Made by a program: the position numbers and the translations under genes | Assembly (NCBI GenBank): GCA_027488375.1 | Contig: JAIYBW010000010.1 | Span: 113-64,112 of the forward strand | Direction: 5' to 3' | From: Pseudomonadota bacterium | GTDB lineage: Bacteria; Bdellovibrionota; Bacteriovoracia; Bacteriovoracales; Bacteriovoracaceae | Length of the DNA: 64,000 nt | The notes under the pieces: generated by a model | Databases searched by the model: none | The model's input: only the letters and a program-made list of their open reading frames with translations | What the model was told of the DNA's origin: nothing | Shown here: positions 1 through 64,000 of the stretch, piece after piece | How the letters are laid out: every line of letters starts with the position of its first letter | Position numbering within the stretch: position 1 is the first letter of the stretch

Positions 1-475
1 ATCCACCATTCGGAATGAGGTCTTCAAATTGATCTCGTTTTTCATCAAATGCAACTGATTTTGCTGAAAGCGCATCTTTTTCTTCTTTTGATGAAACACG
101 ATCATCATTAAACATGTCATCTTCACGCCACGGCAAACAACCTTTATTTTCCGGGCAATCCGAGTGAGTTGTACAGCTTTGAATAGCATCATCAACAGGA
201 GATTTATCTTCACAGACCTTGCTTGAGGCATTGAGTTCTAAATGTTCGCAACAAGTCCAGTTTTGCTTAACTTGCCAGTTATCTTTATATTTTTCTTTCC
301 AATTCTTCCAAACCTCCGAATCAGTAACTACGCCATCTACAGTAGTCGATCGTTCTGATTGAGGTGGCGCAATTGTTTCAGTTGCCTTCATACAATTGGT
401 ATTTATAACTGCAGCATGTAATATTGTTGCCCACGAATAAATTGATAAAATGGCAATCAGCTTGGATAAATTCAT
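1..475 (-). CDS. Secreted Cys-rich hypothetical protein, 5' part only (runs off left edge)
   Basis: Not in ORF track. Read by hand from ATG at 475: MNLSKLIAILSIYSWATILHAAVINTNCMKAT... to KRDQFEDLIPNGG at base 2; signal-peptide-like N-terminus, several Cys. Confidence 0.7.
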   Translation of the reverse strand, partial: MNLSKLIAILSIYSWATILHAAVINTNCMKATETIAPPQSERSTTVDGVVTDSEVWKNWKEKYKDNWQVKQNWTCCEHLELNASSKVCEDKSPVDDAIQSCTTHSDCPENKGCLPWREDDMFNDDRVSSKEEKDALSAKSVAFDEKRDQFEDLIPNGG

Positions 476-1254
476 ATTAAAACCTCAGTTCAGTGCATTT
501 TTGATTAATTTTATCATGTTAATGAAAATTGATAAGAGGTTAAATGTGCCTAAAGGACCTAAGAGGCGAGTTTATTCAGCACCTTAGAACACTATTTTTA
601 GGCAAAAATTCAAAATTATTGTGACAAGTTTTTGTGGCAAAAATCGATGATCTAAACTTGCTTTGGAATCACAAAACAATCATTAAACTATTTTTTTCCA
701 TTATAAAAAAATGCCCCGGAATTTGTGTCGGCCCCCAGTGCCAAGGAAAAGAACTCAGATTCTGAAAATATGGAGATAAACTCGCCGTGATTAATATTCA
801 AGTGTCTATGCCATAGAACCGATATAATTGAGACTATGATGCTATATAATGCCTAAAAATATCTTTCGAGTTTTCTAATCCAGGCCGTAGTTTTCAAGCA
901 AAAGGGTGGGGCTGCAATTCTGTAAATTTCTATTAGTCATTTGAAAAAGTAATTAATAAGTTAAATTTAGTTTTCTCAAACACTGGAGATGAGGCGACCC
1001 TAGAAGAATCTAGAATTGCGTATGCAACAAATCTCTATTATAAGCAAAGACTTTAGCGCTGGGAATGTAAAATTACCAATTAACTCTACGTGAACAATTG
1101 GAAAAACAGCATTGTCAGGGGGGGCAAGTATTTTTTATCAAGTACAATAACTCTCTCTATTTGCCAATAAAATCATTGTGCGATGATGAGAAGAGCAAGA
1201 CTAAATTAAATCGTGTAATACGGTAAGATTTTCTAATATCAATGAATTTACTTT

Positions 1255-1419
1255 TTAGTTTCTAAAGTGGCATTCCTCAGTCCTAAAAGTCATAGCAAGT
1301 GAAAGGCGAGATTGGAGTTTCGCCTTGTAAGGTTATCCCTTAGCATCAAATGAGATTTTAACTTTGCCATCAAACCAATTCGAATACCCCTTGACCGTCA
1401 CTCGCCGAGAATCAGGTTT
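1255..1419 (-). pseudogene. 3' remnant of a homolog of the 3147-3527 gene
   Basis: Translates KPDSRRVTVKGYSNWFDGKVKISFDAKG*PYKAKLQSRLSLAMTFRTEECHFRN*, versus PKKSQVTAKGYSNWFDCKVKLFYNKKGQPYKAKLHSRLTMAMTFSFEEC in the intact gene; in-frame TAA at 1333-1335; no 5' half. Confidence 0.9.
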
Positions 1420-2946
1420 TTATTTGAAGTAAACTTCACATATCCTTTTTTGCGTTTCCCTAGTCTGCTTCAAGATATCAATTTGTGAGTAAAAATCATC
1501 GCTTCCTGAATCACCAAAGGTATTGACATACCTTTGATAAGATTTTTGCTCATGTGCCTGAAGAGAATCATGAAATTCATCAAATGATCCAAAATTAGGG
1601 CATGAAAGATTTCTCAACTCAGTGATATTGATTTTATATTCACTAAGATTGTGCTCCTTATCAAGCCTGTCAAAAGTTGAGTTTAAAACCTTCATCTCTT
1701 TTACTAATTCTTCATAAAGTAAAGCTTTTCCAGATTCTTCTGACAGATTTCCACTATCGATTTCTAATTGTATTTTTGCCTCTCCCTGCATTTTTATCTC
1801 TGGATGAATATTCCAAAGAAGATGTTCCATGGCCTGTTTATAGCTAGTTCCCTCTGGAAAAATATAGGATTGAATTTTTTTAAGATCAAAATACGATGAT
1901 TGAATAAGTTCATCATCAATCCCTGCTCCGGAACTAATTTTACAGGCCTCATCATATCCACTTTTTTTATCCCTAACACTAATGGACATAACTTGATTAA
2001 TTTTATAACCAGCAGAGATTTCATTGAATTTTTTGATAGTCTGAACAATCGATTTGTTCACTTCATCTTGATTGGTGCCTTCACCTATCAAAAACTCTTC
2101 ATTCCCAAACGCTTGCTTTAACTCTTCACTAAGTGCGGCGGCATAGACTCTAAAAGATCCCTCTTTATGTGAAGAGAATTTAGTATTCGTATCATCACAA
2201 AAGAGTTTTGTTCTACCAATTAAATCAGGAGCAACATTTGATACTATGTCATTAAATTTTTTAATTGCTTCTTGTCTTGCATAATCATCTCCATCAATGC
2301 CTGCAACCCAAGCTGCGGCGATTGTTACTGCAAGTGAATTTTGAGCTCCTTCAATGTAGTCTTTTAAATCACTAGAAGTAAGAGCAAGTTCTTTAATCTG
2401 TTGCAAAATTTGTTCTTTGTGAGGATGAAGTTCTTTGAAGCGTTTTTTTAAATCGCTAAGTGAGCCGATGCCTTCTTCTTGAAGTCTTGATAAGAGAACT
2501 TGGCTCTGCAGAGTGGAGTCTGAATTCATCTCTTCGACTTGAACCGAGGAAGAATCATTATCGACCTCAAGTATCATGGAGCGTTTACCAAAGATCGATT
2601 TGTCTCCACCTTCGTATTCAATCGAAATCACTTTACCCTTAATTTTCGAAGATTTTATCTCGAACGAGTAACCTTGAGACTCATCTTCAACATCAAAGGT
2701 TCCTAAGCTGACTGGAGCATTAGGATCAGTAAGGTCCATAACTTCAATGGTTCCGTCTTGAGCAACAGCATTGCTTATGAAAGCATCACTTACTGAATGA
2801 ATAACACTTGCTAAGGATCCTTGAAAGCTGATAACAGTTGAGGATGTACCTGATTTAACAATTGATGAGCTTCCTCCACCTCCATTACAAGCGTAGCAGA
2901 GCTGAAAGATGATCATGAAAGAGATGAGTTGTTTCAGATTTTGCAT
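1420..2946 (-). CDS. Hypothetical lipoprotein (508 aa)
   Basis: Long ORF; hydrophobic N-terminus ending LCYAC followed by a Gly/Ser linker (lipobox-like). No family recognised. Confidence 0.75.
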   Translation of the reverse strand: MQNLKQLISFMIIFQLCYACNGGGGSSSIVKSGTSSTVISFQGSLASVIHSVSDAFISNAVAQDGTIEVMDLTDPNAPVSLGTFDVEDESQGYSFEIKSSKIKGKVISIEYEGGDKSIFGKRSMILEVDNDSSSVQVEEMNSDSTLQSQVLLSRLQEEGIGSLSDLKKRFKELHPHKEQILQQIKELALTSSDLKDYIEGAQNSLAVTIAAAWVAGIDGDDYARQEAIKKFNDIVSNVAPDLIGRTKLFCDDTNTKFSSHKEGSFRVYAAALSEELKQAFGNEEFLIGEGTNQDEVNKSIVQTIKKFNEISAGYKINQVMSISVRDKKSGYDEACKISSGAGIDDELIQSSYFDLKKIQSYIFPEGTSYKQAMEHLLWNIHPEIKMQGEAKIQLEIDSGNLSEESGKALLYEELVKEMKVLNSTFDRLDKEHNLSEYKINITELRNLSCPNFGSFDEFHDSLQAHEQKSYQRYVNTFGDSGSDDFYSQIDILKQTRETQKRICEVYFK

Positions 2947-3146
2947 AAATCAGACCTCTAGATAAGTACCATTATAATTCACATCTACGTATAAGCAGAA
3001 GCGTATCGGTCGGGTTTTAATTTTTGATTAATAATAATGAGTTGTATGAAAAAATTCTTAATATTTTTATTTAAGACTTTTGGGGAAACAGAATTATAGC
3101 CAACTTTCTGTGGCAATGAGTGTAAGTTTTTATCACCTGATTTAGT

Positions 3147-3527
3147 TTATTGATGAGCCTCAAATAAGCACTCTTCGAAGCTAAAAGTCATGGCCATGGT
3201 CAGGCGAGAGTGGAGTTTCGCCTTGTAAGGTTGCCCTTTCTTATTATAAAAAAGCTTCACCTTGCAATCAAACCAGTTGGAGTAGCCCTTGGCCGTTACT
3301 TGGGATTTTTTTGGATCTCTTAAATCTGAAATTTCCTCTTCATCAATTTCAAAATAACAAGACTGCTTAGGAGTTTCAAAACTCATATACTTTTCATCGA
3401 GGTTCAAAACAAGCTCACACTTCTTTCCATCTTTAGTAACACCCTTAAGTTCATAGTCAGGGGTCATGCAAGCCGCTGAAGTTTTAAAAGAAAATATAAA
3501 GATGACTACAGTAAGAAATGATTTCAT
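3147..3527 (-). CDS. Small secreted hypothetical protein with 6 Cys
   Basis: ORF with signal peptide MKSFLTVVIFIFSFKTSAA; conserved against the remnant at 1255-1419. Confidence 0.8.
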   Translation of the reverse strand: MKSFLTVVIFIFSFKTSAACMTPDYELKGVTKDGKKCELVLNLDEKYMSFETPKQSCYFEIDEEEISDLRDPKKSQVTAKGYSNWFDCKVKLFYNKKGQPYKAKLHSRLTMAMTFSFEECLFEAHQ

Positions 3528-3534
3528 GAGGAGC

Positions 3535-3561
3535 TTATCGGAACGATGAGTAGAAACTTGA
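3535..3561 (-). promoter_or_regulatory. Sigma28/FliA-type promoter
   Basis: TCAAGTTT-N11-TCCGATAA on the minus strand versus consensus TAAAGTTT-N11-GCCGATAA, directly upstream of the ATG at 3527. Confidence 0.65.
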
Positions 3562-3569
3562 GTGATTAG

Positions 3570-3608
3570 CTTTAGCGGCTAGGCCAATAAGACTTAGTAC
3601 CGCTAAAG
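3570..3608 (-). terminator. Stem-loop after the 39-aa peptide gene
   Basis: CTTTAGCGG...CCGCTAAAG perfect 9-bp inverted repeat 16 nt past the stop at 3625. Confidence 0.55.
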
Positions 3609-3624
3609 TATGAGTTAAAAAATT

Positions 3625-3744
3625 TTAGCGAATGATAGTAATGCGTTTATCTTCTTTTTCTTTGTCCTTATCTTTTCCACTTCCATCGCAGGCCATTGCA
3701 TTGAGCGCAAGAAGTAGAGAAGCAGTCATTACGATTATTTTCAT
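3625..3744 (-). CDS. 39-aa secreted peptide
   Basis: MKIIVMTASLLLALNAMACDGSGKDKDKEKEDKRITIIR*; RBS AAGGGAG upstream, signal peptide, hairpin downstream; below the ORF-track cutoff. Confidence 0.65.
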   Translation of the reverse strand: MKIIVMTASLLLALNAMACDGSGKDKDKEKEDKRITIIR

Positions 3745-3960
3745 AGAAACTCCCTTGTTTGGTTCTTCAAATGCAATGATATGGCGTTATAGGATTAATC
3801 GCTAGATGGGTCTGAGCATTTGTCTAATCAGAATGGGTTGCAATTATTACGAGATAAGCCCGAGATTTGATTGAGACAGAGTGAGAAAAGGTGAAACAAC
3901 CTGAAACGCTCCTCTCCACGCCTCTTTCCAATTCATTGATATCATGAGGGAATTTTGGAG

Positions 3961-4015
3961 GTAGTCCCTGACCTCCCACTCCCAACGTTGTTTAGAGTAG
4001 GAGGTCAGTAACTAC
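3961..4015. repeat. 55-nt conserved hairpin element, copy A
   Basis: GTAGTCCCTGACCTCCCACTCCCAACGTTGTTTAGAGTAGGAGGTCAGTAACTAC; 41/55 ungapped identity to 29026-29080 with compensatory stem changes. Confidence 0.8.
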
Positions 4016-4060
4016 ATTAAAAAGTAAAACAAAATAAGAAAGTAGCGAGGCGGGGAGAGA

Positions 4061-4204
4061 GAGATTTATGCCCAAAAAATTAAAGATCAAATTCCTAGGG
4101 TGCGTTTCGGTAGATCTGAGGAAATTGCAAACGTTGTAAATTTTCTTTTGAGTGAATCTGCATTATTTGTAAATGGAACATCAATACCGGTAGATGGAGG
4201 ATGA
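4061..4204 (+). pseudogene. C-terminal remnant of a short-chain dehydrogenase/reductase (FabG-like)
   Basis: EIYAQKIKDQIPRVRFGRSEEIANVVNFLLSESALFVNGTSIPVDGG* matches the SDR C-terminal signature (GR.G.PEEIA..V.FL.S....G..I.VDGG); no N-terminal part. Confidence 0.8.
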
Positions 4205-4509
4205 ACCCCTTCTCCATGAGAAAAAAGTGACATAATTTTCCTAGTCATCACAGATTCTTCAAAGGAGTGATAAAAATTTCTCAATTGTCCTTTCAAAATT
4301 CATAGAAAATATGAAGATCAAAAGATAAAAGCCATCAGCAAATTCAATTAGTTATAGCTATTTGAGGCGCTGCGCATTATAGCGTATTTTCCTTGTAAGA
4401 CTTTTCTATTAAAAATCAGAGTTTTTCGCTCTGAAATTTCTTCTCACCGACTAAAAAACTAGGTTTAATTTAGGGGCGTTTTATGAGGCGCAGAAATGAG
4501 ATTTAACTA

Positions 4510-5340
4510 TTGAGAACTTTTGCCTTCTTTCTAATTTTTTTCTGCCAAAATTTATTGGCCCAAGTGACTTATGAAGAGTCAGTTGAGGCTGCACGCACTA
4601 TTGGAACTTGGCTTTCAAAATCAACCGGTCATTACGATTTTTTATCAGCAACACCTGTCGGTCCAAAACGGGCCGGTAAAAAATTTTTCATCCGTGGTGC
4701 TCCAGACATGCAAACAGCATCTGATTATGGTGCCTCCTATATGCAAGTTACACGCGATCAAAATGTGACTTCGGCGTATGAGACTTTAGGTTTTGATACG
4801 AGCTCAATGACTAAGACGATTGATATGAATCGTTTTCATCTGGCCATAAATTTTGCCAACAGACATGATTTAAGTTTTAGTTATCTCACATCAATTGATG
4901 GAATTAAGGGATGGGGAGTTGGTTACAAGAGAGTACTCTTTAATTGGCGCTATTTTTATATTTCTCATCGAATGCAGTATGGCCGAGCAAAGCTAGATGA
5001 TTATTTTGAAAGTATAAATATCGATAATGATCTTTCACTTTCACTATATCTACGGCTCTTTGATATTTATGCTGGAGTTAAGCACTCCTTTGGGCAGGCA
5101 CAATTCAATGCTCCTTCTTCAAACTTAGAGCTCCCGACTGTTTATTATAGCAATGCTGTGAATGAACTAGATTATTTCTATGGAGCATGGGTTGCGACGT
5201 CAACTAATTCTCGCTTTGCTTTGCAGGTTAATAAATTCGGTGAAGAGTTCACCTACACGGGTAAATTTTCACTTTGGTTTGATTCTATTTTCCCAACAGC
5301 AAATAATTGGTTTAGAGATCCGAGGTACATCAAACAATGA
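4510..5340 (+). CDS. Putative outer-membrane beta-barrel protein
   Basis: Signal peptide; alternating aromatic/hydrophobic strands; stop overlaps the start of the next gene (ATGA). Confidence 0.6.
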   Translation: MRTFAFFLIFFCQNLLAQVTYEESVEAARTIGTWLSKSTGHYDFLSATPVGPKRAGKKFFIRGAPDMQTASDYGASYMQVTRDQNVTSAYETLGFDTSSMTKTIDMNRFHLAINFANRHDLSFSYLTSIDGIKGWGVGYKRVLFNWRYFYISHRMQYGRAKLDDYFESINIDNDLSLSLYLRLFDIYAGVKHSFGQAQFNAPSSNLELPTVYYSNAVNELDYFYGAWVATSTNSRFALQVNKFGEEFTYTGKFSLWFDSIFPTANNWFRDPRYIKQ

Positions 5341-8300
5341 TGAAACTTCTTAATCTCACCCTTTTCTTAAGTATTTATTTCTTGCTAAGTTCATGCAGTA
5401 AGAATGATTCTATGTTTGATCGCCCGATTCAAAAAGATCGAGGTCATATTAAGATAATCAACTCCGATGGTTTTTTAGGGGCCGTTACCGTTGATACGAC
5501 CCTTGATGTTGAACTTACTCTCAAGGCAACCGGTGGTCTTGGTGTCACCAATATTCAAAGTTCCCTAGTTACGAGCGATCCAATTACTTTTAAAGACGGC
5601 GTTTATCCAGGTACGGGTGGAACTTGTGCCACTGAACTTTCTTCCGGGCAAACATGTACAATAATTGTGACTTATGCTCCCACAAATTTAGCAAGTCATG
5701 CTGCCAGTTTGAATTTCACTTATTCAGACATAATAGGGAATTTGAGCTATAACTTTTCCATTAGTGCTGATTCAAACCCGATACTTACTTTTGAGTATGG
5801 CTCTCAATATGATTTCGGGAACAAATTTGTTGGGTCATCAACTGACCTTCGGATTCGTATATCAAATACGGGAAAAGTTAATGCTGAAAATTTAACTCTT
5901 AATAATTTATATGCGCCATTTTCCTACAAGGGTGGAACTTACCCTGGAGTTGGTGGATCATGTAGTAATCGAATTTTGATTGGCATGAGTTGTGATATTA
6001 TTATTAACTATTCGCCAACTGCAAATGGCCAACATCTTCAAGATATTAGTTTAAATTACTTGAATGCAGCAAGACCTGAATCGAATACTTTAAATCTTCT
6101 CGCTTGGGGATTTAATGAAGCTCAATTAATTCTTACCTCGGCAAATGGTGATAATTTTGGAACAGTTCCAAATAATAATAATAATACTAAAACCTTTACC
6201 ATCACACATTCTGGTGGAGATGTTGCTGCCAACCTCATTTCTCTTTCAACTTTACCGGCCCCTTTCTCTCGTGTTGGGGGGAGTTGTGGGACTGTTTTAA
6301 CCATTGATCAAGGTAGTTGCACTATTATAATTGCACTCAATTCAGCAACCTCTGGAACTTGGAATCACACTTTTAATTTAAGTTATTTTAATGGAACTTC
6401 TACCGTCACTTTATCAAAGACCATAACTGGAATTACTCGAGAGAGACCTGTGCTGAGTTTATCTCATAGTGGTACTTTTAACTTTGCTAATACAAAAATA
6501 AATCAAACCACAAACCAAACTTTTACTTTAACCTATGTCTCAGGAGAACTTGCAGCGACCGAAATATCTTTGGCCGGTTTTAGTGCACCTTTTAGCCGAA
6601 CAGGGGGGACTTGTACAACGACTCTTTCTTCAGGTTCTTGTACAATTATTCTAGGCTTTACTCCAACAACTTATAGTTCCTGGGGCCAATCCTTTAGCGT
6701 AAATTATAATAATACTATCTCGACCACGACTGCTGTTACTTTATCGATTAATGGCAAAAGTGAAGGAAGAATTAATCCGAATACCACGACACTTTCTTAC
6801 AGCAGTGTTGTGACGAATCAGACCAGAGAGTTAACACTTAGATTGGATTTTGTGGGTGGATCACCCGTAACAAATATCTCAACCCAATCGTTTTCTGGAC
6901 CTTATCAATACAGCACTGGCTCTTTCCCAGGCTCAACCAGTAATTCATCTCGTTGCACCACGAATCTTTCCGGTGGATCTTGCTACCTCTTCATTACATT
7001 TGCTCCTGTCACAGAGGGAACATATAACGGTCATACTCTTGTCTTGAATTATAATAATGGTGTCGATACATCTACAATTACGATTAGTCTTAGTGGAATT
7101 GGTTCTCCCGCTGCCAATCTAGGTGTTCAAGACAAGAATTATCCAGACACTCCAATGAATAGTGCTGGAGTTGGACCGAGTTTAGTTCGTGTAACAAACT
7201 CAAGCACTATGACTGCTTCCTCAATGTCTGTAGTACTTCCAACAGGTTTTTCTTACAGAGGAGGTACTTATCCTGGCCTATCTGGTAATTGTTCAAGTTC
7301 ACTAGCTGGCAATGGCTTTTGTAATCTCGATATTGTATTTACTCCATTAGCTTCAATAGCTTATGCAAGTACTTTAACAGTTAATTATCATGATGGAACA
7401 GTTTCTCGAAGTGCAACGTCAACTCTAACTGGAACAGGGATTACATCCAATGAACTTTATTTGTCTTTTTATGATCAGGTTACTTATGCAAATATTTTTG
7501 TAGGAAGAACGCCCTATGAGACAAAAATCATTAGGGTGGGGCATGGAGGATCTTCTACACCGGCCACAATATCATCACTAATAACCACATCCTCTGACTT
7601 CACTATTACTAATAATTCCTGTCCATCGGTCTTGAGTGGTGGAGCAACTTGTAATGTGACCGTTGCCTTCAGTCCTCAATCAGCAGGACTTAAAACATCA
7701 GCTCTTCAATTGATCTATGATTCTTTAGGTTTATCTTCGACCAAAACGCGAACCTTAACAGGAACCGGAGTTGCTCCTGCTGTGATTACGCCTTCTTCTT
7801 CTCCTCTAGCTTTTGGTTCTCGTCCTATAAATGCTTCCTATGATCTAGATCTTACTTTGACGAAGACAGGCTATAATATTTCTTCTCCTACAGGAACGAT
7901 TACGGGATCTGGATTTACTTTTAAAGGTGGATCCTATCCAGGTACTGGAGGTACTTGCCCAACAACTGGTTCTTTCCCAGCTAGTTGTAAGGTTGTGATC
8001 ACGTTTACACCGATCGCAATTGTAAATTATAACGGCACATTCACATTGAACTATAGTAACGGTTATCAAGTAGTGCCTCTGACAGTTTCACTTACGGGAT
8101 CTGGTTTTCCAACGGCAAGGCTCCTTTTTTCATCTTCCACTTATAGCTTTGGGCAAGTGATACAAACTCAAACTTCTGAGAGAACTTTGACCGTTACAAA
8201 TAATGGTGCTGCTCAGGCTTCAGCTTTGTCCTATTCAACTATTTCTGCTCCTTTTAGATATAAAGGGGGTAGCTTTCCAGGAACAGGTGGCACATGTTCA

Positions 8301-9206
8301 AATACTCTTAATATTTCTGGAAGCTGTGTCATTGTTTTAGAATTTGCACCTACTGCTGTAGCTGTTAGTTCTCAAACTCTAACGATCAGTTACCTGGATG
8401 GATACACCACATCTCAAACTTCAGCGACTATCACGGGTGAAGGCCTTGCTCAGGCAATCCTGAGTATATCTGATGGCAGTCCATATCAGTTTGGAACAGT
8501 GAATGTTGGTGCGAGCATCGATAAAAGCTTCACCATCACAAATTCTGGAAGTGTAAGTGGTACAACTATTACGGGAAGCTTTACGTCGGCTTTTTCTTTC
8601 AAAGGTGGAACTTTCCCTGGTACAGGGGGAACTTGTACAACCTCCCTTTCTGCCGGTGCAACATGTACTATTATCCTATCGTTTACTCCAACAGCAGCAA
8701 CAAGCTATTCTGGAAATTTCACACTAAATTACAATGATGGTTTAAGGCTACAAACAGAACTTAAAGAGCTACGAGGCACTGGAAGCCCAGCATTCTTAGG
8801 GGCAGGCATGATGAAGTTTGTGTCACCTTTGGGAGCGAATCTAAGTCAATTTAATAACTTCTCCTTTGCAGATAAAATTGAAACAGTTGATTTGAATAAG
8901 AATGGGTTCGAGGACGAATTAGAAAGCTTTATCCTACGCAATGAATCTCCTCGATTAGTTCTTCGTGGTCGGGAAGGACTTACTCAGAGGACGATTTACA
9001 AATTTCTTAATCATTTTCCAAATAATTACCATCAAGGCTTTAAAATTATAAAACTACAACGTGATTATAATCATGATGGAGTTAATGATATTTTGTTAGG
9101 GATATATAAAAATATGAACGGCAAGTTGAATCTTGTAGGCTACGACATCATTTGTCAGCGAAAAGGGCAAATTATTTTTCGCTATTTAAATGAAGGAGAT
9201 TTATAG
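5337..9206 (+). CDS. Large surface lipoprotein with about 10 Ig-like (choice-of-anchor-D/ASH-like) repeats
   Basis: Lipobox LSSC; ten roughly 110-aa Thr/Ser/Gly-rich repeats, each with a Cys pair (GG(T/S)(Y/F)PGTGGTC...C.I...F.P); C-terminal DxNxxG motifs (DLNKNG, DYNHDG). Confidence 0.8.
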   Translation: MMKLLNLTLFLSIYFLLSSCSKNDSMFDRPIQKDRGHIKIINSDGFLGAVTVDTTLDVELTLKATGGLGVTNIQSSLVTSDPITFKDGVYPGTGGTCATELSSGQTCTIIVTYAPTNLASHAASLNFTYSDIIGNLSYNFSISADSNPILTFEYGSQYDFGNKFVGSSTDLRIRISNTGKVNAENLTLNNLYAPFSYKGGTYPGVGGSCSNRILIGMSCDIIINYSPTANGQHLQDISLNYLNAARPESNTLNLLAWGFNEAQLILTSANGDNFGTVPNNNNNTKTFTITHSGGDVAANLISLSTLPAPFSRVGGSCGTVLTIDQGSCTIIIALNSATSGTWNHTFNLSYFNGTSTVTLSKTITGITRERPVLSLSHSGTFNFANTKINQTTNQTFTLTYVSGELAATEISLAGFSAPFSRTGGTCTTTLSSGSCTIILGFTPTTYSSWGQSFSVNYNNTISTTTAVTLSINGKSEGRINPNTTTLSYSSVVTNQTRELTLRLDFVGGSPVTNISTQSFSGPYQYSTGSFPGSTSNSSRCTTNLSGGSCYLFITFAPVTEGTYNGHTLVLNYNNGVDTSTITISLSGIGSPAANLGVQDKNYPDTPMNSAGVGPSLVRVTNSSTMTASSMSVVLPTGFSYRGGTYPGLSGNCSSSLAGNGFCNLDIVFTPLASIAYASTLTVNYHDGTVSRSATSTLTGTGITSNELYLSFYDQVTYANIFVGRTPYETKIIRVGHGGSSTPATISSLITTSSDFTITNNSCPSVLSGGATCNVTVAFSPQSAGLKTSALQLIYDSLGLSSTKTRTLTGTGVAPAVITPSSSPLAFGSRPINASYDLDLTLTKTGYNISSPTGTITGSGFTFKGGSYPGTGGTCPTTGSFPASCKVVITFTPIAIVNYNGTFTLNYSNGYQVVPLTVSLTGSGFPTARLLFSSSTYSFGQVIQTQTSERTLTVTNNGAAQASALSYSTISAPFRYKGGSFPGTGGTCSNTLNISGSCVIVLEFAPTAVAVSSQTLTISYLDGYTTSQTSATITGEGLAQAILSISDGSPYQFGTVNVGASIDKSFTITNSGSVSGTTITGSFTSAFSFKGGTFPGTGGTCTTSLSAGATCTIILSFTPTAATSYSGNFTLNYNDGLRLQTELKELRGTGSPAFLGAGMMKFVSPLGANLSQFNNFSFADKIETVDLNKNGFEDELESFILRNESPRLVLRGREGLTQRTIYKFLNHFPNNYHQGFKIIKLQRDYNHDGVNDILLGIYKNMNGKLNLVGYDIICQRKGQIIFRYLNEGDL

Positions 9207-10007
9207 ATGAAAGCTAATATTGTGAGTGTTGAATGGTTAAAGTTTCAAAAGGATGTCATTATTTTTGATGCGAGCTTAAAGCCAAGTTCTACATTCATTC
9301 CCGGTGCTCTCATTTTTGATTTTGATAAAAAAATTTGTGATAAGAATTCGACGCTTCCTCATATGATGCCAACAGCAGAAATTTTTCAAGAAGAAGTCCA
9401 AAAACTTGGTGTTAATCAAGATAGTTTTATCGTTGTTTATGATAATGAGGGAATATTTTCATCGCCGAGAGTTTGGTGGATGTTTAGATCCATGGGGCAT
9501 GACAAGGTTGCAGTTTTAGATGGAGGATTGCCTGAATGGATAGCTGCTGGTCTTGAAACTCAAGAAGCATCAACACAACCAACCCAGCGAGGTAATTTTA
9601 AGGCGATTGATTTAAAATTATTTTCACATGCAGAAGAGGTGGCCAAAGCTCTCTTATCTGATCAAGTTCAAGTTCTTGATGCTCGCTCAAAGGGGCGATT
9701 TGCTGGAACGGAAAGTGAGCCTCGACCAGGACTTCGCTCAGGCCATATGCCTGGTTCAATAAATCTTCCTTTCAAAGAACTATTAAACGGGCATAAGTTG
9801 AAAAGTTTGGATGAAATTAAAAATATTTTCTTAGGAAAAATACCCGATCAAACTCCAATTATCTTTTCATGTGGCTCGGGTGTAACTGCCTGCATACTTT
9901 GCTTAGGAGCCGAACTAATTGGTATGAAAAACTTAAAAGTTTATGATGGTTCATGGAGTGAGTGGGGTTTACCATCTGAGAGACCGGTTGAAACAGGAGA
10001 GAAATAA
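9207..10007 (+). CDS. sseA: Two-domain rhodanese / 3-mercaptopyruvate sulfurtransferase
   Basis: RVWWMFRSMGH, LDARSKGRF, GHMPG, active-site CGSGVTAC, YDGSWSEW. Confidence 0.9.
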   Translation: MKANIVSVEWLKFQKDVIIFDASLKPSSTFIPGALIFDFDKKICDKNSTLPHMMPTAEIFQEEVQKLGVNQDSFIVVYDNEGIFSSPRVWWMFRSMGHDKVAVLDGGLPEWIAAGLETQEASTQPTQRGNFKAIDLKLFSHAEEVAKALLSDQVQVLDARSKGRFAGTESEPRPGLRSGHMPGSINLPFKELLNGHKLKSLDEIKNIFLGKIPDQTPIIFSCGSGVTACILCLGAELIGMKNLKVYDGSWSEWGLPSERPVETGEK

Positions 10008-10009
10008 AA

Positions 10010-10636
10010 ATGGATTTATCGCAATTTAAAAATATCATTTTTGATCTTGGAGGCGTGATTCTAAACTTAGACTATCACAAAACTTTTGAAGCTTTTAAGA
10101 TTTTTGCTCCGCAAATTGATGATGAAACCTTTGTTGGTAAATCTAGGCAACATAGCATTTTTTCAGATTATGAAATCGGTAAAATTTCCTCGCAGGATTT
10201 TAGGGCAAGCCTCAACTCTTTTTATAAGATGAATCTCACCGATGATATTTTTGATAGCTGTTGGAATGCGATGCTTTTAGATCTGCCACGTCATCGTATA
10301 GAGCTCATTCAAAATTTAAAGGCCAGTGGAAAAAAAGTTTTTCTCCTCAGTAATATTAATGAAATTCATGAGAGAGAAGTGGGTTTGAGATTTAAGTCTT
10401 TAGGTTTTAACTATCATTTTAAAGAACTTTTTCATAAGGCGTATTACTCACACGAAATAGGCCTCCGAAAGCCCAATAAAGAGGTTTTTGAACTTGTGTT
10501 GGCTGAAAACCAACTTAAGTTAGCTGAGACTATCTTTATAGATGATAGTCTTCAGCACATAATTGGGGCTCAAAATATCGGGCTCCATGCGCTCCATATT
10601 GAGTCAAATATGAAAATAGAGAATATTGTTTTTTAG
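10010..10636 (+). CDS. HAD-family phosphatase (YihX-like)
   Basis: IIFDLGGV, LLSN, GLRKP, FIDD motifs. Confidence 0.88.
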   Translation: MDLSQFKNIIFDLGGVILNLDYHKTFEAFKIFAPQIDDETFVGKSRQHSIFSDYEIGKISSQDFRASLNSFYKMNLTDDIFDSCWNAMLLDLPRHRIELIQNLKASGKKVFLLSNINEIHEREVGLRFKSLGFNYHFKELFHKAYYSHEIGLRKPNKEVFELVLAENQLKLAETIFIDDSLQHIIGAQNIGLHALHIESNMKIENIVF

Positions 10637-10637
10637 T

Positions 10638-11954
10638 TTAATCTATGGAAAGTTTTTTGTGGGCTTCTAAAATTTTGATACCACCCTGTGCCCCAAAGAA
10701 ATTAGTGCACGCTTCATAACCACCCTTATCAAACTCTTCCGGTGTCACAAAGTAGGCGAGATGGTCATTCGAAAGTCCTAAAACCCATGCATTATGAGCA
10801 CCATTATTCCTAGCATCTTCACGTAGTTTCATGCCAAGTTCAGTTGTAGCTTCCCCCGGCCAGGTTAAGAACCAAAGATTTTGAAAATGTATCTGGCCAA
10901 TGATTGTTTTTGAGCTAATCCAACGTTTTATCCCAATATTGATATTTTTTGGAATCCATTTTTGTTCTGCACATTTGCTCAAGGCTATTTTGGGTTTACC
11001 CAGATCAATTTCTTTTTGAATGACGGTCCACTCTGGTAATAATGGTTTCATTTCATCCCAAAATTTGCTTGCCTGACTTGCAAATGATTTACCTAGATCG
11101 ATATAATTACCCCGGGGAGCGACATCACCCTCGGCTCCGTTTATGAATAAAAACTTGGCTTCATCTTGAACCCGAAGAAGACTATTTTTTTCATTCAATA
11201 GATCTTGCATGGATTTTTCAATAGCACCAGGCACATCTGAACTAAACATTAGGTTACCTGCACCATGGGCGGTTCCATGGACCGCAAAATTAATCATTCC
11301 ACCAGTCCAGTTTCCATTGATTGATCTGACTAACATCACGTTAGCATCTGGATAAAGGGGACGATCTCCTCCGCGACGGTTTCGAATTAAGTTTTCTGTT
11401 GGGAAGGTGAGTGTATACAGCTCTGAGTTTTCCCTATTATTCATGGCTTCTTTCACAGATTCTATAATGTGGTCTAAAAACTGATTATAGAATTGCGATT
11501 GAAATCTATCCATCGCCATTATTTCCCATACAGGATTATTGGCGAGCGCTCCAGGACCTGAGTGGGTATGAGTCCCAGAAATAATAACTGTCTCAGGAGT
11601 AAAACCTAAGTTCTTTAATTTTGCCATGAGATCACGGTGCATTTCTTTAGTCACGCCTATCACGTCTAAGCTAATGAAAAGAAGTTTTTGGTTTGTATCT
11701 TGGCGATGAATAAACATAACTTTTGAGCGAATGGAATCGAGAGATCCTTTATTTGGCTTGAACATTCTCCAAAAAGGTTTTTTTGTAAAAAAATTTAACC
11801 ACTCACGTCTTTCTGGGCCACCATATCCCCCTAAAGGAATCATCGAATCGACAGATGGAGTGAGGTCTTTAGTAGCAAGACCAACCATGACTTCATTTGA
11901 AGCAAAAGCTGTTTTAAAACCAAGTGCTAAAAAAAGTAAAAGATATAATTTCAT
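10638..11954 (-). CDS. Secreted neutral/alkaline non-lysosomal ceramidase-family protein
   Basis: Signal peptide; LGGYG, SGTHTHSGP, NFAVHGT, NGAEGDVAP, PGEAT, Y..GGYE motifs. Confidence 0.8.
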   Translation of the reverse strand: MKLYLLLFLALGFKTAFASNEVMVGLATKDLTPSVDSMIPLGGYGGPERREWLNFFTKKPFWRMFKPNKGSLDSIRSKVMFIHRQDTNQKLLFISLDVIGVTKEMHRDLMAKLKNLGFTPETVIISGTHTHSGPGALANNPVWEIMAMDRFQSQFYNQFLDHIIESVKEAMNNRENSELYTLTFPTENLIRNRRGGDRPLYPDANVMLVRSINGNWTGGMINFAVHGTAHGAGNLMFSSDVPGAIEKSMQDLLNEKNSLLRVQDEAKFLFINGAEGDVAPRGNYIDLGKSFASQASKFWDEMKPLLPEWTVIQKEIDLGKPKIALSKCAEQKWIPKNINIGIKRWISSKTIIGQIHFQNLWFLTWPGEATTELGMKLREDARNNGAHNAWVLGLSNDHLAYFVTPEEFDKGGYEACTNFFGAQGGIKILEAHKKLSID

Positions 11955-12062
11955 AATTACCCTTAAGATAAATTGATTTAATCCATCTTAATTTGAGTAT
12001 TTTATGAAACAAGAGAGCAAGAGATTCCTGATCTGAGTAGTTGGTTAAAATGTAATGAATGA

Positions 12063-13019
12063 TTAGGGTTTTACTATTCTACCGGAGGGTTGCGACACAT
12101 ACATACAATTTGCTGATTTCATACAAGCATAATCCCACATGCTTTGTTTACGATCCCACTCCCATGGGGCACTTTGATAATGATTGGCCGGACATGCAGG
12201 GAGATTACAATCCATATTTGTACGACTACAACGTTTAGAACTTTTCTGACATGTTACTTGACCATTTGCCTTATCTGCTGGTTTATTTACATTAAGTGTT
12301 CCAGTGTTAGTAAGCCATAATTGAATTAATTCGGAGGATTGGATCGCATTTGGCAAATCACATTTTTTTGTCACTTCATTCCAAATAGCTCCAGCAATTT
12401 TTTCACAAGAAATTTTCACTGAATTTAGTGGATCAAAATAACAAGTTTCAATTACATTAGCATTCAGTTTCACAACAAGAGGTAAATCGAGATTTTTTTC
12501 CGTCGCACCCAAGCCTCGGATATTGAGATTTTTGGGTGTGCCAGTTGCATTAATGGAGCCCGCGCGATAAAAAATTCTTACGACATCTTGATTGGGGCCA
12601 GTGACATAAGCATTTGTAGCATTATCAAAATAGATGAAGGGTCTGCTCAAAATTTGCATCCTATCAACGTAAATGGCATTTGAATTAGGAGTACGAATAC
12701 CAAAGAGTTTACTGCCTCGGATAATTTGATTGTTTAGGTTTAAATTTCCTTTAAAAATACCATCATTAAGAGATAGTTCTGTTGGTGCAGCTAATGTTCC
12801 GATTGTTTTTCCGGCAAATGAAGCAGAACAATTTAGAATATCAGACAAATCTGAACGTATGACACTAGAAATGCTTTCTAGATTTTGATCAAAGTTGTTT
12901 TTTATTTTAATTTTATTATCAACATCTCCCTGTTGCATAATGGTATAGGAAATACCTGCAACACCAGCTAAGGCAATCATAATTTGAATTAAGCCAATAC
13001 CCCGCTGGCCATGTTTCAT
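12063..13019 (-). CDS. Pilin/pseudopilin-like protein (Gln at +5) with Cys-rich C-terminal domain
   Basis: QRG|IGLIQIMIALAGVAGI class III signal; C-terminus nearly identical to that of 13016-13939. Confidence 0.75.
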   Translation of the reverse strand: MKHGQRGIGLIQIMIALAGVAGISYTIMQQGDVDNKIKIKNNFDQNLESISSVIRSDLSDILNCSASFAGKTIGTLAAPTELSLNDGIFKGNLNLNNQIIRGSKLFGIRTPNSNAIYVDRMQILSRPFIYFDNATNAYVTGPNQDVVRIFYRAGSINATGTPKNLNIRGLGATEKNLDLPLVVKLNANVIETCYFDPLNSVKISCEKIAGAIWNEVTKKCDLPNAIQSSELIQLWLTNTGTLNVNKPADKANGQVTCQKSSKRCSRTNMDCNLPACPANHYQSAPWEWDRKQSMWDYACMKSANCMYVSQPSGRIVKP

Positions 13020-13939
13020 GGTTTAACCATCCATCCTGCGGGTTGAGACATATACATACAATTTGCAGACTTCATACATGCATAATCCCACATGCTTTGC
13101 TTACGGTCCCACTCCCAGGCAGAGCTCTGGTAATGATTCGATGGACATGCGGGCAGTGAGCAATCCATATTAGTTCGACTACAGCGCTTAGAGCTCTTTT
13201 GGCAAGTAACTTGGCCATTGGCCGCATCTGCAGGTTTAGTTGAAGTTAAGTTTCCATCTTTGGTGAGCCACAATTTAACTAAATCTCCCCTTAAGACAAT
13301 CTCACTAATATTACAGGTTTGAGTGTTTTGATCCCAAATCCCACCAGGGAGGGATAAACATGAAGATGCAAGAAGATTAGTTATTTCAGACTGACATCCA
13401 AGAACTGTATCTCCTCCGTTGTCGCGAGGAGAGAGGAGGATATCTTTGCTGTAGTTCTCCCCACCTAACATTTCTTTTAATCTTATTTGACCATCAGCAG
13501 TTATATTTCCTGGTTTGAAAGTTATACGAAGAACTTTTCTATTATCAATTGGTCTACGAATAAGATGAATAGAATCAATAAAGACACCGGTAGAATTTTC
13601 AGATTTCACCTTGAATAGTAGACCATTATCTTTAACTTCAGGTGGGGTCGTTGCTAAATCTAATCGCCCTCGTCGGATCTCATTTATAATTGTTGGTGAA
13701 CTGGCAGTACCATATGTCTTTGGACTTGGGAGGGCGAGAGTTGCAGTACAATTTTCAGATCTAGATAGTTCAGTCTGGATTGAGTTAAAAAGAGAATTAA
13801 CTTGCTGATTAAATACAGCTTTAGCTTGTTGTTTGGCACTCATGTCTGATTGAGTATACATCACATAGCTTAAGGCTCCCATTAGACCAACGGAAACCAT
13901 TGTTTCAACAAGACTGAATCCTGATTGCTTAAATTTCAT
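13016..13939 (-). CDS. Pilin/pseudopilin-like protein (Glu at +5) with Cys-rich C-terminal domain
   Basis: QSG|FSLVETMVSVGLMG prepilin motif; ATGA overlap with the downstream paralog. Confidence 0.8.
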   Translation of the reverse strand: MKFKQSGFSLVETMVSVGLMGALSYVMYTQSDMSAKQQAKAVFNQQVNSLFNSIQTELSRSENCTATLALPSPKTYGTASSPTIINEIRRGRLDLATTPPEVKDNGLLFKVKSENSTGVFIDSIHLIRRPIDNRKVLRITFKPGNITADGQIRLKEMLGGENYSKDILLSPRDNGGDTVLGCQSEITNLLASSCLSLPGGIWDQNTQTCNISEIVLRGDLVKLWLTKDGNLTSTKPADAANGQVTCQKSSKRCSRTNMDCSLPACPSNHYQSSAWEWDRKQSMWDYACMKSANCMYMSQPAGWMVKP

Positions 13940-14070
13940 TTAAATCCTTATTTATAGCTTATTATAAGGCAAGTTGGTATGAATAGGTGGGTCAAAATGA
14001 GTATGGTGTTGAAATTATTCGAGGAATAAGGATAATTAATTAAAGGAATGACTCATTTATTTGTCACCAA

Positions 14071-15147
14071 ATGTTTATAATCATTAAATTACAAAATGGC
14101 TCAAAACTAGAGAGTTCATTTAAAAAAAATTCTATAACCATAGGACGCTCTTCGAGAGCTGACCTAGTCATTCATGATGATGCCTTATCCAGATTTCATG
14201 CCCAAATAGATTACGAAAATGGTCAATATTATGTAACAGATCTATCAAGTGCAAACGGTGTTTTTATTGATGACCAGAAAATTTTACCAAATGAAAAGAC
14301 TCATTTTGCCCCATATAGGGCCCTCAATATTGGCCCTCTAGAATGCACAATTCAAGATGAACTAGAGTTAGATCAACCTATTCTTTTAAAGAGTGAATTA
14401 TCTAAAACTCAAAAAAATCAACCTGAGCCACCGAAAGAAAAAATCCAAATCACTCGTCATGCTTCAAAAAATAAAAAAGAAGACAGAAAAGGAAGTCTTG
14501 ATCCCAAAGTCGTGTTCGCAGTTATTTTAATTATTTTTGGTGTCTACCAATTTTTAATCGGTGATGATTATGTTCCGACACCATCAGTTGAAAATCAAGC
14601 AAACCCAGCGACCAATTCTCCATCGAGTCAAATTCGTAAAATTTATCGTGCTAGAGTCCCAGATGAAAATACAATTTCAGATATATACTTGAATCATTTT
14701 TCGCAAAAATCATGTGCTAGGATGAATGATTTATGTAAGCAACTACAAATTGAAGAAAATAGTTATGAGGGATTGTTTAAAAATCAGTATGAACTATTTA
14801 TCTTCATTAAACCAAGCAAGCTTTTTAATCAGCCTCGCCTATCAGTTTTAAAAGATCAAATTAATGCAGAGGATTTTCTTGGACATTACCTTGTAATGGG
14901 ATCAGAAGTTTTGCAGTTACTTTTAAAACATGAAGTGGATCAAATTCATTTAGTTGTTGTTTCTGCAAACAATCACCCAATTCGCGCGTATAGGTATCAC
15001 ATTTCTCGATTTGAAAATGGAGAAGTAGATCCTCCAGGGCTTTTAGATGCCATGTCTGCAGGTATTCAATCCCAGCAAATAAAAGATGTGGCTGTTAATC
15101 TTTTAAAAATTTTCCCGCCATTGCATTTGAACCCGATTCAAAACTAA
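14071..15147 (+). CDS. FHA-domain membrane protein
   Basis: ITIGRSSRADLVI..D.LSRFHA and DLSSANGVF FHA motifs, followed by one TM segment. Confidence 0.85.
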   Translation: MFIIIKLQNGSKLESSFKKNSITIGRSSRADLVIHDDALSRFHAQIDYENGQYYVTDLSSANGVFIDDQKILPNEKTHFAPYRALNIGPLECTIQDELELDQPILLKSELSKTQKNQPEPPKEKIQITRHASKNKKEDRKGSLDPKVVFAVILIIFGVYQFLIGDDYVPTPSVENQANPATNSPSSQIRKIYRARVPDENTISDIYLNHFSQKSCARMNDLCKQLQIEENSYEGLFKNQYELFIFIKPSKLFNQPRLSVLKDQINAEDFLGHYLVMGSEVLQLLLKHEVDQIHLVVVSANNHPIRAYRYHISRFENGEVDPPGLLDAMSAGIQSQQIKDVAVNLLKIFPPLHLNPIQN

Positions 15148-15165
15148 GCATAATTTTAAATGTGT

Positions 15166-15918
15166 TTAATTTATTTTTCGAGGCTTCTTTTTGTTATTAT
15201 TAATATTGATTCTCACTCCTACATTCACCATGTGAGTTGTTCTTGAAGGAGTATGGAGATTCATATAGCCTGCGTTAAATGCAATCGGGGTATTCCCAAT
15301 CGTTGTTTGATGTTCTATTCCCAAATAAAGACGATTTTGATCATATCCTCTTTGCCCGGCCCATTGAGTCTGATTTAGACGTAGGAAGACTTCATCTTGA
15401 AAGATCAGAGAAAGTTTATAGTTTTTATTTTGAATCAACGGGATCGCTAATCTAAGGCTCTGTCTCAATCTTAAATTAAGATCATCATAGTCTTCTAAAA
15501 TTCTCTCCTCAAGACGAGTTGACGATAGAAAAAGCACTGGAGAATTTAAAACTTTTCCTTTAATGGTGATCATTTGAAAGAGACGTTGCTCATTTACAAT
15601 TTCTCCTTGGCGATCTTGAGTAATGAGAGCATAGCCAACCCAGAGAGTTTGATTTTCATCCAAATTGTACCCAAGCATAGGTCTTAGTAAAAATTGAGAG
15701 AAATCTTGGGCATCATTTTTTAATCGGTAATGCCACTCAATAGAATAAGGGAATTTAGTCTGATTACTTTCCATCTTACTCTGCTCATCGAGCACTCCAT
15801 CAACACGAACCCAGCTCCAAAGAGTATTGTCTGGGTTATCTTGTGAGAAAGCGAGATTGGTGAATGTAAAGATTAAAGATAAATTGAGGATAATTAATTT
15901 TAATAATTTTATTTTCAT
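15166..15918 (-). CDS. DUF2490-family outer-membrane beta-barrel
   Basis: Signal peptide; LLRPMLGY, NEQRLFQ, RLEER, LRLRQ, DEVF, DQNRLYLG pattern. Confidence 0.75.
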   Translation of the reverse strand: MKIKLLKLIILNLSLIFTFTNLAFSQDNPDNTLWSWVRVDGVLDEQSKMESNQTKFPYSIEWHYRLKNDAQDFSQFLLRPMLGYNLDENQTLWVGYALITQDRQGEIVNEQRLFQMITIKGKVLNSPVLFLSSTRLEERILEDYDDLNLRLRQSLRLAIPLIQNKNYKLSLIFQDEVFLRLNQTQWAGQRGYDQNRLYLGIEHQTTIGNTPIAFNAGYMNLHTPSRTTHMVNVGVRININNNKKKPRKIN

Positions 15919-16048
15919 AGAGTGATTTTATCTTGATTTTAAAAAAATGTGTGATGAATTGAAAATTTTACATTCTTATGATTTTCTATTCGACATCTAA
16001 AATTATGGGGAAGGATTTTTTGAATTATTAAAGGTTAGTACAAAAGTA

Positions 16049-16819
16049 CTAACCTTTAACACTGTTGTTAGCTGAGACTTCTGTATTCTTAGTGGAGATA
16101 CTCATGTATGTCATAAAAGCAGACAGTGCGAGAGCAATATAAAATGCTTTAAAGCCTAGATGTGGGAAAACGAATGCAGAAATAAAGGCACCAACTGAAA
16201 AGGAAATTAAAGTAAAAATTCTGTGGATATTAATTTCTCTCGCTTCTTTTAATCTTACATTTTTGTGTTTAGGAAAAAGTGTACCCACTAAATGGAGACC
16301 TATATCGGTTGATAGTCCCGTTAAATGAGTGACTCTTATTTTCCCAAATGTAGTCCAGGTGATAAGACTATTTTTTAGGCCACAGATAAGGCATAAAAGT
16401 GCAATGACTGAAAATTCCATAAATTGATAGATATTATCAGCATCAAAGGGTTGAGCATTTGAAACCAGACCACTCTCTTCAATAAGAATAACAACAAGTA
16501 ATAGTAATGTAATGAGACCCTGGATTAGGTGATAGGGTGGATGATTATCCTTTTTGGGACCTGCTTCTAGGACTATTGATGTGATGACACCACCCAAGAT
16601 AAAAAATCCTGGAACAACAAGTAGTTCAGCTCCAAAGAAAAAATCACTATGACCCATAGCAATTCCAACTTGTGTACCAAAACCTGTTACATGGGATACA
16701 AATTTTCCCGTAATTAAGAAGCCAGCCGAATTGATGAATCCTGCCTTAAATGCAGACAGGAGCCATAAAAACATTTTATCTTTCTTGTATACCTCAGCAA
16801 CATTTTCACAGTGAATCAT
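16049..16819 (-). CDS. YoaK/DUF1275 membrane protein
   Basis: AGFINSAGF, FVSHVTG, GLKNS, THLTGLSTDIG motifs; multiple TM segments. Confidence 0.8.
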   Translation of the reverse strand: MIHCENVAEVYKKDKMFLWLLSAFKAGFINSAGFLITGKFVSHVTGFGTQVGIAMGHSDFFFGAELLVVPGFFILGGVITSIVLEAGPKKDNHPPYHLIQGLITLLLLVVILIEESGLVSNAQPFDADNIYQFMEFSVIALLCLICGLKNSLITWTTFGKIRVTHLTGLSTDIGLHLVGTLFPKHKNVRLKEAREINIHRIFTLISFSVGAFISAFVFPHLGFKAFYIALALSAFMTYMSISTKNTEVSANNSVKG

Positions 16820-16831
16820 GTAGACTCCTCA

Positions 16832-17452
16832 TTAGGCATCAAGGAATTCAACAATACCTGTAGAGATGTCATAAAGGGCTCCAACTATTTTGATTTCACC
16901 TTTATAATTCATTTCTTCCAATATTGATGAACGAGATTTTAAGTCAGAAACACCCATAAGAATATTCTCTCTTGTCACGTGTGAGCACATGTCGTTTTCA
17001 CTCGCATTTGGATACTTTGCCTTGAGAGACGGAATACACCGCTGAACCTTGTGAGTAATGAAATGTAAGTGACCGAGGTCAACATTTGCAATAGAACCTT
17101 TAATGGCTCCACAACCGGTATGCCCCATAACCACAATAACTTTTGCCCCAACGACCTTGCAACCAAACTCAGCACTTCCTAGTATATCTTCGTTTATGAC
17201 ATTCCCAGCAATTCGGATACTGAAAACGTCACCAAGTCCTTGGTCAAAAATTAACTCAGCCGATGTTCTAGAATCCATACAGCTAATAATGACTGCAAAG
17301 GGATGCTGTCCATCAGACGTTTCATTCACCTGTTGGAGAAGATTTCTATTTAATTTTAGATTATTTACAAAGCGTGCGTTCCCATCTCGAAGTAGTGTAA
17401 CTGCTGCTTCTGGGCTTATTTTATTTTGCATGTCTTTAGTAAGTGTTCTCAT
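16832..17452 (-). CDS. Beta-class carbonic anhydrase
   Basis: Zn ligands CMDSR and HTGCGA; start moved to the ATG at 17452 (GAGG RBS); ORF track starts at 17485. Confidence 0.92.
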   Translation of the reverse strand: MRTLTKDMQNKISPEAAVTLLRDGNARFVNNLKLNRNLLQQVNETSDGQHPFAVIISCMDSRTSAELIFDQGLGDVFSIRIAGNVINEDILGSAEFGCKVVGAKVIVVMGHTGCGAIKGSIANVDLGHLHFITHKVQRCIPSLKAKYPNASENDMCSHVTRENILMGVSDLKSRSSILEEMNYKGEIKIVGALYDISTGIVEFLDA

Positions 17453-17623
17453 TTGTTCCTCGCTTTTGTTTTGCTTATATTGCACTAGAATCTAATTTTG
17501 ATCAAATCGATAATAAGCAAGTTATCCATCACTTAAATCGATAGGTGGTGTATTTTCCCCTATTTAATGGTAATATTAAGGACAGTTGTTCAAGAATTGT
17601 TGGGCCTAATTGGGAGTATTTAC

Positions 17624-18970
17624 ATGGAGTTGAGTTTAGTCGTCCTGAACATAGTTATTACTGTTTTCTCTCTAGTACTTATCTTTGTTTTTCGCTGGAA
17701 GAATGAAAATTTATCTAGACTAGAATCCGCTCAAAAAGATGAATTCAGGCTTAATCGTGAAGAAGCATCAAAAAATTTTAAGGAAAATCGTGAAGAACTT
17801 AATCTCTCTTTAAAAATGATGATAGAGCAAAATGCTTTAATGCTTAAAGATGTTAACAAGACTCTTGAAGATAAGCTCATCTTGATGACTAAGAATTCAA
17901 AAGAAAACCAAATAGAGCTCAGAACAGAGCTTGAGAAATCAATCAAGGCCATTCAGGATAATTTCGATAAGAATATTGAATCATTAAATAAACTTCAAAA
18001 AGAAAAATTTGAACAACTTGAAGCGAAGCAAACAGATCTTGTAACTAAAACAGAAAAGCGCCTTGATCAAATTCGAGAATCAGTTGAGGAAAAACTTCAG
18101 AAAACTCTGAGTGAACGCCTAGGCCAGTCTTTTGAAACTGTTGGAAAACAACTCCAGGCCGTTCAAGAGGGACTTGGTGAAATGAAGACTCTGGCCACAG
18201 ATGTCGGTGGCCTCAAAAAAGTTCTGGGAAATGTAAAAATGCGGGGAGGGATCGGTGAGATACAACTCTCAATGCTACTGGAACAAATTCTTGCCCCTGA
18301 TCAATATGAGGCAAACGTTAAAACAAAGAAAGGTAGTGCTGATCTTGTTGAGTTTGCGATAAAACTTCCTGGAAAAGAAGATGGACTTGACCAAGTATGG
18401 TTACCAATCGATGCTAAATTTCCCAAAGAGTATTATGAACACCTCCAAGTTGCTTATGATCTAGGTGACCAAGCCCAAATTGATCTGGCCCAAAAAAATC
18501 TTGAAAACGCCATTAAGAAAATGGCCAAAGACATTGCTGAAAAATATATAGATGTCCCATACACTACTGATTTTGGAATCATGTTTTTACCGTTTGAAGG
18601 CATCTTTGCCGAAGTGGTCCGTAAGGCCGCTCTTTTAGAGGACCTTCAGAAAAATTATAAAATTATTGTCACGGGCCCCACCACACTAGCCGCCATTCTA
18701 AATAGCCTTCAAATGGGTTTTAGAACCCTTGCGATCCAAAAAAGAAGCTCTGAAGTTTGGAAAGTCTTGGGAGCGGTTAAAACTGAATTTGATAAGTTTG
18801 GTGGGTTACTTGAAAAAGCGCAGAAGCACTTTCAGTCTGGTGTGGATGATTTGGATACTCTCGTGGGCACTCGATCACGACTCATTAGAAGTAAATTAAA
18901 GAATATTGAATCCTTAACTCATGAGGAGACAGAATTAATTCTACCCGAGGGACTTTCAGATTCAGATTAA
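17624..18970 (+). CDS. rmuC: DNA recombination protein RmuC
   Basis: N-terminal TM and coiled coil; RGGIGEIQL, PIDAKFP, IAEKYI, DFGIMFLPFEG, GPTTLAA motifs; start at ATG 17624 with GGAG RBS. Confidence 0.92.
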   Translation: MELSLVVLNIVITVFSLVLIFVFRWKNENLSRLESAQKDEFRLNREEASKNFKENREELNLSLKMMIEQNALMLKDVNKTLEDKLILMTKNSKENQIELRTELEKSIKAIQDNFDKNIESLNKLQKEKFEQLEAKQTDLVTKTEKRLDQIRESVEEKLQKTLSERLGQSFETVGKQLQAVQEGLGEMKTLATDVGGLKKVLGNVKMRGGIGEIQLSMLLEQILAPDQYEANVKTKKGSADLVEFAIKLPGKEDGLDQVWLPIDAKFPKEYYEHLQVAYDLGDQAQIDLAQKNLENAIKKMAKDIAEKYIDVPYTTDFGIMFLPFEGIFAEVVRKAALLEDLQKNYKIIVTGPTTLAAILNSLQMGFRTLAIQKRSSEVWKVLGAVKTEFDKFGGLLEKAQKHFQSGVDDLDTLVGTRSRLIRSKLKNIESLTHEETELILPEGLSDSD

Positions 18971-19163
18971 ATTTATCACCTAAAGTCTTGTAGGCAAGAT
19001 CCTAATTTTTATCAATACCCATCATTTCAAGGTCTTATAAAAAGCCAGGGAGTTATTGTAAATCAAGACTGTGTAAAAATTACATTAATTTAAAGATATT
19101 AGATTAAACTAAAGCACTTTCATTATAAAAACAATTGTTTCATATTTGAAAACGAGAGAGAAG

Positions 19164-20540
19164 ATGAAAATCCTAATTGTTGATGATGAAAAACTAGCTA
19201 GATTTAATATTGTAAGACAGTTTGATAATAGTTTCACTGTTATTGAATCGAATTCTTTTGAAGATGCAGAAAGGAAATTAACGAATCAGACATTCGATAT
19301 TTGTTATATAGACTTAAAGCTTGATGATTCATCAAAACTTCTGGGGCTAGATCTTATCCCATTATCTGTTAAGAGAGGATTTTATACAGTCGTTATGACT
19401 TCAATTGATGATGAATCAATCGCTGAGGCAGCTTATGAATTAGGATGCCAGGATGTTTACAATAAAGGCAATGAGCAAGAACATATTTCTGAAACAATAA
19501 ATCGTTATTTTTTAAGCAAAGAAAGTTTTACTGAAGATTTATTGTTTAAGGACATAATACCAACACAGAATAAAAAGTATAAAGAAGAATTAAAGAAGCT
19601 ACTAAAAGTCGTACCAACGGATATTCCTCTAACTCTTCTAGGTGAGTCCGGTACAGGTAAATCTCACCTAGCAAGATCCATACATGATTTATCTAAAAGG
19701 AAAGGAAAATTTGTTGAATTGAATTGCGCTACATTCAGTGGCGATACTTTAAAGTCAGAATTGTTTGGTCATGCAAAAGGTTCTTTCACAGGAGCTAATA
19801 CAGATAAAATTGGAAAACTTCAAGAAGCGCATCATGGTACATTGTTTTTAGACGAAATTGGTTCAATGTCCTTGGAAATGCAAGAGGGCCTTCTTAAAGC
19901 GCTAGAGGAAAAGGCTTTTTATCCCGTAGGATCAAATAAACTTGTAAAATCTGATTTTAGAGTTATATGTGCGACACTGGATGATTTAGAGTTTCTTATC
20001 AAGTCAGGAAAATTTCGATTTGATTTATTTCAAAGAATTAGTGGCTATACTTTTACTCAACCTGCACTTAGGTATAGGAGAGAAGATATTTTTCCTATAA
20101 TAAAAACGAAGTTAGCAGGAGCTAGGAAAATTATTTTCAAAGAAGAGGCAAAAAAGATACTTGAAAATTACGAATGGCCAGGAAATATAAGAGAACTTCT
20201 TCGTTTCGCAGACGTAATATCTTTAAATAATTCAGGTGTAATCAAAGCTGATGACGTGATCGAATTTACACGAAGTTCGACTTTTAAAGCGAATCAAGGG
20301 CTCCTTGAAGATTATCACTATGCGCTCATAAAAAAAATCGGTCTCAAAGATTTCATGGATTTGCTCACTAGAGAAGTCATTGAAAAATCACTTAGTGAAA
20401 ATAACAATAAAGCAAGAGTTGCCATAAAGGAGTTAGGTATCTCATCTGCTACTTTTTATCGTTACATAGAAAAAAATGAACAATCACCAACAACAACTTT
20501 AATTAGTTCAAAATTTGAGTATAGAAATGAACTCCACTGA
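19164..20540 (+). CDS. Sigma54-dependent response regulator (receiver, AAA+, HTH; NtrC family)
   Basis: ILIVDDE receiver, GESGTGKS Walker A, SELFGHAKGSFTGA, LFLDEIG, YEWPGNIREL, C-terminal HTH. Confidence 0.92.
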   Translation: MKILIVDDEKLARFNIVRQFDNSFTVIESNSFEDAERKLTNQTFDICYIDLKLDDSSKLLGLDLIPLSVKRGFYTVVMTSIDDESIAEAAYELGCQDVYNKGNEQEHISETINRYFLSKESFTEDLLFKDIIPTQNKKYKEELKKLLKVVPTDIPLTLLGESGTGKSHLARSIHDLSKRKGKFVELNCATFSGDTLKSELFGHAKGSFTGANTDKIGKLQEAHHGTLFLDEIGSMSLEMQEGLLKALEEKAFYPVGSNKLVKSDFRVICATLDDLEFLIKSGKFRFDLFQRISGYTFTQPALRYRREDIFPIIKTKLAGARKIIFKEEAKKILENYEWPGNIRELLRFADVISLNNSGVIKADDVIEFTRSSTFKANQGLLEDYHYALIKKIGLKDFMDLLTREVIEKSLSENNNKARVAIKELGISSATFYRYIEKNEQSPTTTLISSKFEYRNELH

Positions 20541-20928
20541 AGCCTTTCGTAATTATAGGCATGATATCTTAGGAAAATTTAAAGATATTTCTCTTGTAAT
20601 AAATTCTTTTGATGAAGATTCATTTTCTGATCCAGAAAAGTATGAAATGTTTCATGCCATTCATGAAGTCATAATAAAAATGGTCAAAACATCTAGAAAC
20701 ACTATCGCACAGCAATTGAGGCAGGAGATTAGACTGAATGTATCTGATCATCAACCGGACCTAAATCTTCCAAAAATACAAATAGAGGGAGTGACTGTGA
20801 GATATAGCGGAGATAGTTCAAAAATGCAGTACTTCTACTATAAATCAGAAAACAAAGGCGATTTTGATCTAAATCTGGTGATTTTAAAAAGTTTCCTCCC
20901 ATTTAATTCAACTCTTATTGAGGGTTAG
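20527..20928 (+). CDS. Small protein with an N-terminal HisKA/DHp-like H-box
   Basis: FRNYRHDILGKF resembles a kinase H-box; no HATPase domain; overlaps the end of the regulator gene. Confidence 0.55.
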   Translation: MNSTEAFRNYRHDILGKFKDISLVINSFDEDSFSDPEKYEMFHAIHEVIIKMVKTSRNTIAQQLRQEIRLNVSDHQPDLNLPKIQIEGVTVRYSGDSSKMQYFYYKSENKGDFDLNLVILKSFLPFNSTLIEG

Positions 20929-23411
20929 TATAAGTTTTTTGGGTTTTTATCAATAACTTTTGTTATCCATGGCATTTTCTGAATATGATGAGCTTCAAAT
21001 GCAGTAGAGATAATTATTTTCTTAAAACCTAAATTATAGATTTTCTCAGACTCAATTTCACCCCTTAAATCATCTCCGATTTTTGAGTCGACTACAATGA
21101 TGGAATCATGTGGGTGGATCGCTGAATTTATCAAAAAGGATTCTACGCTAAAATAAGTTGTAAGCTTCTCGTTTTTTGTCTTAAAGTGATTTCTCCAAAG
21201 GATATGATTTAATTTATCATCATCAATAAGTATTACTTCTTTGGAATTTATTAAAACAACAACATTGCTAATTTGAGATTTTGGCAACAAGCGAATGCCT
21301 AAGTCTCGACATTTTGATCTCACTAATTCCTCAAAACCTTTTGCTGTGACAAGGATACTAGAATCTATTGAATTCAAACTTTTAATTACGGAAAGACCAT
21401 CCTTCTTCTTTTCTCCAAGTTCGAGGTCACAAAGGAGAAGGGTCTGTGGAGGTAGCATAGAAAAAGTTTGTAGTAAATTATCTGGATCAAAAAAATATTT
21501 AATATCACCATCAAAGGAATCAAGCTTCTCTGCCCATAAATTGTGGAATAAAGGATCATCATCAAGAATGATTACAGAATGAATATTTTCTAAATTAATC
21601 TCTAAGGTATCTAAAGATGAATTCTTTTGTTTAAGAAGTTTTATACTAAACGTAGTTCCTGATCCAAGGCATGAGGTACAATCAATTTCGCCACCCCAAT
21701 TTAAAATCTTTTCACGAGCATGATAAAGACCAAGTCCATGGCCTTTTTGTTTTGTCGAAAACCCCTTTGAGAAAATTTTGTTTAAATTGCCAGCTGAAAT
21801 ACCAAGCCCTTCATCAGCAACAAGGAAGTTAAAATAATTCTCAGTTTCATTAATCGTAATCATTATTTTGGGATGTTCTTGCCTTGAGGCTTCAACACCA
21901 TTATTAATTAGATTTGATATAATTGTTTTTAAATCAGTAGACACAACTTTAACCATCGATTGACTATGCTGTGAGCTATTATCATTAAAAATAAAATCAA
22001 CATTAGGAAATTCAATGCTTTTTTGAGCTAAAATCTTCTTAAACAGTAGCGAAGGTTGAATTATGTCAAACTCAAGATTTTTGTTGTTAGATAACAAATA
22101 ATTACTCAATAGATTCTTAGATATTTCTTCAATTCTTTCAATCCCCATTTGAATTCTCTCACGTGATTCTGATGGCAGATATCCCAAATCTTTAGTGATA
22201 CTTTTCAAAACTTCTATCGGAGAACGAATATCATGGGCAAGTTGAGTTGCTTGTTCGGCCAGAGCTTGTTGGGACTTAATTCTTTCCCAGATATTTTTCT
22301 CCGAACTAAAGAACTTGATGGAGAAATAAACGGATATAATAATCAGATTAAATTTTAGAGTGAATTGACCTGTTACAATATTGTGAAATATTAAAGTATC
22401 CCAAATCTGCATTAAAGCATAAAGAGATATAAATAAGAAATCTCCCCACTTTCTAGACTTTGCAAAATAGTACATAGCAAAGAGATGTGGAAGTAAGTAA
22501 AGAATAAAAAGATTTTTAACTAGCACATATGTATATTGATAATTCTCAGATATATTTTGATCCTTACTAAACAGAATCTTTATCAGTTGAATAACAGGTA
22601 GGGAGAGCATAATAAAATAAGGCACATAAAGAATTCTATTCTTCTTATCTAAAACACCTTGGTAGCAAACAAAAAGAGCAAATACTTCAAGAAAACGAAG
22701 AAAGAAATGGATATTAGTTGCGATATCAATTCGAATTACCTCTAAAGGTATTTGAGTAATGGACAACATATATAGGGATGACGACAAACAGAAAAAAATG
22801 ATCTTTAACCCCAAATCACCTTGGTTGACATTCAAAAAGATTGCATAGATGAAAATAAGTAAAGCCACGATCACAAGCGAAAAAAATGAAAATAAAGGAA
22901 GAAGAATTTTTTTAAAAAGGATGAAGTTTTTTTCACGCATGCCAGAGTTCTTATCAAAAATTGATATGGGATCCAGTCTAATCCCTATCTGATTTGTTTG
23001 CGGTGAATAAACGTTTATAATCAATTCATTACTATCTTTTATGTTTCTAAGATCAGTTGAAAAGGGATAGTGCCTTAAATATTTAAAATTAGTGCCTACA
23101 TCTCCATGCTTAGCAATTAAAGCGCCATTGAGGTAAATACTTGCGGAGTCTGCAATTTCTCCAATAATAAGAACGCATTCCTCGTTATGGCAAAATTCAG
23201 GCCGTAAAAAATTTGTTTTGTATACGATGTTATTTTCTCCCCTTCTCGATGATCCGGGCAACTGAACATTCTCACATTTTTTTTTATCACTACATTCAAC
23301 CCATTTTTTAAGTTTAAATTCTCTTGTAGTACCAGCGGAATAGATAAATAAAAATGCTGAAAGAATCGCAAGAAAAAAAGGTATTATCAGATAAAATAAG
23401 CGTGATCTCAC
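20925..23411 (-). CDS. Membrane-bound hybrid sensor histidine kinase (7TM-DISM-like, HisKA, HATPase, two receiver-like domains)
   Basis: Periplasmic domain plus about 7 TMs, LAHDIRSP H-box, NLINNGVEA, DEGLG, KGFSTK, GHGLGL; C-terminal ILDDD and LIDDD receiver starts. Confidence 0.9.
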   Translation of the reverse strand: MRSRLFYLIIPFFLAILSAFLFIYSAGTTREFKLKKWVECSDKKKCENVQLPGSSRRGENNIVYKTNFLRPEFCHNEECVLIIGEIADSASIYLNGALIAKHGDVGTNFKYLRHYPFSTDLRNIKDSNELIINVYSPQTNQIGIRLDPISIFDKNSGMREKNFILFKKILLPLFSFFSLVIVALLIFIYAIFLNVNQGDLGLKIIFFCLSSSLYMLSITQIPLEVIRIDIATNIHFFLRFLEVFALFVCYQGVLDKKNRILYVPYFIMLSLPVIQLIKILFSKDQNISENYQYTYVLVKNLFILYLLPHLFAMYYFAKSRKWGDFLFISLYALMQIWDTLIFHNIVTGQFTLKFNLIIISVYFSIKFFSSEKNIWERIKSQQALAEQATQLAHDIRSPIEVLKSITKDLGYLPSESRERIQMGIERIEEISKNLLSNYLLSNNKNLEFDIIQPSLLFKKILAQKSIEFPNVDFIFNDNSSQHSQSMVKVVSTDLKTIISNLINNGVEASRQEHPKIMITINETENYFNFLVADEGLGISAGNLNKIFSKGFSTKQKGHGLGLYHAREKILNWGGEIDCTSCLGSGTTFSIKLLKQKNSSLDTLEINLENIHSVIILDDDPLFHNLWAEKLDSFDGDIKYFFDPDNLLQTFSMLPPQTLLLCDLELGEKKKDGLSVIKSLNSIDSSILVTAKGFEELVRSKCRDLGIRLLPKSQISNVVVLINSKEVILIDDDKLNHILWRNHFKTKNEKLTTYFSVESFLINSAIHPHDSIIVVDSKIGDDLRGEIESEKIYNLGFKKIIISTAFEAHHIQKMPWITKVIDKNPKNLY

Positions 23412-23816
23412 ATTAAACCTTACCTTGCCATAGATTAAAAAAATATCTTACACTAACTCAAATTATTTTTAAAGATCACATCGCTACTGTATATTCATGC
23501 ATTAGTGAATAACCATTTTCTGGATTTCGAAAAAGTTTATAGCTCAGATTCCTTTGGAGATAGAATAATTTTAAATTTGAATAAAGGAGGCGTATTTTGA
23601 GAAAATCTCAGTCTCGGATTTATTCATTTCATACCAATTTCATGATTTTCTGCCTATTTAGATAATTTATTGTTTGCATACTTCAGATTCTTCAGCCTAG
23701 CCTCCCTCTTTCTTTTGTTTTAATTTTGAAAACATGAATTCTCACATATGAAACATTTTTGTTTTCTAAGGTCTTACCCAGCATGAGTTTTCATATGTTT
23801 AGAGCTTAGTATTCTT

Positions 23817-23832
23817 TGGCATTGATCTTGAT
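23817..23832 (+). promoter_or_regulatory. Possible sigma54 -24/-12 promoter
   Basis: TGGCATTGATCTTGAT, i.e. GG-N10-GA (consensus GG-N10-GC), upstream of ATG 23867 and next to an NtrC-type system. Confidence 0.35.
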
Positions 23833-23866
23833 AAGTGAAGGCTACACAGATCATAGGAGGTCTATC

Positions 23867-24283
23867 ATGAAATCTTTATTAACATCTTTATTTTTATTTT
23901 CACTCATCACTTGTCAAGCGATGGCCGGACAAGCTGACCTAGAAAAAACATGTCTTCAAGATGTAGATGATGAATTCAAATCTTCAATTTCAGTAAAGTT
24001 AGTCATTAATCCGGAGACAGGGACAACAACATCGATTAAATCTCTAACTATTTTTACTGAGGATAAGTTTTGCTTAGACTCTCTTAATAGAGATGATGTG
24101 TCTTATGATTTACCAGCTTCTCCAAATGATATTTATACAAATTTAAAATGCTTCAAGAATCTTAAAGCTGATAATCATTTCTATCTTGTAAACGAGTGGG
24201 TTAATTATAATACAGGCCTGATTGTTCATTTAGAGTATATGAATGAATTTGACTCAGAAGATGCTTGCCGTTCAAATCTATAA
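23867..24283 (+). CDS. Secreted hypothetical protein
   Basis: AGGAGG RBS then MKSLLTSLFLFSLITCQAMA signal peptide. Confidence 0.75.
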   Translation: MKSLLTSLFLFSLITCQAMAGQADLEKTCLQDVDDEFKSSISVKLVINPETGTTTSIKSLTIFTEDKFCLDSLNRDDVSYDLPASPNDIYTNLKCFKNLKADNHFYLVNEWVNYNTGLIVHLEYMNEFDSEDACRSNL

Positions 24284-24290
24284 GTTTCTT

Positions 24291-24318
24291 TGGCCATCGG
24301 CTTTAAAATCGGTGGCCA
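24291..24318. terminator. Hairpin between convergent genes
   Basis: TGGCCATCG...CGGTGGCCA stem with T-rich flanks. Confidence 0.6.
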
Positions 24319-24330
24319 TTTACTTTACTT

Positions 24331-25500
24331 TTAACAATCCTCTGAGCACACACAAACAGCTGAAGCTCCACCCTTTAGATCCTTACCTCTGGAAAAATCT
24401 CTCATAAGCTCTGTTAAGTTATTTAGAGCTTTATCGGTGCGTAAGTTGTAGTAGATAGATTTACAAACTTTTAGGTGAACAGCTCCAGGGTTCATAAATG
24501 CCCTTACTTCCTTCGTTTGTAAATATCGCTCAGGTTCAATCTCTGGAATAATAGATAAGATTTCCGTTTGATGATTTTTCAATTCTTTTAGAGTAGGGTA
24601 GCGCCAATTTTTCCCGAATGCTTCGCAGCCGACTTGAGAATCTGATACCGTTCCACTCGATTTTTGAGCAAAACATTTATTATAGTCCTCACCACCAATC
24701 TCAGTTGGTACTTCTGATGCCAGCTGGGATAAGTCCGATGTCCCAAACTTAGATCTATCAGTCGTCAAAACTGCTATTTTTAAACCAGAAGATAGTGATT
24801 GCGGGAGACCTTTTCGCTTATTTTCTTTTACTAATGCCGTTTTCATTAAAGCATTTAAAAAATTAGGTTTACCACTAATAAAGTATTGGATCCCTGATTC
24901 AAAACATTCTGTTTTTGAAGACATGCTTCGACAATTTCTCCACTCAAAATCCTCAAAATTGTAAGCCCATGTTTGGGAGAAATTTTTTGTTCTTCCTCCA
25001 CTCAATGTTTCATCTAATTCTCGGAGGACAGCATCCACCGTTTCTTTTCCCAAAACTAAATATTTTATAGCGTACTCTGCATCTCTTACTTTAATTTTAG
25101 CTTCAGTAATATAATTTTTTAGAGATTCTGCAGCAGATGGATCCTTAATGGTTAGATCTTTGACTACTTTTTCACGGTTTGCGACTTCTCGTTGATGTTT
25201 TTTCAATACTGATTGTGATTCTTTAAGTACTGATTCATAATTCTCAAACTTAACATCTTTCCTTCTCCATATCTTTTCTTGTAGATACGATTTCAATTCT
25301 CGCTCATGACCAATATTGATCTGCGCTGTACAGCGAGAAAAGTTTTCGTAGCAGAGCTTTAAAATTATTTCTTTTTTCTCGTTGAGATTTATTGAATAAG
25401 GATGAGTGCCACTAAAACGATAGTCAGCAAAAGCTGAGAGAGAAAGTGATGAAAGGATAAGTGCAGTCTTTAGACCCATAAGAAGTACTCCCAAATTCAA
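24331..25500 (-). CDS. Secreted coiled-coil protein with a C-terminal DUF1566/Lcl-like motif
   Basis: Signal peptide (start may be the second Met); CEAFGKNWRYPTLKEL resembles the C...WRLPT..EL motif. Confidence 0.6.
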   Translation of the reverse strand: MNLGVLLMGLKTALILSSLSLSAFADYRFSGTHPYSINLNEKKEIILKLCYENFSRCTAQINIGHERELKSYLQEKIWRRKDVKFENYESVLKESQSVLKKHQREVANREKVVKDLTIKDPSAAESLKNYITEAKIKVRDAEYAIKYLVLGKETVDAVLRELDETLSGGRTKNFSQTWAYNFEDFEWRNCRSMSSKTECFESGIQYFISGKPNFLNALMKTALVKENKRKGLPQSLSSGLKIAVLTTDRSKFGTSDLSQLASEVPTEIGGEDYNKCFAQKSSGTVSDSQVGCEAFGKNWRYPTLKELKNHQTEILSIIPEIEPERYLQTKEVRAFMNPGAVHLKVCKSIYYNLRTDKALNNLTELMRDFSRGKDLKGGASAVCVCSEDC

Positions 25501-25570
25501 TTTTGGAAGTACTCTAACATCTGTTAACCAAGACTGATGAAACTATGTAAAGATTACAAGTTTTCTGGAT

Positions 25571-27586
25571 TTAAAACTGGTAAGTACCACCCAAGTAAAC
25601 ATTTCTCCCCATGGCCCAAGCAATCCCATCTGACCTCACTCGAGAATAATACTGTCGGTCGAGCAAGTTATTGATACCACCATTTAAGAGCCAGTTTTCT
25701 TTTAATTTATAGTCCATAGTGGCGTCAAAAACGACATAAGACGGGATTTCAAAGTTATCTGTATTTCCGTCATCCCCGAAATGGCGACTAACCATGACAC
25801 CCATCAGGGCAGCTTTAATTTTATTTTCTTTGTTATAGATAATGCCAGTTCTTGTCAGCGTATTAGGAGCATACTGAGGAGTTTTATCTTTTAATGTCCC
25901 CTGAGTGAATTTTGCATTAAGGATTTCGACATTACCAAAGAGATTGAAATCTCCTATACCTTTCAGCTCAGCAGAAAGATCGAGACCCTTGCTCTCACCA
26001 GCTCCAGTATTTTGATAAACATTTCCGACCTGTCCAAATTTATTTTCATAGCGAATAAAAAAGACAGATGCATCCCAATTGAGTTTCTGACTTTGACCTC
26101 GGTAACCCAGTTCGTAGGTAATAATTTTTGAAGGATCAATATCTTCAGAAATGGCCGTTGTAGTAACCGGTACAGATTCTGCATAGGTTACTGGCTTATA
26201 GGCCTCAGAGATGTTGGCATAAATTTGTGACTCATCAGAAAGGTGATAAGAGGATCCTATACCAAATAAAGGAACATTAACCGTGTTATCCTCGTACCTA
26301 AGATCGGTAGCTGGATTTCTCTTTCTTTCATCAATAGTCTGACGAATATTCTCGACTCGAACACCGGGAGTAATAAGAAAATTACCAAAGCCAAATCTAT
26401 TCTCTACATAGATTGAATTTGTACGAGTGACTCTTTCAAATCGTTTAGTTACCTCTCCATGATTGGAATCTACAGCCTCACCAGACTCGCCAACATAGGG
26501 TGATAAGAGATTATAATTTAAATAACCGGCTGAAAGAGTATTTGAACCGTAGTTTTTTAGATAACGAAGATCGACATTATATCCATAATAATTTTGAGTT
26601 ACTATTGTATTAGTTGATCCAGTAGGGAAAGTGCCAAAGCCGCCACCATCCTGAGTTTTTGAATACCGTCTATAGGCCGTGCCCCACAAACTCAAGCTAA
26701 GTTGAGAAGTGGCATCTATTTTTCTTTCTAAAACACCAGCTAGTTGAGCTCGTGAAACTTTCAACCGGTCATGCTTTCGACTGGCGCGTCGCTGATCATC
26801 ACCATAGGGGTTTGTTCCCAATGATTCGTTTTTACTAAAGCCACCAGGATTCCCATGATCTGAGTTGTAACCATTAAAAGAAATTTTTAAAACAGTATCA
26901 TCTAAATAGTAATGCTGTCTTGCTTGCAAATAATCAGCATAGAAATCTGCATTTTGTCGCTGAATTCCATCACCCTGACGTCGATGATACTCAACTCCGT
27001 AGCTTCTATTATCCTTATGTCCATAGATCGCATTATTCGTTGTTAATAAATTATATGATCCACCACTAAAACCCACTTTGCCTGAAGTGGGTTGATTTTT
27101 CTGTATCGGATTGGAGATATAATTAAGGGCACCACCGGGCTGAGGGCCATAAAGAAGAGAGGCACCACCTCGTATGAATTGAACCCTGTCCATCATGGGA
27201 AGCGCAGGGGAGAAGTAGTGGGCCGGATAACCATACATATCGGCCGCAACAGGAATCCCATCTTGGAGCATGAGAATATTATATGACTCATGAGGATCTC
27301 CCAAACCACGATAGGTCAGGGCCGCAAGAGATTCGTTGGGAACTTCAGAAATAAGTAAACCCGGAGTTTGAGATGTGGCCTGACGATAATTATTGGTCTG
27401 AAGTTGAGGTATTTCTTTTAAAGAAGTAACTGTATTTTTCTTCCCAGAGTAAATTTGAGTTTGCTTATTTTCTTCCCAAAATTCTGAGACTCCAGGGGTG
27501 CCGTACTCAATGACTTCAACTTTTTGTAATTCATCCTGGGCCCACAGACTCAATGAAAAAAATAGCGTAAGTATCAGAAATCTCAT
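25571..27586 (-). CDS. TonB-dependent receptor (FecA-like)
   Basis: Signal peptide, plug motifs QDGIPV and RGGASLLYGPQPGGALNY, terminal YLGGTYQF. Confidence 0.9.
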   Translation of the reverse strand: MRFLILTLFFSLSLWAQDELQKVEVIEYGTPGVSEFWEENKQTQIYSGKKNTVTSLKEIPQLQTNNYRQATSQTPGLLISEVPNESLAALTYRGLGDPHESYNILMLQDGIPVAADMYGYPAHYFSPALPMMDRVQFIRGGASLLYGPQPGGALNYISNPIQKNQPTSGKVGFSGGSYNLLTTNNAIYGHKDNRSYGVEYHRRQGDGIQRQNADFYADYLQARQHYYLDDTVLKISFNGYNSDHGNPGGFSKNESLGTNPYGDDQRRASRKHDRLKVSRAQLAGVLERKIDATSQLSLSLWGTAYRRYSKTQDGGGFGTFPTGSTNTIVTQNYYGYNVDLRYLKNYGSNTLSAGYLNYNLLSPYVGESGEAVDSNHGEVTKRFERVTRTNSIYVENRFGFGNFLITPGVRVENIRQTIDERKRNPATDLRYEDNTVNVPLFGIGSSYHLSDESQIYANISEAYKPVTYAESVPVTTTAISEDIDPSKIITYELGYRGQSQKLNWDASVFFIRYENKFGQVGNVYQNTGAGESKGLDLSAELKGIGDFNLFGNVEILNAKFTQGTLKDKTPQYAPNTLTRTGIIYNKENKIKAALMGVMVSRHFGDDGNTDNFEIPSYVVFDATMDYKLKENWLLNGGINNLLDRQYYSRVRSDGIAWAMGRNVYLGGTYQF

Positions 27587-27635
27587 GACGGAACCACCCT
27601 GTTCAGCTTGATATCTTTTTGTTTGATATATTAAA

Positions 27636-27654
27636 CAGGGTGATTATAATTGTC
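27636..27654 (-). promoter_or_regulatory. Possible Fur box
   Basis: GACAATTATAATCACCCTG matches 13/19 of GATAATGATAATCATTATC, overlaps a TATAAT, 50 bp upstream of the TonB receptor. Confidence 0.45.
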
Positions 27655-27787
27655 GAGAAATTTAGATCATTTACCTACAAGCTACTGTTATTGATTGATC
27701 AAAGCCTTTAAGTCGTTTGGATTAGGTGCCTCATACATTTTTGGATTATCTATAAGTTCTCAAAATTTAGTCAAAAGTAGAGAATTC

Positions 27788-27815
27788 TCAAGTAAAAAGG
27801 TCTATTAACCGAAAA
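27788..27815 (+). promoter_or_regulatory. Sigma28/FliA-like promoter
   Basis: TCAAGTAA-N12-ACCGAAAA upstream of 27860. Confidence 0.4.
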
Positions 27816-27859
27816 GGGAGAATTAGTTTTAACCAAATCCAATGATACAGAGGGCGGTT

Positions 27860-28243
27860 ATGAAAAAAATCTCATTGGGCTTCGTTCTAGTTCTAGGCAG
27901 TACGAACGTGATGGCAGCTTGTAATTATCACTACAGTTTAAATTCTCTTCAATATAACTGCCAAATTCAAAAAGTTGGCGGAACAGAAATCGAGCAATTC
28001 GCTGCTGATTGCGACTGTGAGAGGTCTGCCAAGCAACATGCAGATGGGGACGAAGCACCAGTTCATGCTGTGTCTGATTTAACATGTAAGCAGTCTTGGG
28101 TGAACATTAATAATTCTTCTAAACCTGATTCTGACTTTCACCAATTTGTGGTTAAAACCTATCTTAAAAATGTACCGATCACAGCTAATACTGCTTTAAG
28201 AACAAGATATTTAAAAGTTAGAAAATCAAAGTGCTCTAATTGA
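27860..28243 (+). CDS. Secreted Cys-rich hypothetical protein
   Basis: MKKISLGFVLVLGSTNVMA signal peptide; 6 Cys. Confidence 0.7.
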   Translation: MKKISLGFVLVLGSTNVMAACNYHYSLNSLQYNCQIQKVGGTEIEQFAADCDCERSAKQHADGDEAPVHAVSDLTCKQSWVNINNSSKPDSDFHQFVVKTYLKNVPITANTALRTRYLKVRKSKCSN

Positions 28244-28851
28244 AAAAAAATTCTTCCAAGACTTTTATCTTATGCCTGATTACAATTGGGATCTCACTAG
28301 GACTCTACAATTCTCTTGTCATCAATGATGAATCTATCGTGGGTATTGAGAATGTTTCTTTTAATAAAAGACTAGATGAAATTCTGGGCCGGACCGTCGA
28401 AGGTCGAACTCCTGCCTCAGAGGTAATTACTCTTCGTAACCCGGCCCGAGAGCTGATTCCTCATGAAGTTATTTTTGAGAAAAAAATAATAGAAACTGAA
28501 AAGACAAACCCTGAGCCCTTAATTGAAACAGTTCCTCCAAATATAAAAGATAGTCTTAACCTCAAATTATTTCAGATTATTTCAAAGCAGGACCCCCAAG
28601 AAGCTATGACCGAAAATATTCAGGGAAATATTGTGGTCCAAAATGGTGTGATTGAAATTTTAACAGTTACATTTCATGATGGGGAATCCCTCAATCTTGA
28701 GAGTCTTTCTTTAAATGCCAATCGATTTGAATACAACTATGGAGGAGAAGTTTTTTACGGGATGTTTTATCATACGGATGAACATCACTACATCGTCAAG
28801 TTCACAAATGGGCCTTTTGGAAATTATCAACTCATTTTTAAGAAAGAATAA
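28240..28851 (+). CDS. Membrane-anchored hypothetical protein
   Basis: N-terminal TM, RTPAS motif, beta-rich C-terminus; overlaps the upstream stop. Confidence 0.65.
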   Translation: MKKNSSKTFILCLITIGISLGLYNSLVINDESIVGIENVSFNKRLDEILGRTVEGRTPASEVITLRNPARELIPHEVIFEKKIIETEKTNPEPLIETVPPNIKDSLNLKLFQIISKQDPQEAMTENIQGNIVVQNGVIEILTVTFHDGESLNLESLSLNANRFEYNYGGEVFYGMFYHTDEHHYIVKFTNGPFGNYQLIFKKE

Positions 28852-28924
28852 ATATTTATTAATTTATAGTGAACTTTTTAAAAACAGAACAGCATTCAAA
28901 CACTAATAAGCTAAGAATAGGTGA

Positions 28925-28973
28925 TTGGACTTGGACTGGACTTTGGTTGGACTTTATTGGATTTCGTCGGACT
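28925..28973 (+). repeat. Degenerate tandem TTGGAC(T) repeats
   Basis: Six GGA(C/T) cores at 28927, 28933, 28938, 28949, 28959 and 28969, just upstream of hairpin copy B. Confidence 0.6.
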
Positions 28974-29025
28974 TCATCTTCCCTGCTTCTTTACAAGTTA
29001 TGGGAATTAATAATGAATTTTCAAC

Positions 29026-29080
29026 CTAATCGCTGACCTCTAACTCCCAACGTAGTTTGGAATCAGAGGTCAGCGATTAG
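29026..29080. repeat. 55-nt conserved hairpin element, copy B
   Basis: CTAATCGCTGACCTCT-23 nt-AGAGGTCAGCGATTAG perfect 16-bp stem; same length and loop core (ACTCCCAACGT.GTTT.GA) as 3961-4015. Confidence 0.85.
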
Positions 29081-29280
29081 AAGAAAAAAGGATGACCAAA
29101 AATGTGGGAGGGATAGAGAATATGAATAAGTAATTTAAAAATAATAATTGGAAGATAAGAAATAATAAAACAGGAGAGGATAAAAGTATTTGAAGCTATA
29201 GTAATAGGAGTATGGATAAACGTCGAATTAAAAGCTTTGATGAAAAATTTTAAAATGCTCTCACTGCACGATAATTTGTC

Positions 29281-29538
29281 TTATCGTGCAGATTTATAAA
29301 ATCTAATTACCTTTTTGTATTTCCCAGTCATTGTTTTATTACAAGCCGTGATATCTGCAATATAAATCTTGTTTGCCATTAATGTTCCCTCAACATCGTT
29401 ATTTAAAAACATAGCATCAGAAGTAAGTTTGCATTGAGCTAGAGTTTCTGAAACAATCTCGATTTTTACTTCTCTTTCAACTCCGGCCATTGCTGAAAAT
29501 GAAATCAGAGTAAGAAGCCACAGAATATTTTTTTTCAT
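29281..29538 (-). CDS. Small secreted hypothetical protein
   Basis: Signal peptide MKKNILWLLTLISFSAMA; one Cys pair. Confidence 0.7.
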   Translation of the reverse strand: MKKNILWLLTLISFSAMAGVEREVKIEIVSETLAQCKLTSDAMFLNNDVEGTLMANKIYIADITACNKTMTGKYKKVIRFYKSAR

Positions 29539-29559
29539 AATTTTTCCTCGTTTTCTATT

Positions 29560-29961
29560 TTATTTAGTAGCTGTTTTAAAAATGAATGGATTAGATTTTC
29601 TTTTTTTATCATTCCGAGCTTTCTTAGCAAGCTGCTTAGAAACATATTCAAGATCTTTAGTTTTTTCATTTTTTTGAGGTGTTCGACTCATGCTTGAAGA
29701 TTTTAATGGGGTGGCATATCTTGCTTTAACTGTCCTGCCATCGATTACTTGCTGATTAAGCCCCTCAATTGCATTCTTGGCTTCATTTGCATGACTCATT
29801 TCTACGAATGCCATTCCGCGGGATTGATTCGATGTTGGTTCAACAATAATTTTTATATTTTTAATTTGACCGTATCTTTTGAAAAGACTTATCAATCCGG
29901 AGCGATCTCTCTCATAGCTTAGGTTGCTAATGTAAACAGTATTCTTTAATTCGTTGTTCAT
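29560..29961 (-). CDS. RRM (RNP-1) RNA-binding protein with a basic tail
   Basis: RNP-2 VYISNL and RNP-1 RGMAFVEM. Confidence 0.9.
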   Translation of the reverse strand: MNNELKNTVYISNLSYERDRSGLISLFKRYGQIKNIKIIVEPTSNQSRGMAFVEMSHANEAKNAIEGLNQQVIDGRTVKARYATPLKSSSMSRTPQKNEKTKDLEYVSKQLAKKARNDKKRKSNPFIFKTATK

Positions 29962-30112
29962 GAGAGGTCCTTGGTCAAATAAGAGATTAATCCTCCCCTA
30001 GTTAGCACTTTTAACATGATAAATCTAAGACTCTGAAAATATTACAGAAATGACTAATAGAGATTTTACATGCTGGCCTTTCAATGGAGTGCCGTCATGT
30101 TAGCTGATGCAC

Positions 30113-30466
30113 ATGAAAAAACTAATCCTTCTATCCCTATTAGCTTTCACTTCCCTGCCCGTTTTCGCAAATTCAATCGCTTGCAAAAGTGATGATGACA
30201 TTTGGTTTACAAGCTTTAAACTTGATGGGGATATAATCACAGACCTTAAGATACTTAAAAATGGCAATCCCATGGTTTCCAGGGATCAAATTGAAGGGGC
30301 AAGAACAAGAATTTTTAAGACAGAGTACTATGACTTTGATCTAGGCGCTCCAAGATATCTACAGTTTGAAAGAAGAGTTGGTGCCACTAGTTTTGTAGCT
30401 GCCTTTTATTTAAAGAAACATCCTTTCGCGGCAGAGATCGATGTTTTCTGTAAGACATTAGATTAA
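30113..30466 (+). CDS. Secreted hypothetical protein
   Basis: MKKLILLSLLAFTSLPVFA signal peptide. Confidence 0.7.
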   Translation: MKKLILLSLLAFTSLPVFANSIACKSDDDIWFTSFKLDGDIITDLKILKNGNPMVSRDQIEGARTRIFKTEYYDFDLGAPRYLQFERRVGATSFVAAFYLKKHPFAAEIDVFCKTLD

Positions 30467-30467
30467 A

Positions 30468-30791
30468 TTACTTAAGCTCTGCTCTTAAAGTCTTCTTCTC
30501 CCCCATAATTCCAACATCCGCTATCCCACGATAAGTGATGACAGGAAGACAAAACTTTCCATCAGCACCGGCAATTGTATTGTAAGTAGCGGGCCTTCTG
30601 CTTCCAGCATCAACAATCACTGTAATGAAGGTCTGAGCTTGAGATGGTGATTCGACTAGTCCACAAAGTTCGGCAAGTGGATTATTAAAAGTCTCATTTA
30701 TACGAACTTGAGTAAATGAAGTTATTTTAACTGAAGCTGAGAAAGCTGAAACTGAAAAGAAGCAGAGTAAAAGTGATATCGTATTTTTCAT
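30468..30791 (-). CDS. Secreted hypothetical protein
   Basis: Signal peptide ending VSAFSA; one Cys pair; GGAG RBS. Confidence 0.7.
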   Translation of the reverse strand: MKNTISLLLCFFSVSAFSASVKITSFTQVRINETFNNPLAELCGLVESPSQAQTFITVIVDAGSRRPATYNTIAGADGKFCLPVITYRGIADVGIMGEKKTLRAELK

Positions 30792-30854
30792 AAGATCTCC
30801 GTTTATTTACTCATCATCTTTTCAGTTTCATGACTAAATGACAAGACTTGAGAA

Positions 30855-31283
30855 CTAATACTTCAAGAGAAGCTTGACCATATCAACTTTTTCAATTTCA
30901 TAGCCGTTATCAACTTCTTTTGAATAATACTTCGTCTGAAATGTGCAACGCCCCGTGTTCTTAATATGCGTACCGAAGAAATTAAATCTTACTTTAGCAC
31001 AAACAATTTGAGTTCCATCAACGTCTAAAAGCACTTCTTGTGTTCTTCCATTATAGTACAAGCCTTCTATTTTAACTCTCTCATCATAAGCTACCGGTCC
31101 ATCTCCAAGCTCAACAAGTTTAATTACAACCCAGGCCCGACCAAGGTCTTTATTAATAGCGAACTCCAAACCATTAAAAGAAAAGTCACGAGTTTCATAA
31201 ACAGGTTTATTGTAAAGTGTAATTTCTCCTGCAAAGAGAGAGAAGCTAAGTAAAGCGAGGAAGGCAATCATTAATTTTTTCAT
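30855..31283 (-). CDS. Secreted hypothetical protein
   Basis: MKKLMIAFLALLSFSLFA signal peptide; AAGGAG RBS. Confidence 0.75.
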   Translation of the reverse strand: MKKLMIAFLALLSFSLFAGEITLYNKPVYETRDFSFNGLEFAINKDLGRAWVVIKLVELGDGPVAYDERVKIEGLYYNGRTQEVLLDVDGTQIVCAKVRFNFFGTHIKNTGRCTFQTKYYSKEVDNGYEIEKVDMVKLLLKY

Positions 31284-31409
31284 TTGTTACTCCTTGTATG
31301 GAAAGAGTTCTAACGAAATGAAACAAGAATGTCCTGTGAGGTGAGTGTTCAGAGAATGTGGGCCCATCTTAACAAAGAAGAATAAGCCCCTGTTTTTTCG
31401 TTCTCAAAT

Positions 31410-31679
31410 TTAAATACAATGAATATCGTGATTTCTTTCAGACATTGCTTCAATCAACTTAGGGAGCTTTTCAAGTTCATCACGGAAAAGATGACCACCA
31501 CAACAGTTTGCTAGGATCGATTGCGGAATAATCTCTCCACGGTGAGCGATCACAATGAAAGGCGTATGATCATTTTCGGACCTTAAAGAATTGAGGATTT
31601 TCTCAGACTCTTGAATATCAGTATGGTGAGAAATAATAATTTTGTGACCGTTTTTTTCAATTGTTTCGATAGCGTTCAT
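31410..31679 (-). CDS. Small hypothetical protein, possibly a degenerate receiver-like domain
   Basis: 89-aa ORF; LRSENDHTPFIVIA resembles the beta4 region of receiver domains. Confidence 0.45.
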   Translation of the reverse strand: MNAIETIEKNGHKIIISHHTDIQESEKILNSLRSENDHTPFIVIAHRGEIIPQSILANCCGGHLFRDELEKLPKLIEAMSERNHDIHCI

Positions 31680-31776
31680 TTCTAGTCCTTAAAAAAATTA
31701 TTTTAACCTAAATTAACAGAGAATTATTTGGTATAATATGAGCTAGCTCATCATAACATACGGGAGTGTTTTTTCC

Positions 31777-32736
31777 ATGAAGATGTGGATGATATTTTTT
31801 TTCCTCCTCACTTCCCTCTTGGGATGTGAGAAAAAAATTGAAATTAATCCGGCAGCGCCGCAAGGAGGAGATTTTACCATAGCCTCGACTCATGGTGAAT
31901 TTTCGACAAAGTCTCAACGAGGAAAAGTTCTTTTTTTATCATTTGGATTTACTCAGTGCCCGGCCATATGCCCTAGAACGCTCTCAAACTTGAGTCAGAT
32001 GATCAAGTCCTTACCTGAAAGTGAGAGAACAAAAGTTCAGGTATTATTTATAACTGTTGATACTGTGCAAGATACAATTCCAGTTTTAAAAGAGCATCTA
32101 GGAAAATTCTCGCCCAGTTTTATTGGGGGAAATACGGATGAAAAAAATCTGAAATCCATCATGGATAAATTTGGAGCGACTTTTAAAAAATATCCTGGGG
32201 CAAAACCTGGAACAGAGACTTTTAGTCACACGACTGTTATTTTTATCATTAATCAATCAGGCCACCTCGTAGATCGCATCAACTTTAATTCTTCTGTCGT
32301 TAAACTTCTTGCAACATTTAGAGGTGCCCAAGAAAAATCTCCCCTCTACGCCAAGCATCGTTCGCAACGAATGATCAAAACAATTGCAGAGAACAGGGCC
32401 TGTGATCTTGCTCAAACAGATTGTAAAATTGATAATTTTGAAATCTCTCTATCCCCTCGTCCCCTAAAACCAGAAAATACTTTTAAAGTGCTCGTGAAAA
32501 AAATTGGAGACACGAAAGTTATCCCAATTGAAGTTGATATCCAAGGTGTGGAATTAAATATGGGATATATTAGGCCTACCCTCACTGCTTTAAAAAAAGA
32601 TGAATATGAGGGCGAATTTTTTCTTCCGGCCTGCGAGCTGAGTGAAATGTATTGGAAAGCGAGATTAATTCTTAAGGCATCACAGGACTATGAAGCCTTA
32701 GATCTTTATTTTAAAACTTACTCTAGTCAGCTCTAG
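31777..32736 (+). CDS. SCO1/SenC copper chaperone with an extra C-terminal Ig-like domain
   Basis: GFTQCPAICP CxxxC, ITVD, conserved His (FSHT); C-terminal CDLAQTDC and MNMG-like (LNMG) region. Confidence 0.85.
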   Translation: MKMWMIFFFLLTSLLGCEKKIEINPAAPQGGDFTIASTHGEFSTKSQRGKVLFLSFGFTQCPAICPRTLSNLSQMIKSLPESERTKVQVLFITVDTVQDTIPVLKEHLGKFSPSFIGGNTDEKNLKSIMDKFGATFKKYPGAKPGTETFSHTTVIFIINQSGHLVDRINFNSSVVKLLATFRGAQEKSPLYAKHRSQRMIKTIAENRACDLAQTDCKIDNFEISLSPRPLKPENTFKVLVKKIGDTKVIPIEVDIQGVELNMGYIRPTLTALKKDEYEGEFFLPACELSEMYWKARLILKASQDYEALDLYFKTYSSQL

Positions 32737-33400
32737 GATTTTTCTCAAACTGCTTATAGAACTTATATAAATACCAGATGGTAAAAGCATTCAGCACATG
32801 CCAGGCCGCATGACCCTGAAGGATGTGATTGTCAGGGTCACACCACCATCCTTGGATGTCACCAGTCCAAATCACAAAAGAGAGAAGAAAAATTCCAATC
32901 GCCTGAAAAAATGGTTTAAAGTTCGCCTGCATTTTTTTGCGGTAGATGAAAAACTCCACTAAAACAGTGAGGGTCACTTCAACGGCAAAAATCCATTCCC
33001 CACTTTTTCCTTGAATAAAAAGCATGAGCCCCATTGAAGTGACGAGCATAAGAAAATACGCTCCGACAAACTGGGACCACCTCAGCCAACCAACACGAGT
33101 GAGATTAAAAGTAAGGGCGAGAAGAATCAGCATGAACATGCTTGAGACGTCAAAAAACTGCCAAAAAAAAGTCATGGAGGCATGATAAATACCCGATGTA
33201 ATACCTATTGAAATGGATGACAAACCCATAAGATGGTAAGGTGAAAAACCTTTCGATCCCTTTTCTCTTAGGAGAATAATGATACCAGTTATAATGAAGG
33301 CAATATTAGAAAGTGAATTGGCCGGCTGGCGGATATATCCACAGAGCATGGCCTCACAAAATTTAAGACTCGCTGGCTGCCAATCCATCCAAGGACACAT
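32723..33400 (-). CDS. Alkaline ceramidase-like (CREST superfamily) membrane hydrolase
   Basis: FCE, NSLSNIAF, SGIYHAS, HAAWH motifs; about 7 TMs. Confidence 0.8.
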   Translation of the reverse strand: MCPWMDWQPASLKFCEAMLCGYIRQPANSLSNIAFIITGIIILLREKGSKGFSPYHLMGLSSISIGITSGIYHASMTFFWQFFDVSSMFMLILLALTFNLTRVGWLRWSQFVGAYFLMLVTSMGLMLFIQGKSGEWIFAVEVTLTVLVEFFIYRKKMQANFKPFFQAIGIFLLSFVIWTGDIQGWWCDPDNHILQGHAAWHVLNAFTIWYLYKFYKQFEKNPRAD

Positions 33401-33465
33401 GATTTATTCCTTTACTTTTAGTGACTTAGGCTAATTATCTCAAAACAAAATCTAATTGAAAATCT

Positions 33466-33492
33466 TTAACTTTTCTTAGGCTTATCCGATAA
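33466..33492 (+). promoter_or_regulatory. Sigma28/FliA-like promoter
   Basis: TTAACTTT-N11-TCCGATAA ending 8 nt before ATG 33501. Confidence 0.5.
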
Positions 33493-33500
33493 GTCTAGTT

Positions 33501-36500
33501 ATGAAAAACTATTTAAATTTTAAGGCTTTTGCCACTCTTTCTTCAGTTGGTTTATTAACCGCACTCTTTCTCAATGCCTCACCTTCAAGGCCAATCTATG
33601 AAGTGGAGTATGTAGAAGGTACGGGAATTCCTCTCTCAGAAATTGTTGAGGCTACGATTCAAGACATTGATCGTTTTACAGTTGGGGTCGTGCCCACCGG
33701 AAAACCTAGAATTGTCGTTGAAGTTAAATCAGATGAAATTGCCTATATTGATAAAAGTCTAAATATTGATGAGCTTATCATTAATGGTCAGCTTCATTGT
33801 GATTCAAGTCTTGCGGAAAATAATATTGAAATCAAGGCCCAAGTCATTTACGTAAACGGAGTTTTTCAGTGTGGAGAAAAATATAAACCCTACTTAAAAA
33901 AACTCACGCTTAGCTTGAAAGAGCGTCCAGGTGATCCTCGTCTACATGATGGGCACAAAGCACTTATAGTAAATAACGGTGGGCGGATGATTCTCACTGG
34001 AAGTCGTCGCAATGCTGGCTGGTATCGTCTAGGTCAATCGGCCAATGTAGGTGATAACTTTATTGTTTTTCCATCTAATCTTCAGAATCAAAGCCCACTT
34101 CGTCCCATGGGTGATTCTATAGCTCCCGAGTACTCATCAGTTCCTTGGAAAGTAGGAGATGAAATAGTTATCGCACCTAGTTCTTATGATCTCAATGAGG
34201 CCGAAACTTTTAAGATTACTGGAGTCGTGGGTAATAAGATTTATCTTAATGGTACTATTCAAAAATTCCATCTCGGTCAGTCCGAATTTTACAATACCAC
34301 TTACAATGGTAGAGTTGAATTTAATCCCCGTGCAGAAATTGCCAACCTCACAAGAAATATTCTCATCCGTCCAGATGAAAGTGTGACGCCGATTCCAACC
34401 ACAGATGCTTTAAATGCTGAAATTGGTGGACATGTGATGGTGATGAGAGGAGGACAGGCCTACGTTGATAGTGTGGAGTTTTACCACATGGGGCAGGCAG
34501 GAATCATGGCCCGCTACCCTTTTCACTGGCACTTTGTAGGGGATGCTCCCGGACAGTTTATTCAGAACTCGAGCGTACATCACAGTTTTCAGCGATGTAT
34601 CACTGTTCATAGAACTAATAAAACATTAGTCCATAATAACGTTTGCTATGATTTCAAAGGTCATGGATATTTTTTTGAAGACGGTGTTGAAATCGATAAC
34701 GTAATGTCGAATAACTTAGGAATATTATCTCGATACCCTCATGCCTCTAAAGTCCTTCTGGCTTCAGATCATCCGACTGTCAACAATGAACATACCGGTC
34801 GATTTCCGAACGTAGGGACTTATTGGATATCTCACCCACAAAATACAATTATTAATAACGTTGCTTCCGGAAATATAGGCTCAGGATTTTGGATGGCATT
34901 TGAGAGCCATATCTATAATTCTCAGGGCCAACTCATCACTATTCCTATTTGGTCAAACACTCAAAAATTTGAAGGTAATATTGCACACTCTGGTAAAGTT
35001 GGGTTTACTTGGGATGGGGCCCCAGTTGGTCCCCTTACAAATAATCCCAACAACCCGAAAGATCGTAAAATTGATATTAATGCATATAACCCTAGTGCCA
35101 CACCAATTTTTAGAAAATTAATTGCCTTTAAAAATAAACTCACAGGATACTATTTCCGTGGATCAACTGCCGTTTATGAAGGTGGGATCTCGGCTGACAA
35201 TGGTAGACATTATTGGATGGCGTTCAATCAAATCATAAGAAATGCTGTCATTATTGGAAAAAGTGCGAACTATTCAGCAGCTGATCAGGCACTAGCTCTG
35301 ATCCAAAATCGTGAAGACCGTAACAAAGAGGTAGGAGTGGTTCAGTACGATGGACCCTTCGAACTCGATGGTGTGGATTTTTTAAATTATCCAACTCAAA
35401 AAACATTCTTAAATGCAACTGAAACCACCCGATTACCAATCGGAGTGATTTTTAGTTTCGAGAGACTCCATAACAGCTCAAAGAGAGTTTCTTTTAATCC
35501 TGATCCTATTCATCGCGCTTATCTGCCAACAGTTATTGGGCAGCCACAATTTAATGATGAACTCTCAAAAGCATCGGGCATGAGAGATATTGATGGAACT
35601 CTTAGTGGTTCTCCAGGCATGATTGTGGCCTCTAAATCCTTAGCAATCACTCCCAACAGTCAGTGCGTTTCATTGGGTCAAAAATTAGAGGGTTTTTCAA
35701 GATGTCCAGTAAACTTTAGTGAAGCTTACTTACACATTTTCAGAGGAAATGGTTCTCCTTCACTGACGGCCCCATTTATCGTCAGAAGAAGTGATGGGGC
35801 CCTAACATTTGATATGAACAGCTGGGCATCTATATTTAATACAGGCGGTGGCATTGCAGGGCACGTAGTTTCAATCGCAAATTCTCCTCAGCATGATTAT
35901 GAAATCATGTTTAATAATATACCAAATCCAGAATTTGGAATTATAACAGAACCGACTCAACAACCTGGACCAGTTTTTAAGATAACGGGTCAAGGTTCAA
36001 ATTGTTCACTAACTGATACTAAAGATGGATCTTCTATACCATCTGCTCCAAGTCTTATTGCTCTAAGAAGTGCAACGACAACGACCTATTTCGCTGATAA
36101 AAATGATATCTACTTTCGACTCGTTCCAAAAGAACGCCATTGGACTATCAGAGAGAACAATGGAAACCAAGGCTCTGCTATGAGATTAATTTCTCCGAGA
36201 GTGAAAGTGAGTTGTGCGGGACCAAAAAATCCATACATAACTGGATATCTTGATTCTGTAGTTAAAAACAAAATTGATGGATCGGTAAAAATAAAAGGTT
36301 GGGCCTGTAATCAGACCGTAACTGCACCAGTTCAAGTGATGTTAAATGTTTTAGGATTGAGTATAAAACAGGTTCGTATTCTGACACAACTGACTACAGT
36401 TAGTTCAAACCTTGCTTCAGAGGCAGCAGTTAATTTTCAGTGTGCGAGTACTACTACTCAAGGATACCGGTTTGAAGCGATCATTCCTGCAGCCATTGCT

Positions 36501-36599
36501 CAACAGCATGCAGGAAAAAAAGTCCTCGCCGTTGGAATTTCTAATAGCGGAGGTCAGAATGGGGCCCTATTTAATTCTGGCTCTTTATCAATGCCATAA
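33501..36599 (+). CDS. Secreted G8-domain parallel beta-helix protein (CEMIP/TMEM2/fibrocystin-like)
   Basis: G8-like N-terminus, WKVGDEIVIAPS, AEIANLTRNI, GRYP-like ARYPFHWH, RCITVHRTN, GHGYFFEDG. Confidence 0.82.
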   Translation: MKNYLNFKAFATLSSVGLLTALFLNASPSRPIYEVEYVEGTGIPLSEIVEATIQDIDRFTVGVVPTGKPRIVVEVKSDEIAYIDKSLNIDELIINGQLHCDSSLAENNIEIKAQVIYVNGVFQCGEKYKPYLKKLTLSLKERPGDPRLHDGHKALIVNNGGRMILTGSRRNAGWYRLGQSANVGDNFIVFPSNLQNQSPLRPMGDSIAPEYSSVPWKVGDEIVIAPSSYDLNEAETFKITGVVGNKIYLNGTIQKFHLGQSEFYNTTYNGRVEFNPRAEIANLTRNILIRPDESVTPIPTTDALNAEIGGHVMVMRGGQAYVDSVEFYHMGQAGIMARYPFHWHFVGDAPGQFIQNSSVHHSFQRCITVHRTNKTLVHNNVCYDFKGHGYFFEDGVEIDNVMSNNLGILSRYPHASKVLLASDHPTVNNEHTGRFPNVGTYWISHPQNTIINNVASGNIGSGFWMAFESHIYNSQGQLITIPIWSNTQKFEGNIAHSGKVGFTWDGAPVGPLTNNPNNPKDRKIDINAYNPSATPIFRKLIAFKNKLTGYYFRGSTAVYEGGISADNGRHYWMAFNQIIRNAVIIGKSANYSAADQALALIQNREDRNKEVGVVQYDGPFELDGVDFLNYPTQKTFLNATETTRLPIGVIFSFERLHNSSKRVSFNPDPIHRAYLPTVIGQPQFNDELSKASGMRDIDGTLSGSPGMIVASKSLAITPNSQCVSLGQKLEGFSRCPVNFSEAYLHIFRGNGSPSLTAPFIVRRSDGALTFDMNSWASIFNTGGGIAGHVVSIANSPQHDYEIMFNNIPNPEFGIITEPTQQPGPVFKITGQGSNCSLTDTKDGSSIPSAPSLIALRSATTTTYFADKNDIYFRLVPKERHWTIRENNGNQGSAMRLISPRVKVSCAGPKNPYITGYLDSVVKNKIDGSVKIKGWACNQTVTAPVQVMLNVLGLSIKQVRILTQLTTVSSNLASEAAVNFQCASTTTQGYRFEAIIPAAIAQQHAGKKVLAVGISNSGGQNGALFNSGSLSMP

Positions 36600-36607
36600 T
36601 GATTGGG

Positions 36608-37471
36608 TTATTTTTCTTCCGTTTGTGAAGCAATCTTTTGATTAAGGAGATTTAAGTCCTCTTGAATCTCCTTAAATTCATCTTGTTCTCGTAATTTAAA
36701 AATCACTTTTTCATTATTAATAGTCGAACGAAGATGACGTTGTATTGCATGAATTGGCCCGGCAATACGGTGAGAAATTATAAGTGAAACTAAAAAAGCC
36801 ACTAAAGATAGAATTATTGAAACCCCAGCTCCTAGATACATGAAATAATTTATCATAATTTGGGATTGATCATCTCTAAAAAATGAAAATGAAAACAAAA
36901 GGACAATAATCGACGATGCAAGTGTGATGGAAGAAATGAACATAGAAAAACGAAGCTGAAATTTTGGCTTTATAAAGTATTTATTTCGAAGATCAATTTC
37001 TGGCCAGTAATAACGAGAATCCTGATAAATACCAATGCCCAAAAGGAGATAGCCGAGCCACTGAAAAAAATCTGCAAGATTAGCGTAAGGAAGATTCGAA
37101 ATATTTAAACTTATAAAATCAACCACAGAAAAACCATTAAAACGGTCAATCACATTTCCCATGATGCCACCAATAAGAACTGATAAACCGATACTGATAA
37201 ATTTTGATCTTATTGGAATTAGAGCAATACAGAAAAAGTAGAGGATTAAGACAAAGACACCGAGAGTACTTAAGGTCACTTGCTTTGCCTTAAGAGGGAG
37301 CTCAGAAAAATGACCAAGCATAATTCCATCATTTAAGACAAATTGAAATTTAAAGAGACCCCAAGTAGATATATCAACTAATCCTCGGGCCCATTGTTTT
37401 GTGAGTTGGTCAATAATGACCACAATCAAAAGCGGAAAAATAGTGATAAATAATTTTTTTAGTAAGAGCAC
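36608..37471 (-). CDS. lspA: Lipoprotein signal peptidase II fused to a 2TM-HAMP module
   Basis: DQLTKQW, GGIMGNVIDR, VVDFI and NLAD (both catalytic Asp) in the first about 165 aa; then RNKYFIKPKFQLRF, two TMs and SHRIAGP...REQDEF HAMP-like end. Confidence 0.75.
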   Translation of the reverse strand: MLLLKKLFITIFPLLIVVIIDQLTKQWARGLVDISTWGLFKFQFVLNDGIMLGHFSELPLKAKQVTLSTLGVFVLILYFFCIALIPIRSKFISIGLSVLIGGIMGNVIDRFNGFSVVDFISLNISNLPYANLADFFQWLGYLLLGIGIYQDSRYYWPEIDLRNKYFIKPKFQLRFSMFISSITLASSIIVLLFSFSFFRDDQSQIMINYFMYLGAGVSIILSLVAFLVSLIISHRIAGPIHAIQRHLRSTINNEKVIFKLREQDEFKEIQEDLNLLNQKIASQTEEK

Positions 37472-37486
37472 TTCTTATGAGATTAA

Positions 37487-40156
37487 CTAATCTTTAAATT
37501 TAGTCAAGCGAGAGATGATCTTTCTCACCTCTTCTACCCAGAGAACAAGACTTGAAATTAAAAGCAAATTTAAAAGTATTTTTCCGTCAATCGGATTCGT
37601 ATGAAAAAATTTAGACAGGGCAGGCCAGTAGATCACTACCATCTGCAAGAAAATACTGGCCATTAATCCTCCCCAAAGCCATCGATTCTTGAATAAATGA
37701 GATCCAAAAATGGACTGTGTCGCTGATCGACAATTGAGGACATTAAACCATTGGCAAAAAACTAGCAGAGTAAATGTTTCACTTCGAATCTGATCAATCG
37801 GCAGGTGTTGATTCCAGCGAAATAAAAACCAACTAAATGTCACAATCACAGAAGGTAAAACCATAAATGGGAGGCGTTTTAAAAGTTTCTGATCAATTAA
37901 ACTTTCACTCAACTGCAAAGGTTTTCTTGTCATCTCATCACCTTCGAAGGGTTCCATAACAAGATTCACAGTTAATGTTCCCTCGGTCACAAGATTTATC
38001 CATAAAATTTGAATGGCCGACAATGGTACGGGATATCCGAAACTTAAGGCCAGGGTTAAAAGGAGTACTTCATCAATCGAAGTTACAAATAAAAATAAAA
38101 TTAGCTTTTTTATATTCTGGTGAACAAGTCTGCCCTCAGAAATGGCCTGAACTATCGTAGAAAAATTATCATCTGTGAGAATAATTTTGGCAGCCTCACG
38201 GGCCACATCTGTACCAGACAATCCCATGGCAATCCCCACATCGGCTTTCATTAAGGCCGGAGCATCATTAACACCATCACCTGTCATGGCCACAACCTCT
38301 CCCTTTAACTGAAGTGATTGAATAATTCTCAATTTTTGATCAGGGCTAACACGAGAAAATAGATAGATCTCATTAATCTTTTTGCCTAATTCTTTTTCCG
38401 TAAGTGAATCTAGGTCTAAACCATCTATGACCATTTTCTTATCTGATAAAAGACCTATCGATCTTGCCAAAGAAATCCCCGTCTCCTTATGGTCACCTGT
38501 AATCATAACAGTTTTTATGCCAGCACTTTTACAATCCAGAAATGACTTTTCAATATCCGGCCTAGCAGGATCCGTTTGCGCCACAAATCCCAAAAAAATG
38601 AGATGACCATTAAGGTCAGTGTACTTCCCAATTGACTCTACTTTTCCGTAGGCAAATGCAAGTAAACGTAATGAAGAGTTGGCCAAGTCCTTAATGATTT
38701 TAGTGTAGATTGAGAGTTGATCAAAATTTAAAGTGCATAATTTTAAGATTTTTTCAGGGGCCCCTTTAATGAATACAACTTTTTTTCCAGAAAACTGATG
38801 AAGAGTCGCCATTAATTTATCTGTCGTATTAAATGGAATTTCAGTGAGTCTTGGGTGGCTTGACCTGAGAGAATCAATATTAAGACCTGACTTTGCAGCC
38901 AAGGTCAGGAGGGCCCCTTCAGTAGGATCTCCTGAAATATGCCATTGTTGTGATTTTTGATCAGGTGGAAAAAGCTGGGCATCATTACAAAGAATACTCG
39001 CTTCCATGATCTTTTGTAGCTCTTGATTTTCATTTGGTCTGATCACTTGCCCCTTATAAATAATCTCTCCTAAAGGTCTATAGCCATCACCAGTAACCAA
39101 TAATACTGAATCAAGCTTAGGAAGATATATATGAGTCACAGTCATTTGATTTTTAGTGAGTGTACCCGTTTTATCACAACAAATTGTTGTCACTGCTCCT
39201 AAATTTTCCACGGCCACAAGATCTCTAACAATAGTCCCTCTTTTGGCCAACCGTTGAACTCCTATCGCAAGGGCAATAGTCAAAGCAACAGGAAGACCCT
39301 CTGGAACTATAGAGACCATTTGTCCGACTGCGATCATGAAAATATCTAAAAAACTAAATCCTCTTAAAAGACCTATGAGAAGTGTGAAAGTAAAAACACC
39401 AAGACTCATAATAATCAGTCTCTTTCCAAATTTATCAATTTGATTTTCAAGTCTCGTCTTTGGTCTATTTGTTTCTGTGGCGAGTTGAGCAATTTTTCCA
39501 ATTTCATTTTTTGAACCAGTACTAATGACGACTGCACGCCCCCGACCGGAGGAAACGAAAGTTCCTGCAAAAACCATATTGATTCTTTCTGCTAAAGCAG
39601 TAGAAGTGTTCAGTTTTGTTTCAAATTTTTCACTGGGAAGTGACTCCCCAGTTAGTGAAGATTCATTCACTAACAGTGAGTGAGCAGTTATTATTCGTGC
39701 ATCTGCAGAAATTGCCATCCCAGCAGAAAGAATCAAAATATCTCCAGGAACAATTTCGATAGAATCTAAATGAAGCTCTTGCCCTTCTCTCATCACCAGA
39801 GACTTTTGAGGAGCAAGATTTTGTAGGAATTCTATAGAATTTTTTGCCTTCAGTTCATGAAAACTTCCAATAAGGGAATTCATGACGACAACGATAAGTA
39901 TGACAAGAGAATCCCGTAGATCACCTAAAAAGAAGGCCAAAAGCGAAGCAATAAAAAGGAGAAGTGTGAGAGGTCCTAAAAATTGTTTTATTAGGATTTT
40001 AAGAAAGGATTTCCTTTTCATTTTTGGTAATGCATTTGGCCCAAATAAATTTAGCCGAAAGCGGGCTTCATTATGACTAAGTCCCTTTTCTCGTGAGGAC
40101 TTGAGCTTTAATAAGGCATCATCTAATGGAATGGCATACCAATTAATTGTTGTCAT
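37487..40156 (-). CDS. Cation-transporting P-type ATPase (type II, Ca2+-ATPase-like)
   Basis: LTGES, PEGL, phosphorylation site DKTGTLT, KGAPE, TGD, GDGVND. Confidence 0.93.
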   Translation of the reverse strand: MTTINWYAIPLDDALLKLKSSREKGLSHNEARFRLNLFGPNALPKMKRKSFLKILIKQFLGPLTLLLFIASLLAFFLGDLRDSLVILIVVVMNSLIGSFHELKAKNSIEFLQNLAPQKSLVMREGQELHLDSIEIVPGDILILSAGMAISADARIITAHSLLVNESSLTGESLPSEKFETKLNTSTALAERINMVFAGTFVSSGRGRAVVISTGSKNEIGKIAQLATETNRPKTRLENQIDKFGKRLIIMSLGVFTFTLLIGLLRGFSFLDIFMIAVGQMVSIVPEGLPVALTIALAIGVQRLAKRGTIVRDLVAVENLGAVTTICCDKTGTLTKNQMTVTHIYLPKLDSVLLVTGDGYRPLGEIIYKGQVIRPNENQELQKIMEASILCNDAQLFPPDQKSQQWHISGDPTEGALLTLAAKSGLNIDSLRSSHPRLTEIPFNTTDKLMATLHQFSGKKVVFIKGAPEKILKLCTLNFDQLSIYTKIIKDLANSSLRLLAFAYGKVESIGKYTDLNGHLIFLGFVAQTDPARPDIEKSFLDCKSAGIKTVMITGDHKETGISLARSIGLLSDKKMVIDGLDLDSLTEKELGKKINEIYLFSRVSPDQKLRIIQSLQLKGEVVAMTGDGVNDAPALMKADVGIAMGLSGTDVAREAAKIILTDDNFSTIVQAISEGRLVHQNIKKLILFLFVTSIDEVLLLTLALSFGYPVPLSAIQILWINLVTEGTLTVNLVMEPFEGDEMTRKPLQLSESLIDQKLLKRLPFMVLPSVIVTFSWFLFRWNQHLPIDQIRSETFTLLVFCQWFNVLNCRSATQSIFGSHLFKNRWLWGGLMASIFLQMVVIYWPALSKFFHTNPIDGKILLNLLLISSLVLWVEEVRKIISRLTKFKD

Positions 40157-40250
40157 GAATGCTTTAAACCTTTCAGAGGAGGTTTAAGAAAAGCAAATCA
40201 TGACATTATTTTTGTGAAAAAAAATTAAGAGAGGCCAAAGATTCGTATTT

Positions 40251-40712
40251 TCATTCTAAAAAAACTCAGTGACTCATGAATTTTTTTCTTTCTTTTATTT
40301 TAGGATTTTGTTGTTGAGATATCTCTATGACTAACAAAGTCAGCCACAAGATCAATAGAGTGTCCCTTTTCTAAAAGCATTCCAATAACTGTAGATCGGG
40401 CAGAATGGACTGTAACATTTCCCTTAATCCCAATTTGTGTCGCATATTTTTTAATGATGTAATTCATGGATGAACCATCAAGTCTCTTGTTTATATTTCC
40501 AGTCGATGGATTAATAGTTGGCCTAAATATGAAGTCGTCCAGGCTCATCGAAAATCCCACGACTTCACTCCACTTAAGATAAGTGCCGATTGCATCTATC
40601 GCTCTGATTTAAAGGAGTCACCATCTCCTTAGAACCCTTGGCAAAATAGCGAAGGACCAAAAACTCATTTTCATAATCTAAATTTTTAAATTTTAGCCCG
40701 GCAAGCTCAGTC
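40251..40712 (-). pseudogene. 3' remnant of a homolog of the 42199-43170 tyrosine recombinase
   Basis: ELAGLKFKNLDYENEFLVLRYFAKGSKEMVTPLN / frameshift / GFSMSLDDFIFRPT...VHSARSTVIGMLLEKGHSID.VADFVSHRDISTTKS*; the catalytic Tyr codon is TAA (40300-40302). Confidence 0.93.
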
Positions 40713-40966
40713 TCAGGTTGGAATGATACAAAATTGAGTTGTGACCAGCTTAAACACCTTCTCTGTATAGAGCAGTAATCGTTATCATTTTAAAATGCTA
40801 GGACAAGTTCAATAATTAAAAATTTGAGAATTAATTATAGTCCACAATTAGTTGGCATCTTAAGGCGAATAAACCATTAAAATAAGGTCCTTAAAAAAAT
40901 AATAAAGAGAATTTAATCGCAAGTGTTATGATTAGTTTTAATAAATAATCAAATGTGGAGAAACAA

Positions 40967-41275
40967 ATGAATTTCTTTAAAGTCGCAATCATTTCATCGT
41001 TAACCTTGTACTCTCTTTCATCTCTCGCTCATGTCATAGGCCAAAAAGATGTTGGCACTAGCAAGACGAGAGTTGAATACACAATTGTTTGTAATAATGG
41101 GCAACAGACAACAGTCATGGCAAATAGTAATCAAATGAAGGAAGTTGAAAAAATTGCTGGAGACTACTGTAAAAATAGAGGTGGTCTTGCCAAGAGAGAT
41201 GGAATTAAGAGTAACTTCGTAATTGAAGCTCCTAAACCTATACAAAATTCTCGCCCAGTTCAGAGAATACCATAA
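40967..41275 (+). CDS. Small secreted hypothetical protein
   Basis: GGAG RBS, signal peptide MNFFKVAIISSLTLYSLSSLA, one Cys pair. Confidence 0.7.
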   Translation: MNFFKVAIISSLTLYSLSSLAHVIGQKDVGTSKTRVEYTIVCNNGQQTTVMANSNQMKEVEKIAGDYCKNRGGLAKRDGIKSNFVIEAPKPIQNSRPVQRIP

Positions 41276-41444
41276 CATTAAAAAATCTGAACATATAAGA
41301 TACGTTTGCAAAGACTAAGGAAAAAGAAATACTAACCTTTCTAATACTTAGTATTGCAAAAATTTAGAATGTCGATCAGATTCCTCCTCCTTTCGGGTTT
41401 ATCAACACTTTGCAAATATTTTCTAAACAAGGGAGGATTTCTGC

Positions 41445-41472
41445 TTTTTGAGTTATAGTGATATAGGGTTAA
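41445..41472 (+). repeat. 28-bp candidate recombination site, copy 1
   Basis: TTTTTGAGTTATAGTGATATAGGGTTAA; 25/28 identical to 42123-42150, differing only in three central bases. Confidence 0.75.
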
Positions 41473-41588
41473 TTCAGGCTTTCCTTAATAACCAAAAAAT
41501 TGATTTTCTTGCTTCGAGAAAAATCTCTTTAATCTCAGGGCAAAAAATCCGATAGAATACCCATCAACCCCCAAAAAGAGAAAATAAG

Positions 41589-42086
41589 ATGAAATCCCTG
41601 CCCCTGAAAATGCTGACATACTTTCTGCTTTCATTCACCGCCACGGCTTTATGGGCAGAAAAAATGAACCCTCAACAGATCGCTGCCCAGGCCAGGCAAG
41701 GCCAGGCCCGGGTAGCCTTAAATGAAATCGCCATGGCCCAGACCGTCTTTCACATTGATCATGAGTTTTATACCAGTGACCTGAAAAAATTAGAAATCAG
41801 CAACACCGAAAAATCTTTTTATAAAGTGGGCTTTATTGAAGCCTCCAAAGAAAAAGCGGATGGTGTGAATCCCCAAAACTTCAATTCCGATGCCCTCAAG
41901 TGGAACTATGATAGTTCCTATGGGATTGATAAACTTAAATGGGCGGAAGCTAAAAAGCACTGCAAGGATTGCGTGGCCCAAAAATCTAAATTCAAAGCCA
42001 TTGCAATTGGTTATATCCCTAAACTCGATGTCTGGACTATTGATCAGGACAAGAAACTTCAGCATGTGATCGATGGTAGCAAATGA
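41589..42086 (+). CDS. Type IV pilin-like globular domain with a Sec-type signal peptide
   Basis: ARQGQARVALNEIAMAQTVF...Y, YKVGF, FKAIAIG, DVWTIDQDKKL match deltaproteobacterial PilA head motifs, but the N-terminus (TATALWA|E) has no G|FxxxE prepilin helix. Confidence 0.7.
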   Translation: MKSLPLKMLTYFLLSFTATALWAEKMNPQQIAAQARQGQARVALNEIAMAQTVFHIDHEFYTSDLKKLEISNTEKSFYKVGFIEASKEKADGVNPQNFNSDALKWNYDSSYGIDKLKWAEAKKHCKDCVAQKSKFKAIAIGYIPKLDVWTIDQDKKLQHVIDGSK

Positions 42087-42090
42087 AGCA

Positions 42091-42106
42091 TCAGTTTAAA
42101 AACTGA
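42091..42106. terminator. Short hairpin after the pilin-like gene
   Basis: TCAGTTT-AA-AAACTGA inverted repeat 4 nt after the stop. Confidence 0.4.
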
Positions 42107-42122
42107 CCCAGTTCATTTCTTA

Positions 42123-42150
42123 TTTTTGAGTTATGCGGATATAGGGTTAA
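42123..42150 (+). repeat. 28-bp candidate recombination site, copy 2
   Basis: TTTTTGAGTTATGCGGATATAGGGTTAA, 48 bp beyond the recombinase stop codon. Confidence 0.75.
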
Positions 42151-42198
42151 ACAGCACTGTGTTTTTTAGCGACTTCATCAAAATACATCATGACATTT

Positions 42199-43170
42199 CT
42201 ACAACTCAAAACTCAGCGATTGATGAATCCTCTGTTTTCTCTTGTTATAGGCTTTGGTCGTAGCAATATCCTTATGACCCACAAAATCGGCCACACGATC
42301 AATGGAGTGCCCCTTCTCGAGAAGCATCCCGATCACTGTTGAGCGCGCCGAGTGAACTGTCACATTGCCCTTAATCCCAATTAATTCAGCATATTTTTTG
42401 ATCATATAATTCATGGAGGATCCGTCGAGGCGCTTATTGAGGTCCCCCGAAGTGGGATTGGTGGTGGGGCGAAAAATAAAATCATCCATATCCATAGAGA
42501 AACCCGATTCAGAGCACCACTTCAAATAAGTCCCTATGGCATCGATCGCCCGAGAATTAAGGGGAGTGACCATTTCCTTCGCACCCTTGGCGATATAGCG
42601 CAGAACCAAAAATTCATTTTCATAATCAAGGTTTTTAAATTTGAGATTGGCCAGCTCAGACTGACGCATGCCCGTGGTAAAGAGCAGGGTTAAGATCGCC
42701 CGATGAAGCTTTCCTGATGCCGATTCGGTAGAAATAATATCGAGAAGCTTTTCAACCTGTTCATTACTCAGATCAACGGTCTTCCCCTCTTTAGGAACTT
42801 TGAAGCGTCTGATCCTTTGAACCGGATTAACCGTTACAAGTCCCTGATCTAGTAAGTATTCATAAAATGCAAATAGACAGGCAAAGCTTCTGTTAATCGT
42901 ATTTTGAGAAAGTTTCTTGGCCCTTTCTCCGCCCAAAGAAATGAGCTCATCCTTATAGGCCACAAGATGAGCATGCCCAACTTCAAATTCTGAAATTCCT
43001 TGCATTCTGAATTTCAGGAAACCATAGAACTTTTTAAGTTCTTTTAAGTAGGCCCTTCTCGTATTTGGAGATGAGTAGTTATAAAGAAATCCATAGTAGA
43101 TCTTATTTCGTTCTGAATCTTTTAAGTTCAGAACTTCGGAAGTTCTAAAGTCTCGAATCTCGCCTTCCAT
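42199..43170 (-). CDS. Xer-family tyrosine recombinase (probable plasmid resolvase)
   Basis: SAM-like N-domain (SPNTRRAY, SQNTINRS); full catalytic set GMRQSEL, K, HSAR, GH, Y (TKAY). Start at ATG 43170, overlapping the upstream stop (TAATG). Confidence 0.93.
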   Translation of the reverse strand: MEGEIRDFRTSEVLNLKDSERNKIYYGFLYNYSSPNTRRAYLKELKKFYGFLKFRMQGISEFEVGHAHLVAYKDELISLGGERAKKLSQNTINRSFACLFAFYEYLLDQGLVTVNPVQRIRRFKVPKEGKTVDLSNEQVEKLLDIISTESASGKLHRAILTLLFTTGMRQSELANLKFKNLDYENEFLVLRYIAKGAKEMVTPLNSRAIDAIGTYLKWCSESGFSMDMDDFIFRPTTNPTSGDLNKRLDGSSMNYMIKKYAELIGIKGNVTVHSARSTVIGMLLEKGHSIDRVADFVGHKDIATTKAYNKRKQRIHQSLSFEL

Positions 43171-43853
43171 TATTGATCTCCGGCCCGATTTGATATCCAA
43201 CTCAGAGCAAACTGATATGTTGACCATTCTTTATCAGTGAGATTCTTTTTAAGATCCACGACTTCCATCTTTAGAAGCCCAAGGATAATGCGAAAATTAG
43301 AAATCGACTTCTCAAGATCGGCCATGACACGTTCATTTTCGCTGAACTTTTCAGACCGTTTATAGTTTCTTGAAAAAGTATCTATATTATTAGCAACTAT
43401 GCGAAGTGATTCTTGAACCGAACGGATCTGTTCTTTTTCTCTCTTCTGATATTTTAGAAAAGAATCCATAATGAATCGGATCTTTCTCCCCCTACCCTTG
43501 GTGTTCTTTTCCTGAAAACTGGCCTTATCTAAAAGTTCAATATGCTCTTTAGATAAGCAAATCGTGATATTTTTTGCCTTATCCTCTTTTGACTTAGTGG
43601 GCCTGCCCTTTCCCCGCTTGATTTCAACTGATTCACAAACCGGTGCTGGAGATTTCTCAAAAAATTCAAAAATCACCTTACCTAAGCGCAGCTGTTCTTT
43701 GCGCTTTTCATCTGTTTCCGGAATTTGAGGCGCTAGCAAAGACGGATTTCTAATAATGGCCCGTTCCTGAGTCAGGGTACTTGATGCCCTCTTTTCCTTT
43801 GAGTCTCTCAAAAGAGATCTGAGTGCGAGTTTTGATGATGACATATCTTCCAT
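43170..43853 (-). CDS. Ribbon-helix-helix-like DNA-binding protein with AT-hook-like GRP motif and coiled-coil tail
   Basis: KRGKGRPTKSKEDKAKNITICLSKEHIELLD...RKIRFIMDSF; translationally coupled to the recombinase. Confidence 0.6.
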   Translation of the reverse strand: MEDMSSSKLALRSLLRDSKEKRASSTLTQERAIIRNPSLLAPQIPETDEKRKEQLRLGKVIFEFFEKSPAPVCESVEIKRGKGRPTKSKEDKAKNITICLSKEHIELLDKASFQEKNTKGRGRKIRFIMDSFLKYQKREKEQIRSVQESLRIVANNIDTFSRNYKRSEKFSENERVMADLEKSISNFRIILGLLKMEVVDLKKNLTDKEWSTYQFALSWISNRAGDQ

Positions 43854-43910
43854 AATATTTTCCCGTCAGTAGCACAGTGTTTTTTAACAATTTCTCAGCG
43901 GGCCCTAAAT

Positions 43911-43940
43911 CATCCTTGATAATGCCCGTTATCAGGGATG
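43911..43940. promoter_or_regulatory. Inverted repeat upstream of the RHH-recombinase operon (operator candidate)
   Basis: CATCCTTGATAA-TGCCCG-TTATCAGGGATG, 11/12 paired. Confidence 0.45.
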
Positions 43941-44303
43941 AAAACACCCATTTGAACTGAGCTAGTTTATTTATTTTAACTGATCGAATTTAAATGAGTA
44001 GCTTTTTTCATTTGATGATTTAATTCAACTAATCTGTTCGTTTCATTCGTGAATTAAAATATTTTCATACTGACTTTACTCAATGAGGACCTTGGCATGA
44101 TGAAACTTCAAAGATTTAGTTCTCAGGACTAACAAAGTTTAAAAAAGACGTGTGAGGACTAGAGAAATTCTGAGCAATTTAAAAAAATCAAAAACTTTGG
44201 GCCGACTGAAAGATCAAAAAATATGTATTGTTTGAAATCGGCCCAAAATTTCCGTCACTCGTGTGAGCAATGGAGATATCTTTATTTTAACTCAATTCTC
44301 CAA

Positions 44304-44812
44304 AAGTTCAAAGATAAAGTGCTTTAGCAGTTTTTAGAGCTTAATCACTTCACATAAAGTTCATTTTAAAATTTTCATTTTCTTATTTCCGAAGTTCAGA
44401 ACTTCTGTAATCAAACTTTTTAAAAAGATAGGACCATAAATTTCAACAATTGCCCCTATGTAAAAGAACCCTTGTTTTCAGGTGCTTAAGACGAGAAATC
44501 AATTCAGAACTTCTGAAGTCATCACGCTTTTGGTATATCGATAGACAGAAGAAAATTTATCTTCCTTGCCCCTACTTCGGAACTTCTACATTTCTAAACT
44601 ACACTACTTATAAACTTCATAAGTTCAGCACTTCATAAGTTCACCGGTTCTTCACTTCAAAAGTTTCAAAGTTAAAAAGTTCAACACTTCAACAGTGTGT
44701 AACTTTGAAAGTTCCAAAATTCTGAAATTCACTAATTAGAAACTTTCATACTTCATTACTTCTTAATTGCAAAAGTTCTGAAGTGCCGTAATATAGAAGT
44801 TAAGAACTGCAG
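44304..44812. repeat. Centromere-like (parS/parC-type) field of AAGTTC/GAACTT and ACTTCA motifs
   Basis: Dense direct and inverted copies, including the perfect palindrome GAAGTTC-A-GAACTTC at 44391-44405, directly upstream of parA. Confidence 0.7.
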
Positions 44813-44817
44813 AAATT

Positions 44818-45696
44818 ATGGAGGATTTGCATATGAAAAATGGAAAGGTCATTTCCGTTATAAATCAAAAAGGTGGCGTTTTAAAGACGACGACTGTACT
44901 TCACCTCGGTTCGGCTTTAGCGAGAATGGGGAAGAAGGTTCTTTTGATCGACCTGGATGTTTCTCAAGCAAATCTTACGATTTCAACCATCGGACAACTT
45001 GATGAAGAGGGTAGGGGAGTTCTGCATGCCTTTTTCAAGGACTGTACTTTAAATCAAGTGACCTATCCAACTTCTCAAGAAAACCTTTTTATTGTTCCCT
45101 CTGAGATCAAATATAAAGGTCGCACGATTCCTCTTGATGTTGCCCTTGCTTCTCAACCTGGATCAGACCAAATCTTGAAAAAGCTACTTAAGCCAATGAC
45201 CAGTGAGTATGACTTCATCATTATAGACAATGGCCCGACTCTTGGTATCGCTACCCTAAATTCACTCATCGCTTCAGAGTATTTCCTAATTCCTACTCTT
45301 GCTGATTACCTTTCTCTTGTTGGTGTTCAGAAAACTATGGAAACAATTGAGCAGATTCGAGAGAACCTCGATCACGAAATCGAAAATTTGGGCCTCGTGT
45401 TAACGATGATTGATGGACGCGAATCAATTGCTAAGGATTCTGAAACAATCCTTAATAATGCATTTGAAGGAAAAGTCTTTAATACATGTATTCAGAGAAA
45501 TTCAAAATTCAAAGAGCTTGCTCAGAATCAAACAACCATCTTTGATGTCACTAAGAATTCTGATAAGGGGAATAAAAATTACCGCGAGCTTGCAGAAGAA
45601 GTGATGAATAGACTTGGTATGAAGTCAGAAATCAAAAACATCAATAAAACAAACAAAATGAAAAATACTGAAGTTTCTGCTGGAGGTATGCAATGA
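44818..45696 (+). CDS. parA: ParA-family partition ATPase
   Basis: Deviant Walker A NQKGGVLKTT, LIDLD, IIIDNGP, IPTLADYLS; no N-terminal HTH (type Ib-like). Alternative start 44833. Confidence 0.92.
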   Translation: MEDLHMKNGKVISVINQKGGVLKTTTVLHLGSALARMGKKVLLIDLDVSQANLTISTIGQLDEEGRGVLHAFFKDCTLNQVTYPTSQENLFIVPSEIKYKGRTIPLDVALASQPGSDQILKKLLKPMTSEYDFIIIDNGPTLGIATLNSLIASEYFLIPTLADYLSLVGVQKTMETIEQIRENLDHEIENLGLVLTMIDGRESIAKDSETILNNAFEGKVFNTCIQRNSKFKELAQNQTTIFDVTKNSDKGNKNYRELAEEVMNRLGMKSEIKNINKTNKMKNTEVSAGGMQ

Positions 45697-46271
45697 GCCT
45701 AGATGTAAATAATTTCAATCTTTTTGCTAAAAAATCTTCGCCTAAGCCAACTCCGATGCCTATCGCTTCTAGCACTAAAGAAGTTATTGAGAAAGAAATT
45801 GAAAAATTCGACGCGGAAATTGTTGAAGCTCCTCTTGTACTTGCTAATAGCAACAATCAAACTATCGAAATCGCCCCAGTTGTTAAAACTGTAGAGATTG
45901 AGAGATTTGAAGATGTTCGTCCGGCCATGGTGAATGTTTCTGCCCAAATGAATAATTATAAAAATATTGAAAAGAACAAAGAAACATCGCCCCTTAGAAA
46001 ATTTGAAACATTTGCGGCCCCCACTTTCAGAATTCCTCAGGAGCATGATTTTGAGCTCAAAAGAATTGAGCAGACAATCATGAGAAATCGCAGAAAAGGT
46101 CAAAATACTGATTCTAGAGAGCGCATTACTTCAAATACTGTTGTCCGCGCCCTTATCTCAAACTTCCTTGATCGAGTAGGAGATATGGATCTATCAAATA
46201 TAGATAATGAAGAGGTATTAAAAGAGAGAATGGAGAAGGTTTTTAAGCAGAAGTATAATAAGAAAATTTAA
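45693..46271 (+). CDS. Probable centromere-binding partner of ParA (disordered N-terminus, C-terminal RHH-like domain)
   Basis: ATGA overlap with parA; TFRIPQEHDFELKRIE...ITSNTVVRALISNFL strand-helix-helix pattern; no ParB CTPase box. Confidence 0.65.
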   Translation: MSLDVNNFNLFAKKSSPKPTPMPIASSTKEVIEKEIEKFDAEIVEAPLVLANSNNQTIEIAPVVKTVEIERFEDVRPAMVNVSAQMNNYKNIEKNKETSPLRKFETFAAPTFRIPQEHDFELKRIEQTIMRNRRKGQNTDSRERITSNTVVRALISNFLDRVGDMDLSNIDNEEVLKERMEKVFKQKYNKKI

Positions 46272-46283
46272 CTGAAAATATTA

Positions 46284-47375
46284 TCAATTCATTGAACTTG
46301 GGGGAAATTTAGTTATTTTCCCAAGTTCATTTCTTTCAATCTTATCCACAGATTTAATCTCATCAATGATAATTGGCAAAATACTTTCTTGAAACATTTC
46401 AGGGATTTTGCTGTCTATTGATTTATCAAATTCTAATAACAGGATGCATCCCTTGCGCTCGTTAGGTCGTACGACAAGATCCATTTTTCCCCAAATATCA
46501 AATTCCAACATATGTCGATCAAGTTTCTCTTTTAATTCAAAAAGATCTATTAATCTTCCCGATGATTTAATTTTGCCATCATATCGACCTAGAGGTGTAA
46601 GGAAATCATCCTTGATAAAGCCAAGATCAGGTAAAGGATAAAAACCATCCTCATCAAGGTATTCCTTAGAAGATGTTAACTTCCAGACATTTTCCAATTT
46701 AATTTCAAACGAAAACAAACTCAGGCCTTTAATCCAAAGTCTTTTCTCCCGATCTGTTTTAAGTTCATGAATTTTTAAAATTTTTAATTCTCTATCAGTT
46801 GATGACTTTGCTGTCGCAATTTGTGACCCTAGTTCACTCATGCCAAAAGTTCTGACAATGGGCCAGCCGAGTAGCCTCGCTTTTTCTTCAAGAGCTATGC
46901 TTAAAAAATCGCCGCCTACAAGAACACATTTAAGCATATGAGGGGCACGTACTTGGTATTTTACAAGATCATAAACTTGAGTTGGCACCAAAGAAATAAC
47001 AGTAACTTTATTTTTAATGATTTTATTACTGATATCAATAGGGTCCCATGGATAGAGATCAATAGGGGTATGTCCGAGAAGTGAAGCCCTAAATAAAACA
47101 CTTATCCCACCCACATGAAATGGAGGTAGTGATAACCCCCAAATATCATCAGAGGTTAGTCCTAAATGACTATTCACTGACTGTGCATTATAGATTAAGG
47201 CCTCTTTTGTAAAAACATATCCCTTTGGTTCTAAAGAGGTCGTTCCGGATGAAAGAAAAACGACATGACCGCTAATTCCATTTGAATTTAAAAACTCACT
47301 AAGACCTCTACGTAAATGTTCAAATTTCGGCGCAAGAATAATGAGATTCTCATTTGAGTTCATAAGAGGGTCCAA
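46284..47375 (-). CDS. menE: o-succinylbenzoate-CoA ligase
   Basis: AMP-binding LSSGTTSLEPKG, LPPFHVGG, SLVPTQ, TFGMSE; men operon context. Confidence 0.85.
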   Translation of the reverse strand: MDPLMNSNENLIILAPKFEHLRRGLSEFLNSNGISGHVVFLSSGTTSLEPKGYVFTKEALIYNAQSVNSHLGLTSDDIWGLSLPPFHVGGISVLFRASLLGHTPIDLYPWDPIDISNKIIKNKVTVISLVPTQVYDLVKYQVRAPHMLKCVLVGGDFLSIALEEKARLLGWPIVRTFGMSELGSQIATAKSSTDRELKILKIHELKTDREKRLWIKGLSLFSFEIKLENVWKLTSSKEYLDEDGFYPLPDLGFIKDDFLTPLGRYDGKIKSSGRLIDLFELKEKLDRHMLEFDIWGKMDLVVRPNERKGCILLLEFDKSIDSKIPEMFQESILPIIIDEIKSVDKIERNELGKITKFPPSSMN

Positions 47376-48196
47376 TTTAAAGATGCAATCTCCTTAATAT
47401 AACTCTCTAGCTCAGACTTATTAGGTAAAAAACCTTCATTGTAATTTCCAGAAAAGAGATCAGAGGAATCCTGATAGATTGAATTGGTTAGAATGCCATG
47501 AAACTCATTCAGATCACCTGAATGAACTAATTCCAAATAAGACTGATAATTAGATAATCCATGACCCATGTTACCACTGAAAATAATACGTTTAGGGTCC
47601 TGAGAAAAAAAATCCCTGTAGGGTTTGAAAATTTTTACATCAGAAGGGGATCCTTGGATAAAATCTTGGGCACAAGGAAGCAAGATATTTTTCCATTGGC
47701 CATCATCGATGGGGTCTTCAATATAATCAATAAAGCGAATAAACTCTTGAGGTATACTAGAGAAAAAATTTCGCCATGATTCTTGAGAAAAAAGTCCATT
47801 GGCATCAAGACGCAGGATATGCTTATCTTCTAATAATTCAAGAAATCCAAAATCATCTTTGTGGCGGATCTTATATTTTATAATCTTTGCGTGAGGTGAA
47901 TCACCTTTCTGAAAGAACTGATGATTGAAAAATCGTATATTTACGCCTAAATCTATCCATTTAGCATCTAATAAATAAAGCGCCTTTTTTTGGGCAAGAG
48001 TCTTTTGTTCTTTAAATGTCTTGAGAAATTCATCTACGCTTTCATCGCCAAGCTCTGGATGTGGGAAATACTCACAGTAACCAATCCCTTTATCAGATTC
48101 AGACTTGAGAAAAACCCCTTCACGAATATGAGTCGAGCTTAAATAATTAAGTTCAACTTTCGGCCGAAGCTTAAATCGATGAAATGAAATCTTCAT
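47360..48196 (-). CDS. menC: o-succinylbenzoate synthase (short form)
   Basis: KYK, LRLDANG, YIEDP enolase-superfamily motifs; operon context. Confidence 0.78.
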   Translation of the reverse strand: MKISFHRFKLRPKVELNYLSSTHIREGVFLKSESDKGIGYCEYFPHPELGDESVDEFLKTFKEQKTLAQKKALYLLDAKWIDLGVNIRFFNHQFFQKGDSPHAKIIKYKIRHKDDFGFLELLEDKHILRLDANGLFSQESWRNFFSSIPQEFIRFIDYIEDPIDDGQWKNILLPCAQDFIQGSPSDVKIFKPYRDFFSQDPKRIIFSGNMGHGLSNYQSYLELVHSGDLNEFHGILTNSIYQDSSDLFSGNYNEGFLPNKSELESYIKEIASLNWTLL

Positions 48197-49047
48197 ACTT
48201 GTATTGAAACTAAAAATAAAACACTAAAAACCACTAAATGAATGCCTGAAAACTTTAGACCAAGATTTAATTGCTCATCCTTTGCAAAAAGTACGATCTT
48301 AGCAAGCTTTAAAGCAGGAATAAGAGCAAGGAAAGTTAGATAAATGAATCCTTCGTGTTTGAAAAAATGAAGAAGGATGTAGGGTAGAAAAATTGTAAGT
48401 AGCGTTAAGCGTATGTAATTTTTAGAACTCATTTTGGTAGCCAGAGTTAATTTGCCAACCTTCTTATCCTCATCTTTATCACGTAGATTATTTATGCAAA
48501 TAAAGGTTGTCGTTAAGCAACCATAGATAATAGCAAGAATCAAAACTTGAAGATTTAATTGCGAAGAAAAAAGATAGTAAGAACCAAGAATTGAAAATAG
48601 ACCAAAAAATAAAAAAACAAAAATTTCCCCTAAGCCTTTATAAGCAAGAGGAAGAGGGCCTCCAGTATAACCATAACTTAAATAAAGAGAAATAACGCCA
48701 AGGAGAGCATAAGGCCATCCACCCTTGAGCAGGATTGGAATAGCTGAAATCATGGCAAATAAAACAAAAAAAATCGCCCAACGAAAAGTAACCTCAGGCC
48801 GAATAAGACCCGAAGCCGTCACACGTGTTGGACCTTTTCTATTGGTATCGGCACCCTTCTTAAAATCAATCACATCGTTAAAAAAATTTGTGGCAATCTG
48901 AATACATAAAGCACTAATGAGGCAAGAAATAAAAATCAAATAAGGTCGATCAACAAAATGAACTTGAAAATAAATAAAACTCACAACTGGCGGAATTAGA
49001 CTCGCCAGAAGTGTTTTAGGTCTCATGGCCAAGATTAAATTATTCAT
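48193..49047 (-). CDS. menA: 1,4-dihydroxy-2-naphthoate prenyltransferase
   Basis: RPKTL, NDVIDFKKGAD, YTGGPLPLAYKGLGE, NNLRD..ED..VGK.TLA. Confidence 0.92.
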   Translation of the reverse strand: MNNLILAMRPKTLLASLIPPVVSFIYFQVHFVDRPYLIFISCLISALCIQIATNFFNDVIDFKKGADTNRKGPTRVTASGLIRPEVTFRWAIFFVLFAMISAIPILLKGGWPYALLGVISLYLSYGYTGGPLPLAYKGLGEIFVFLFFGLFSILGSYYLFSSQLNLQVLILAIIYGCLTTTFICINNLRDKDEDKKVGKLTLATKMSSKNYIRLTLLTIFLPYILLHFFKHEGFIYLTFLALIPALKLAKIVLFAKDEQLNLGLKFSGIHLVVFSVLFLVSIQV

Positions 49048-49694
49048 AGATTGATCTCACTATTAATTATTTCTTGAATATACTTTTTCTTTAAATGAAC
49101 ACGATGATCAGACTGAATACCAATGGTTTTAATACCGCGAAGGGCAAGATTCCATGCAATCTCAGCATATTTTTTATCTTGATAACCAAAAACATAAAGA
49201 ATTTTCTCTCTATTATTATTCATTTCTTCAAAATAATTTGGCTGCTGTGAAAGACGATGATTTTCAAAAAGGGTGATTGATTTTTTAAATAAAGCCTTGT
49301 CAATTGGTCGATAGTCTTGGGATTGATTAAAAAGTGGTAGTGAATTCCAGTAAGTGAAAAAGTCATCGAGAGAACTTGTTCGCAGTCTCAAGATAATCTC
49401 CTCCTCCCAAAGCATTCTATCCTCAATTTCGCTGGATTCCAGTCCTGGATGTGAACTCAAAAGAATCACTTTTTTTACATCAAAATTATTGTTTACAGCT
49501 ACTCTTAAAGCAACTCGACCACCTAATGAATAACCGACCAGAATATCATTTGGGCCTATTTTCAGTTGATTTATATCTTCAACGGTTAAATCATAAAGAT
49601 TATAAATTCTTGTCGAATGTTCATCGAATTTGTAATTATTCCACATAGTAGGATGGTCGAATTGACCGTGAAAAAAATGAATCATGAGTCCCAT
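49044..49694 (-). CDS. menH: SHCHC synthase (alpha/beta hydrolase)
   Basis: HGQF, GYSLGGRVAL, SSHPGL, DKKY; operon context. Confidence 0.82.
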   Translation of the reverse strand: MGLMIHFFHGQFDHPTMWNNYKFDEHSTRIYNLYDLTVEDINQLKIGPNDILVGYSLGGRVALRVAVNNNFDVKKVILLSSHPGLESSEIEDRMLWEEEIILRLRTSSLDDFFTYWNSLPLFNQSQDYRPIDKALFKKSITLFENHRLSQQPNYFEEMNNNREKILYVFGYQDKKYAEIAWNLALRGIKTIGIQSDHRVHLKKKYIQEIINSEINL

Positions 49695-51097
49695 TCCTTA
49701 AGAAATGCTAATGTTGCATCTGGATTTGTCTCGATTTCTAAAATATTAACTTCAAAGAGTTTTGAAAAATCATTCTTCACATAAGATTTCCCAAAGGCCG
49801 CAGCAATGTTGCTAAAATTATTCTCGTGTTCAAGAACCAGTTTACTATCTAGTTTCATCGTTTCAAAAATTCTTCCCCCAAAATTATTAATAATAATGAG
49901 TTTTAAATTATGGGGGATATCTTTCATCGCTGATAAATCATAATGAGTCGTTAAATCACCAAGAATGCAGTAAACGGTTTTCTCAGTACTCACAGCGATG
50001 CCAATAGCTGTCGATAGCTGACCATCAATACCATTCACACCGCGGTTACCAAAAAATTGATACTTCTTCTTATTCACAAGTTCAAAAAATCTAATAATGA
50101 GTGAGTTACCTAAGTAAACAAGACTATTCTCTGGTATGTATTCCTCAAGCCTAGAAAGCACAGCGGGATCAGATTTAGGGTATTTGGAGATCAATTGAAT
50201 TAAAAATGATTCATGAGTTTGATCAATTTTTAATTCTTGGGATTTCTTCAGAATAGTCCAAAACGCATCCATTTTGATTAATTGATTTGAATTTATGGGC
50301 ATAACTGAGCCATGAGACAGTCCAGTAAAACCTCGTTCATCAAAACTAAATTGGGGGTAAGGGTATTCTTCTAAGTTGCGCCATAATTTTGAAAGGGGTG
50401 TATGACCTATCCTAATCACACTTGTTATTTTTTTATCACTTAATGCCTTTAAAATATCTCTTTCAAAACGAAAAGTTGATTCATGGTGGACACCAGAAAG
50501 AATTTCCCCGTAAAAAGGAATTCCTAAATCCTTTAATGAACGTCCCAATAGGTCCATACATGTGTTTTCATGACTTAGAAGAATGAGTGGTGAGGGATTT
50601 TCTAGAATAAATTTATCAAATCCCGTCCAATCTGATGTGTATTCCTTCGGACTAAAAAGAGGCTTCTCATTTTTCTTTTCAATCAAGACATTTATATGAG
50701 CTGGATAATCAATAAGAGAAATATCAAGCTGATTCAAATCTTCTAAATTTAATTCAATAAAAGAGCCCCTGACTCCTCTTGTGACAATTTCATGGTCGAT
50801 GGTTTGAGGTGAGGCCTTGCCATGCATCTTTTTTGGTCTATCCCCAGTAATAAGTAAAAAGGGGAGATTACTGTAAAAGGCTTCAGTCATAGCGGACAAG
50901 CACTCAGTCACAGCAGTCCCTGATGTAGTACAAATTGCAATTGGAGAGCCTAATATTTTTGTTTTTCCAAGGGCCTTAAATGATCCAGATCGCTCATCAA
51001 CTTCATAACTTATTTTATTGTGATTAAAGAAATTAAGGAGATCATTATTCCTAGCTCCTGTGCAGAAATAAACATGGTCCAAATCAAAAAGCTTCAT
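49682..51097 (-). CDS. menD: SEPHCHC synthase (ThDP-dependent), short form
   Basis: VDERSGSF.ALG, CTTSGTA, TGDRP, NRGVNGIDG, GDL..HYD, INNFGG.IF. Confidence 0.9.
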   Translation of the reverse strand: MKLFDLDHVYFCTGARNNDLLNFFNHNKISYEVDERSGSFKALGKTKILGSPIAICTTSGTAVTECLSAMTEAFYSNLPFLLITGDRPKKMHGKASPQTIDHEIVTRGVRGSFIELNLEDLNQLDISLIDYPAHINVLIEKKNEKPLFSPKEYTSDWTGFDKFILENPSPLILLSHENTCMDLLGRSLKDLGIPFYGEILSGVHHESTFRFERDILKALSDKKITSVIRIGHTPLSKLWRNLEEYPYPQFSFDERGFTGLSHGSVMPINSNQLIKMDAFWTILKKSQELKIDQTHESFLIQLISKYPKSDPAVLSRLEEYIPENSLVYLGNSLIIRFFELVNKKKYQFFGNRGVNGIDGQLSTAIGIAVSTEKTVYCILGDLTTHYDLSAMKDIPHNLKLIIINNFGGRIFETMKLDSKLVLEHENNFSNIAAAFGKSYVKNDFSKLFEVNILEIETNPDATLAFLKEWDS

Positions 51098-52164
51098 AAG
51101 AATAATTCTTTTACTGTTTCACGCTTTAATTTAATTTCATTCAACTCAGATGATGCATTCGACTCTTTAATGACTCCTGCACCAGATTCGATGATGAGCT
51201 CATCATCTTTTAATTGAATATTTCTAATCATCACAAGAGCACGATTGTTTTTGAAATGATTAACGCCAAAGACTGATCCAAAAAATCTGTTCGGAAATTT
51301 TTTTGAATAATGAGATTTTTCTAAAAAATTCTTGGCCATTGTTTTTGGCTGTCCACCAAGAGCTGCAGTTGGGGAAAGAGTATCCACTAAATCAAATAAT
51401 CTGTAATGATCCTTTAAAACGCCCTTTATGTCGGTTCTTAGATGGATCATTTTTGAGTAGGGTGTAATATAAGTTTCACCTGTATCAATCTTTGTGCAAA
51501 AGGGTTCGAGACTTTGATTTATATTCTCAATGACGAGATCATGTTCAATTTTATCTTTGAGTGATGTTCGCAATATCTCTTCATCACCTTTTTTTGCCGT
51601 ACCTGCGAGAGCAACTGTATGAATATTATTCGCTTTTATATCAAAAAGAATCTCTGGCGTTGAGCCCATAATGGAAAACTTTTGATTCCAAAGACCGTAG
51701 GGTAGTCCAACTTTAGAGGTTACTGTTTTGTAGAATAAACGCTTTTTAAAATTAATTGGGTTATCGACTTGTATCTTTTCTGAAGATATCAGAACAGCTT
51801 TTTTAAAATCATGATCTAATTCTTTTTGAAGGTCCTGAAAATCCTTTAAAAATAAGTCATCATAGTTTTCTTTTATTTCATATTTAAGGGTCAGATTATT
51901 GTAATCTGCTAGCGCCAATTCAACCTTCTGTTTGTCAATCTCAAGTATATCTTCAGGATAATAATAGTAATATTGAGGGCGGTAGAATTCTTTAATATAA
52001 AAGAACACATTTTTTTCAGGAATTTTCTTTTCACTAAAATAACCGCCTTTACCCAACAGAAGGGTTTGATTGTCATTGATTAACGTAAAAGCACCTTGCT
52101 TAAAAAAGCTTTCATCGATCCAATTATCTAAATGATCAATCGATTCATTCATTAATAAACCCAT
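51094..52164 (-). CDS. menF: Isochorismate synthase / chorismate-binding enzyme
   Basis: KAVL, GSTPE, ALAGT, KDKIEH, HLRT, PTAALGG, GAGV...S....E..E. Confidence 0.85.
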   Translation of the reverse strand: MGLLMNESIDHLDNWIDESFFKQGAFTLINDNQTLLLGKGGYFSEKKIPEKNVFFYIKEFYRPQYYYYYPEDILEIDKQKVELALADYNNLTLKYEIKENYDDLFLKDFQDLQKELDHDFKKAVLISSEKIQVDNPINFKKRLFYKTVTSKVGLPYGLWNQKFSIMGSTPEILFDIKANNIHTVALAGTAKKGDEEILRTSLKDKIEHDLVIENINQSLEPFCTKIDTGETYITPYSKMIHLRTDIKGVLKDHYRLFDLVDTLSPTAALGGQPKTMAKNFLEKSHYSKKFPNRFFGSVFGVNHFKNNRALVMIRNIQLKDDELIIESGAGVIKESNASSELNEIKLKRETVKELFL

Positions 52165-53033
52165 GGAAATTTTTGAAATTCAGCCTCTCTTTTCTCTAAA
52201 AAAGCATTCTTCCCTTCGCGGGCCTCTTCAGTGCCATAGGCGAGTCTAGTGGCCTCACCTGCAAAAACTTGTTGTCCCACAAGACCATCATCAACAAGAT
52301 TAAAGCTAAATTTGAGCATCTTCATGGCTGTCGGTGATTTTGAACAAATAATCTTTGCCCAATTGAGCGCCTCTTCTTCAAGGAGATCATGGGGAACTAC
52401 TTTATTGACCATACCCATTTCGAAGGCTTCTTGAGCAGAGTAAGCCTGTCCGAGAAAGAAAATTTCACGAGCACGTTTTTGACCAATTTGTCGAGCTAGG
52501 TAAGCCGAGCCATAGCCACCATCGAAACTCGCAACATCAGGATCTGTTTGACGAAAGAGGGCATGTTCTTTTGAGGCGATAGTAAGATCACATATAGCAT
52601 GGAGAGAATGCCCACCACCCACGGCCCATCCAGGTACAACCGCGATGACAATCTTAGGCATAAACCTGATCATTCTTTGAACTTCTAGTATATGCAGTCT
52701 TCCGTGCCTGTAATCATTTTTGTCCTTGTAATCATAGCCGGTACTTCCTCTCACATTCTGATCTCCACCGGCACTAAAAGAGTAAATTCCATCTTTTGAA
52801 GACGGACCATTTCCAGTTAAAAGAATGGCGCCGACATCATTTTGACGATGGGCCCACTCGAAAGCGATTAATAATTCATCCACAGTCAGTGGTCTGAATG
52901 CGTTTCTTAGATCAGGTCTATTGAAAGCAATTCTTACAGCACCAGTATTACGGGCACGGTGAAGAGTGATATCTTCAAAATTAAAATTTTCAACTTCATT
53001 CCATTCATTTTTATTAAACGTTGGGGATATCAT
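52152..53033 (-). CDS. menB: 1,4-dihydroxy-2-naphthoyl-CoA synthase
   Basis: Crotonase fold; AGGDQ, LHILEVQR, GGGHSLH, SFDGGYG, QVFAGEAT.LAYGT.EA.EG. Confidence 0.95.
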   Translation of the reverse strand: MISPTFNKNEWNEVENFNFEDITLHRARNTGAVRIAFNRPDLRNAFRPLTVDELLIAFEWAHRQNDVGAILLTGNGPSSKDGIYSFSAGGDQNVRGSTGYDYKDKNDYRHGRLHILEVQRMIRFMPKIVIAVVPGWAVGGGHSLHAICDLTIASKEHALFRQTDPDVASFDGGYGSAYLARQIGQKRAREIFFLGQAYSAQEAFEMGMVNKVVPHDLLEEEALNWAKIICSKSPTAMKMLKFSFNLVDDGLVGQQVFAGEATRLAYGTEEAREGKNAFLEKREAEFQKFPWVY

Positions 53034-53713
53034 ATTAACCTCTTTGCTTCATAGATATAGGCAATCCCTCCAAAAAGAGGGTGATATTTAATTTCAGTAA
53101 AACTAGTATGTTTCTTTAGAAGGGAGCAAAATTTCTCCCCACTCGGGAATTTTTCTGACGAACTAATGAGGTAGTCATAAGCATCAGACCTCTTCGTCAG
53201 CAATGAGAACACAGGAAAGTAGGCTTTAAGGGATGAAAAATAGATTTTCTTCCAAAGATTATTTTCAGGAGTCCCAAATTCTAGAATAAAGAGATTTTTA
53301 GAAACTCGTGATAACTCTTGAAGGGATTTTTCCAAATTTTCGACATTTCTAATCCCAAAAGATATAGTCGCAACATCGAATTCTTCTTCTTTAAAAGGAA
53401 GATTTGAAACATCTTGAACCTGAAAATCAATACAGGATCCTTTCTTGAGCTTGCGTTCATTAGCAGCTTTAATCATAAGAGGCGAGAAATCAATCGCCGT
53501 GATTTTTTGGATACTTCTCTCCTCAAAGCCAAAAGCAATATCTCCAGTACCAGTAGCACAATCAAGTACTGACCGGGTCTCAGATTTAAGAGCTGAATTA
53601 ATCAGCTTCTTTTTCCAAAGACGATGAGTTCCAGCGGAAAGTAAATCATTTAGTAAGTCATATCTTGAAGATATGTCGTCGAACATAGACTTTATATATT
53701 GTGCATTAGGCAT
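53030..53713 (-). CDS. menG: Demethylmenaquinone methyltransferase (MenG/UbiE)
   Basis: MFDDISSRYDLLND, LDCATGTGD, ISFGIRNV, YDYL..S...FP. Confidence 0.9.
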   Translation of the reverse strand: MPNAQYIKSMFDDISSRYDLLNDLLSAGTHRLWKKKLINSALKSETRSVLDCATGTGDIAFGFEERSIQKITAIDFSPLMIKAANERKLKKGSCIDFQVQDVSNLPFKEEEFDVATISFGIRNVENLEKSLQELSRVSKNLFILEFGTPENNLWKKIYFSSLKAYFPVFSLLTKRSDAYDYLISSSEKFPSGEKFCSLLKKHTSFTEIKYHPLFGGIAYIYEAKRLI

Positions 53714-53714
53714 T

Positions 53715-54476
53715 TTATACTCTCAGTTTCTTTTCGAAAATTGGACAGGCCCGACCTAGTTTATGAATAAGCTCTTGATACATCTTTAAATCAAGCGCCT
53801 GTTCCGGATCAGAAAGAGCTTGATTTGGTTGTGGATGGACTTCAACTAAAATTCCGTCGGCGCCAGAGGCAAGGGCCGCCAGAGACGCTTGCACAACATA
53901 CTTTGAGTCACCCATGGCATGAGAAGGATCGACAAAAACTTTGAAAGGGTGATTTTTTTTCAAATACATCACAGCACCTAGATCTAGGGTATTTCTAAGT
54001 TTAGTTTCAAAAGTACGAATACCTCTCTCACAAAGATAAATGTTTTCCTCTCCAAGGTCTGAAAGATAATCAGTTGCCCCTAACCATTCATTAATTGTGG
54101 CGCTAAAACCTCTTTTAAGGAGAACTGGCTTATTGAGTCTTGAGAGCTCCTTCAATAGCTCATAGTTGTACATGTTTCTTGCACCAACTTGAAAACAATC
54201 AATCACAGGCAGAAGTGAATCAATTTGTCTTGGGTCTGTGATTTCAGTGATAAATTTAAAGGGTCTTGTTTTTTTTAAGTTTTTTATGATTTCAATTCCC
54301 TCAGGCCCAAGGCCCTGAAAGCTAGATTTTTTAGTTCGCATTTTATAAATACCCCCTCTAATTAATGAAGGGGTCACTTCAGAATTCAAGACGCTTTGAA
54401 GTTGTGAATGACTTTCAATTGCACATGGCCCAGATATAACTAAAAATTCAGGACTGTCTTTATTGAATAAGTTCAT
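53715..54476 (-). CDS. aroF: DAHP synthase, type I-beta, no regulatory domain
   Basis: GPCAIES, K.RT...SFQGLG, QVGARNM, PVLLKRG, CERGIRTFE, DPSH, EVHP. Confidence 0.88.
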   Translation of the reverse strand: MNLFNKDSPEFLVISGPCAIESHSQLQSVLNSEVTPSLIRGGIYKMRTKKSSFQGLGPEGIEIIKNLKKTRPFKFITEITDPRQIDSLLPVIDCFQVGARNMYNYELLKELSRLNKPVLLKRGFSATINEWLGATDYLSDLGEENIYLCERGIRTFETKLRNTLDLGAVMYLKKNHPFKVFVDPSHAMGDSKYVVQASLAALASGADGILVEVHPQPNQALSDPEQALDLKMYQELIHKLGRACPIFEKKLRV

Positions 54477-55405
54477 TTAGTCCTCTCTTTAATTTGATCA
54501 ATGAAATTAAAAACTTCTTGAGTAATCTCAAGGATGTTCTCAGTATTAGAAGACATAGTAATTTCTGCAAAAAGAACTTTGGCCTCATTCAGGATAAAAT
54601 CAACTTCTTCTTTCGTATCGTTTTGCGCCTCTTCTATTTGTTGAGAAGACCAGGGTCCATCAGAGAACTGACTTCCTCTCATTTGATGAACAACATAATA
54701 GAGTTCCGGATATCTCTTCAGGAGATTTAGAGTGGTAAAATTAATTAATCCATCTTGCAGGTCTTTGTGCTTATCTTTTCCTGAGACACTGGAGAAATCT
54801 AAATTATCGTCAATCATTTGAAAGGCAACTCCAATTTTTTCACCAAAGAGGTGACATTTTTTGACTATATTTTCTTGGGCTCCTGCGACCTGGGCAACCG
54901 ACGAGCAACACCAAGCAAGTAAGGCCCCTGTTTTTTTCCGAGACACTTCAATGAGCTCTTCTTTTGAATTAGTCCCTTTTATTTTGAGTTGATCCTGAAG
55001 AAATTCACCCTCCACAATATCCTCTAGAGCTTCCGAGATTGTTCTAAGAATTTCGTATTCACCGGCACTGACTAATTCACTGATGACCCTAGCAAGAAGG
55101 AAATCTCCGGCAAGCACTGCTCTTGAATTTGTAGTTTTCTTGTGAAGTGTTAGTTCACCTCGTCGGGTATCGGCTTCATCAACGACATCATCATGAATTA
55201 AAGAAGCCGTATGAATAAGTTCAGCAGATCTTGCAATCAAGTATTGTTTTTCTTTTTCGAGATTAAAAATGAGTCCGAAAATTTCGATTATTTTTGGTCT
55301 CATCATTTTTCCACTATGTGAAAGATGAGAGTTAATGACTTCTTGAACTCTATAAGCGTTGCCCCTTCCTGAGAGCTTTAGGAATGATAAATCAGCATTT
55401 GTCAT
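54473..55405 (-). CDS. Polyprenyl diphosphate synthase
   Basis: GKMMRP, HTASLIHDDVVD..DTRRG, AGDFL, KTGAL, FQMIDD motifs; first gene of the operon. Confidence 0.9.
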   Translation of the reverse strand: MTNADLSFLKLSGRGNAYRVQEVINSHLSHSGKMMRPKIIEIFGLIFNLEKEKQYLIARSAELIHTASLIHDDVVDEADTRRGELTLHKKTTNSRAVLAGDFLLARVISELVSAGEYEILRTISEALEDIVEGEFLQDQLKIKGTNSKEELIEVSRKKTGALLAWCCSSVAQVAGAQENIVKKCHLFGEKIGVAFQMIDDNLDFSSVSGKDKHKDLQDGLINFTTLNLLKRYPELYYVVHQMRGSQFSDGPWSSQQIEEAQNDTKEEVDFILNEAKVLFAEITMSSNTENILEITQEVFNFIDQIKERTK

Positions 55406-55569
55406 TAAATACTCCTTTTAAAGTTTAATATCTCTTAAACTTTAAAATCACTAGTTAGACATTGCTCTGTTCAAATTAAATCGATTCTTTGTTTAAGGTT
55501 TTTTTAACTTAAATAGAAAATCTATGAAGCTCAATTTGCAGGTGGAGGATATTTATTGGTAATATTTAA

Positions 55570-56196
55570 CTCCGCTAAAAACATCACAATAGTAAGTAGA
55601 TAATTTAAGTAACTACATACTTACTAAAGAGATTTTGAAATCTATTAATATTAATGACTTAAAAGATTTCATTCCGTTAAAAACATCAACTTACTCCTTC
55701 ATCGACATCGGCCTGGTCCGCCAATCACATCACTTGATTCCATCAATAACATCAACAAGGTTGGTAATCACATCACTTAAAAGAAAACTCCACCAATCAC
55801 ATCACTTAAAGTCTGCCAAAGACATCACACAAATAAGCATCTGAGAAAAACTCCGTTAAAAACATCACGATAAATACTTAGAAGGGTCTGATTTTGGCCA
55901 AAAACATCAAAGCATGATGTCTTTGCCGGAGTTTCTTAAAAAAATATTTTCATCGTTGATGTTTATGGCGGAATTTTGACAATTATCGGGGCGGCCAATC
56001 CATTTACTCCACTAAAAACATCAAACCATGATGTCGATGGCCTACTTTTCCTAGCACTGTTAGAGGCCGTGATGTTTTTGGCCCACTTTCTAGCGGCATG
56101 ATGTTTTAAAAAGAATTCTGCCCCTATGATGTTTTTGGCCTACAAAATATTTTGTGATGTTTTCGGCCGAAAAAATGTGCTTGATGTTTTTAGTGG
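55570..56196. repeat. Iteron array / replication origin upstream of rep
   Basis: Core ACATCA (often in CC.(C/T)AAAAACATCA) on + at 55581, 55683, 55727, 55749, 55770, 55799, 55822, 55862, 55904, 56018 and as TGATGT at 55915, 55957, 56029, 56070, 56099, 56127, 56155, 56182; AT-rich flank 55410-55670. Confidence 0.85.
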
Positions 56197-56220
56197 AAAA
56201 AAGAAATAATTAAGTAACAT

Positions 56221-57726
56221 ATGGAAAATTTTGAAATTAATACTCTGAGTTCAAGTTCTACCTTCAATGCATTAAAGGCGCAGCATAACCTTGCTGAGTT
56301 AAATGCTACAGATACAGCCCCCGTTGTTGTCTCTAACCCCAATGACATAGTGAACTTCAAGTCTGAGTTCAATATCGGTCTCGCACTTCCTTTTGAGTTT
56401 TGCAAAAATAAAAAACAAGACAAATTTGAGAAGCACTCAATGACCAAGTGGTTTGATGAGAACAGTAATCTTCATCGCCTAGAGGTCGTCTTTCGTGGAA
56501 ACTCTGGTGCCGCGGGGAAATTAGACCAGGACGTTTTAAACATCCTCATGTCGATGTGTGTGGAGCAGAAGACTGACTCACCTGTCTTCACCTACGAAGA
56601 GATTAGAAAGCGCCTGGGCCTTTCTAAGGGCTCTCACGGCAACATTCGAGACTCCATCCAGCGTATGCTTGGAATGACCATAGAATTCAAAAAATCCTTC
56701 TATTCTACTTCAGGCTCTAAAAATGTGGATGTTGAAAAGCATCTTATTCAGTCAAGAAAATCTGTTGTCAACGAAGACTACGCTGACCTTAAAAACCTTG
56801 ATGCCCGCCATAGTGTGACCTTTGATAAGGACATTATGCAAAATCTCCTAGGTGGATATTATTCAGTTCTTTCTCGTGAAACTTACCTAAGCCTAGATAG
56901 TGGGGCCGTGAGACGCCTTTATCAGTTAATCGTCTCCCATCGAGATGTTGGTAAAAGAAACGTCTTCACTTTAGAGATTGAAGACATTGCTTCCGTATTA
57001 GGACTTACAAACAAAAAAGAGTTCTTCGGAAACATTAAAAAATACTTCGAGTCCCTTAAAACAGCACTTCCGGATCTAGACTACGTATTTGCAACAGTTG
57101 AAAGAAAGAAAGTTGTTAAGATCTCTTTCCCTGAAACTCATCTCCTTGCTCAAGGTGATCAGTTCCTTGATTCACTTGTAAAGTGGTATGGAGAAGATGT
57201 TTTAGTTACAAATGAAATCTCTCCTGACTTTTTATCTGATCTTCGAGCGAAATATCCAACTAAAGTAGAATTTGAAAAAACAAAAGTTTATCTCTGCGAA
57301 CTCTTAGTAGATATGGTTTTATTCCAAAAGATCACAAACCGAGGCCAAATTAAGTCAGTACGAGCGATTATCTTCGCCTCACTTAATAAGCAAATGGAAT
57401 ACACAAAGCCTGAGGGCTATAAGAGATTTGTAACTGAGAGAGTAAAGCTGAAAGATATTATTGAAACTAAAGAGCTTGCCCTCAAAGAAGTTGAGAGAAA
57501 GAAATTTGAGGTTCAAGTCACAGAGAAGAAAACTCGTGAGCTTGCTGCACTCACTTTTCTGACTGTAAAAAAAGAGCCAAGAGTTTATGCAAAATATGAG
57601 AAAGAAGCCTATAAGCTTTATGGCGAGGAAATTAGAACATCGCTCTTAGGAGAGCAGATTTTAGAAGAGCGTATTAAAGAATTAATTCAGGCCAGAATGG
57701 AAGCTGGCGAACAGATAATGTCATAA
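56221..57726 (+). CDS. Plasmid-type replication initiator (winged-helix RepA/TrfA-like)
   Basis: SEFNI..LPF, DQDVL, FTYEEIRKRLG.S, FDKDIMQNL.GGYY, AVRRLYQL pattern; flanked by iterons and dnaB. Confidence 0.75.
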   Translation: MENFEINTLSSSSTFNALKAQHNLAELNATDTAPVVVSNPNDIVNFKSEFNIGLALPFEFCKNKKQDKFEKHSMTKWFDENSNLHRLEVVFRGNSGAAGKLDQDVLNILMSMCVEQKTDSPVFTYEEIRKRLGLSKGSHGNIRDSIQRMLGMTIEFKKSFYSTSGSKNVDVEKHLIQSRKSVVNEDYADLKNLDARHSVTFDKDIMQNLLGGYYSVLSRETYLSLDSGAVRRLYQLIVSHRDVGKRNVFTLEIEDIASVLGLTNKKEFFGNIKKYFESLKTALPDLDYVFATVERKKVVKISFPETHLLAQGDQFLDSLVKWYGEDVLVTNEISPDFLSDLRAKYPTKVEFEKTKVYLCELLVDMVLFQKITNRGQIKSVRAIIFASLNKQMEYTKPEGYKRFVTERVKLKDIIETKELALKEVERKKFEVQVTEKKTRELAALTFLTVKKEPRVYAKYEKEAYKLYGEEIRTSLLGEQILEERIKELIQARMEAGEQIMS

Positions 57727-57733
57727 GGTGAGC

Positions 57734-59068
57734 ATGGAAGCATTAAACAACAATACAAATGAACTTCTTATCGCTGAAAGAGCATTTTTATCAACGGTCA
57801 TTTCTGACCCCGACTCAATGGGAGAAATCGACTCACTAAAGATAGACGCCGATGACTTCATTGAATTCAGAAATCGCCTTGTTTATCAGCACTTCATAAA
57901 GTTAAAAAATTCAGGAATTAACCCAGACTACATTACACTTGCCGAGAGCTTAAACTCGGCCGGCGAGCTTGAAAAAGTAGGAGGACAATCCTTCCTCGTA
58001 AGTATATTTGATGAGTACGCAAGCTCTGCAAACCTAAAGAGCTATGCCGATCTGATTAAAAGAAAGTCTGTTTTTCGTGATGTCGTTCAAAAAGCAAAAG
58101 AGATTCAATCCATCGCAATCAATGGTGAAGTCACTCAAGATGAGCTTCTTGGGAAAATCAATAAGATCCTAATTGATCTAAATGATAATTCAACCAATGG
58201 TAATTCACTTGATTTAAAAGACTCCATCCTTCAAGTGATTCAGGATTTAAGAGATAAAGACTCCATTAAATCAAAGCTCACGAAGACGGGATTTGATTCA
58301 ATTGATGATAAGATTGTTGGGATTTCCCCAGGACAATTAATTGTTCTAGCTGCTCGACCATCGATGGGTAAAACCGCCCTTGCTTTAAATATCGGTCAAA
58401 AAATTGCTGAAAACTATAATGAGCATGTTGTTGTTTTCTCACTTGAAATGCTTCATGGTGAGCTTACTCAGCGCTTGATTTCCATGGAAGCCTTAGTTAA
58501 TTCTCAAAAATTTAAGTCCCGTGAGTTTAATGCTGAGGACTTAAAGAGAATTGCAAGCGCCTCTGAAAAGCTGTCTAAGCTTCCCATGATTATTGATGAC
58601 TATTCATCAACTTCTCTAGCAAGGATTCGCACTCAGTGCCTACGCTATAAGGCCAAACATGGAAAGCTTCGTGCCGTAGTTGTGGATTATCTACAGCTCA
58701 TGACCATGGAAGAGACTAAAAAAGGCAATAAGGCCGATGATATTGGTGTTATCACAAGAGGTCTTAAGCTTCTTGCTAAAGAGCTTGAATGCCCCGTAAT
58801 CCTTCTTTCTCAGCTTAATCGTGGGGTAGAAGGAAGAGATAATAAGCGTCCAATGCTTCAGGATTTGCGCTCTTCTGGGGATATTGAGCAAGATGCCGAC
58901 ATGGTATGGTTTATTTACCGTGATGAGGTTTATAACGCTGATACGGTCAATAGAGCAGAAGCTGAAATCATTATCGCAAAAAACCGCGGGGGAGAAATAG
59001 GAACAGCGAAACTTGCCTGGAGGGGTGAGTTTACAAAGTTTATATCTCGGGCTGAGGATATTTTTTAA
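57734..59068 (+). CDS. dnaB: Replicative DNA helicase
   Basis: AARPSMGKT, FSLEM, VVDYLQLM, LSQLNR.VE.R..KRP...DLR.SG.IEQDAD. Confidence 0.95.
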   Translation: MEALNNNTNELLIAERAFLSTVISDPDSMGEIDSLKIDADDFIEFRNRLVYQHFIKLKNSGINPDYITLAESLNSAGELEKVGGQSFLVSIFDEYASSANLKSYADLIKRKSVFRDVVQKAKEIQSIAINGEVTQDELLGKINKILIDLNDNSTNGNSLDLKDSILQVIQDLRDKDSIKSKLTKTGFDSIDDKIVGISPGQLIVLAARPSMGKTALALNIGQKIAENYNEHVVVFSLEMLHGELTQRLISMEALVNSQKFKSREFNAEDLKRIASASEKLSKLPMIIDDYSSTSLARIRTQCLRYKAKHGKLRAVVVDYLQLMTMEETKKGNKADDIGVITRGLKLLAKELECPVILLSQLNRGVEGRDNKRPMLQDLRSSGDIEQDADMVWFIYRDEVYNADTVNRAEAEIIIAKNRGGEIGTAKLAWRGEFTKFISRAEDIF

Positions 59069-59102
59069 AAAATAATTTTAATCTTTAATTAAAGGAGAAA
59101 AG

Positions 59103-59705
59103 ATGAAATTTTTATTACTTAGTTTTTTGATGTTGGTATCTGCTCATTCTATGGCTTACTCACCAAGAGTGTTTGGATTAATTAATACTTCAATGAGTTT
59201 TATTGATCATGGATCTTTGGATAACGGGAATGATATTCGTTATGAGGCAGATATGGATGGTGCTGGTTATGGAATAGGAGCTGAATACAAAGTTTATTCT
59301 ACAGCATCGGGAATAAGTTTTAATCCAGGATTCATTTATGAACTTGAAAGAGATACAGATCAAGTAACGACAGTAGCCCCATCTTCAGCTAATTCAAGCC
59401 AAAGTTCGACCCCTAAAATTCAAATGACGACTGTTTATGGGAATGGTCATATTCCTGTATCTGATAAAATTTCATTAGTCGCTGGTATCACTTACCATAT
59501 TCCTGAAGTAGATGCTTCCGGAGCTTTTAAAGGCTACGACATTAAATCAGGAATTGGTTATCAATATGGAGTTGATTTTAAACTTCAGGAATCATTTTTC
59601 GTCCAAATGATGAATAGACGTATTGTATTAGATTCAGAAGATGATTCATATGATGGTAAAGCCGATTTATCTAACTTTTCTTTAATAATTGGTAAGCAGT
59701 TTTAA
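59103..59705 (+). CDS. Small outer-membrane beta-barrel protein
   Basis: AAGGAG RBS, signal peptide, amphipathic strands, terminal Phe (IIGKQF). Confidence 0.75.
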   Translation: MKFLLLSFLMLVSAHSMAYSPRVFGLINTSMSFIDHGSLDNGNDIRYEADMDGAGYGIGAEYKVYSTASGISFNPGFIYELERDTDQVTTVAPSSANSSQSSTPKIQMTTVYGNGHIPVSDKISLVAGITYHIPEVDASGAFKGYDIKSGIGYQYGVDFKLQESFFVQMMNRRIVLDSEDDSYDGKADLSNFSLIIGKQF

Positions 59706-59715
59706 GGTCCACTTT

Positions 59716-59740
59716 TGAGGGTCAGTCAGACTGGCCCTCA
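59716..59740. terminator. Hairpin between convergent genes
   Basis: TGAGGGTCAGT-CAG-ACTGGCCCTCA. Confidence 0.7.
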
Positions 59741-59778
59741 CATTAAAATACTCATCTGAAAATTTTAGAATTTCTTGA

Positions 59779-62079
59779 TTAATTCAAATCCGTAAACTTC
59801 TCATCTTTAATCGTGAAGCTTCTTTTTATTCCTCTCTCTATGAGTTTAATCTTTTTCTCGCTTAATTGGTTCTGGTCTAGTGGTAAATTTTTATGCCGTG
59901 GATACTCGGTTTTGATTCGAAAACTTTCAATCATATAAATACCATCCTCAGGATTCTTTTTAAAAGGAACGATAAAGCGTAGATACTTTGTACCTCCTTC
60001 ATCAAGAACAAAACCTGAATTGACTCCATCCTCATTTACAACATCAAGAATTGACTTACCTGTCGGACTCCTGATGGTTGTCATGATATAATACTTGCCT
60101 GCATTAGCATTTGTGAGGGGTATGGAGATTTCAATATTCTGAGTACCTCCCTCTTTATTTTCTTTTGCTACTGCTTTTAATTTCATTTGATTAACTTCGA
60201 GATCAATCAGATCAAAATAATCCTTACCCGTGTTAATACTAGATTCAAGATGAGGTGTATTTACTGGAATGGTTATATTCTCTTGATCCTCAGCAGTCTT
60301 TTCAGTTGCCTTACGGTTAATAGTAAGAGAAGCAAGCTTTACGATTGAGCTTGGATATTGTTTGTGAAAATAATTGTGAATCACGACCTGGTCACCAATT
60401 CTCTCCGTGGCAAGGCATGGAAAACTTCGAGAAAGAGTACATACGTGTACAGTTTTTCCTTCTAATGTGGGAAATTCCCAGTTCAGATGAACTGATTTAA
60501 AGTTTTCTTCATATGGAATCGGTAGAGTAACTTTCAGCCCGGGATATCCATCGATAGGAGGTAGTGGATCAATTCTTATTTTTGCAACATCAATATCTTG
60601 CTTGCTAGGATCTTCAAGAGACATAAAACCATCAATAAATACTTCAGGTATCCCTGTCGACTCATAATACTGAGTATTACCCGCCATATCAGATAGGGGA
60701 AGTGTACCTAAGCGGTAATTTCCTGGTGCAAGTTTCTTTGGGTCTGAAATGATACTTGCAATGAGTCCAAAGGATCCATCAGGTCTTTTCTGTGGAGTAG
60801 TTTGAATAAAGATTTTGTAATTTTTATTTTGTGTATGAGTGAGAGTAATGAGAGCTGGGGCAATCCCTGACAGATCATCTTGCGCTTTATTAACTTCAAA
60901 GTAGATGTCTGATATTTTTGATTGATCATTCCTAGCTTTTACATCTAATCGATAACTTGAGATAAAGTCTTTTTCAAGCCACGGAGGTTTTGTATCTGGC
61001 GTTGGAGAATCAATTTTTATTTTTGCATTTTCTGCTACGGTCGTGAAGTAGCTGACATCTGTGAAGGCATGCTTTTCCAGGAATTCATTTTTCTTGGGAG
61101 CAGAGGATCTTAGTCTCTCGGGATGATGAATATATCCCGAGAAATGTTCTGCAAAATCTTCCTCGGGAGACTTCATTGAATATTCAGAAATAAATCCAGA
61201 ACTTCCTGACGCTAATTTTTCCCATCTCCCATTATTCTTTGACCAAGAGATAGAAGAAAATTTATCCTGGAATTGCTCTGATTGTCCGTACCAAAAAGCA
61301 TGACCCATCTCGTGCAATATAGTACCTTCACCATAAACATCTTTCTCTTGATCCATTAAAGCGGCATCGCTAAAGATTATTTTTTCTTCATTAACGAAGT
61401 ATATGGCAGAGGCATCAGGCTCAGGAAGAGGGGCCCCATAGCGCCAGCGGGTTAGTTTTTTTATTTTCATCTTTTTAAAAATTTCTTGAGGAATGTCCAT
61501 CAATTGCTTTATCAGAGTGACGAGCTCCTCCGTTCTAAATTCTTGCTCATCATCATAATTTTTTTCTCCTGGTGAACTTCTCAATTCCCAGCCTGTCCTT
61601 TTTTTAAGCGTGGTCGCCAAGGATTCCTTAGTCGCTACATTCCGGAGAAACTGTTCTATTACTGTGTTTGTATAACTGATGGTAAATGTTTTATCTCCCC
61701 GTGAACCTGGAGCACAAACTTCCTGTTCAATTTTTTCAAGTTCAATTCCTAAAAGAAGATCAGGAGCATTTTTTGAAAAATAGATGTGATGAGAAGTACT
61801 TAGCTTGAGGGACCATACTTTCTTGGGACCCACATAATCCGTGAAATGAATTATAAAGGGGCCAGGTATGTTAAAGTCTTCAATGAGTCTAATGATCGTT
61901 TGAAGGAGTGCGGGATGTGGAGTCCTTCCTTCAATTTTTAAAATTGCCTTAGAGAACTCATTTTTAGATAACGCCTGAGTGTCACAAAACTCTTTCCTTG
62001 TCATTTCAAGGGCGAAGGCTGAGGAAAGGTTAATGAGAAGTGACCATATTAAAATAAACATCATGATCATATTCGACAT
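59779..62079 (-). CDS. Secreted zinc metallopeptidase-like protein with C-terminal beta-sandwich domains
   Basis: Signal peptide; ILHEMGH followed by SEYSMKSPEEDFAE third-ligand motif. Confidence 0.75.
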   Translation of the reverse strand: MSNMIMMFILIWSLLINLSSAFALEMTRKEFCDTQALSKNEFSKAILKIEGRTPHPALLQTIIRLIEDFNIPGPFIIHFTDYVGPKKVWSLKLSTSHHIYFSKNAPDLLLGIELEKIEQEVCAPGSRGDKTFTISYTNTVIEQFLRNVATKESLATTLKKRTGWELRSSPGEKNYDDEQEFRTEELVTLIKQLMDIPQEIFKKMKIKKLTRWRYGAPLPEPDASAIYFVNEEKIIFSDAALMDQEKDVYGEGTILHEMGHAFWYGQSEQFQDKFSSISWSKNNGRWEKLASGSSGFISEYSMKSPEEDFAEHFSGYIHHPERLRSSAPKKNEFLEKHAFTDVSYFTTVAENAKIKIDSPTPDTKPPWLEKDFISSYRLDVKARNDQSKISDIYFEVNKAQDDLSGIAPALITLTHTQNKNYKIFIQTTPQKRPDGSFGLIASIISDPKKLAPGNYRLGTLPLSDMAGNTQYYESTGIPEVFIDGFMSLEDPSKQDIDVAKIRIDPLPPIDGYPGLKVTLPIPYEENFKSVHLNWEFPTLEGKTVHVCTLSRSFPCLATERIGDQVVIHNYFHKQYPSSIVKLASLTINRKATEKTAEDQENITIPVNTPHLESSINTGKDYFDLIDLEVNQMKLKAVAKENKEGGTQNIEISIPLTNANAGKYYIMTTIRSPTGKSILDVVNEDGVNSGFVLDEGGTKYLRFIVPFKKNPEDGIYMIESFRIKTEYPRHKNLPLDQNQLSEKKIKLIERGIKRSFTIKDEKFTDLN

Positions 62080-62128
62080 TATTGGTTATAATTTTTAATT
62101 GATGAGGTATTTTAACTTTTAGACTTTT

Positions 62129-62323
62129 TGTGGGGAAATTGAGAAAGATCCCAACATGGTATAGTTTATCTATCGTGATGAGGTCTATAACGCCGATAAG
62201 GCCAGTAAAGCAGACGCTGAAATCATTATTGCCAAAAAATGCGTCGGGGAAATAGGAACTGCGAAACTCACCTGGAAAGGTGAGTTTACGAAGTTCGATG
62301 CGAGATCAGAGGTTGTTTTTAAA
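62129..62323 (+). pseudogene. 3' remnant of a dnaB homolog
   Basis: CGEIEKDPNMV*FIYRDEVYNADKASKADAEIIIAKKCVGEIGTAKLTWKGEFTKF..., colinear with 58874-59068 (195 bp each); TAG at 62162-62164. Confidence 0.93.
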
Positions 62324-64000
62324 TTAAGGTTTTGGAGTCGCTGGTAATTCTTCATCTGTATCTTTTTTGCGCTTTAAAATCTTATCTAAACTTCTCATAT
62401 ATGTTTTTGAAAGGACTTTAAAGAGTGAGTCTTCTTCTTTGGTTTTGTACTCGCCTTTGGTTCTTTCATAGTTCGCAGATATGCGATCTTTTTCCTCATC
62501 ACTCATTCCGGTTGAATCATTATTATTAGGATTGGTGCTACTTCCATATCCAGTTCCGACTCCGGTAGCAGCGCCAGTGCCAGTTGATGGTTCAAATGAA
62601 CTAACGGGTTTTATTGAATCTAAATTTGTTTTAGGTTGATCAGTAAATCCACCTTCACCAATGGCCGTTTTTGATTTTAAATCATTTAATGGAGAGGATT
62701 GAAGAGAACCTAAATTGCTATTGCCACTGCCAATACTCGAGAATAGATTAGATTTTCTAAGATCACTTCTTTGTTTTTCATCAATTTTATCTACTTCTAT
62801 TCCCTTACTACGAGCAGCCGCATTTGCATCTTGAAGGGCCTTTGTTCGGGCCGCCAGTGCTGAAGATTCCCCTGAGTCTAGTGAACCTGATCCATTACTC
62901 TGGGTACCATCAATATTTGTCTCTGAAACTTTAAAGCCGGATTTCAATGAGTTTAAAGAAAACTTCATTGGAGGAAGTGTTGAAGATTTCAATTTTGGTT
63001 TGGTGATATTCTTGTCCTTAGTGACCGAAGTGTCACCACTAGTGGTTTGTTCAAAGTAGTTCGCACTACCTTCTGTGATACCAGCCCCACTTCCGCTATA
63101 AGCAGTATTAATTTGGTTAAGAACTTTATCAATACACTGGTTTTGTTTTACACGAAGCTCAATGGTTGCTTCATAATAGTTTTGAAGATTCGTAGTATCT
63201 GTAATGATACGATCAATTAAACGACGTCGTGGTGAACCCTCGACTTTATAATATGATTTAAACTTGCTATATCTGTGCATCGAGTACATGAGCGATTGAG
63301 CTTTAGCTACTTGCTGAAGATCTGTAATATATTGCTTGAATGGCTGACATTTTGGATCCTCCAGCTTTGTGGAGCAGCCTCGCAATTCGAAACTGGATGC
63401 AAGCTCGGGCTCTAAAATAAAGTCATTTTCTGGAGTAGAACCAGTTTTCAATGATTTTACAAATTTTAACATATCATTGCCGCCATGACCTGGTTGTAGA
63501 GGATCTAGAATCCAGTGCCATTTTGATAATTTACTGTGTGCCTCTGAGTCTATCGAACTGATGTATTCTTTGAATTCCTCACTAGTTGAGTTATACTTAT
63601 GCTGATAACGATTGATCCATCTTTTCTTTATTTTTTTGGGTGTTATAACTCCTACCCATAGGTCTACCCAATATCGACAAGTTCGAGAATTTTTCCAGTC
63701 ACGACTTGTTCCTCCAATCATCCAACCTTTATCATTTTCTCCCCAAGTTTTTATGTCATTCTCGTAATTTTTAAAAACATCATAAAAGTTTTTACTCCAA
63801 ACTTTCATTTTTGTTTCATAAGCTTTAAAGAGTTCATTTCTGCGGTACATGTAACATAAAAAATCTTTACCAGAAGCTTTTCGATTAGCGACATCATGTT
63901 GCGTAGTAACCCCTTCACAAAGGGTTTCAATAGGTGTTTGATCATTGGATTTTGCAGCGACAACGGCTGCAAAATTTTCTTCGATCATTTTGATATCTTT
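62324..64000 (-). CDS. Large secreted-type hypothetical protein, 3' part (open to right edge)
   Basis: Frame is open from 64000 (KDIKMIEEN...); Cys-containing core, then Ser/Gly-rich tail and SLFKVLSKTY end. Confidence 0.75.
   Translation of the reverse strand, partial: KDIKMIEENFAAVVAAKSNDQTPIETLCEGVTTQHDVANRKASGKDFLCYMYRRNELFKAYETKMKVWSKNFYDVFKNYENDIKTWGENDKGWMIGGTSRDWKNSRTCRYWVDLWVGVITPKKIKKRWINRYQHKYNSTSEEFKEYISSIDSEAHSKLSKWHWILDPLQPGHGGNDMLKFVKSLKTGSTPENDFILEPELASSFELRGCSTKLEDPKCQPFKQYITDLQQVAKAQSLMYSMHRYSKFKSYYKVEGSPRRRLIDRIITDTTNLQNYYEATIELRVKQNQCIDKVLNQINTAYSGSGAGITEGSANYFEQTTSGDTSVTKDKNITKPKLKSSTLPPMKFSLNSLKSGFKVSETNIDGTQSNGSGSLDSGESSALAARTKALQDANAAARSKGIEVDKIDEKQRSDLRKSNLFSSIGSGNSNLGSLQSSPLNDLKSKTAIGEGGFTDQPKTNLDSIKPVSSFEPSTGTGAATGVGTGYGSSTNPNNNDSTGMSDEEKDRISANYERTKGEYKTKEEDSLFKVLSKTYMRSLDKILKRKKDTDEELPATPKP

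Follow-up and report, generated by a model that had tools for sequence, protein, structure and literature searches.

The plasmid analysed here appears to have gained surface-protein genes through recombination with sister plasmids, and three truncated gene copies that it carries are probably the scars of gene-end replacement between diverged plasmids of this kind. The affected genes encode a secreted 126-aa protein (sec), a tyrosine recombinase and DnaB. In each case an intact gene is followed downstream, and on the same strand, by a 3' remnant, with an insert of 1.7 kb (sec), 1.5 kb (recombinase) or 3.1 kb (dnaB) between the two. Around each insert the gene end is present as a direct duplication, one copy complete and the other truncated at its 5' side; only 3' remnants were observed, and none of the 5' type. 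Nucleotide homology between intact gene and remnant ends at the stop codon or a few bases off in all three pairs, and every remnant contains stop codons and/or frameshifts.

The window, meaning the whole 64,000-nucleotide stretch of DNA that was analysed, belongs to a circular plasmid of about 64.4 kb (the ends of C9 overlap by 119 bp) that bears ParAB, RepA, DnaB and a tyrosine recombinase. The host group is predatory Bacteriovoracaceae. Self-tblastn with every window ORF of 80 aa or longer returned exactly three partial extra copies, confirming the three co-oriented pairs noticed in an earlier, sequence-only reading and adding no further remnants in the window. Additional copies of the ends of these genes were not found elsewhere in the 3.2-Mb genome. 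A scan of the other 3.15 Mb gave a single comparable case, in a chromosomal polysaccharide locus on C11 (epimerase, GT2 gene, epimerase remnant; dN/dS 0.09), so that the plasmid is about 100-fold enriched per base. All cargo proteins have signal-peptide or lipoprotein N-termini, and a Pfam search of them found no integrase, transposase or nuclease domain. Their genes have a GC content of 0.35–0.36 against 0.367 for the plasmid, indicating compositionally similar donors.

The three loci and their cargo

The intact sec gene (3147..3527, minus strand) has homologues of 55–77% identity in five congeneric genomes. Residues 89–140, counted in the stop-to-stop frame, match positions 1261–1416 of the minus strand (63% aa identity, E 2e-18, self-tblastn) within a remnant (1255..1419, minus strand) that contains two stops and begins directly after the cargo gene's stop codon. 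This cargo (1420..2946, minus strand) encodes a 508-aa lipoprotein with a lipobox-type N-terminus and without a Pfam family. An 866-aa secreted protein is encoded across the contig junction, as reconstructed from the terminal overlap and the ORFs, with its C-terminal part at 62324..64000 and its N-terminal part at 1..475 (both minus strand). Both parts are homologous to one 934-aa gene in G082:C8, a relative that is cargo-free for sec: there the sec homologue lies directly upstream of the gene for this large secreted protein, and the 508-aa gene is absent between them.

The plasmid dnaB (57728..59068, plus strand; PF03796, PF00772) shares 44% identity with its chromosomal counterpart on C8, versus 83–95% with sister alleles. 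Directly upstream, as always among the sister plasmids, lies a backbone gene for a RepA-like replication initiator (56221..57726, plus strand; weak PF10134 match) whose product shares 84–92% aa identity with its sister versions. DnaB residues 386–449 match 62129–62320 of the plus strand (67% aa identity, E 4e-22, self-tblastn), and the remnant (62128..62323, plus strand) comprises the last 64 codons, with one TGG>TAG stop and the terminal stop gone. On the circle, one contiguous 3.7-kb block (62128..64449/1..1419) is made up of this remnant, the 866-aa gene and the remnant of sec. The cargo consists of a 200-aa outer-membrane beta-barrel protein (OMP; 59103..59705, plus strand; PF13505, signal peptide), whose gene is absent downstream of dnaB from every sister plasmid examined, and a 766-aa secreted Zn-metallopeptidase (59779..62079, minus strand; PF15890). 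The peptidase has a 92% homologue adjoining the same dnaB remnant in L144, an independent JGI metagenome contig, and a 72% homologue near dnaB in the sister plasmid L147; homology to both stops exactly at the stop codon (59779). L144 carries the same dnaB-remnant junction at 87–93% identity, with a further internal deletion of 107 nt in the remnant, making misassembly, a concern of the earlier reading, unlikely.

The intact tyrosine recombinase (42199..43170, minus strand; PF00589, PF02899) is accompanied by a 227-aa partner gene without a Pfam family (43170..43853, minus strand), which is always upstream of this recombinase family and is kept beside it in plasmid and chromosomal homologues. 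Residues 184–341 match 40261–40732 of the minus strand in two frames (74–80% aa identity, E 1e-67, self-tblastn). The frameshifted remnant (40254..40732, minus strand) begins just past the catalytic Arg motif, and its catalytic Tyr codon is now TAA. The cargo comprises a pilin-like 165-aa secreted protein with a signal-peptide/lipoprotein N-terminus and no Pfam family (41589..42086, plus strand) and a 106-aa ORF with a signal peptide (40955..41275, plus strand). In the cargo-free sister G012:C42, the recombinase is followed directly by a P-type ATPase (37487..40156, minus strand, in the window; assigned by Pfam and synteny). This relative is collinear with window positions 30989–43856 except 40733–42198, and the remnant is contiguous with the ATPase synteny. 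Cargo-free alleles, for which the sequence-only reading had proposed searching relatives, thus exist for both the recombinase and sec.

The same reading had stated that the inserts carry no integrase of their own, which is true, but the recombinase cargo includes a one-gene unit, encoding the 165-aa protein, between 36-nt direct repeats (41437..41472 and 42115..42150, plus strand; the second 48 nt beyond the recombinase stop). The repeat arms are identical and the 4-nt centre is variable. The repeat occurs just twice genome-wide, where chance predicts no copies, and was not found at the other remnant junctions or in sister loci. A site-specific step may account for this sub-unit.

Allelic history and recurrence

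The remnants differ from the intact genes by a dN/dS of 0.22 (sec) and 0.24 (dnaB), with a range over pairs of 0.1–0.3; for the recombinase dN is 0.10 and dS is saturated, a ratio well below 1. Intact sister pairs provide a baseline of 0.03–0.13, and the dN between recombinase remnant and intact gene equals that of working sister alleles (0.095–0.15). Ratios of 0.1–0.3 mean that both copies were working alleles, subject to purifying selection, while they diverged, and that truncation came later, as the earlier reading had argued for the recombinase and dnaB.

That reading had also proposed a test for a chimeric breakpoint at the remnant start, and one was detected near it in the recombinase. 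In a tree of the N-part, the intact recombinase falls inside the P0031-33 clade (support 99/97). In the C-part tree it is the remnant that falls inside this clade (94/94), while the C-part of the intact recombinase lies outside it. Judged by these placements, the intact gene is a chimera of a resident-type 5' half and a foreign 3' half that switches near the remnant start, and the remnant represents the 3' end that the resident allele once carried. At the nucleotide level the signal is blurred by synonymous saturation. The result concerns the recombinase alone; the dnaB and sec segments are short.

The architecture recurs in sister plasmids, which hold at least two further independent lineages of dnaB-end remnants and another recombinase case. 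L149 and L152 have in common a second, independent dnaB remnant, with a further layer in L149, and G035:C26 has a third. The recombinase of G017:C23 is followed by 15 kb of metabolic cargo and then by a 3' copy of 638 nt, of which 556 nt match at 100% identity and the last 82 nt at 84%. A recombinase remnant is also present in G021:C8.

Possible routes of gene-end replacement and rival explanations

Under gene-end replacement, the incoming DNA would consist of the 3' part of a backbone gene together with the downstream DNA of the donor, the cargo. One side would be joined by homology, in register, to the resident gene, which would keep that gene intact yet chimeric. The far end, having no homologous partner, would be joined illegitimately inside the resident gene, so that the resident's own 3' end is shifted downstream and decays. 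Two routes could lead to this outcome. A non-replicating circle carrying the gene 3' part and cargo might integrate by a Campbell-type single crossover. Alternatively, the last conserved gene might suffer a break that is mended by one-ended homologous repair, copied from a sister plasmid whose downstream DNA differs, and closed by end-joining. Cointegrate formation followed by deletion would give an identical outcome. Duplication of a gene end on both sides of an insert is characteristic of joining by a single (Campbell-type) crossover or by one-ended homology. The bias towards 3' remnants may arise because the affected genes are the last conserved ones before a variable region, and because 5' fragments of DnaB or the recombinase that retain a promoter would probably do harm.

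Against a Campbell crossover within the duplicated segment, the longest identical runs between intact genes and remnants today (22, 15 and 14 nt) are short for a RecA-dependent crossover; the homologous joint may therefore sit a little further upstream, or depend on short homology. In the recombinase, only a few tens of bases appear to separate the homologous switch from the illegitimate joint, a closeness that is predicted by one-ended repair and not by a simple Campbell model. Ku and ATP-dependent ligase are absent from the genome, so any end-joining would have to be of an alternative, microhomology type. No donor plasmid with the exact cargo beside a foreign-type gene end was recovered.

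The core idea of the sequence-only reading, cargo gained from sister replicons by 3'-end replacement, is upheld, and its observation is confirmed; its interpretation as a whole is partly supported. It had favoured homology-facilitated illegitimate recombination (HFIR) because the junctions share no motif. No motif common to the three remnant junctions was indeed found, but Campbell integration by homologous recombination requires none, and the lack of a motif is no argument against it. HFIR of linear DNA acquired by transformation would explain one homologous and one illegitimate joint, without a motif, and inserts of 1.5–3 kb resemble its published products (PMC3240628). These products, however, generally lose recipient DNA of about insert size rather than duplicating the anchor, and all cases here are duplications; 56 of 60 duplication products in the cited experiments were single crossovers of circular molecules (PMC3240628). 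HFIR is accordingly quite improbable. The three pairs had also been counted as independent events, yet two may be one, given that the dnaB and sec remnants bound a single 3.7-kb block with a truncated gene at each boundary. A variable region already containing the OMP, peptidase and 508-aa genes might have received one sister-plasmid piece (dnaB 3' end, 866-aa gene, sec 3' end) by two illegitimate joints, with the 866-aa gene as the cargo and both remnants as hitch-hiking stubs. In the presumed source, dnaB and sec are each oriented towards the 866-aa gene, and a fragment with that gene at its centre would therefore include two 3' ends. In L144 the 866-aa gene is linked to the remnant and the peptidase, without the OMP or an intact dnaB, and dS is of the same order in the two pairs (0.68 and 1.1). 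Such an insertion nonetheless requires two illegitimate joints and the correct orientation (1 in 2), none of the relatives examined has dnaB and an 866-like gene in direct convergence, and the recombinase, where the chimera test favours end replacement, falls outside its reach. L147, with the peptidase near dnaB and no remnant, is compatible with either model. We regard this single insertion as unlikely.

Site-specific integration into gene 3' ends, by small elements that carry a replacement end and use a tyrosine recombinase in trans (e.g., the plasmid's own) or an integrase since lost, would produce the same architecture as icd, the e14 prophage and the icdC pseudogene (PMC13626634). Two affected genes in the plasmid family are themselves tyrosine recombinases, and the unit between the 36-nt repeats lies beside one. 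Its chances are nevertheless low, since no insert contains an integrase, no motif is common to the junctions, no identical core is seen at the remnant boundaries, independent dnaB remnants begin at differing positions (about 196, about 90 and at least 340 nt from the stop), and the 36-nt site is confined to its two copies. Local tandem duplication with neutral decay, or an assembly artefact, would fit the closeness and direct orientation of the copies, but has very little probability left and is largely refuted. The dN/dS values lie well under 1, most differences fall at third positions (77 of 109 in the recombinase), and the remnant and intact 3' half of the recombinase belong to different allele clades. 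Self-tblastn found no second copy of the cargo in the window, which excludes tandem duplication. As to an artefact, the remnant/cargo joints are non-homologous and could not be created by an assembler without spanning reads, and the independent JGI contig has the same junction.

Comparison with known systems

Gene remnants occur at recombination junctions in O-antigen and capsule loci, where variable cassettes lie between conserved genes. The mosaic joints of lambdoid phages fall at gene boundaries, and occasional partial gene copies are their scars. The chromosomal case on C11 sits in a locus of the former type, whereas the flanks on the plasmid are maintenance genes (dnaB, recombinase) and three scars lie within 64 kb.

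A duplicated homologous segment flanking an insert has been shown experimentally to arise from a single crossover with a circular molecule; in the lacZ system of Escherichia coli conjugation, Campbell-type insertion-duplication of a non-replicating circle left duplications of 109–950 bp (PMC3240628). The direct duplications of 165–480 bp here likewise flank an insert, with one copy completing the gene and the other truncated, and neither integrase nor motif is needed. Unlike the identical laboratory constructs of lacZ, the partners here are natural alleles that are 17–28% diverged, the circle would be a presumed intermediate, and the homologous switch in the recombinase is very close to the illegitimate joint. 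HFIR (de Vries and Wackernagel; Prudhomme et al.), as outlined in PMC3240628, inserts DNA and typically deletes recipient DNA. It too would place foreign DNA beside a conserved gene by one homologous anchor and one illegitimate joint, but in the plasmid the anchor end is duplicated.

According to the account of E. coli K-12 icd in PMC13626634 (citing Hill et al. and Campbell et al.), prophage e14 (and phage 21) in the icd 3' end brings a replacement end, and icdC is the native icd end displaced as a pseudogene. Both systems combine an intact gene with a foreign 3' end, an insert and a native 3' fragment, and most differences between the two ends are synonymous. Whereas e14 is a prophage of 15 kb that encodes its own integrase and has a defined att core, the inserts on the plasmid measure 1.5–3 kb and have no recombinase, core or fixed position. 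The plasmid thus displays a known kind of recombination scar, calling for no new mechanism, in a form that is clean, recurrent and unusually dense.

A circular plasmid with three gene-end remnants

The window spans positions 113-64112 of C9, a contig of 64,568 bp in a source genome of 3.2 Mb and 11 contigs. The contig ends overlap exactly over 119 bp, and the replicon is thus a circle of about 64,449 bp. Its genes include those for ParA with a ParB-like partner (44818-46271), for a RepA-like initiator (56221-57726), for a DnaB (57728-59068, plus strand) sharing 44% identity with its chromosomal counterpart, and for a tyrosine recombinase (42199-43170, minus strand). The ORFs of 554 and 158 aa at the two window ends (62324-64000 and 1-475) are a single 866-aa gene spanning the contig junction, because both halves match one 934-aa gene of a congeneric contig, G082:C8 (the N-terminal part against the ORF at 2-475, the C-terminal part against 62324-64000). 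Its product is secreted and Cys-rich, and members of the family, 30-40% identical, are present in 31 of the 51 congeneric genomes. Menaquinone-pathway genes (polyprenyl synthase, DAHP synthase, UbiE-like, MenB, MenF, MenD and others; 46284-55405) adjoin the replication module. The same set is kept in the sister plasmids L147 and L151 and is thus part of the plasmid-family backbone.

Relatives come from metagenome-assembled genomes labelled Bacteriovoracaceae or Bacteriovorax, and one genome in the genus is named Peredibacter. A search of PLSDB with RepA matched no relative. A DnaB search of metagenomes gave chromosomal dnaB for the most part, with a single plasmid relative. The replicon type, RepA-DnaB-ParAB at about 64 kb with a menaquinone operon, is unmatched in PLSDB, in a group whose plasmids are little studied. 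The recombinase is always preceded by a partner gene of 200-230 aa that belongs to no Pfam family (42199-43853 for the pair here; also in the loci L033-L035, L153 and L154). This pair is found on plasmids at 74-88% identity; in many congeners, complete genomes included, it also occurs on large chromosomal contigs, at 53-59%.

Self-tblastn of all ORFs yields exactly three additional partial copies, the three remnants described in the sequence-only reading. Each lies downstream of its intact gene, on the same strand, and contains stops and/or frameshifts; nothing similar to them is found in the rest of the genome. The gene for a secreted 126-aa protein (sec; 3147-3527, minus strand) is followed by a 508-aa lipoprotein gene and then by its remnant (1255-1419; matched at 1261-1416, 63% aa identity, E 2e-18). 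Between the recombinase and its remnant (40254-40732, minus strand; matched at 40261-40732 in two frames, 74-80% aa, E 1e-67) are genes for a pilin-like 165-aa protein and a 106-aa ORF. An outer-membrane beta-barrel gene and a Zn-peptidase gene separate dnaB from its remnant (62128-62323, plus strand; matched at 62129-62320, 67% aa, E 4e-22). All cargo ORFs begin with a signal-peptide or lipoprotein N-terminus. In all three cases a segment of the gene stands in direct repeat on either side of the insert, complete in one copy and 5'-truncated in the other, and the homology between intact gene and remnant stops at the stop codon or within a few bases of it.

The inserts had also been described as lacking an integrase and the junctions as sharing no motif, and both descriptions hold. 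A Pfam search of the cargo ORFs gives no integrase/recombinase, transposase or nuclease domain, which rules out a homing endonuclease or integrase in the cargo. Comparison of the junctions reveals no shared motif or att core, and the longest identical runs between intact gene and remnant (14-22 nt) do not lie at the boundaries, where there is no identical core.

Origin of the gene ends and of the inserts

The recombinase and dnaB remnants had been thought to have diverged as functional alleles before truncation, and substitution patterns agree for all three genes. The sec and dnaB remnants have Nei-Gojobori dN/dS values of 0.22 and 0.24 against their intact genes; the recombinase pair has a dN of 0.10 and a saturated dS, with 77 of 109 differences at third positions. 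Intact sister alleles give a baseline of 0.03-0.13 over the same codons, and the divergence is therefore mostly older than truncation, with some neutral decay afterwards. Values near 1, the expectation under tandem duplication and decay, did not appear. That explanation is ruled out by these ratios, by the unduplicated cargo and by the allele trees.

A chimeric intact gene with its breakpoint at the remnant start was proposed in the sequence-only reading as a test of 3'-end replacement, and the recombinase protein trees give the supporting outcome. Trees were built on each side of the remnant start from 28 plasmid-type recombinase alleles that are 55-88% identical. The N-terminal part of the intact recombinase falls in a clade with three alleles, P0031-P0033 (support 99/97). 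In the C-terminal tree it is the remnant that joins this clade (94/94), whereas the C-terminal part currently attached to the gene lies outside it. Identities by segment point the same way: in its first 50 residues the remnant matches P0031-P0033 at 90-94%, and the intact C-terminal part does so at 82-88%. Since remnant and N-terminal part share a clade from which the attached end is excluded, the resident allele originally ended in what is now the remnant, and its present end is of foreign origin. For locating the crossover the protein trees alone carry information, since synonymous sites are saturated and blur the nucleotide signal. Identity matrices for dnaB show no discordance between parts over a segment of just 64 codons, too short to decide, as is the 55-codon segment of sec.

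Cargo-free alleles, which the replacement reading expects among relatives, exist for the recombinase and sec. The congeneric contig G012:C42 is collinear with 30989-43856, and its recombinase is directly followed by the P-type ATPase gene; apart from the duplicated gene end, 40733-42198 is all that the window has in addition. On G082:C8 the sec homologue lies directly upstream of the 934-aa gene. No relative examined has dnaB followed directly by the 866-aa gene. The P-type ATPase itself (37487-40156) is 62% identical in amino acids to its G012 counterpart (L030 3372-6146), with neighbouring genes at 72-89%, which hints at a further allele replacement inside the shared backbone.

Misassembly is made unlikely by a JGI contig from an independent assembly (L144), which runs in the same order from the stop codon of the 866-aa gene through the dnaB remnant to the peptidase start, at 87-93% identity; its remnant has an additional 107 nt deleted internally. 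The junctions are real and old. The peptidase has no close homologue among the 51 congeneric genomes. A search of a large protein database with it led to L144 and L147, where the peptidase lies near dnaB or near the remnant; neither search found the exact donor arrangement.

All three remnants are real, yet their independence is less certain than the three occurrences originally counted, since the dnaB and sec scars may be one event. On the circle, the 866-aa gene is flanked by the dnaB remnant and the sec remnant, and all three lie in a single uninterrupted block of 3.7 kb (62128..64449/1..1419). Two end replacements into a resident order of dnaB followed by the convergent 866-aa gene and sec would fit this layout, and so would insertion of one piece of a sister plasmid with the 866-aa gene at its centre. 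The peptidase is linked on L144 to the remnant and the 866-aa gene, not to the beta-barrel gene or intact dnaB, while on L147 it lies near dnaB with no remnant. Neither contig decides between the two readings.

Recurrence in sister plasmids and on the chromosome

The dnaB end has been affected at least three independent times in this plasmid family. Two sister plasmids, L149 (DnaB 95% identical) and L152 (86%), have in common a second remnant of the dnaB end, distinct in its boundary and marked in both by the same 2-nt deletion. On L152 (11333-11545) the order is dnaB, a 140-nt spacer and the remnant. L149 (2903-4014) has layered remnants: a further short dnaB-end copy and a 225-aa gene lie between dnaB and the shared remnant, in the order dnaB, spacer copy, short remnant, 225-aa gene, spacer, shared remnant. 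The short remnant resembles the intact dnaB end of L152 together with its downstream 19 nt. The arrangement suggests either repeated rounds of replacement or unequal crossover between repeats. A third dnaB remnant is present on the congeneric contig G035:C26. The independent dnaB remnants begin at different positions, and the position of the crossover is thus not fixed.

Other genes are affected too. The sister plasmid G017:C23 (26240-26877 and 41895-42532; L139, L017) encodes another tyrosine recombinase, whose 3' part recurs as an open copy at a distance of 15 kb downstream. The 638 nt of this copy are 100% identical over 556 nt, falling to 84% in the 82 nt that end at the stop. The 15-kb interval holds metabolic genes that by eye look EgtB/EgtD-, ATP-grasp- and DUF692-like. 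The scar would have formed recently in the same way, or the repeats would have undergone gene conversion. Another congeneric contig, G021:C8, has a recombinase remnant alone. A genome-wide scan adds one case in the remaining 3.15 Mb, in a chromosomal polysaccharide locus (C11:130517-133128; L137 6517-9128), where an NAD-dependent epimerase gene is followed by one GT2 glycosyltransferase gene and an epimerase 3' remnant (524 nt, 83% nt identity, one stop, dN/dS 0.09, longest identical run 44 nt). The scan also returned a cytochrome c pair on C8, an intact tandem paralogue and so no remnant. The epimerase locus, G017:C23 and L149/L152 repeat the pattern of a complete and a 5'-truncated flanking copy.

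Comparisons among sister plasmids show homology ending exactly at the dnaB stop codon every time, also for L017 and L045 despite 92-94% identity upstream, and likewise exactly at the peptidase stop. The next gene begins just 0-35 nt past dnaB in each plasmid. Such exact boundaries are expected from selection, because only joints that spared both genes could survive.

One component of the recombinase insert differs in its flanks. The pilin-like gene sits between direct repeats of 36 nt, at 41437-41472 and 42115-42150, one of which is located 48 nt beyond the recombinase stop. Their arms are identical with no clear dyad, and four central bases differ. With two copies in the genome and none in sister loci, the repeats do not look like a general site. 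The pilin-like unit may have been added by a site-specific step, as a candidate single-gene cassette of pdif-module or integron-like type; such a step leaves the recombinase remnant unexplained.

Mechanism and relation to known systems

Each event would combine one in-register homologous joint with one illegitimate joint. Homology-facilitated illegitimate recombination (HFIR) of incoming DNA had been preferred on the ground that the junctions share no motif. That preference is not supported: Campbell integration by homology needs no motif either, and in E. coli HFIR yields insertions accompanied by deletion of recipient DNA (PMC3240628), the deletion being expected at the illegitimate joint, whereas the recipient gene end is duplicated in every case here. 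Products that duplicated part of the homologous locus (56/60) instead came from single crossover of circular molecules in that study (PMC3240628). These product types favour a Campbell-type single crossover, or the equivalent in which one-ended homologous repair is completed by end-joining. An integrase acting at a gene 3' end, as in icd/e14, would also place a truncated gene end beyond an insert, but this is at odds with inserts that have no integrase, no identical core and no fixed crossover position.

The two favoured routes differ in what they explain. Under one-ended repair, an invading end would copy the sister plasmid into non-homologous downstream DNA and could not finish by homology, while the opposite end would undergo ordinary gene conversion. 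The 3' bias would then be explained, because only the end that copies downstream runs into non-homologous DNA. The recombinase fits the one-ended version, because its homologous switch and its illegitimate joint appear to be near neighbours, at the conserved catalytic Arg motif. The longest identical runs between intact gene and remnant today, 22, 15 and 14 nt, are a difficulty for crossover within the duplicated segment, with which the one-ended version copes. Counting against it, neither Ku (PF02735) nor a LigD-type ligase (ATP-dependent DNA ligase domain, PF01068) is detected in this 91%-complete genome. Canonical non-homologous end-joining seems absent and is discounted as the joiner; any end-joining would be of an alternative kind.

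A broader proposal, which we consider rather improbable, is that the last gene of each conserved module is a habitual integrase-free capture point in these Bacteriovoracaceae plasmids, most clearly dnaB but also the recombinase. When a break or crossover occurred there, repair would use a diverged sister plasmid resident in the same cell as template and bring in the donor gene end along with the surface-protein genes downstream of it; successive rounds would stack old ends as in L149 and L152. If true, it would constitute a general, directional route for renewing the envelope and secreted gene sets of predatory-bacterium plasmids.

The 3'-end replacement scar is of a known type, well resolved here, and points to no new mechanism. 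The plasmid offers a natural, well-documented case in which accessory genes are gained without a mobile-element enzyme, through backbone-gene homology and one illegitimate joint. Its scars are datable: divergence under purifying selection came first, then stops and frameshifts, and in a sister lineage a deletion. A native gene end can be matched by phylogeny to its own 5' half. What distinguishes it is the density of scars on one plasmid, the repeated dnaB-end cases and the positive chimera test. In process, the nearest known system is insertion-duplication by single crossover (PMC3240628). In layout, the nearest natural parallel is the icd / e14 prophage / icdC arrangement of E. coli (PMC13626634), from which the present inserts differ in having no integrase, no core sequence and no fixed crossover position.

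Follow-up and report, generated by a model that had tools for sequence, protein, structure and literature searches.

Two related hairpins on a plasmid of a Bacteriovoracaceae bacterium are very probably conjugative transfer origins (oriTs) of the MOBC type, the kind known from pAD1 and pAM373. Each now appears to be an orphan, copy A as a result of gene loss. This assignment follows from membership of a relaxase-linked family, likeness to pAM373, the lack of a relaxase on the plasmid and the retention of the relevant genes in a sister genome. The oriT unit itself, in all probability, consists of a multi-tier inverted repeat of approximately 140-170 nt with a sequence-conserved apex and an adjoining array of short direct repeats. 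The elements are most likely a predicted addition to a known kind of oriT and not a new RNA.

Two hairpins on a circular plasmid

The window, the 64,000-nucleotide stretch that was analysed, belongs to a circular plasmid of approximately 64.4 kb (contig C9, with an exact 119-nt terminal overlap). The plasmid has its own replication and partition genes (Table 1), the DnaB being 43% identical to that of a second dnaB on contig C8. Along the circle, copies A and B lie 25.1 kb apart in one direction and 39.4 kb apart in the other.

Table 1. Positions of the two elements and associated features in the window
Feature	Position	Strand	Remarks
Copy A central hairpin	3961..4015	-	Core CTGACCTCC...GGAGGTCAG, 3968-4008; apex triloop 3987-3989
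Copy A whole multi-tier inverted repeat, ~155 nt	3909..4063	-	From folding
Copy A phased short-repeat array, n=6	3851..3908	+	GA[GA]A[ACT] at 3851, 3862, 3873, 3883, 3893, 3903
Copy B central hairpin	29026..29080	-	Core 29033-29073; apex 29052-29054
Copy B whole inverted repeat, probable extent	28973..29126	-	Sequence reading and folds; weaker than copy A
Copy B TTGGAC(T)-like direct-repeat array	28906..28975	+	78-147 nt from apex
Junction relative to sister genome G012	3829..3919		91 nt in window; 2.5 kb in G012
Truncated short-chain dehydrogenase, C-terminal fragment, 47 codons	4061..4202	+	From translation; abuts copy A
ParA gene	44818-45696		Same circular replicon as both copies
RepA-like initiator and DnaB paralogue (plasmid replication)	56221..59068	+	From Pfam

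The initial annotation described two 55-nt hairpins and this is borne out: they align without gaps and share 41 of 55 positions (75%). A degenerate 41-nt core pattern matches only copies A and B, both in the window, where shuffled sequences predict no match, and across the 3.2-Mb genome. The three compensatory pair changes between the copies (G-C to C-G, G-C to A-T and C-G to T-A) are likewise present. Both hairpins are far more stable than shuffled sequences, with folding z-scores of -6.7 to -10.3. The minus strand forms a 22-bp stem that includes G·T/G·U wobbles and ends in a loop of 3 nt, and what had been taken for a conserved loop is the inner stem of this fold. In copy A the 22 pairs, G·T wobbles included, are contiguous and contain ACGTTG-N9-GGTCAG; in copy B all but one of the stem positions are paired (-38.8 kcal/mol). 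The covariance model built for the family, R1, scores 80.5 bits on the minus strand of copy A (3948-4028) versus 45.3 bits on the plus strand, and 80.1 versus 48.3 bits for copy B (29013-29093).

Outer pyrimidine/purine arms had also been proposed. Those of copy A pair (3909-3926 with 4047-4063) and enclose internal loops, a middle stem and the core hairpin. Those of copy B are weaker and ambiguous; candidate arms at 28973-28984 and 29115-29126 form 10 of 12 pairs, with 29150-29158 as an alternative partner. The GGGAATT motif lies upstream of both copies, at 7-13 nt in A and 17-23 nt in B and not at the 15-25 nt first given. The short upstream repeats are real. Six motifs near copy A, 85-137 nt from the hairpin apex, follow one another in 10-11-nt steps, the sole such chain on either strand of the window and one produced by 0 of 20 000 shuffles, for a motif chosen post hoc; they are candidate relaxase-binding direct repeats. 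The copy B array is detected by TRF with periods of 6 and 11 (28922-28961), and no second array of this type occurs in the genome or the retrieved loci.

The copies had been read as direct repeats flanking a 25-kb block of cargo, which would make them the ends of a transposable or site-specific recombination unit (a MITE, an HUH-transposon hairpin or att-like sites). They are directly oriented and the plasmid has a tyrosine recombinase gene (42199-43227), located outside the 25-kb segment between them. We nevertheless judge this reading extremely improbable. At 75% identity the copies are diverged, their flanks and repeat arrays are unrelated, each has a separate history and the replicon is circular. 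Neither an HUH nor a transposase gene is present among the plasmid ORFs scanned. ORFs of 276 and 1289 aa within the segment are syntenic in relatives that lack the element, and family members elsewhere occur as single copies next to a relaxase gene.

A relaxase-linked family and its favoured strand

Model R1 finds the element in 73 of 151 genomes of the family Bacteriovoracaceae and in 90 of 251 of the phylum. An alignment of 14 sequences is 88.8% paired, and compensatory changes affect 21 of 34 pairs, a level that 0 of 500 shuffles reach; the covariation, for which a check had been suggested, is strong. The end of a relaxase-like ORF lies 40-170 nt from the apex in 33 of 40 loci. The same placement is seen in all 21 further loci, among them every one of the 18 from named Bacteriovoracaceae/Bdellovibrionota MAGs that match the core exactly. 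The element is almost always placed just past the relaxase stop codon with the gene for a VirD4-type coupling protein (T4CP) upstream, the order being T4CP, relaxase, element, a 124-148-aa gene, SSB, HTH_17 and integrase, with SSB, Xis and Int among the downstream genes.

The relaxase matches PF13814 (Replic_Relax) at 31 bits, a family that corresponds to MOBC (PMC5357655). Its N-terminus gives a sub-threshold match to MarR (18.8 bits, cut-off 24.6) and the protein matches NCBIfam MobC_subf far below the curated cut-off of 200 bits. Invariant residues comprise H, PD and ExE..K, and a profile containing the pAM373 relaxase is matched in hhalign at 93.4%. On these comparisons the element-linked protein is a predicted MOBC relaxase, combining a winged helix-turn-helix with a PD-(D/E)XK nuclease.

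In 46 distinct copies, G·T oppositions number 118 versus 13 for A·C, and of 14 copies for which both strands were folded, 13 favour the strand equivalent to the window minus strand; the inner stem of the sense strand has A·C mismatches where the other has wobbles. As the covariance model partly rewards G·U pairs, this bias is not fully independent of the strand calling. The independent check is relaxase orientation: the favoured strand opposes the relaxase-like ORF in 35 of the 35 loci that have one, and is antisense to all flanking operon genes.

A sense-transcript signal located after the relaxase gene and before the next one, be it a terminator, an attenuator, an RNase III site or an RBS-sequestering hairpin, would suit the position between co-oriented genes in relatives, the GGAGG in the 3' arm with its complementary CCTCC in the 5' arm, and the purine-rich runs, noted earlier and seen past both window copies, that precede an ATG. 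We consider it very improbable, given that the sense strand is the less favoured one and that the hairpin is not trailed by a U-run. Past the window copies lie unconserved ORFs of 3 and 23 codons, and where the relaxase belongs to the 278-aa clade its ORF itself extends into the flank of the repeat.

One of the two alternatives in the initial annotation was an unrecognised structured ncRNA. On the minus strand such an RNA would be antisense to the mobilisation operon and could regulate the relaxase or downstream genes. The G·U-compatible wobbles, the strong covariation and the fold z-scores all agree with this, but a DNA hairpin predicts covariation and G·T wobble equally well. The suggested Rfam scan placed the element in no known family at the gathering threshold, with only generic miRNA-hairpin matches far below it. 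On neither strand is there a promoter-like site upstream or a terminator past the main hairpin, and the orphan copies retain the element with no operon to regulate. The closest characterised homologue is a DNA site, and we regard an RNA as distinctly unlikely.

Comparison with enterococcal transfer origins

That homologue is found in the Enterococcus plasmid pAM373, where the best match of the family model (14421-14499, E 1.8e-7) sits between the T4CP and relaxase genes. The match falls within a two-tier inverted repeat of 142 bp, with five 12-nt direct repeats after it, and is the inverted repeat in the region of that plasmid's reported oriT. The score owes much to both being long hairpins, the specific shared letters amounting to 12-15 positions. 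Common to both is CTGACC...ACGTTG-N9-GGTCAG, which is carried by the strand opposite to the tra genes, and E. faecium plasmids share an identical ACGTTGAGAG-N5-GGTCA with three of our loci (L006, L008 and L009). CloDF13, the other studied MOBC system, gave no match.

In pAD1 the oriT is placed between ORF53 and ORF57 (PMC3084688), and TraX binds five direct repeats located 70-120 bp from nic (PMC12857230). The elements resemble pAD1 oriT2 and the pAM373 oriT (relaxase TraX/Orf8) in several ways. The inverted repeat is large, with two or three tiers, and measures 142 bp in pAM373 and about 155 nt in the present case. Five to six short direct repeats, with a spacing close to the helical repeat, lie 70-150 nt from its centre, and the neighbouring genes encode a Replic_Relax (MOBC) relaxase and a VirD4-type coupling protein. 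The position of the copy A array relative to the inverted repeat matches that of the pAM373 direct repeats. A further likeness is that the direct repeats vary between otherwise similar origins (PMC12857230). There are differences. The hosts are Bdellovibrionota as opposed to Bacillota, and the gene order is not the same: here the relaxase comes after T4CP and before the repeats and inverted repeat, whereas pAM373 has T4CP, repeats, inverted repeat, small ORFs and, last, the relaxase. The apex is a 3-nt loop here, while the enterococcal one contains an extra GGGG/CCCC mini-hairpin of ~20 nt; conserved G·T wobbles occur in the present stems, while those of pAM373 pair perfectly. Unlike pAD1 and pAM373, the replicon of the window copies encodes no relaxase.

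An ssDNA site other than the nick region, either an sso/ssi priming site or an Frpo-like promoter, would act on the transferred strand in the recipient and may share the repeat with an oriT. Like ssoA-type sso and F Frpo, the element is a long imperfect one-strand hairpin with a sequence-conserved apex region, and a strongly strand-specific fold is expected of ssDNA-only sites. A gene set that includes SSB comes directly after it, and the core of the element is kept across very divergent relaxase clades (22% identity), which could mean that a host enzyme reads it. This reading is unlikely however. The stems contain no promoter-like hexamers, there is no sigma-70-like -35/-10 pair in or near them, and the element is tied to a relaxase gene and not a Rep gene. 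The homologous repeat of pAM373 is within the reported oriT region (PMC3084688), and a nick in the element, with transfer of the favoured strand, would bring in the SSB genes last and not first.

Orphan copies and their history

No relaxase or coupling-protein gene is encoded on the ~64.4-kb plasmid, on which Rep, DnaB and ParA are present. Window copies that are MOBC-type oriTs would therefore act only in trans, if at all. Relaxase-like ORFs in the source genome are confined to a second plasmid, C4, and a chromosomal contig, C7. These provide candidate helpers; each has a relaxase-linked copy of the element (C4:59440-59740 and C7:229696-229772) and C7 also has a VirB4 gene (237972-238430) ~8 kb from its copy. 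The direct repeats of every resident oriT differ from those of A and B and point to no cognate relaxase.

By analogy with the enterococcal systems, a MOBC relaxase (N-terminal winged helix, C-terminal PD-(D/E)XK) would dock on the direct repeats and one strand of the inverted repeat, probably the window minus strand, antisense to transfer genes, would extrude as a hairpin. The nick would fall within the inverted repeat and a VirD4-type coupling protein would pass the strand to a type IV secretion system. Francia and Clewell in 2002 and Francia et al. in 2013 reportedly described an inverted repeat in pAD1 with the nick inside it. Both copies may be active at present. Of the earlier proposal of an ssDNA hairpin for an HUH enzyme or recombinase, the strand-specific DNA hairpin cut by an enzyme survives, the predicted enzyme family being MOBC instead.

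Relaxase-less pOriT plasmids and iOriT genomic islands carry an oriT only (PMC11389934; bioRxiv 10.64898/2026.01.13.699239). The window plasmid is similar, with putative oriTs, no relaxase, coupling protein or mating-pore genes, and co-resident elements that encode them. Small E. faecium plasmids bearing an orphan pAM373-type repeat offer a direct parallel. The window plasmid differs from pOriT plasmids and iOriT islands in having two diverged copies, and no helper was found whose direct repeats match.

The sister genome G012 (locus L065) retains coupling protein and relaxase genes beside the orthologue of copy A, an element in oriT position on contig C112 to which copy A is 82% identical over 137 nt. 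Window 3159-3828 aligns with L065 4903-4236, and 3920-4056 with L065 1705-1569; the G012 genes at the junction specify a 517-aa coupling protein and a MOBC-like relaxase of 241 aa. From this alignment copy A appears to have been orphaned by loss of its own coupling-protein and relaxase genes. The copy A repeat array is not homologous to the matching stretch in G012. Copy B occupies a variable spot among the relatives compared. The short-chain dehydrogenase fragment next to copy A lacks the N-terminal part, an orthologue was not found at that place in relatives, and the truncated gene is a sign of rearrangement on the far side of copy A.

A strand-specific hairpin family

The hairpin described in the initial annotation is present twice in the window, at 3961-4015 (copy A) and 29026-29080 (copy B). 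The copies align without gaps at 41 of 55 positions and display the three compensatory pair changes named there. In the window, a degenerate 41-nt core pattern hits the two copies and nothing else, with no hit expected by chance, and it has no further sites in the whole 3.2-Mb genome, which carries just five diverged copies of the element.

Folding of both strands changes the interpretation of the apex. The plus strand gives a hairpin with a 23-nt 'loop', whereas on the minus strand this region pairs through G·U/G·T wobbles, so that 22 uninterrupted base pairs are closed by a 3-nt loop. The minus-strand fold has an energy of -34.3 kcal/mol in copy A and -38.8 kcal/mol in copy B, compared with -27.6 and -31.1 kcal/mol for the plus-strand fold. 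What had been taken for a conserved loop is the inner stem of a strand-specific hairpin, and the GGGAGU of a proposed AUUCCC/GGGAGU pseudoknot is already stem-paired on the favoured strand. The outer pyrimidine/purine stem suggested for both copies holds for copy A, with 3909-3926 and 4047-4063 enclosing the hairpin, but the pairing is weaker at copy B. The copies have in common with origins of transfer (oriT) of the MOBC relaxase class (pAD1 oriT2, pAM373 oriT), where it measures about 140 bp, a large inverted repeat with the potential to form a long hairpin.

BLAST detects the core in at least 10 genomes of the same genus. The outer stems of relatives are unrelated in sequence between loci, yet complementary inside each locus. 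The covariation anticipated in homologues is found in an alignment of 14 family sequences with a 34-pair helix: 88.8% is paired, 21 of the 34 pairs have changed on both sides, and none of the pairing and covariation measures was reached by shuffled alignments (0/500). A covariance model built from the family, R1, has matches in 73 of 151 genomes of the taxonomic family (41 of 69 genera) and in 90 of 251 genomes of the phylum (59 of 142 genera). The exact core occurs on only 18 contigs when one genome per species is searched (approximately 185,000 species), all labelled as Bacteriovoracaceae, Bacteriovorax, Bdellovibrio or Oligoflexia MAGs.

Across 46 distinct copies the modelled strand shows 118 G·T oppositions, distributed over 21 pair positions, as opposed to 13 A·C, which represent G·T on the other strand. 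We infer that the excess is compatible with either selection on the fold or deamination of an often single-stranded strand; both readings point to the tra-antisense strand as the one processed. One core-stem T·G wobble (alignment columns 30/66) is kept in 37 of the 46 copies, perhaps because it is used in recognition and not as drift that is tolerated.

Does the hairpin function as RNA or DNA? An antisense non-coding RNA would fit the wobble bias, but there is no promoter, terminator or Rfam support for it and we regard this reading, which the initial annotation had favoured in part, as very unlikely. At the gathering thresholds of Rfam 15 the window has no match, so that no known family is assigned. 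An E-value threshold returns only eukaryotic miRNA-precursor models, scoring 23-36 bits where their gathering scores are 63-150, and these are generic long-hairpin matches. Scans found no promoter at the hairpins and, in line with the earlier argument against a plain terminator, no terminator-like site at either central hairpin. A GC-rich hairpin followed directly by a T/U run is absent; the plus strand continues with an A-rich run and the minus strand with CTCCAAAA/GTTGAAAA. A signal in sense-strand mRNA is disfavoured by the strand bias and is highly improbable. A single-strand priming site or promoter, which could coexist with an oriT, is unlikely; a simple duplex-sequence scan for a Frpo-like promoter gave no sigma-70-like pair, although such a scan would miss single-strand promoters with mismatches as well as unknown sso types. 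The hairpin appears to act at the DNA level.

Relaxase genes and similarity to Enterococcus origins of transfer

In relatives, an ORF of 240-280 amino acids ends 40-170 nt from the hairpin apex in 33 of 40 loci, and in all 35 loci having such an ORF it occupies the strand opposite the favoured fold. A relaxase-like ORF lies beside the element in 21 of 21 further loci, comprising 18 exact-core matches, some of which overlap genomes of the first set, and three from other families. Upstream of this ORF is a gene for a VirD4-type coupling protein (T4CP; TraG-D_C, TrwB_AAD_bind and TraD models). Past the element is a gene for a 124-148-aa protein that has no Pfam or NCBIfam match; it usually starts 50-110 nt away, ahead of SSB, and its product may be a relaxosome accessory protein. 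Genes for SSB, an HTH_17 excisionase-like protein and an integrase also lie on this side.

Sequence comparisons identify the 240-280-aa ORF as a predicted MOBC relaxase. One clade passes the Pfam cut-off for Replic_Relax (PF13814), which CONJscan equates with MOBC (PMC5357655). The same clade has an N-terminal MarR-like match below threshold (18.8 bits, cut-off 24.6); MOBC relaxases are PD-(D/E)XK enzymes with a winged helix at the N-terminus (PMC12857230). The relaxase-like ORFs carry the invariant residues H, PD and ExE..K and match NCBIfam MobC_subf weakly. Profile-profile alignment of a divergent clade with a profile that includes the relaxases of pAM373 and of E. faecalis ATCC 29212 gives 93.4% probability. 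Of the earlier proposal of a single-stranded DNA hairpin recognised by a recombinase or HUH enzyme, the strand-specific DNA hairpin probably stands and the HUH enzyme does not, the enzyme of the relatives being of the PD-(D/E)XK type. Hairpin sites of HUH enzymes (IS200/IS605 ends, REP/RAYT, RCR dso) were rejected, there being five diverged copies in the genome and not many near-identical ones, and no HUH domain was found among the ORFs scanned on contig C9, the source of the window. DGR, retron and integron attC identities were likewise discarded: the differences between copies are not confined to A, neither a reverse transcriptase nor an integron integrase is encoded close by, and AAC/GTT is at the apex rather than the ends.

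To our knowledge very few MOBC origins are experimentally defined (pAD1/pAM373 and CloDF13) and none has been described in Bdellovibrionota. Searched without filters, the whole of the Enterococcus plasmid pAM373 (36.8 kb) gives its best R1 match at 14421-14499 (27.8 bits, E 1.8e-7), between the T4CP gene (14650-16863) and the relaxase gene (13007-13792). In this region a two-tier inverted repeat of 142 bp is succeeded by five direct repeats of 12 nt each (14551-14625). This layout agrees with that said to have been described by Francia and Clewell (2002), reportedly an inverted repeat of about 140 bp beside short direct repeats, with the nick within the inverted repeat. Two published statements fit it as well: the direct repeats bound by TraX number five and lie 70-120 bp from nic (PMC12857230), and the oriT of pAD1 is situated between ORF53 and ORF57 (PMC3084688).

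The element family resembles the characterised inverted-repeat core of pAM373 in sequence: both have CTGACC…ACGTTG-N9-GGTCAG, read antisense to the tra genes. In pAM373, ACGTTG-N9-GGTCA occurs once, in the oriT repeat, with the orientation to the tra genes that it has in the family; in 40 normalised loci it is found in the tra-antisense orientation at 10 and in the opposite orientation at none. The E. faecium plasmids have ACGTTGAGAG-N5-GGTCA, identical in three loci (L006, L008, L009). CloDF13, the second studied MOBC plasmid, has no R1 match.

Short direct repeats, a candidate relaxase-binding site, adjoin the inverted repeat at both copies, in keeping with the degenerate tandem repeats first noted there. 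The chain of six motifs at copy A is the only one in the window and did not arise in 20000 shuffles (0/20000), with the caveat that the motif was picked post hoc. The arrays of copies A and B are unlike each other; those of pAD1 and pAM373 are reported to differ likewise. In many relatives, AAATG-type repeats with an 11-12-nt period separate the relaxase stop codon from the inverted repeat. In a clade with 278-aa relaxases the ORF reaches as far as the hairpin, and tandem repeats were not seen. A conserved inverted repeat, TGCTCACC-N8-10-GGTGAGCA, falls within the last relaxase codons of this clade and may substitute for direct repeats as the candidate binding site.

Features of the two hairpin copies, their plasmid and related loci
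Feature	Location	Strand	Details
Copy A inverted repeat	3909-4063		Outer, middle and core stems (folding)
Copy B inverted repeat			22-bp core stem and weaker outer stem (folding)
Copy A array	3851-3903		Six phased GA[GA]A[ACT] motifs, 10-11-nt steps
Copy B array	28906-28975		TTGGAC(T) repeats
Short-chain dehydrogenase (SDR) remnant, C-terminal	4061-4202	+	47 codons, ending …FGRSEEIANVVNFLLSESALFVNGTSIPVDGG and stop
RepA-like protein gene	C9		PF10134, 26.4 bits, slightly below cut-off
DnaB paralogue gene	C9		Other dnaB on contig C8
ParA, tyrosine recombinase and menaquinone-pathway genes	C9		Menaquinone operon
pAM373 inverted-repeat arms	14392-14409/14516-14533 and 14422-14446/14474-14498
124-148-aa protein gene	L009:998-1444 and homologues	-
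124-148-aa protein gene, same genome	C4:59110-59439
124-148-aa protein gene, same genome	C7:229288-229572
TGCTCACC/GGTGAGCA repeat	~90-110 nt from apex		L007, L010, L011, L013, L025, L028, L037, L052

Orphan status and history of the two copies

In both contig C9 and contig C4 the two ends overlap exactly over 119 nt, as is usual for circular contigs; the C9 circle measures 64,449 bp and that of C4 72,983 bp. On C9 the plasmid dnaB (57728-59068) has its final 64 codons repeated, with 67% identity, approximately 3 kb downstream (62241-62432). C4 encodes a Rep homologue, ParA, an integrase, a T4CP and a MOBC-like relaxase together with its own oriT copy, and is probably a mobilisable plasmid of the same host bin. 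Relaxase-like ORFs in this genome are confined to C4:59739-60500, C7:362544-363443 and C7:229891-230661, each with its own copy of the element; a VirB4 gene is at C7:237972-238430. On C9 no relaxase-like or T4CP-like ORF was found, nor did a Pfam scan detect a relaxase, coupling protein or T4SS domain among the ORFs scanned. An adjacent relaxase gene accompanies most family loci, the three other copies in the genome and the copy-A orthologue in the sister genome G012, whereas copies A and B have neither an adjacent MOBC relaxase nor a T4CP gene and are thus orphan members of the family.

We consider it likely that both copies are orphan MOBC-type oriTs, the best-supported reading. As such they would be predicted, by analogy, to be nicked by a relaxase in a strand- and site-specific manner and to support mobilisation in cis. 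Neither shows a sign of decay: pairing is complete in both, and each retains the apex motif and a repeat array.

The copies have separate histories. G012 conserves the copy-A flank (window 3159-3828) and the element (3920-4056), both at 78-82%. The window has 91 nt between them; the 2.5 kb found at this point in G012 codes for a coupling protein of 517 aa and a relaxase of 241 aa, which indicates that copy A has lost its own mobilisation genes. On the side opposite the lost genes, copy A directly adjoins the SDR remnant, which lacks its N-terminal part. An unlisted 38-codon lipoprotein-like ORF (3629-3745, minus strand), with a signal peptide, cysteine and good RBS, lies between a 126-aa ORF and copy A, inside the flank that aligns to G012 at 78%.

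Copy B lies between convergent genes, where G012 has 4.3 kb of unrelated genes without the element, and no orthologue was found among 45 congeners. The variable spot (window 28852-29560; G012:C53, L066 2356-6724) falls between a 203-aa ORF and an RRM-protein gene. In the window its 0.7 kb holds copy B and an 85-aa secreted-protein ORF; in G012 it holds secreted proteins and an HTH/nucleotidyltransferase pair.

Genes between the two copies are syntenic in relatives without the element. This synteny and the separate histories of copies A and B led to rejection of the idea, as first supposed, that they bracket a mobile 25-kb unit. A transposon or att-type bracket is disfavoured by the same synteny and is hardly credible. 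On the circle the copies are 25,065 and 39,384 bp apart; the 39.4-kb arc contains the replicon and the 25.1-kb arc does not.

Possible mobilisation in trans and wider occurrence

What is new is a computationally defined MOBC oriT family in Bdellovibrionota, with a core common to Enterococcus and orphan copies on a relaxase-less plasmid; no new class of RNA or enzyme is revealed. The family spans about one third of the sampled genomes of the phylum and is open to testing. Its short common core could sharpen prediction of MOBC oriTs, and the strand-specific wobble signature tells which strand folds. C9 clearly exemplifies plasmids that lack a relaxase but carry orphan origins, consistent with recent work on oriT-only 'hitcher' elements.

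That the orphan origins are active, and that the 64-kb Rep/Par plasmid is mobilised purely in trans by MOBC relaxases of a co-resident plasmid or ICE, is a tentative suggestion that we find rather doubtful. If true, a menaquinone-operon plasmid of a predatory-bacterium lineage would be moved by the MOBC relaxases of helpers only. Given the direct orientation of the copies, transfer starting at one origin and terminating at the second could move sub-circles or resolve them. Under this reading, the conservation of G·T wobbles on one strand would imply that PD-(D/E)XK (MOBC) relaxases act on an extruded single-strand hairpin. No covalent DNA intermediate is known for the MOBC family.

Orphan MOBC origins occur in Enterococcus also, as the E. 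faecium plasmids L077 (NZ_CP085915.1, 4.4 kb) and L076 (NZ_CP092572.1, 12.4 kb) have the pAM373-type oriT repeat without a MOBC relaxase. Their typing is 'non-mobilizable' in one case and MOBP in the second; plasmids of this sort may be wrongly classed as non-mobilisable.

Follow-up and report, generated by a model that had tools for sequence, protein, structure and literature searches.

A menaquinone operon on a small circular plasmid-type replicon of a Bacteriovorax-like predatory bacterium, probably captured from its own chromosome

A circular replicon of 64,449 bp (contig C9) from a freshwater Bacteriovorax-like predatory bacterium of the family Bacteriovoracaceae (genome G000) carries a menaquinone (men) operon of which the assembly contains no other copy, and the searches turned up no alternative quinone pathway. 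The window, that is, the whole 64-kb stretch of DNA analysed here (64,000 nucleotides), represents nearly all of C9. Judged from comparison with related genomes, it is probable that C9 captured the single-copy men operon of its own lineage and, most likely, thereby became an indispensable and very small chromid.

C9 is a plasmid-type replicon. Circularity, named in a preliminary description of this DNA as a point to be checked, was evident from a terminal overlap of 119 bp, whose sequence occurs only on C9 across the assembly, and from an 869-aa reading frame that runs unbroken over the end junction; C9 is thus a real circle, and the remaining contig ends join each other and none to C9. The same description had proposed a respiratory-quinone module on a plasmid-type replicon, and this held, with iterons, Rep, DnaB and ParA all found on the circle. 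The GC content of C9 is 36.7% versus 38.3-38.5% for the main contigs, and its tetranucleotide correlation with the chromosome (r=0.971) falls within the span of 0.960-0.99 that 64-kb chunks of the chromosome themselves give. The copy number, the lack of an integrated form and the co-residence of C9 with the chromosome are judged from the assembly, and should the genome be a metagenome bin, C9 would owe its assignment to binning. Genes for rRNA, tRNA and other housekeeping functions are absent from C9, leaving men as the sole core pathway carried, and no relaxase or type IV secretion genes came to light when virtually every C9 ORF of 85 aa or longer was scanned against Pfam.

The origin consists of approximately 18 iterons (...CCG(Y)TAAAAACATCA / GGCCAAAAACATCA) arranged as two convergent arrays at 55566-56203. 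Allowing at most one mismatch, AAAAACATCA was matched 38 times in the window, 18 of these matches falling within 615 bp (55577-56191) and some 20 in the other 63 kb; none of 100 shuffles gave 38 matches. Beside the iterons lies Rep (56221-57726, plus strand), a putative replication initiator of an undescribed family, its match to PF10134 (Replication initiator protein A) being borderline, with 26.4 bits where the cut-off is 27. No match to Rep was obtained in NCBIfam, the PDB or PLSDB (72,556 plasmids), and the mean pLDDT of its AlphaFold model (55.6) is too low for a fold search. A plasmid-encoded replicative helicase, DnaB, follows (57728-59068, plus strand; TIGR00665, 426 bits, over the cut-off) and is 44% identical to the chromosomal DnaB on C8. 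In relatives, Rep is always preceded by iterons and always followed by DnaB. Across 650 bp the origin shares 79% identity, and its repeat, with that of the closest species, G012, and a repeat of the C9 iteron type also adjoins rep in G017.

The partition cassette comprises a ParA ATPase (44818-45696, plus strand; PF13614, E=2e-45, with matches to the ParA_partition and RepA-partition models) and a translationally coupled partner gene (45693-46271, plus strand), the presumed centromere-binding protein, for which no Pfam, NCBIfam or PDB match was found. Centromere-like repeats of the AAGTTCAGAACTTCTG family occupy 44380-44810, upstream of parA, and the same family is found upstream of parA in G017, where the ParA adjoining Rep (contig G017:C23) is 79% identical to that of C9 and the gene at the position of the partner is 36% identical. 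Direct and inverted iterons next to rep, with a ParA operon and centromere-like repeats nearby, are shared with the iteron-regulated theta plasmids F, P1, pPS10 and RK2. C9 differs from these in its only borderline PF10134 initiator, always paired with its own DnaB, and in having a ParA partner that belongs to no known family.

The men operon lies between the ParA cassette on one side and the iterons, Rep and DnaB on the other, as ten tightly coupled genes on the minus strand (46284-55405): a long-chain prenyl-diphosphate synthase, a DAHP synthase and MenG-B-F-D-H-A-C-E. Of the nine junctions between adjacent genes, eight are overlaps of 4-16 bp and one is a gap of 1 bp, so that the ten genes form a single, translationally coupled operon, transcribed away from the origin. 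The preliminary description was accurate in several particulars of this layout, namely in the ten overlapping or closely spaced genes, whose ORFs and family assignments were all recovered, in the 12-bp spacing between the stops of menE and of the convergent ParA partner gene, and in the presumed promoter region adjoining the iterons, the operon start at 55405 being about 160 bp from the first iteron. The interval 55406-55565 (minus strand), the sole non-coding DNA upstream of the first gene, is the presumed promoter and leader, and a scan for consensus promoters gave no usable signal.

Carbon would be fed into the shikimate pathway by the DAHP synthase (53715-54476; PF00793, E=1.8e-58). This enzyme aligns to positions 94-332 of 338 of PRK08673, covering only the catalytic part of the regulated-enzyme profiles, so that it is a catalytic barrel with no regulatory domain, as had been noted earlier. 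All genus members examined have it in their men operon, apart from G017, in which no homologue was detected beside the operon, and a second DAHP synthase, 40% identical, is encoded on C1. Chorismate would then be converted to DHNA-CoA by MenF (51094-52164; isochorismate synthase, 356 aa; PF00425, E=5e-39; TIGR00543, 151 bits), MenD (49682-51097; SEPHCHC synthase, 471 aa; TIGR00173, 170 bits), MenH (49044-49694; SHCHC synthase of the alpha/beta hydrolase type, 216 aa; TIGR03695, E=8e-28), MenC (47360-48196; o-succinylbenzoate synthase of the Bdellovibrio type, 278 aa; OSBS_N PF22015 and NF047905), MenE (46284-47375; o-succinylbenzoate-CoA ligase, 363 aa; TIGR01923, E=1.6e-34) and MenB (52152-53033; 1,4-dihydroxy-2-naphthoyl-CoA synthase; NF006186, 515 bits versus a cut-off of 378). 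The first five of these score below the NCBIfam cut-offs, with the expected enzyme as the top match in each case; the classical set of MenF, D, H, C, E and B is thus present in full, together with MenA and MenG. The side chain would be supplied by the prenyl-diphosphate synthase, the first gene of the operon (54473-55405; PF00348, E=1.9e-50), whose best NCBIfam matches are solanesyl-, heptaprenyl- and octaprenyl-diphosphate synthases, all under their cut-offs. It would be attached by the DHNA polyprenyltransferase MenA (48193-49047; TIGR00751, 124 bits versus 102; NF004751, 218 bits), and the product methylated by the MenG/UbiE demethylmenaquinone methyltransferase (53030-53713; TIGR01934, 200 bits versus 158). 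The DHNA-CoA thioesterase MenI had been reported as not visible, and indeed no hotdog thioesterase was found in or beside the cluster, nor among the small ORFs of C9. This step is presumably performed by one of four hotdog thioesterases encoded elsewhere in the genome (C7:487401-487874, C1:2512-2934, C4:14319-14720 and C6:301862-302344), of which that on C4 gives a weak MenI_Staph match (54 bits versus a cut-off of 225). In E. coli, too, MenI is unlinked to the men operon.

The enzyme families are those of E. coli menFDHBCE and B. subtilis menFDHBEC, with MenA and MenG; C9 differs in joining all of the steps, the DAHP synthase and the side-chain synthase in one ten-gene operon, and in its markedly compact enzymes. 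MenD and MenC had been singled out as short, which is true in comparison with E. coli and B. subtilis, yet such lengths are the norm in the genus: ORFs called in the fetched relatives measure 466-472 aa for MenD and 264-288 aa for MenC, and a wider listing of MenD open frames in relatives gave 471-499 aa. The best PDB matches of MenD are all MenD enzymes (top match 2x7j, E=8e-31), and the alignment with 2x7j takes in both the conserved DERS stretch, in the N-terminal ThDP (PYR) domain, and the ThDP motif GDL...NN. For MenC, the nearest structure by profile is the OSBS 3caw (E=4.6e-21), with which the catalytic residues align, and K107-Y-K109, D131, E160/D161, D178 and K191 are invariant in an alignment of ten genus sequences. 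On the strength of these alignments, the shortened enzymes look functional.

Searches of the genome by tblastn recovered no second MenF, D, H, A, C, E or G, and no MqnA was found. The only other strong UbiA-family gene is a heme O synthase, the sole other member of the prenyl synthase family is an FPP synthase on C7, and neither a second MenG/UbiE nor another long-chain prenyl synthase was found in the assembly. The preliminary description had left it to the host genome whether other men, mqn or ubi genes existed, and in the assembly none were found beyond the C9 operon. The chromosome carries two complex-I nuoH genes in addition to the heme O synthase. Given a chromosomal operon that has been lost, the lack of any other quinone pathway and the encoded quinone-dependent respiration, including complex I, the plasmid is most likely essential to its host.

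The position from which the operon departed can be identified. In G011 (a single 3.99-Mb contig), G005, G017 and G020, the genes on either side of the men operon are orthologues of C6:314651-315900 and C6:318252-319406; in the congeners examined beyond the near clade, this ancestral site is flanked by trmD-like and rplS-like genes. In G000 the site is contiguous on a 450-kb contig and holds one unrelated 718-aa ORF, with no men remnant; G009 shares this replacement gene at the trmD-rplS site (75% identical). The operon sits about 15 kb from an LptD-like marker in G183, G160, G076, G128, G015, G021 and G007, as judged from the coordinates of MenD and the marker, which puts it at the ancestral site in these seven genomes too, and the region bearing it in G178 and G009 is likewise contiguous in G000. 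At least four changes of location have occurred in the genus. The preliminary description had considered the opposite case, an ordinary chromosome with the operon syntenic in relatives and a plasmid remnant inserted nearby; the chromosomal synteny in relatives is there, but the window is a circular contig and not chromosome.

These genomes also indicate that the men operon is native to the lineage and was relocated rather than imported, since MenD identity tracks a species marker, trees agree at clade level and codon usage is that of the host. Identities of MenD and of the LptD-like marker to those of G000 are 63% and 88% in G012, 62% and 77% in G178, 63% and 73% in G009, 51% and 70% in G003, and 47-50% and 62-65% in G011, G005, G017 and G020. 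The concatenated men tree gives the clades of the marker tree, which bears on the question of MenB/MenD phylogeny versus host taxonomy raised earlier. In codon usage, the men genes and the chromosome correlate at r=0.976 (RSCU 0.976-0.977), the mean for random ten-gene chromosomal sets being 0.973.

The linkage of men, origin and Rep is no artefact, for it recurs in three other assemblies: the closest species G012, whose contig C106 repeats the C9 succession of DnaB (90% identical), Rep (92%), origin and prenyl synthase (75%), and the two metagenome contigs L069 and L073, which are collinear with the window over men, origin and Rep. The backbone also exists without its cargo. On G017:C23 the gap between parA/B and rep/dnaB measures 1.2 kb and holds centromere-like repeats and iterons with no men genes, the men operon of that genome being at its chromosomal site; the par module of C9 is inverted relative to this cargo-free backbone. 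Among 50 other genomes of the genus, only four have a close Rep homologue, and G003 has a marginal match of 114 residues; of the congeners whose operon could be placed, most have it on the chromosome. Men genes had been called unusual plasmid cargo, in keeping with which only 41 of 72,556 PLSDB records bear a MenD-like gene, most of these being megaplasmids or mislabelled chromosomes.

It is conceivable, although unlikely, that the relocated operon is dispensable, the cell relying on prey quinones or needing menaquinone only conditionally, and that C9 is an ordinary, losable accessory replicon. A periplasmic predator might salvage the quinones of its prey, the repeated changes of location suggest loose anchoring, and the other cargo of C9 consists of clade-specific accessory genes. 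In addition, the bins of the near relatives G163 (91% complete) and G173 (94%) contain no MenB, MenA, MenD or MenE, which could reflect real loss or unbinned plasmids; plasmids often drop out of metagenome bins, and this could explain the two cases equally well. Against dispensability, a search of 24 same-genus relatives recovered MenD from 23 and only two of the others checked were without men genes, both nuoH genes and the heme O synthase are kept, an alternative quinone pathway was not found, and the ten genes are intact, translationally coupled and retain their catalytic residues.

A second rival reading is an artefact of assembly or binning, whereby C9 would come from a co-occurring strain or be an integrated, repeat-flanked element, with the host's men operon in unassembled sequence. 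The 91% completeness of the assembly, the support being at assembly level, and a GC content 1.7 points under that of the main contigs leave some room for it, but the terminal repeat unique to C9 with the long ORF over its junction, the contiguous and empty ancestral site, the contiguity of G000 where G178 and G009 carry the operon, the linkage in three further assemblies, the chromosome-like composition and codon usage, the grouping of the men genes with the nearest species of G000 and a contamination of 1.4% make it distinctly improbable. Least credible, and very improbable in our view, is foreign cargo brought by a mobile plasmid and adding, for example, a respiratory quinone for low oxygen. 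The Rep-DnaB backbone is mobile, with identities of 70-72% in other genera and 84-85% in a distant congener, and the men genes of G000 and G012 are no closer to each other (MenD about 63%) than to those of G178 and G009, despite 88% identity of the LptD-like marker and 92% of Rep. This divergence, in excess of that of marker and Rep, may reflect exchange of operon or plasmid within the clade. However, the only quinone pathway of the assembly would be no addition, the gene order and unusually compact enzymes are genus-specific, the closest men relatives are the nearest species with a tree agreeing with the marker at clade level, and codon usage is indistinguishable from that of chromosomal genes. 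Of the two alternatives in the preliminary description, the chromid is accordingly the one favoured by the sole operon, the missing alternative pathway and the empty site, whereas added low-oxygen respiration is not supported, the operon being native.

Under the favoured reading of a captured native operon, the replicon would have taken up the men genes, now between partition cassette and origin, the chromosome would have lost its copy at the trmD-rplS site, and the respiratory function carried would keep the plasmid in the cell. We infer both the route of capture and the copy number of the plasmid. In F-prime and R-prime formation, a plasmid picks up adjacent chromosomal genes, and C9 resembles such products in bearing a native chromosomal operon on a backbone that also exists without it; it differs in that the chromosomal copy is gone, the plasmid copy being the sole one, and in its inverted par module. 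Neither integration scars nor insertion sequences flanking the operon were identified on C9.

Chromids, in the definition of Harrison et al. (2010), are secondary replicons that combine plasmid-type replication with core genes. Examples include Rhizobium etli p42e, Sinorhizobium meliloti pSymB and Vibrio chromosome 2. Like these, C9 combines an origin of the plasmid type, together with Rep and Par, with chromosome-like composition and codon usage and a core function that is chromosomal in other species. Unlike them, it measures only 64 kb, below the second plasmid-like circle of the genome (C4, 73 kb), where a chromid would exceed its co-resident plasmids, it carries a single core pathway, and its arrangement, instead of being shared by the whole genus, is limited to a few species, represented by G000, G012 and two metagenome contigs.

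The remaining cargo of C9 consists of clade-specific accessory genes and not core genes. A Xer-like tyrosine recombinase is encoded at 42199-43227 on the minus strand (PF00589, E=6e-28; XerD/XerC models below cut-off) and is likely to be a plasmid multimer resolvase or a cassette recombinase.

Contig C9 (JAIYBW010000010.1), of which the window covers bases 113-64112, is 64,568 bp long; it begins and ends with an identical stretch of 119 bases, so that it closes into a circle of 64,449 bp. This 119-mer has no second occurrence in the assembly, an unbroken 869-aa frame spans the circle junction, and most ends of the other contigs join one another, as expected of pieces of one chromosome. Judged from its sequence, the window is plasmid and not chromosome, and the plasmid-type replicon proposed in the preliminary description was borne out by the circular contig with its iterons, Rep-like protein, DnaB, and ParA. 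The proposed placement of the men operon between par and an iteron origin was likewise confirmed on both flanks: a gene of 192 aa, coupled to that of a ParA ATPase (44818-45696), converges on menE with 12 bp between the two stops, and the iteron array begins approximately 160 bp upstream of the operon. Eighteen of the 38 matches to AAAAACATCA in the window (at most one mismatch) fall inside 615 bp of this array in two convergent blocks, with none of 100 shuffles attaining 38 matches. Past the iterons are encoded a 501-aa protein (Rep) with a borderline match to Replication-initiator-protein-A and then a full-length DnaB. Rep has zero matches in 72,556 PLSDB plasmids and none in PDB or NCBIfam, and its structure model (mean pLDDT 55.6, pTM 0.33) was too poor for a fold search. 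Pfam scans of essentially all ORFs of 85 aa or more revealed no relaxase or type IV secretion genes on C9.

The operon itself (46284-55405) comprises ten ORFs, all on the minus strand and identified via Pfam and NCBIfam. In order of transcription, these encode a long-chain polyprenyl-diphosphate synthase (54473-55405), a DAHP synthase (53715-54476), MenG/UbiE (53030-53713), MenB (52152-53033; 515 bits in NCBIfam, over the cut-off), MenF (51094-52164), MenD (49682-51097), MenH (49044-49694), MenA (48193-49047), MenC (47360-48196), and MenE (46284-47375). The DAHP synthase consists of the catalytic barrel only, its match spanning positions 94-332 of 338 in the profile of the regulated enzymes. 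Neighbouring genes overlap by 4-16 bp at eight of the nine junctions and are separated by a 1-bp gap at the remaining one, and the ten genes form a single translationally coupled operon, the gene order and compact protein lengths of which are kept across the genus in the relatives examined. Attachment of the prenyl-diphosphate synthase is seen only in the clade of the studied genome (G000) and its relatives G012, G178, G009, and G003. A promoter and terminator scan returned fewer promoter-like sites than shuffled sequence and was thus uninformative; an exact-protein look-up of MenD returned no record.

The shortness of MenD and MenC remarked upon in the preliminary description is genuine. MenD, at 471 aa, is of the usual length in the genus and, when compared with the MenD structure 2x7j, retains the conserved DERS stretch of the N-terminal ThDP (PYR) domain and the GDL...NN ThDP motif. 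The KxK, D, E, D, and K residues of the enolase superfamily are invariant in ten genus sequences of MenC (278 aa), the profile of which matches the o-succinylbenzoate synthase (OSBS) structure 3caw (E=4.6e-21). For enzymology, the operon draws notice to unusually compact forms of MenD, MenC, MenE, and MenF. A gene for the thioesterase MenI is, as previously noted, not visible in the cluster, and this applies to every relative examined; MenI of E. coli is similarly unlinked to the men operon. The neighbours of men in the relatives include a response regulator, a histidine kinase, and DoxX-like membrane proteins and no thioesterase, and none of the small ORFs of C9 is a hotdog protein. A 137-aa ORF beside the sigma-54 regulator of C9 was considered as MenI and discarded, being unrelated to the thioesterase in the corresponding position of another contig, C4. 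Four hotdog thioesterases encoded elsewhere in the genome are candidates for this step.

The G000 assembly has ratings of 91% for completeness and 1.4% for contamination. A tblastn search of it with all ten operon proteins found no further MenF, MenD, MenH, MenA, MenC, MenE, or MenG. The other matches were crotonase paralogues of MenB, a DAHP synthase on C1 (40% identical), and a prenyl synthase on C7 (30% identical), which is an FPP synthase. The futalosine marker MqnA is absent from the assembly, and the one strong match to the UbiA family on the chromosome was rejected as a quinone route, being a heme O synthase. By these searches, the plasmid operon is, at the level of the assembled sequence, the only quinone pathway. 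The chromosome carries two nuoH genes, encoding the quinone-binding subunit of complex I, and cytochrome bd is absent from the genome.

The host genus is Bacteriovorax-like, the named relatives being lake MAGs labelled Bacteriovoracaceae or Bacteriovorax stolpii. In four relatives (G011, G005, G017, and G020), the operon occupies an ancestral site between orthologues of two G000 segments, C6:314651-315900 (a trmD-like and a lipocalin-like gene) and C6:318252-319406 (a 195-aa gene and an rplS-like gene); G011 is a single 3.99-Mb contig, and the operon of G005 is on a 1.54-Mb contig. By coordinates, MenD lies approximately 15 kb from the LptD-like gene, a species marker, in a further seven (G183, G160, G076, G128, G015, G021, and G007). 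Both flanks in G000 are contiguous on a 450-kb contig and enclose a lone ORF for a 718-aa secreted protein (C6:316059-318215), with no men remnant at the site. The same replacement gene of approximately 720 aa, 75% identical and of no detected family, fills in G009:C1 (L058 9765-11942) this same slot, which in most congeners is occupied by men; this implies that the operon left the site before these two species split. One ancestral flank is kept beside the operon in G003 and G171, the operon lies amid genes with G000 orthologues on C7 in G178 and G009, and it adjoins C8-like genes in G177. At least four genomic contexts of the operon are thus seen in one genus (G003, G171, G177, G178, and G009; loci L023, L025, and L054-L057), such mobility being unusual for a core operon. 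The bins of two near relatives, G163 and G173 (91% and 94% complete), contain no MenB, MenA, MenD, or MenE, with only crotonase paralogues present; they may have truly lost the operon or may carry it on a plasmid that escaped binning. For metagenomics, bins of this group may appear menaquinone-less merely through an unbinned plasmid.

The linkage of men to the plasmid recurs in G012, the species that the LptD-like marker (88%) places nearest, in which contig C106 carries in order DnaB (90%), Rep (92%), the origin (79%, with the same iterons), and, at the contig end, the prenyl synthase (75%), and a second contig carries on from MenG through MenE. Two metagenome contigs, L069 (6.8 kb, 74.6% identical to the window) and L073 (3.65 kb, 85% identical, with a Rep of 98%), are collinear with the window over men, origin, and Rep; by sequence comparison the linkage is real and recurrent. 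The backbone is also found without this cargo in G017, the men operon of which is at the ancestral chromosomal site: on its 61-kb contig C23, only 1.2 kb separates parB/parA from rep/dnaB, and this spacer shares with the window its centromere-like AAGTTCAGAAGTT repeats and its type of iteron. Comparison of window 56221-59068 with loci L029, L030, L037-L040, and L045 revealed Rep-DnaB pairs of 70-72% and 60% identity in two other genera and two copies of 84-85% identity in the distant congener G175. Such occurrence across genera indicates that the backbone moves horizontally, and Rep-DnaB constitutes an undescribed, horizontally mobile replicon family of the Bacteriovoracaceae. A natively maintained Rep-DnaB-ParA replicon of this kind is also a possible vector for research on Bdellovibrio-like predators.

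The preliminary description had named ordinary chromosome, with men syntenic in relatives and a small plasmid remnant nearby, as the contrary case; men is indeed syntenic on the chromosomes of relatives, whereas the circularity of C9 speaks against the window being chromosomal. Importation of the operon from outside the lineage finds little in its favour. The identity of MenD follows the marker ranking among relatives, a concatenated tree of seven men proteins resolves into the three clades of the marker tree, the codon usage of men correlates with that of chromosomal genes at r=0.976 (random ten-gene chromosomal sets average 0.973), and the tetranucleotide signature of C9 (r=0.971) is inside the chromosome's own range, all of which argues that the operon is native. 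The MenD and LptD-like identities to G000 are 63% vs 88% for G012, 62% vs 77% for G178, 63% vs 73% for G009, 51% vs 70% for G003, and 47-50% vs 62-65% for the four more distant relatives G011, G005, G017, and G020. The men proteins of G000 and G012 resemble one another no more than they resemble those of G178 or G009, and they sit on terminal branches that are long relative to the marker. Faster evolution due to plasmid carriage was rejected as the explanation because the branches of G003 and G171 are similarly long, and the pattern is hence not specific to the plasmid; exchange of the operon or plasmid within the clade may have contributed. In close pairs, men diverges far more than the marker (LptD vs MenD identity of 97% vs 77% for G003-G171 and 88% vs 63% for G000-G012), whereas at greater species distances the two have diverged to about the same degree.

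It is proposed that a mobile, ParA-partitioned, iteron-type Rep-DnaB plasmid took up the lineage's own men operon, that in G000 this uptake would have come after the operon had left its ancestral site, and that the plasmid copy would now be the sole one. As respiration needs quinone, C9 is probably indispensable, and a very small chromid is the best-supported reading, with its essentiality, its copy number, and the way in which the operon was captured all presumed. Like known chromids, C9 replicates in plasmid fashion, resembles its host in composition, and carries a core function that relatives keep on the chromosome, but it falls short in size and genus-wide conservation. The stages of ancestral site, empty site, cargo-free backbone, and plasmid with cargo are all visible in one genus, giving a clean and traceable case of a plasmid that has probably become a small chromid. 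What has moved is the whole respiratory-quinone supply of the cell, a function rare on small plasmids. The earlier view of men as unusual plasmid cargo proved sound, in that MenD-like genes are on 41 of 72,556 PLSDB records, mostly megaplasmids and secondary or mislabelled chromosomes; literature searches turned up no account of men genes on plasmids, or of large plasmids, for Bacteriovorax or Bdellovibrio.

A broader and rather doubtful reading would treat men as a roaming core cassette, its known locations in the genus being trmD-rplS, at least three further chromosome-like contexts, and the plasmid. Capture of the host's only quinone pathway between par and the origin could then tie the cell to the plasmid by metabolic addiction, with no toxin-antitoxin system needed for stability, and as the presumed men promoter is 160 bp from the iterons, quinone supply might be linked to replication through Rep binding or copy number. 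Respiratory capacity could furthermore pass between species of the Bacteriovoracaceae by plasmid transfer, which, if true, would account for the mismatch between men and marker divergence in the pair G000 and G012.

Other cargo of C9 includes a rhodanese, a HAD hydrolase, two ceramidases, an FHA protein, RmuC, a beta-carbonic anhydrase, a sigma-54 two-component pair, a TonB receptor, SCO1-like and signal-peptidase-II-like proteins, a P-type ATPase, and pilin-like and large secreted proteins. RmuC (17567-18970), the SCO1-like protein (31777-32736), and the rhodanese were rejected as relocated core genes, being clade-specific accessory paralogues; close homologues of the first two were found only in the nearest species (83% and 64% identity, respectively, in G012; 79% and 44% in G009), the other congeners searched having distant, shorter versions or none. 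Downstream of OMP and peptidase genes, window 62132-62190 matches by blastn, at 86% identity, the 3' end of dnaB from a relative (L072), consistent with a duplicated remnant of the dnaB 3' end. Contig C4 (73,102 bp, GC 35.8%), outside the window, likewise has a circular overlap of 119 bp and encodes a distant paralogue of the C9 Rep (C4:69144-70580, 27% identity), a sigma-54 response regulator 72% identical to that of C9, and a YbgC-type thioesterase with a weak MenI_Staph match; G000 probably has two related plasmids, C9 and C4. The two ceramidase-family genes of C9 encode a neutral/alkaline ceramidase N-terminal domain (10638-11954) and a member of the Ceramidase family (32723-33400), and as Bacteriovorax stolpii makes sphingolipids, these enzymes may act on the bacterium's own sphingolipids or those of its prey.
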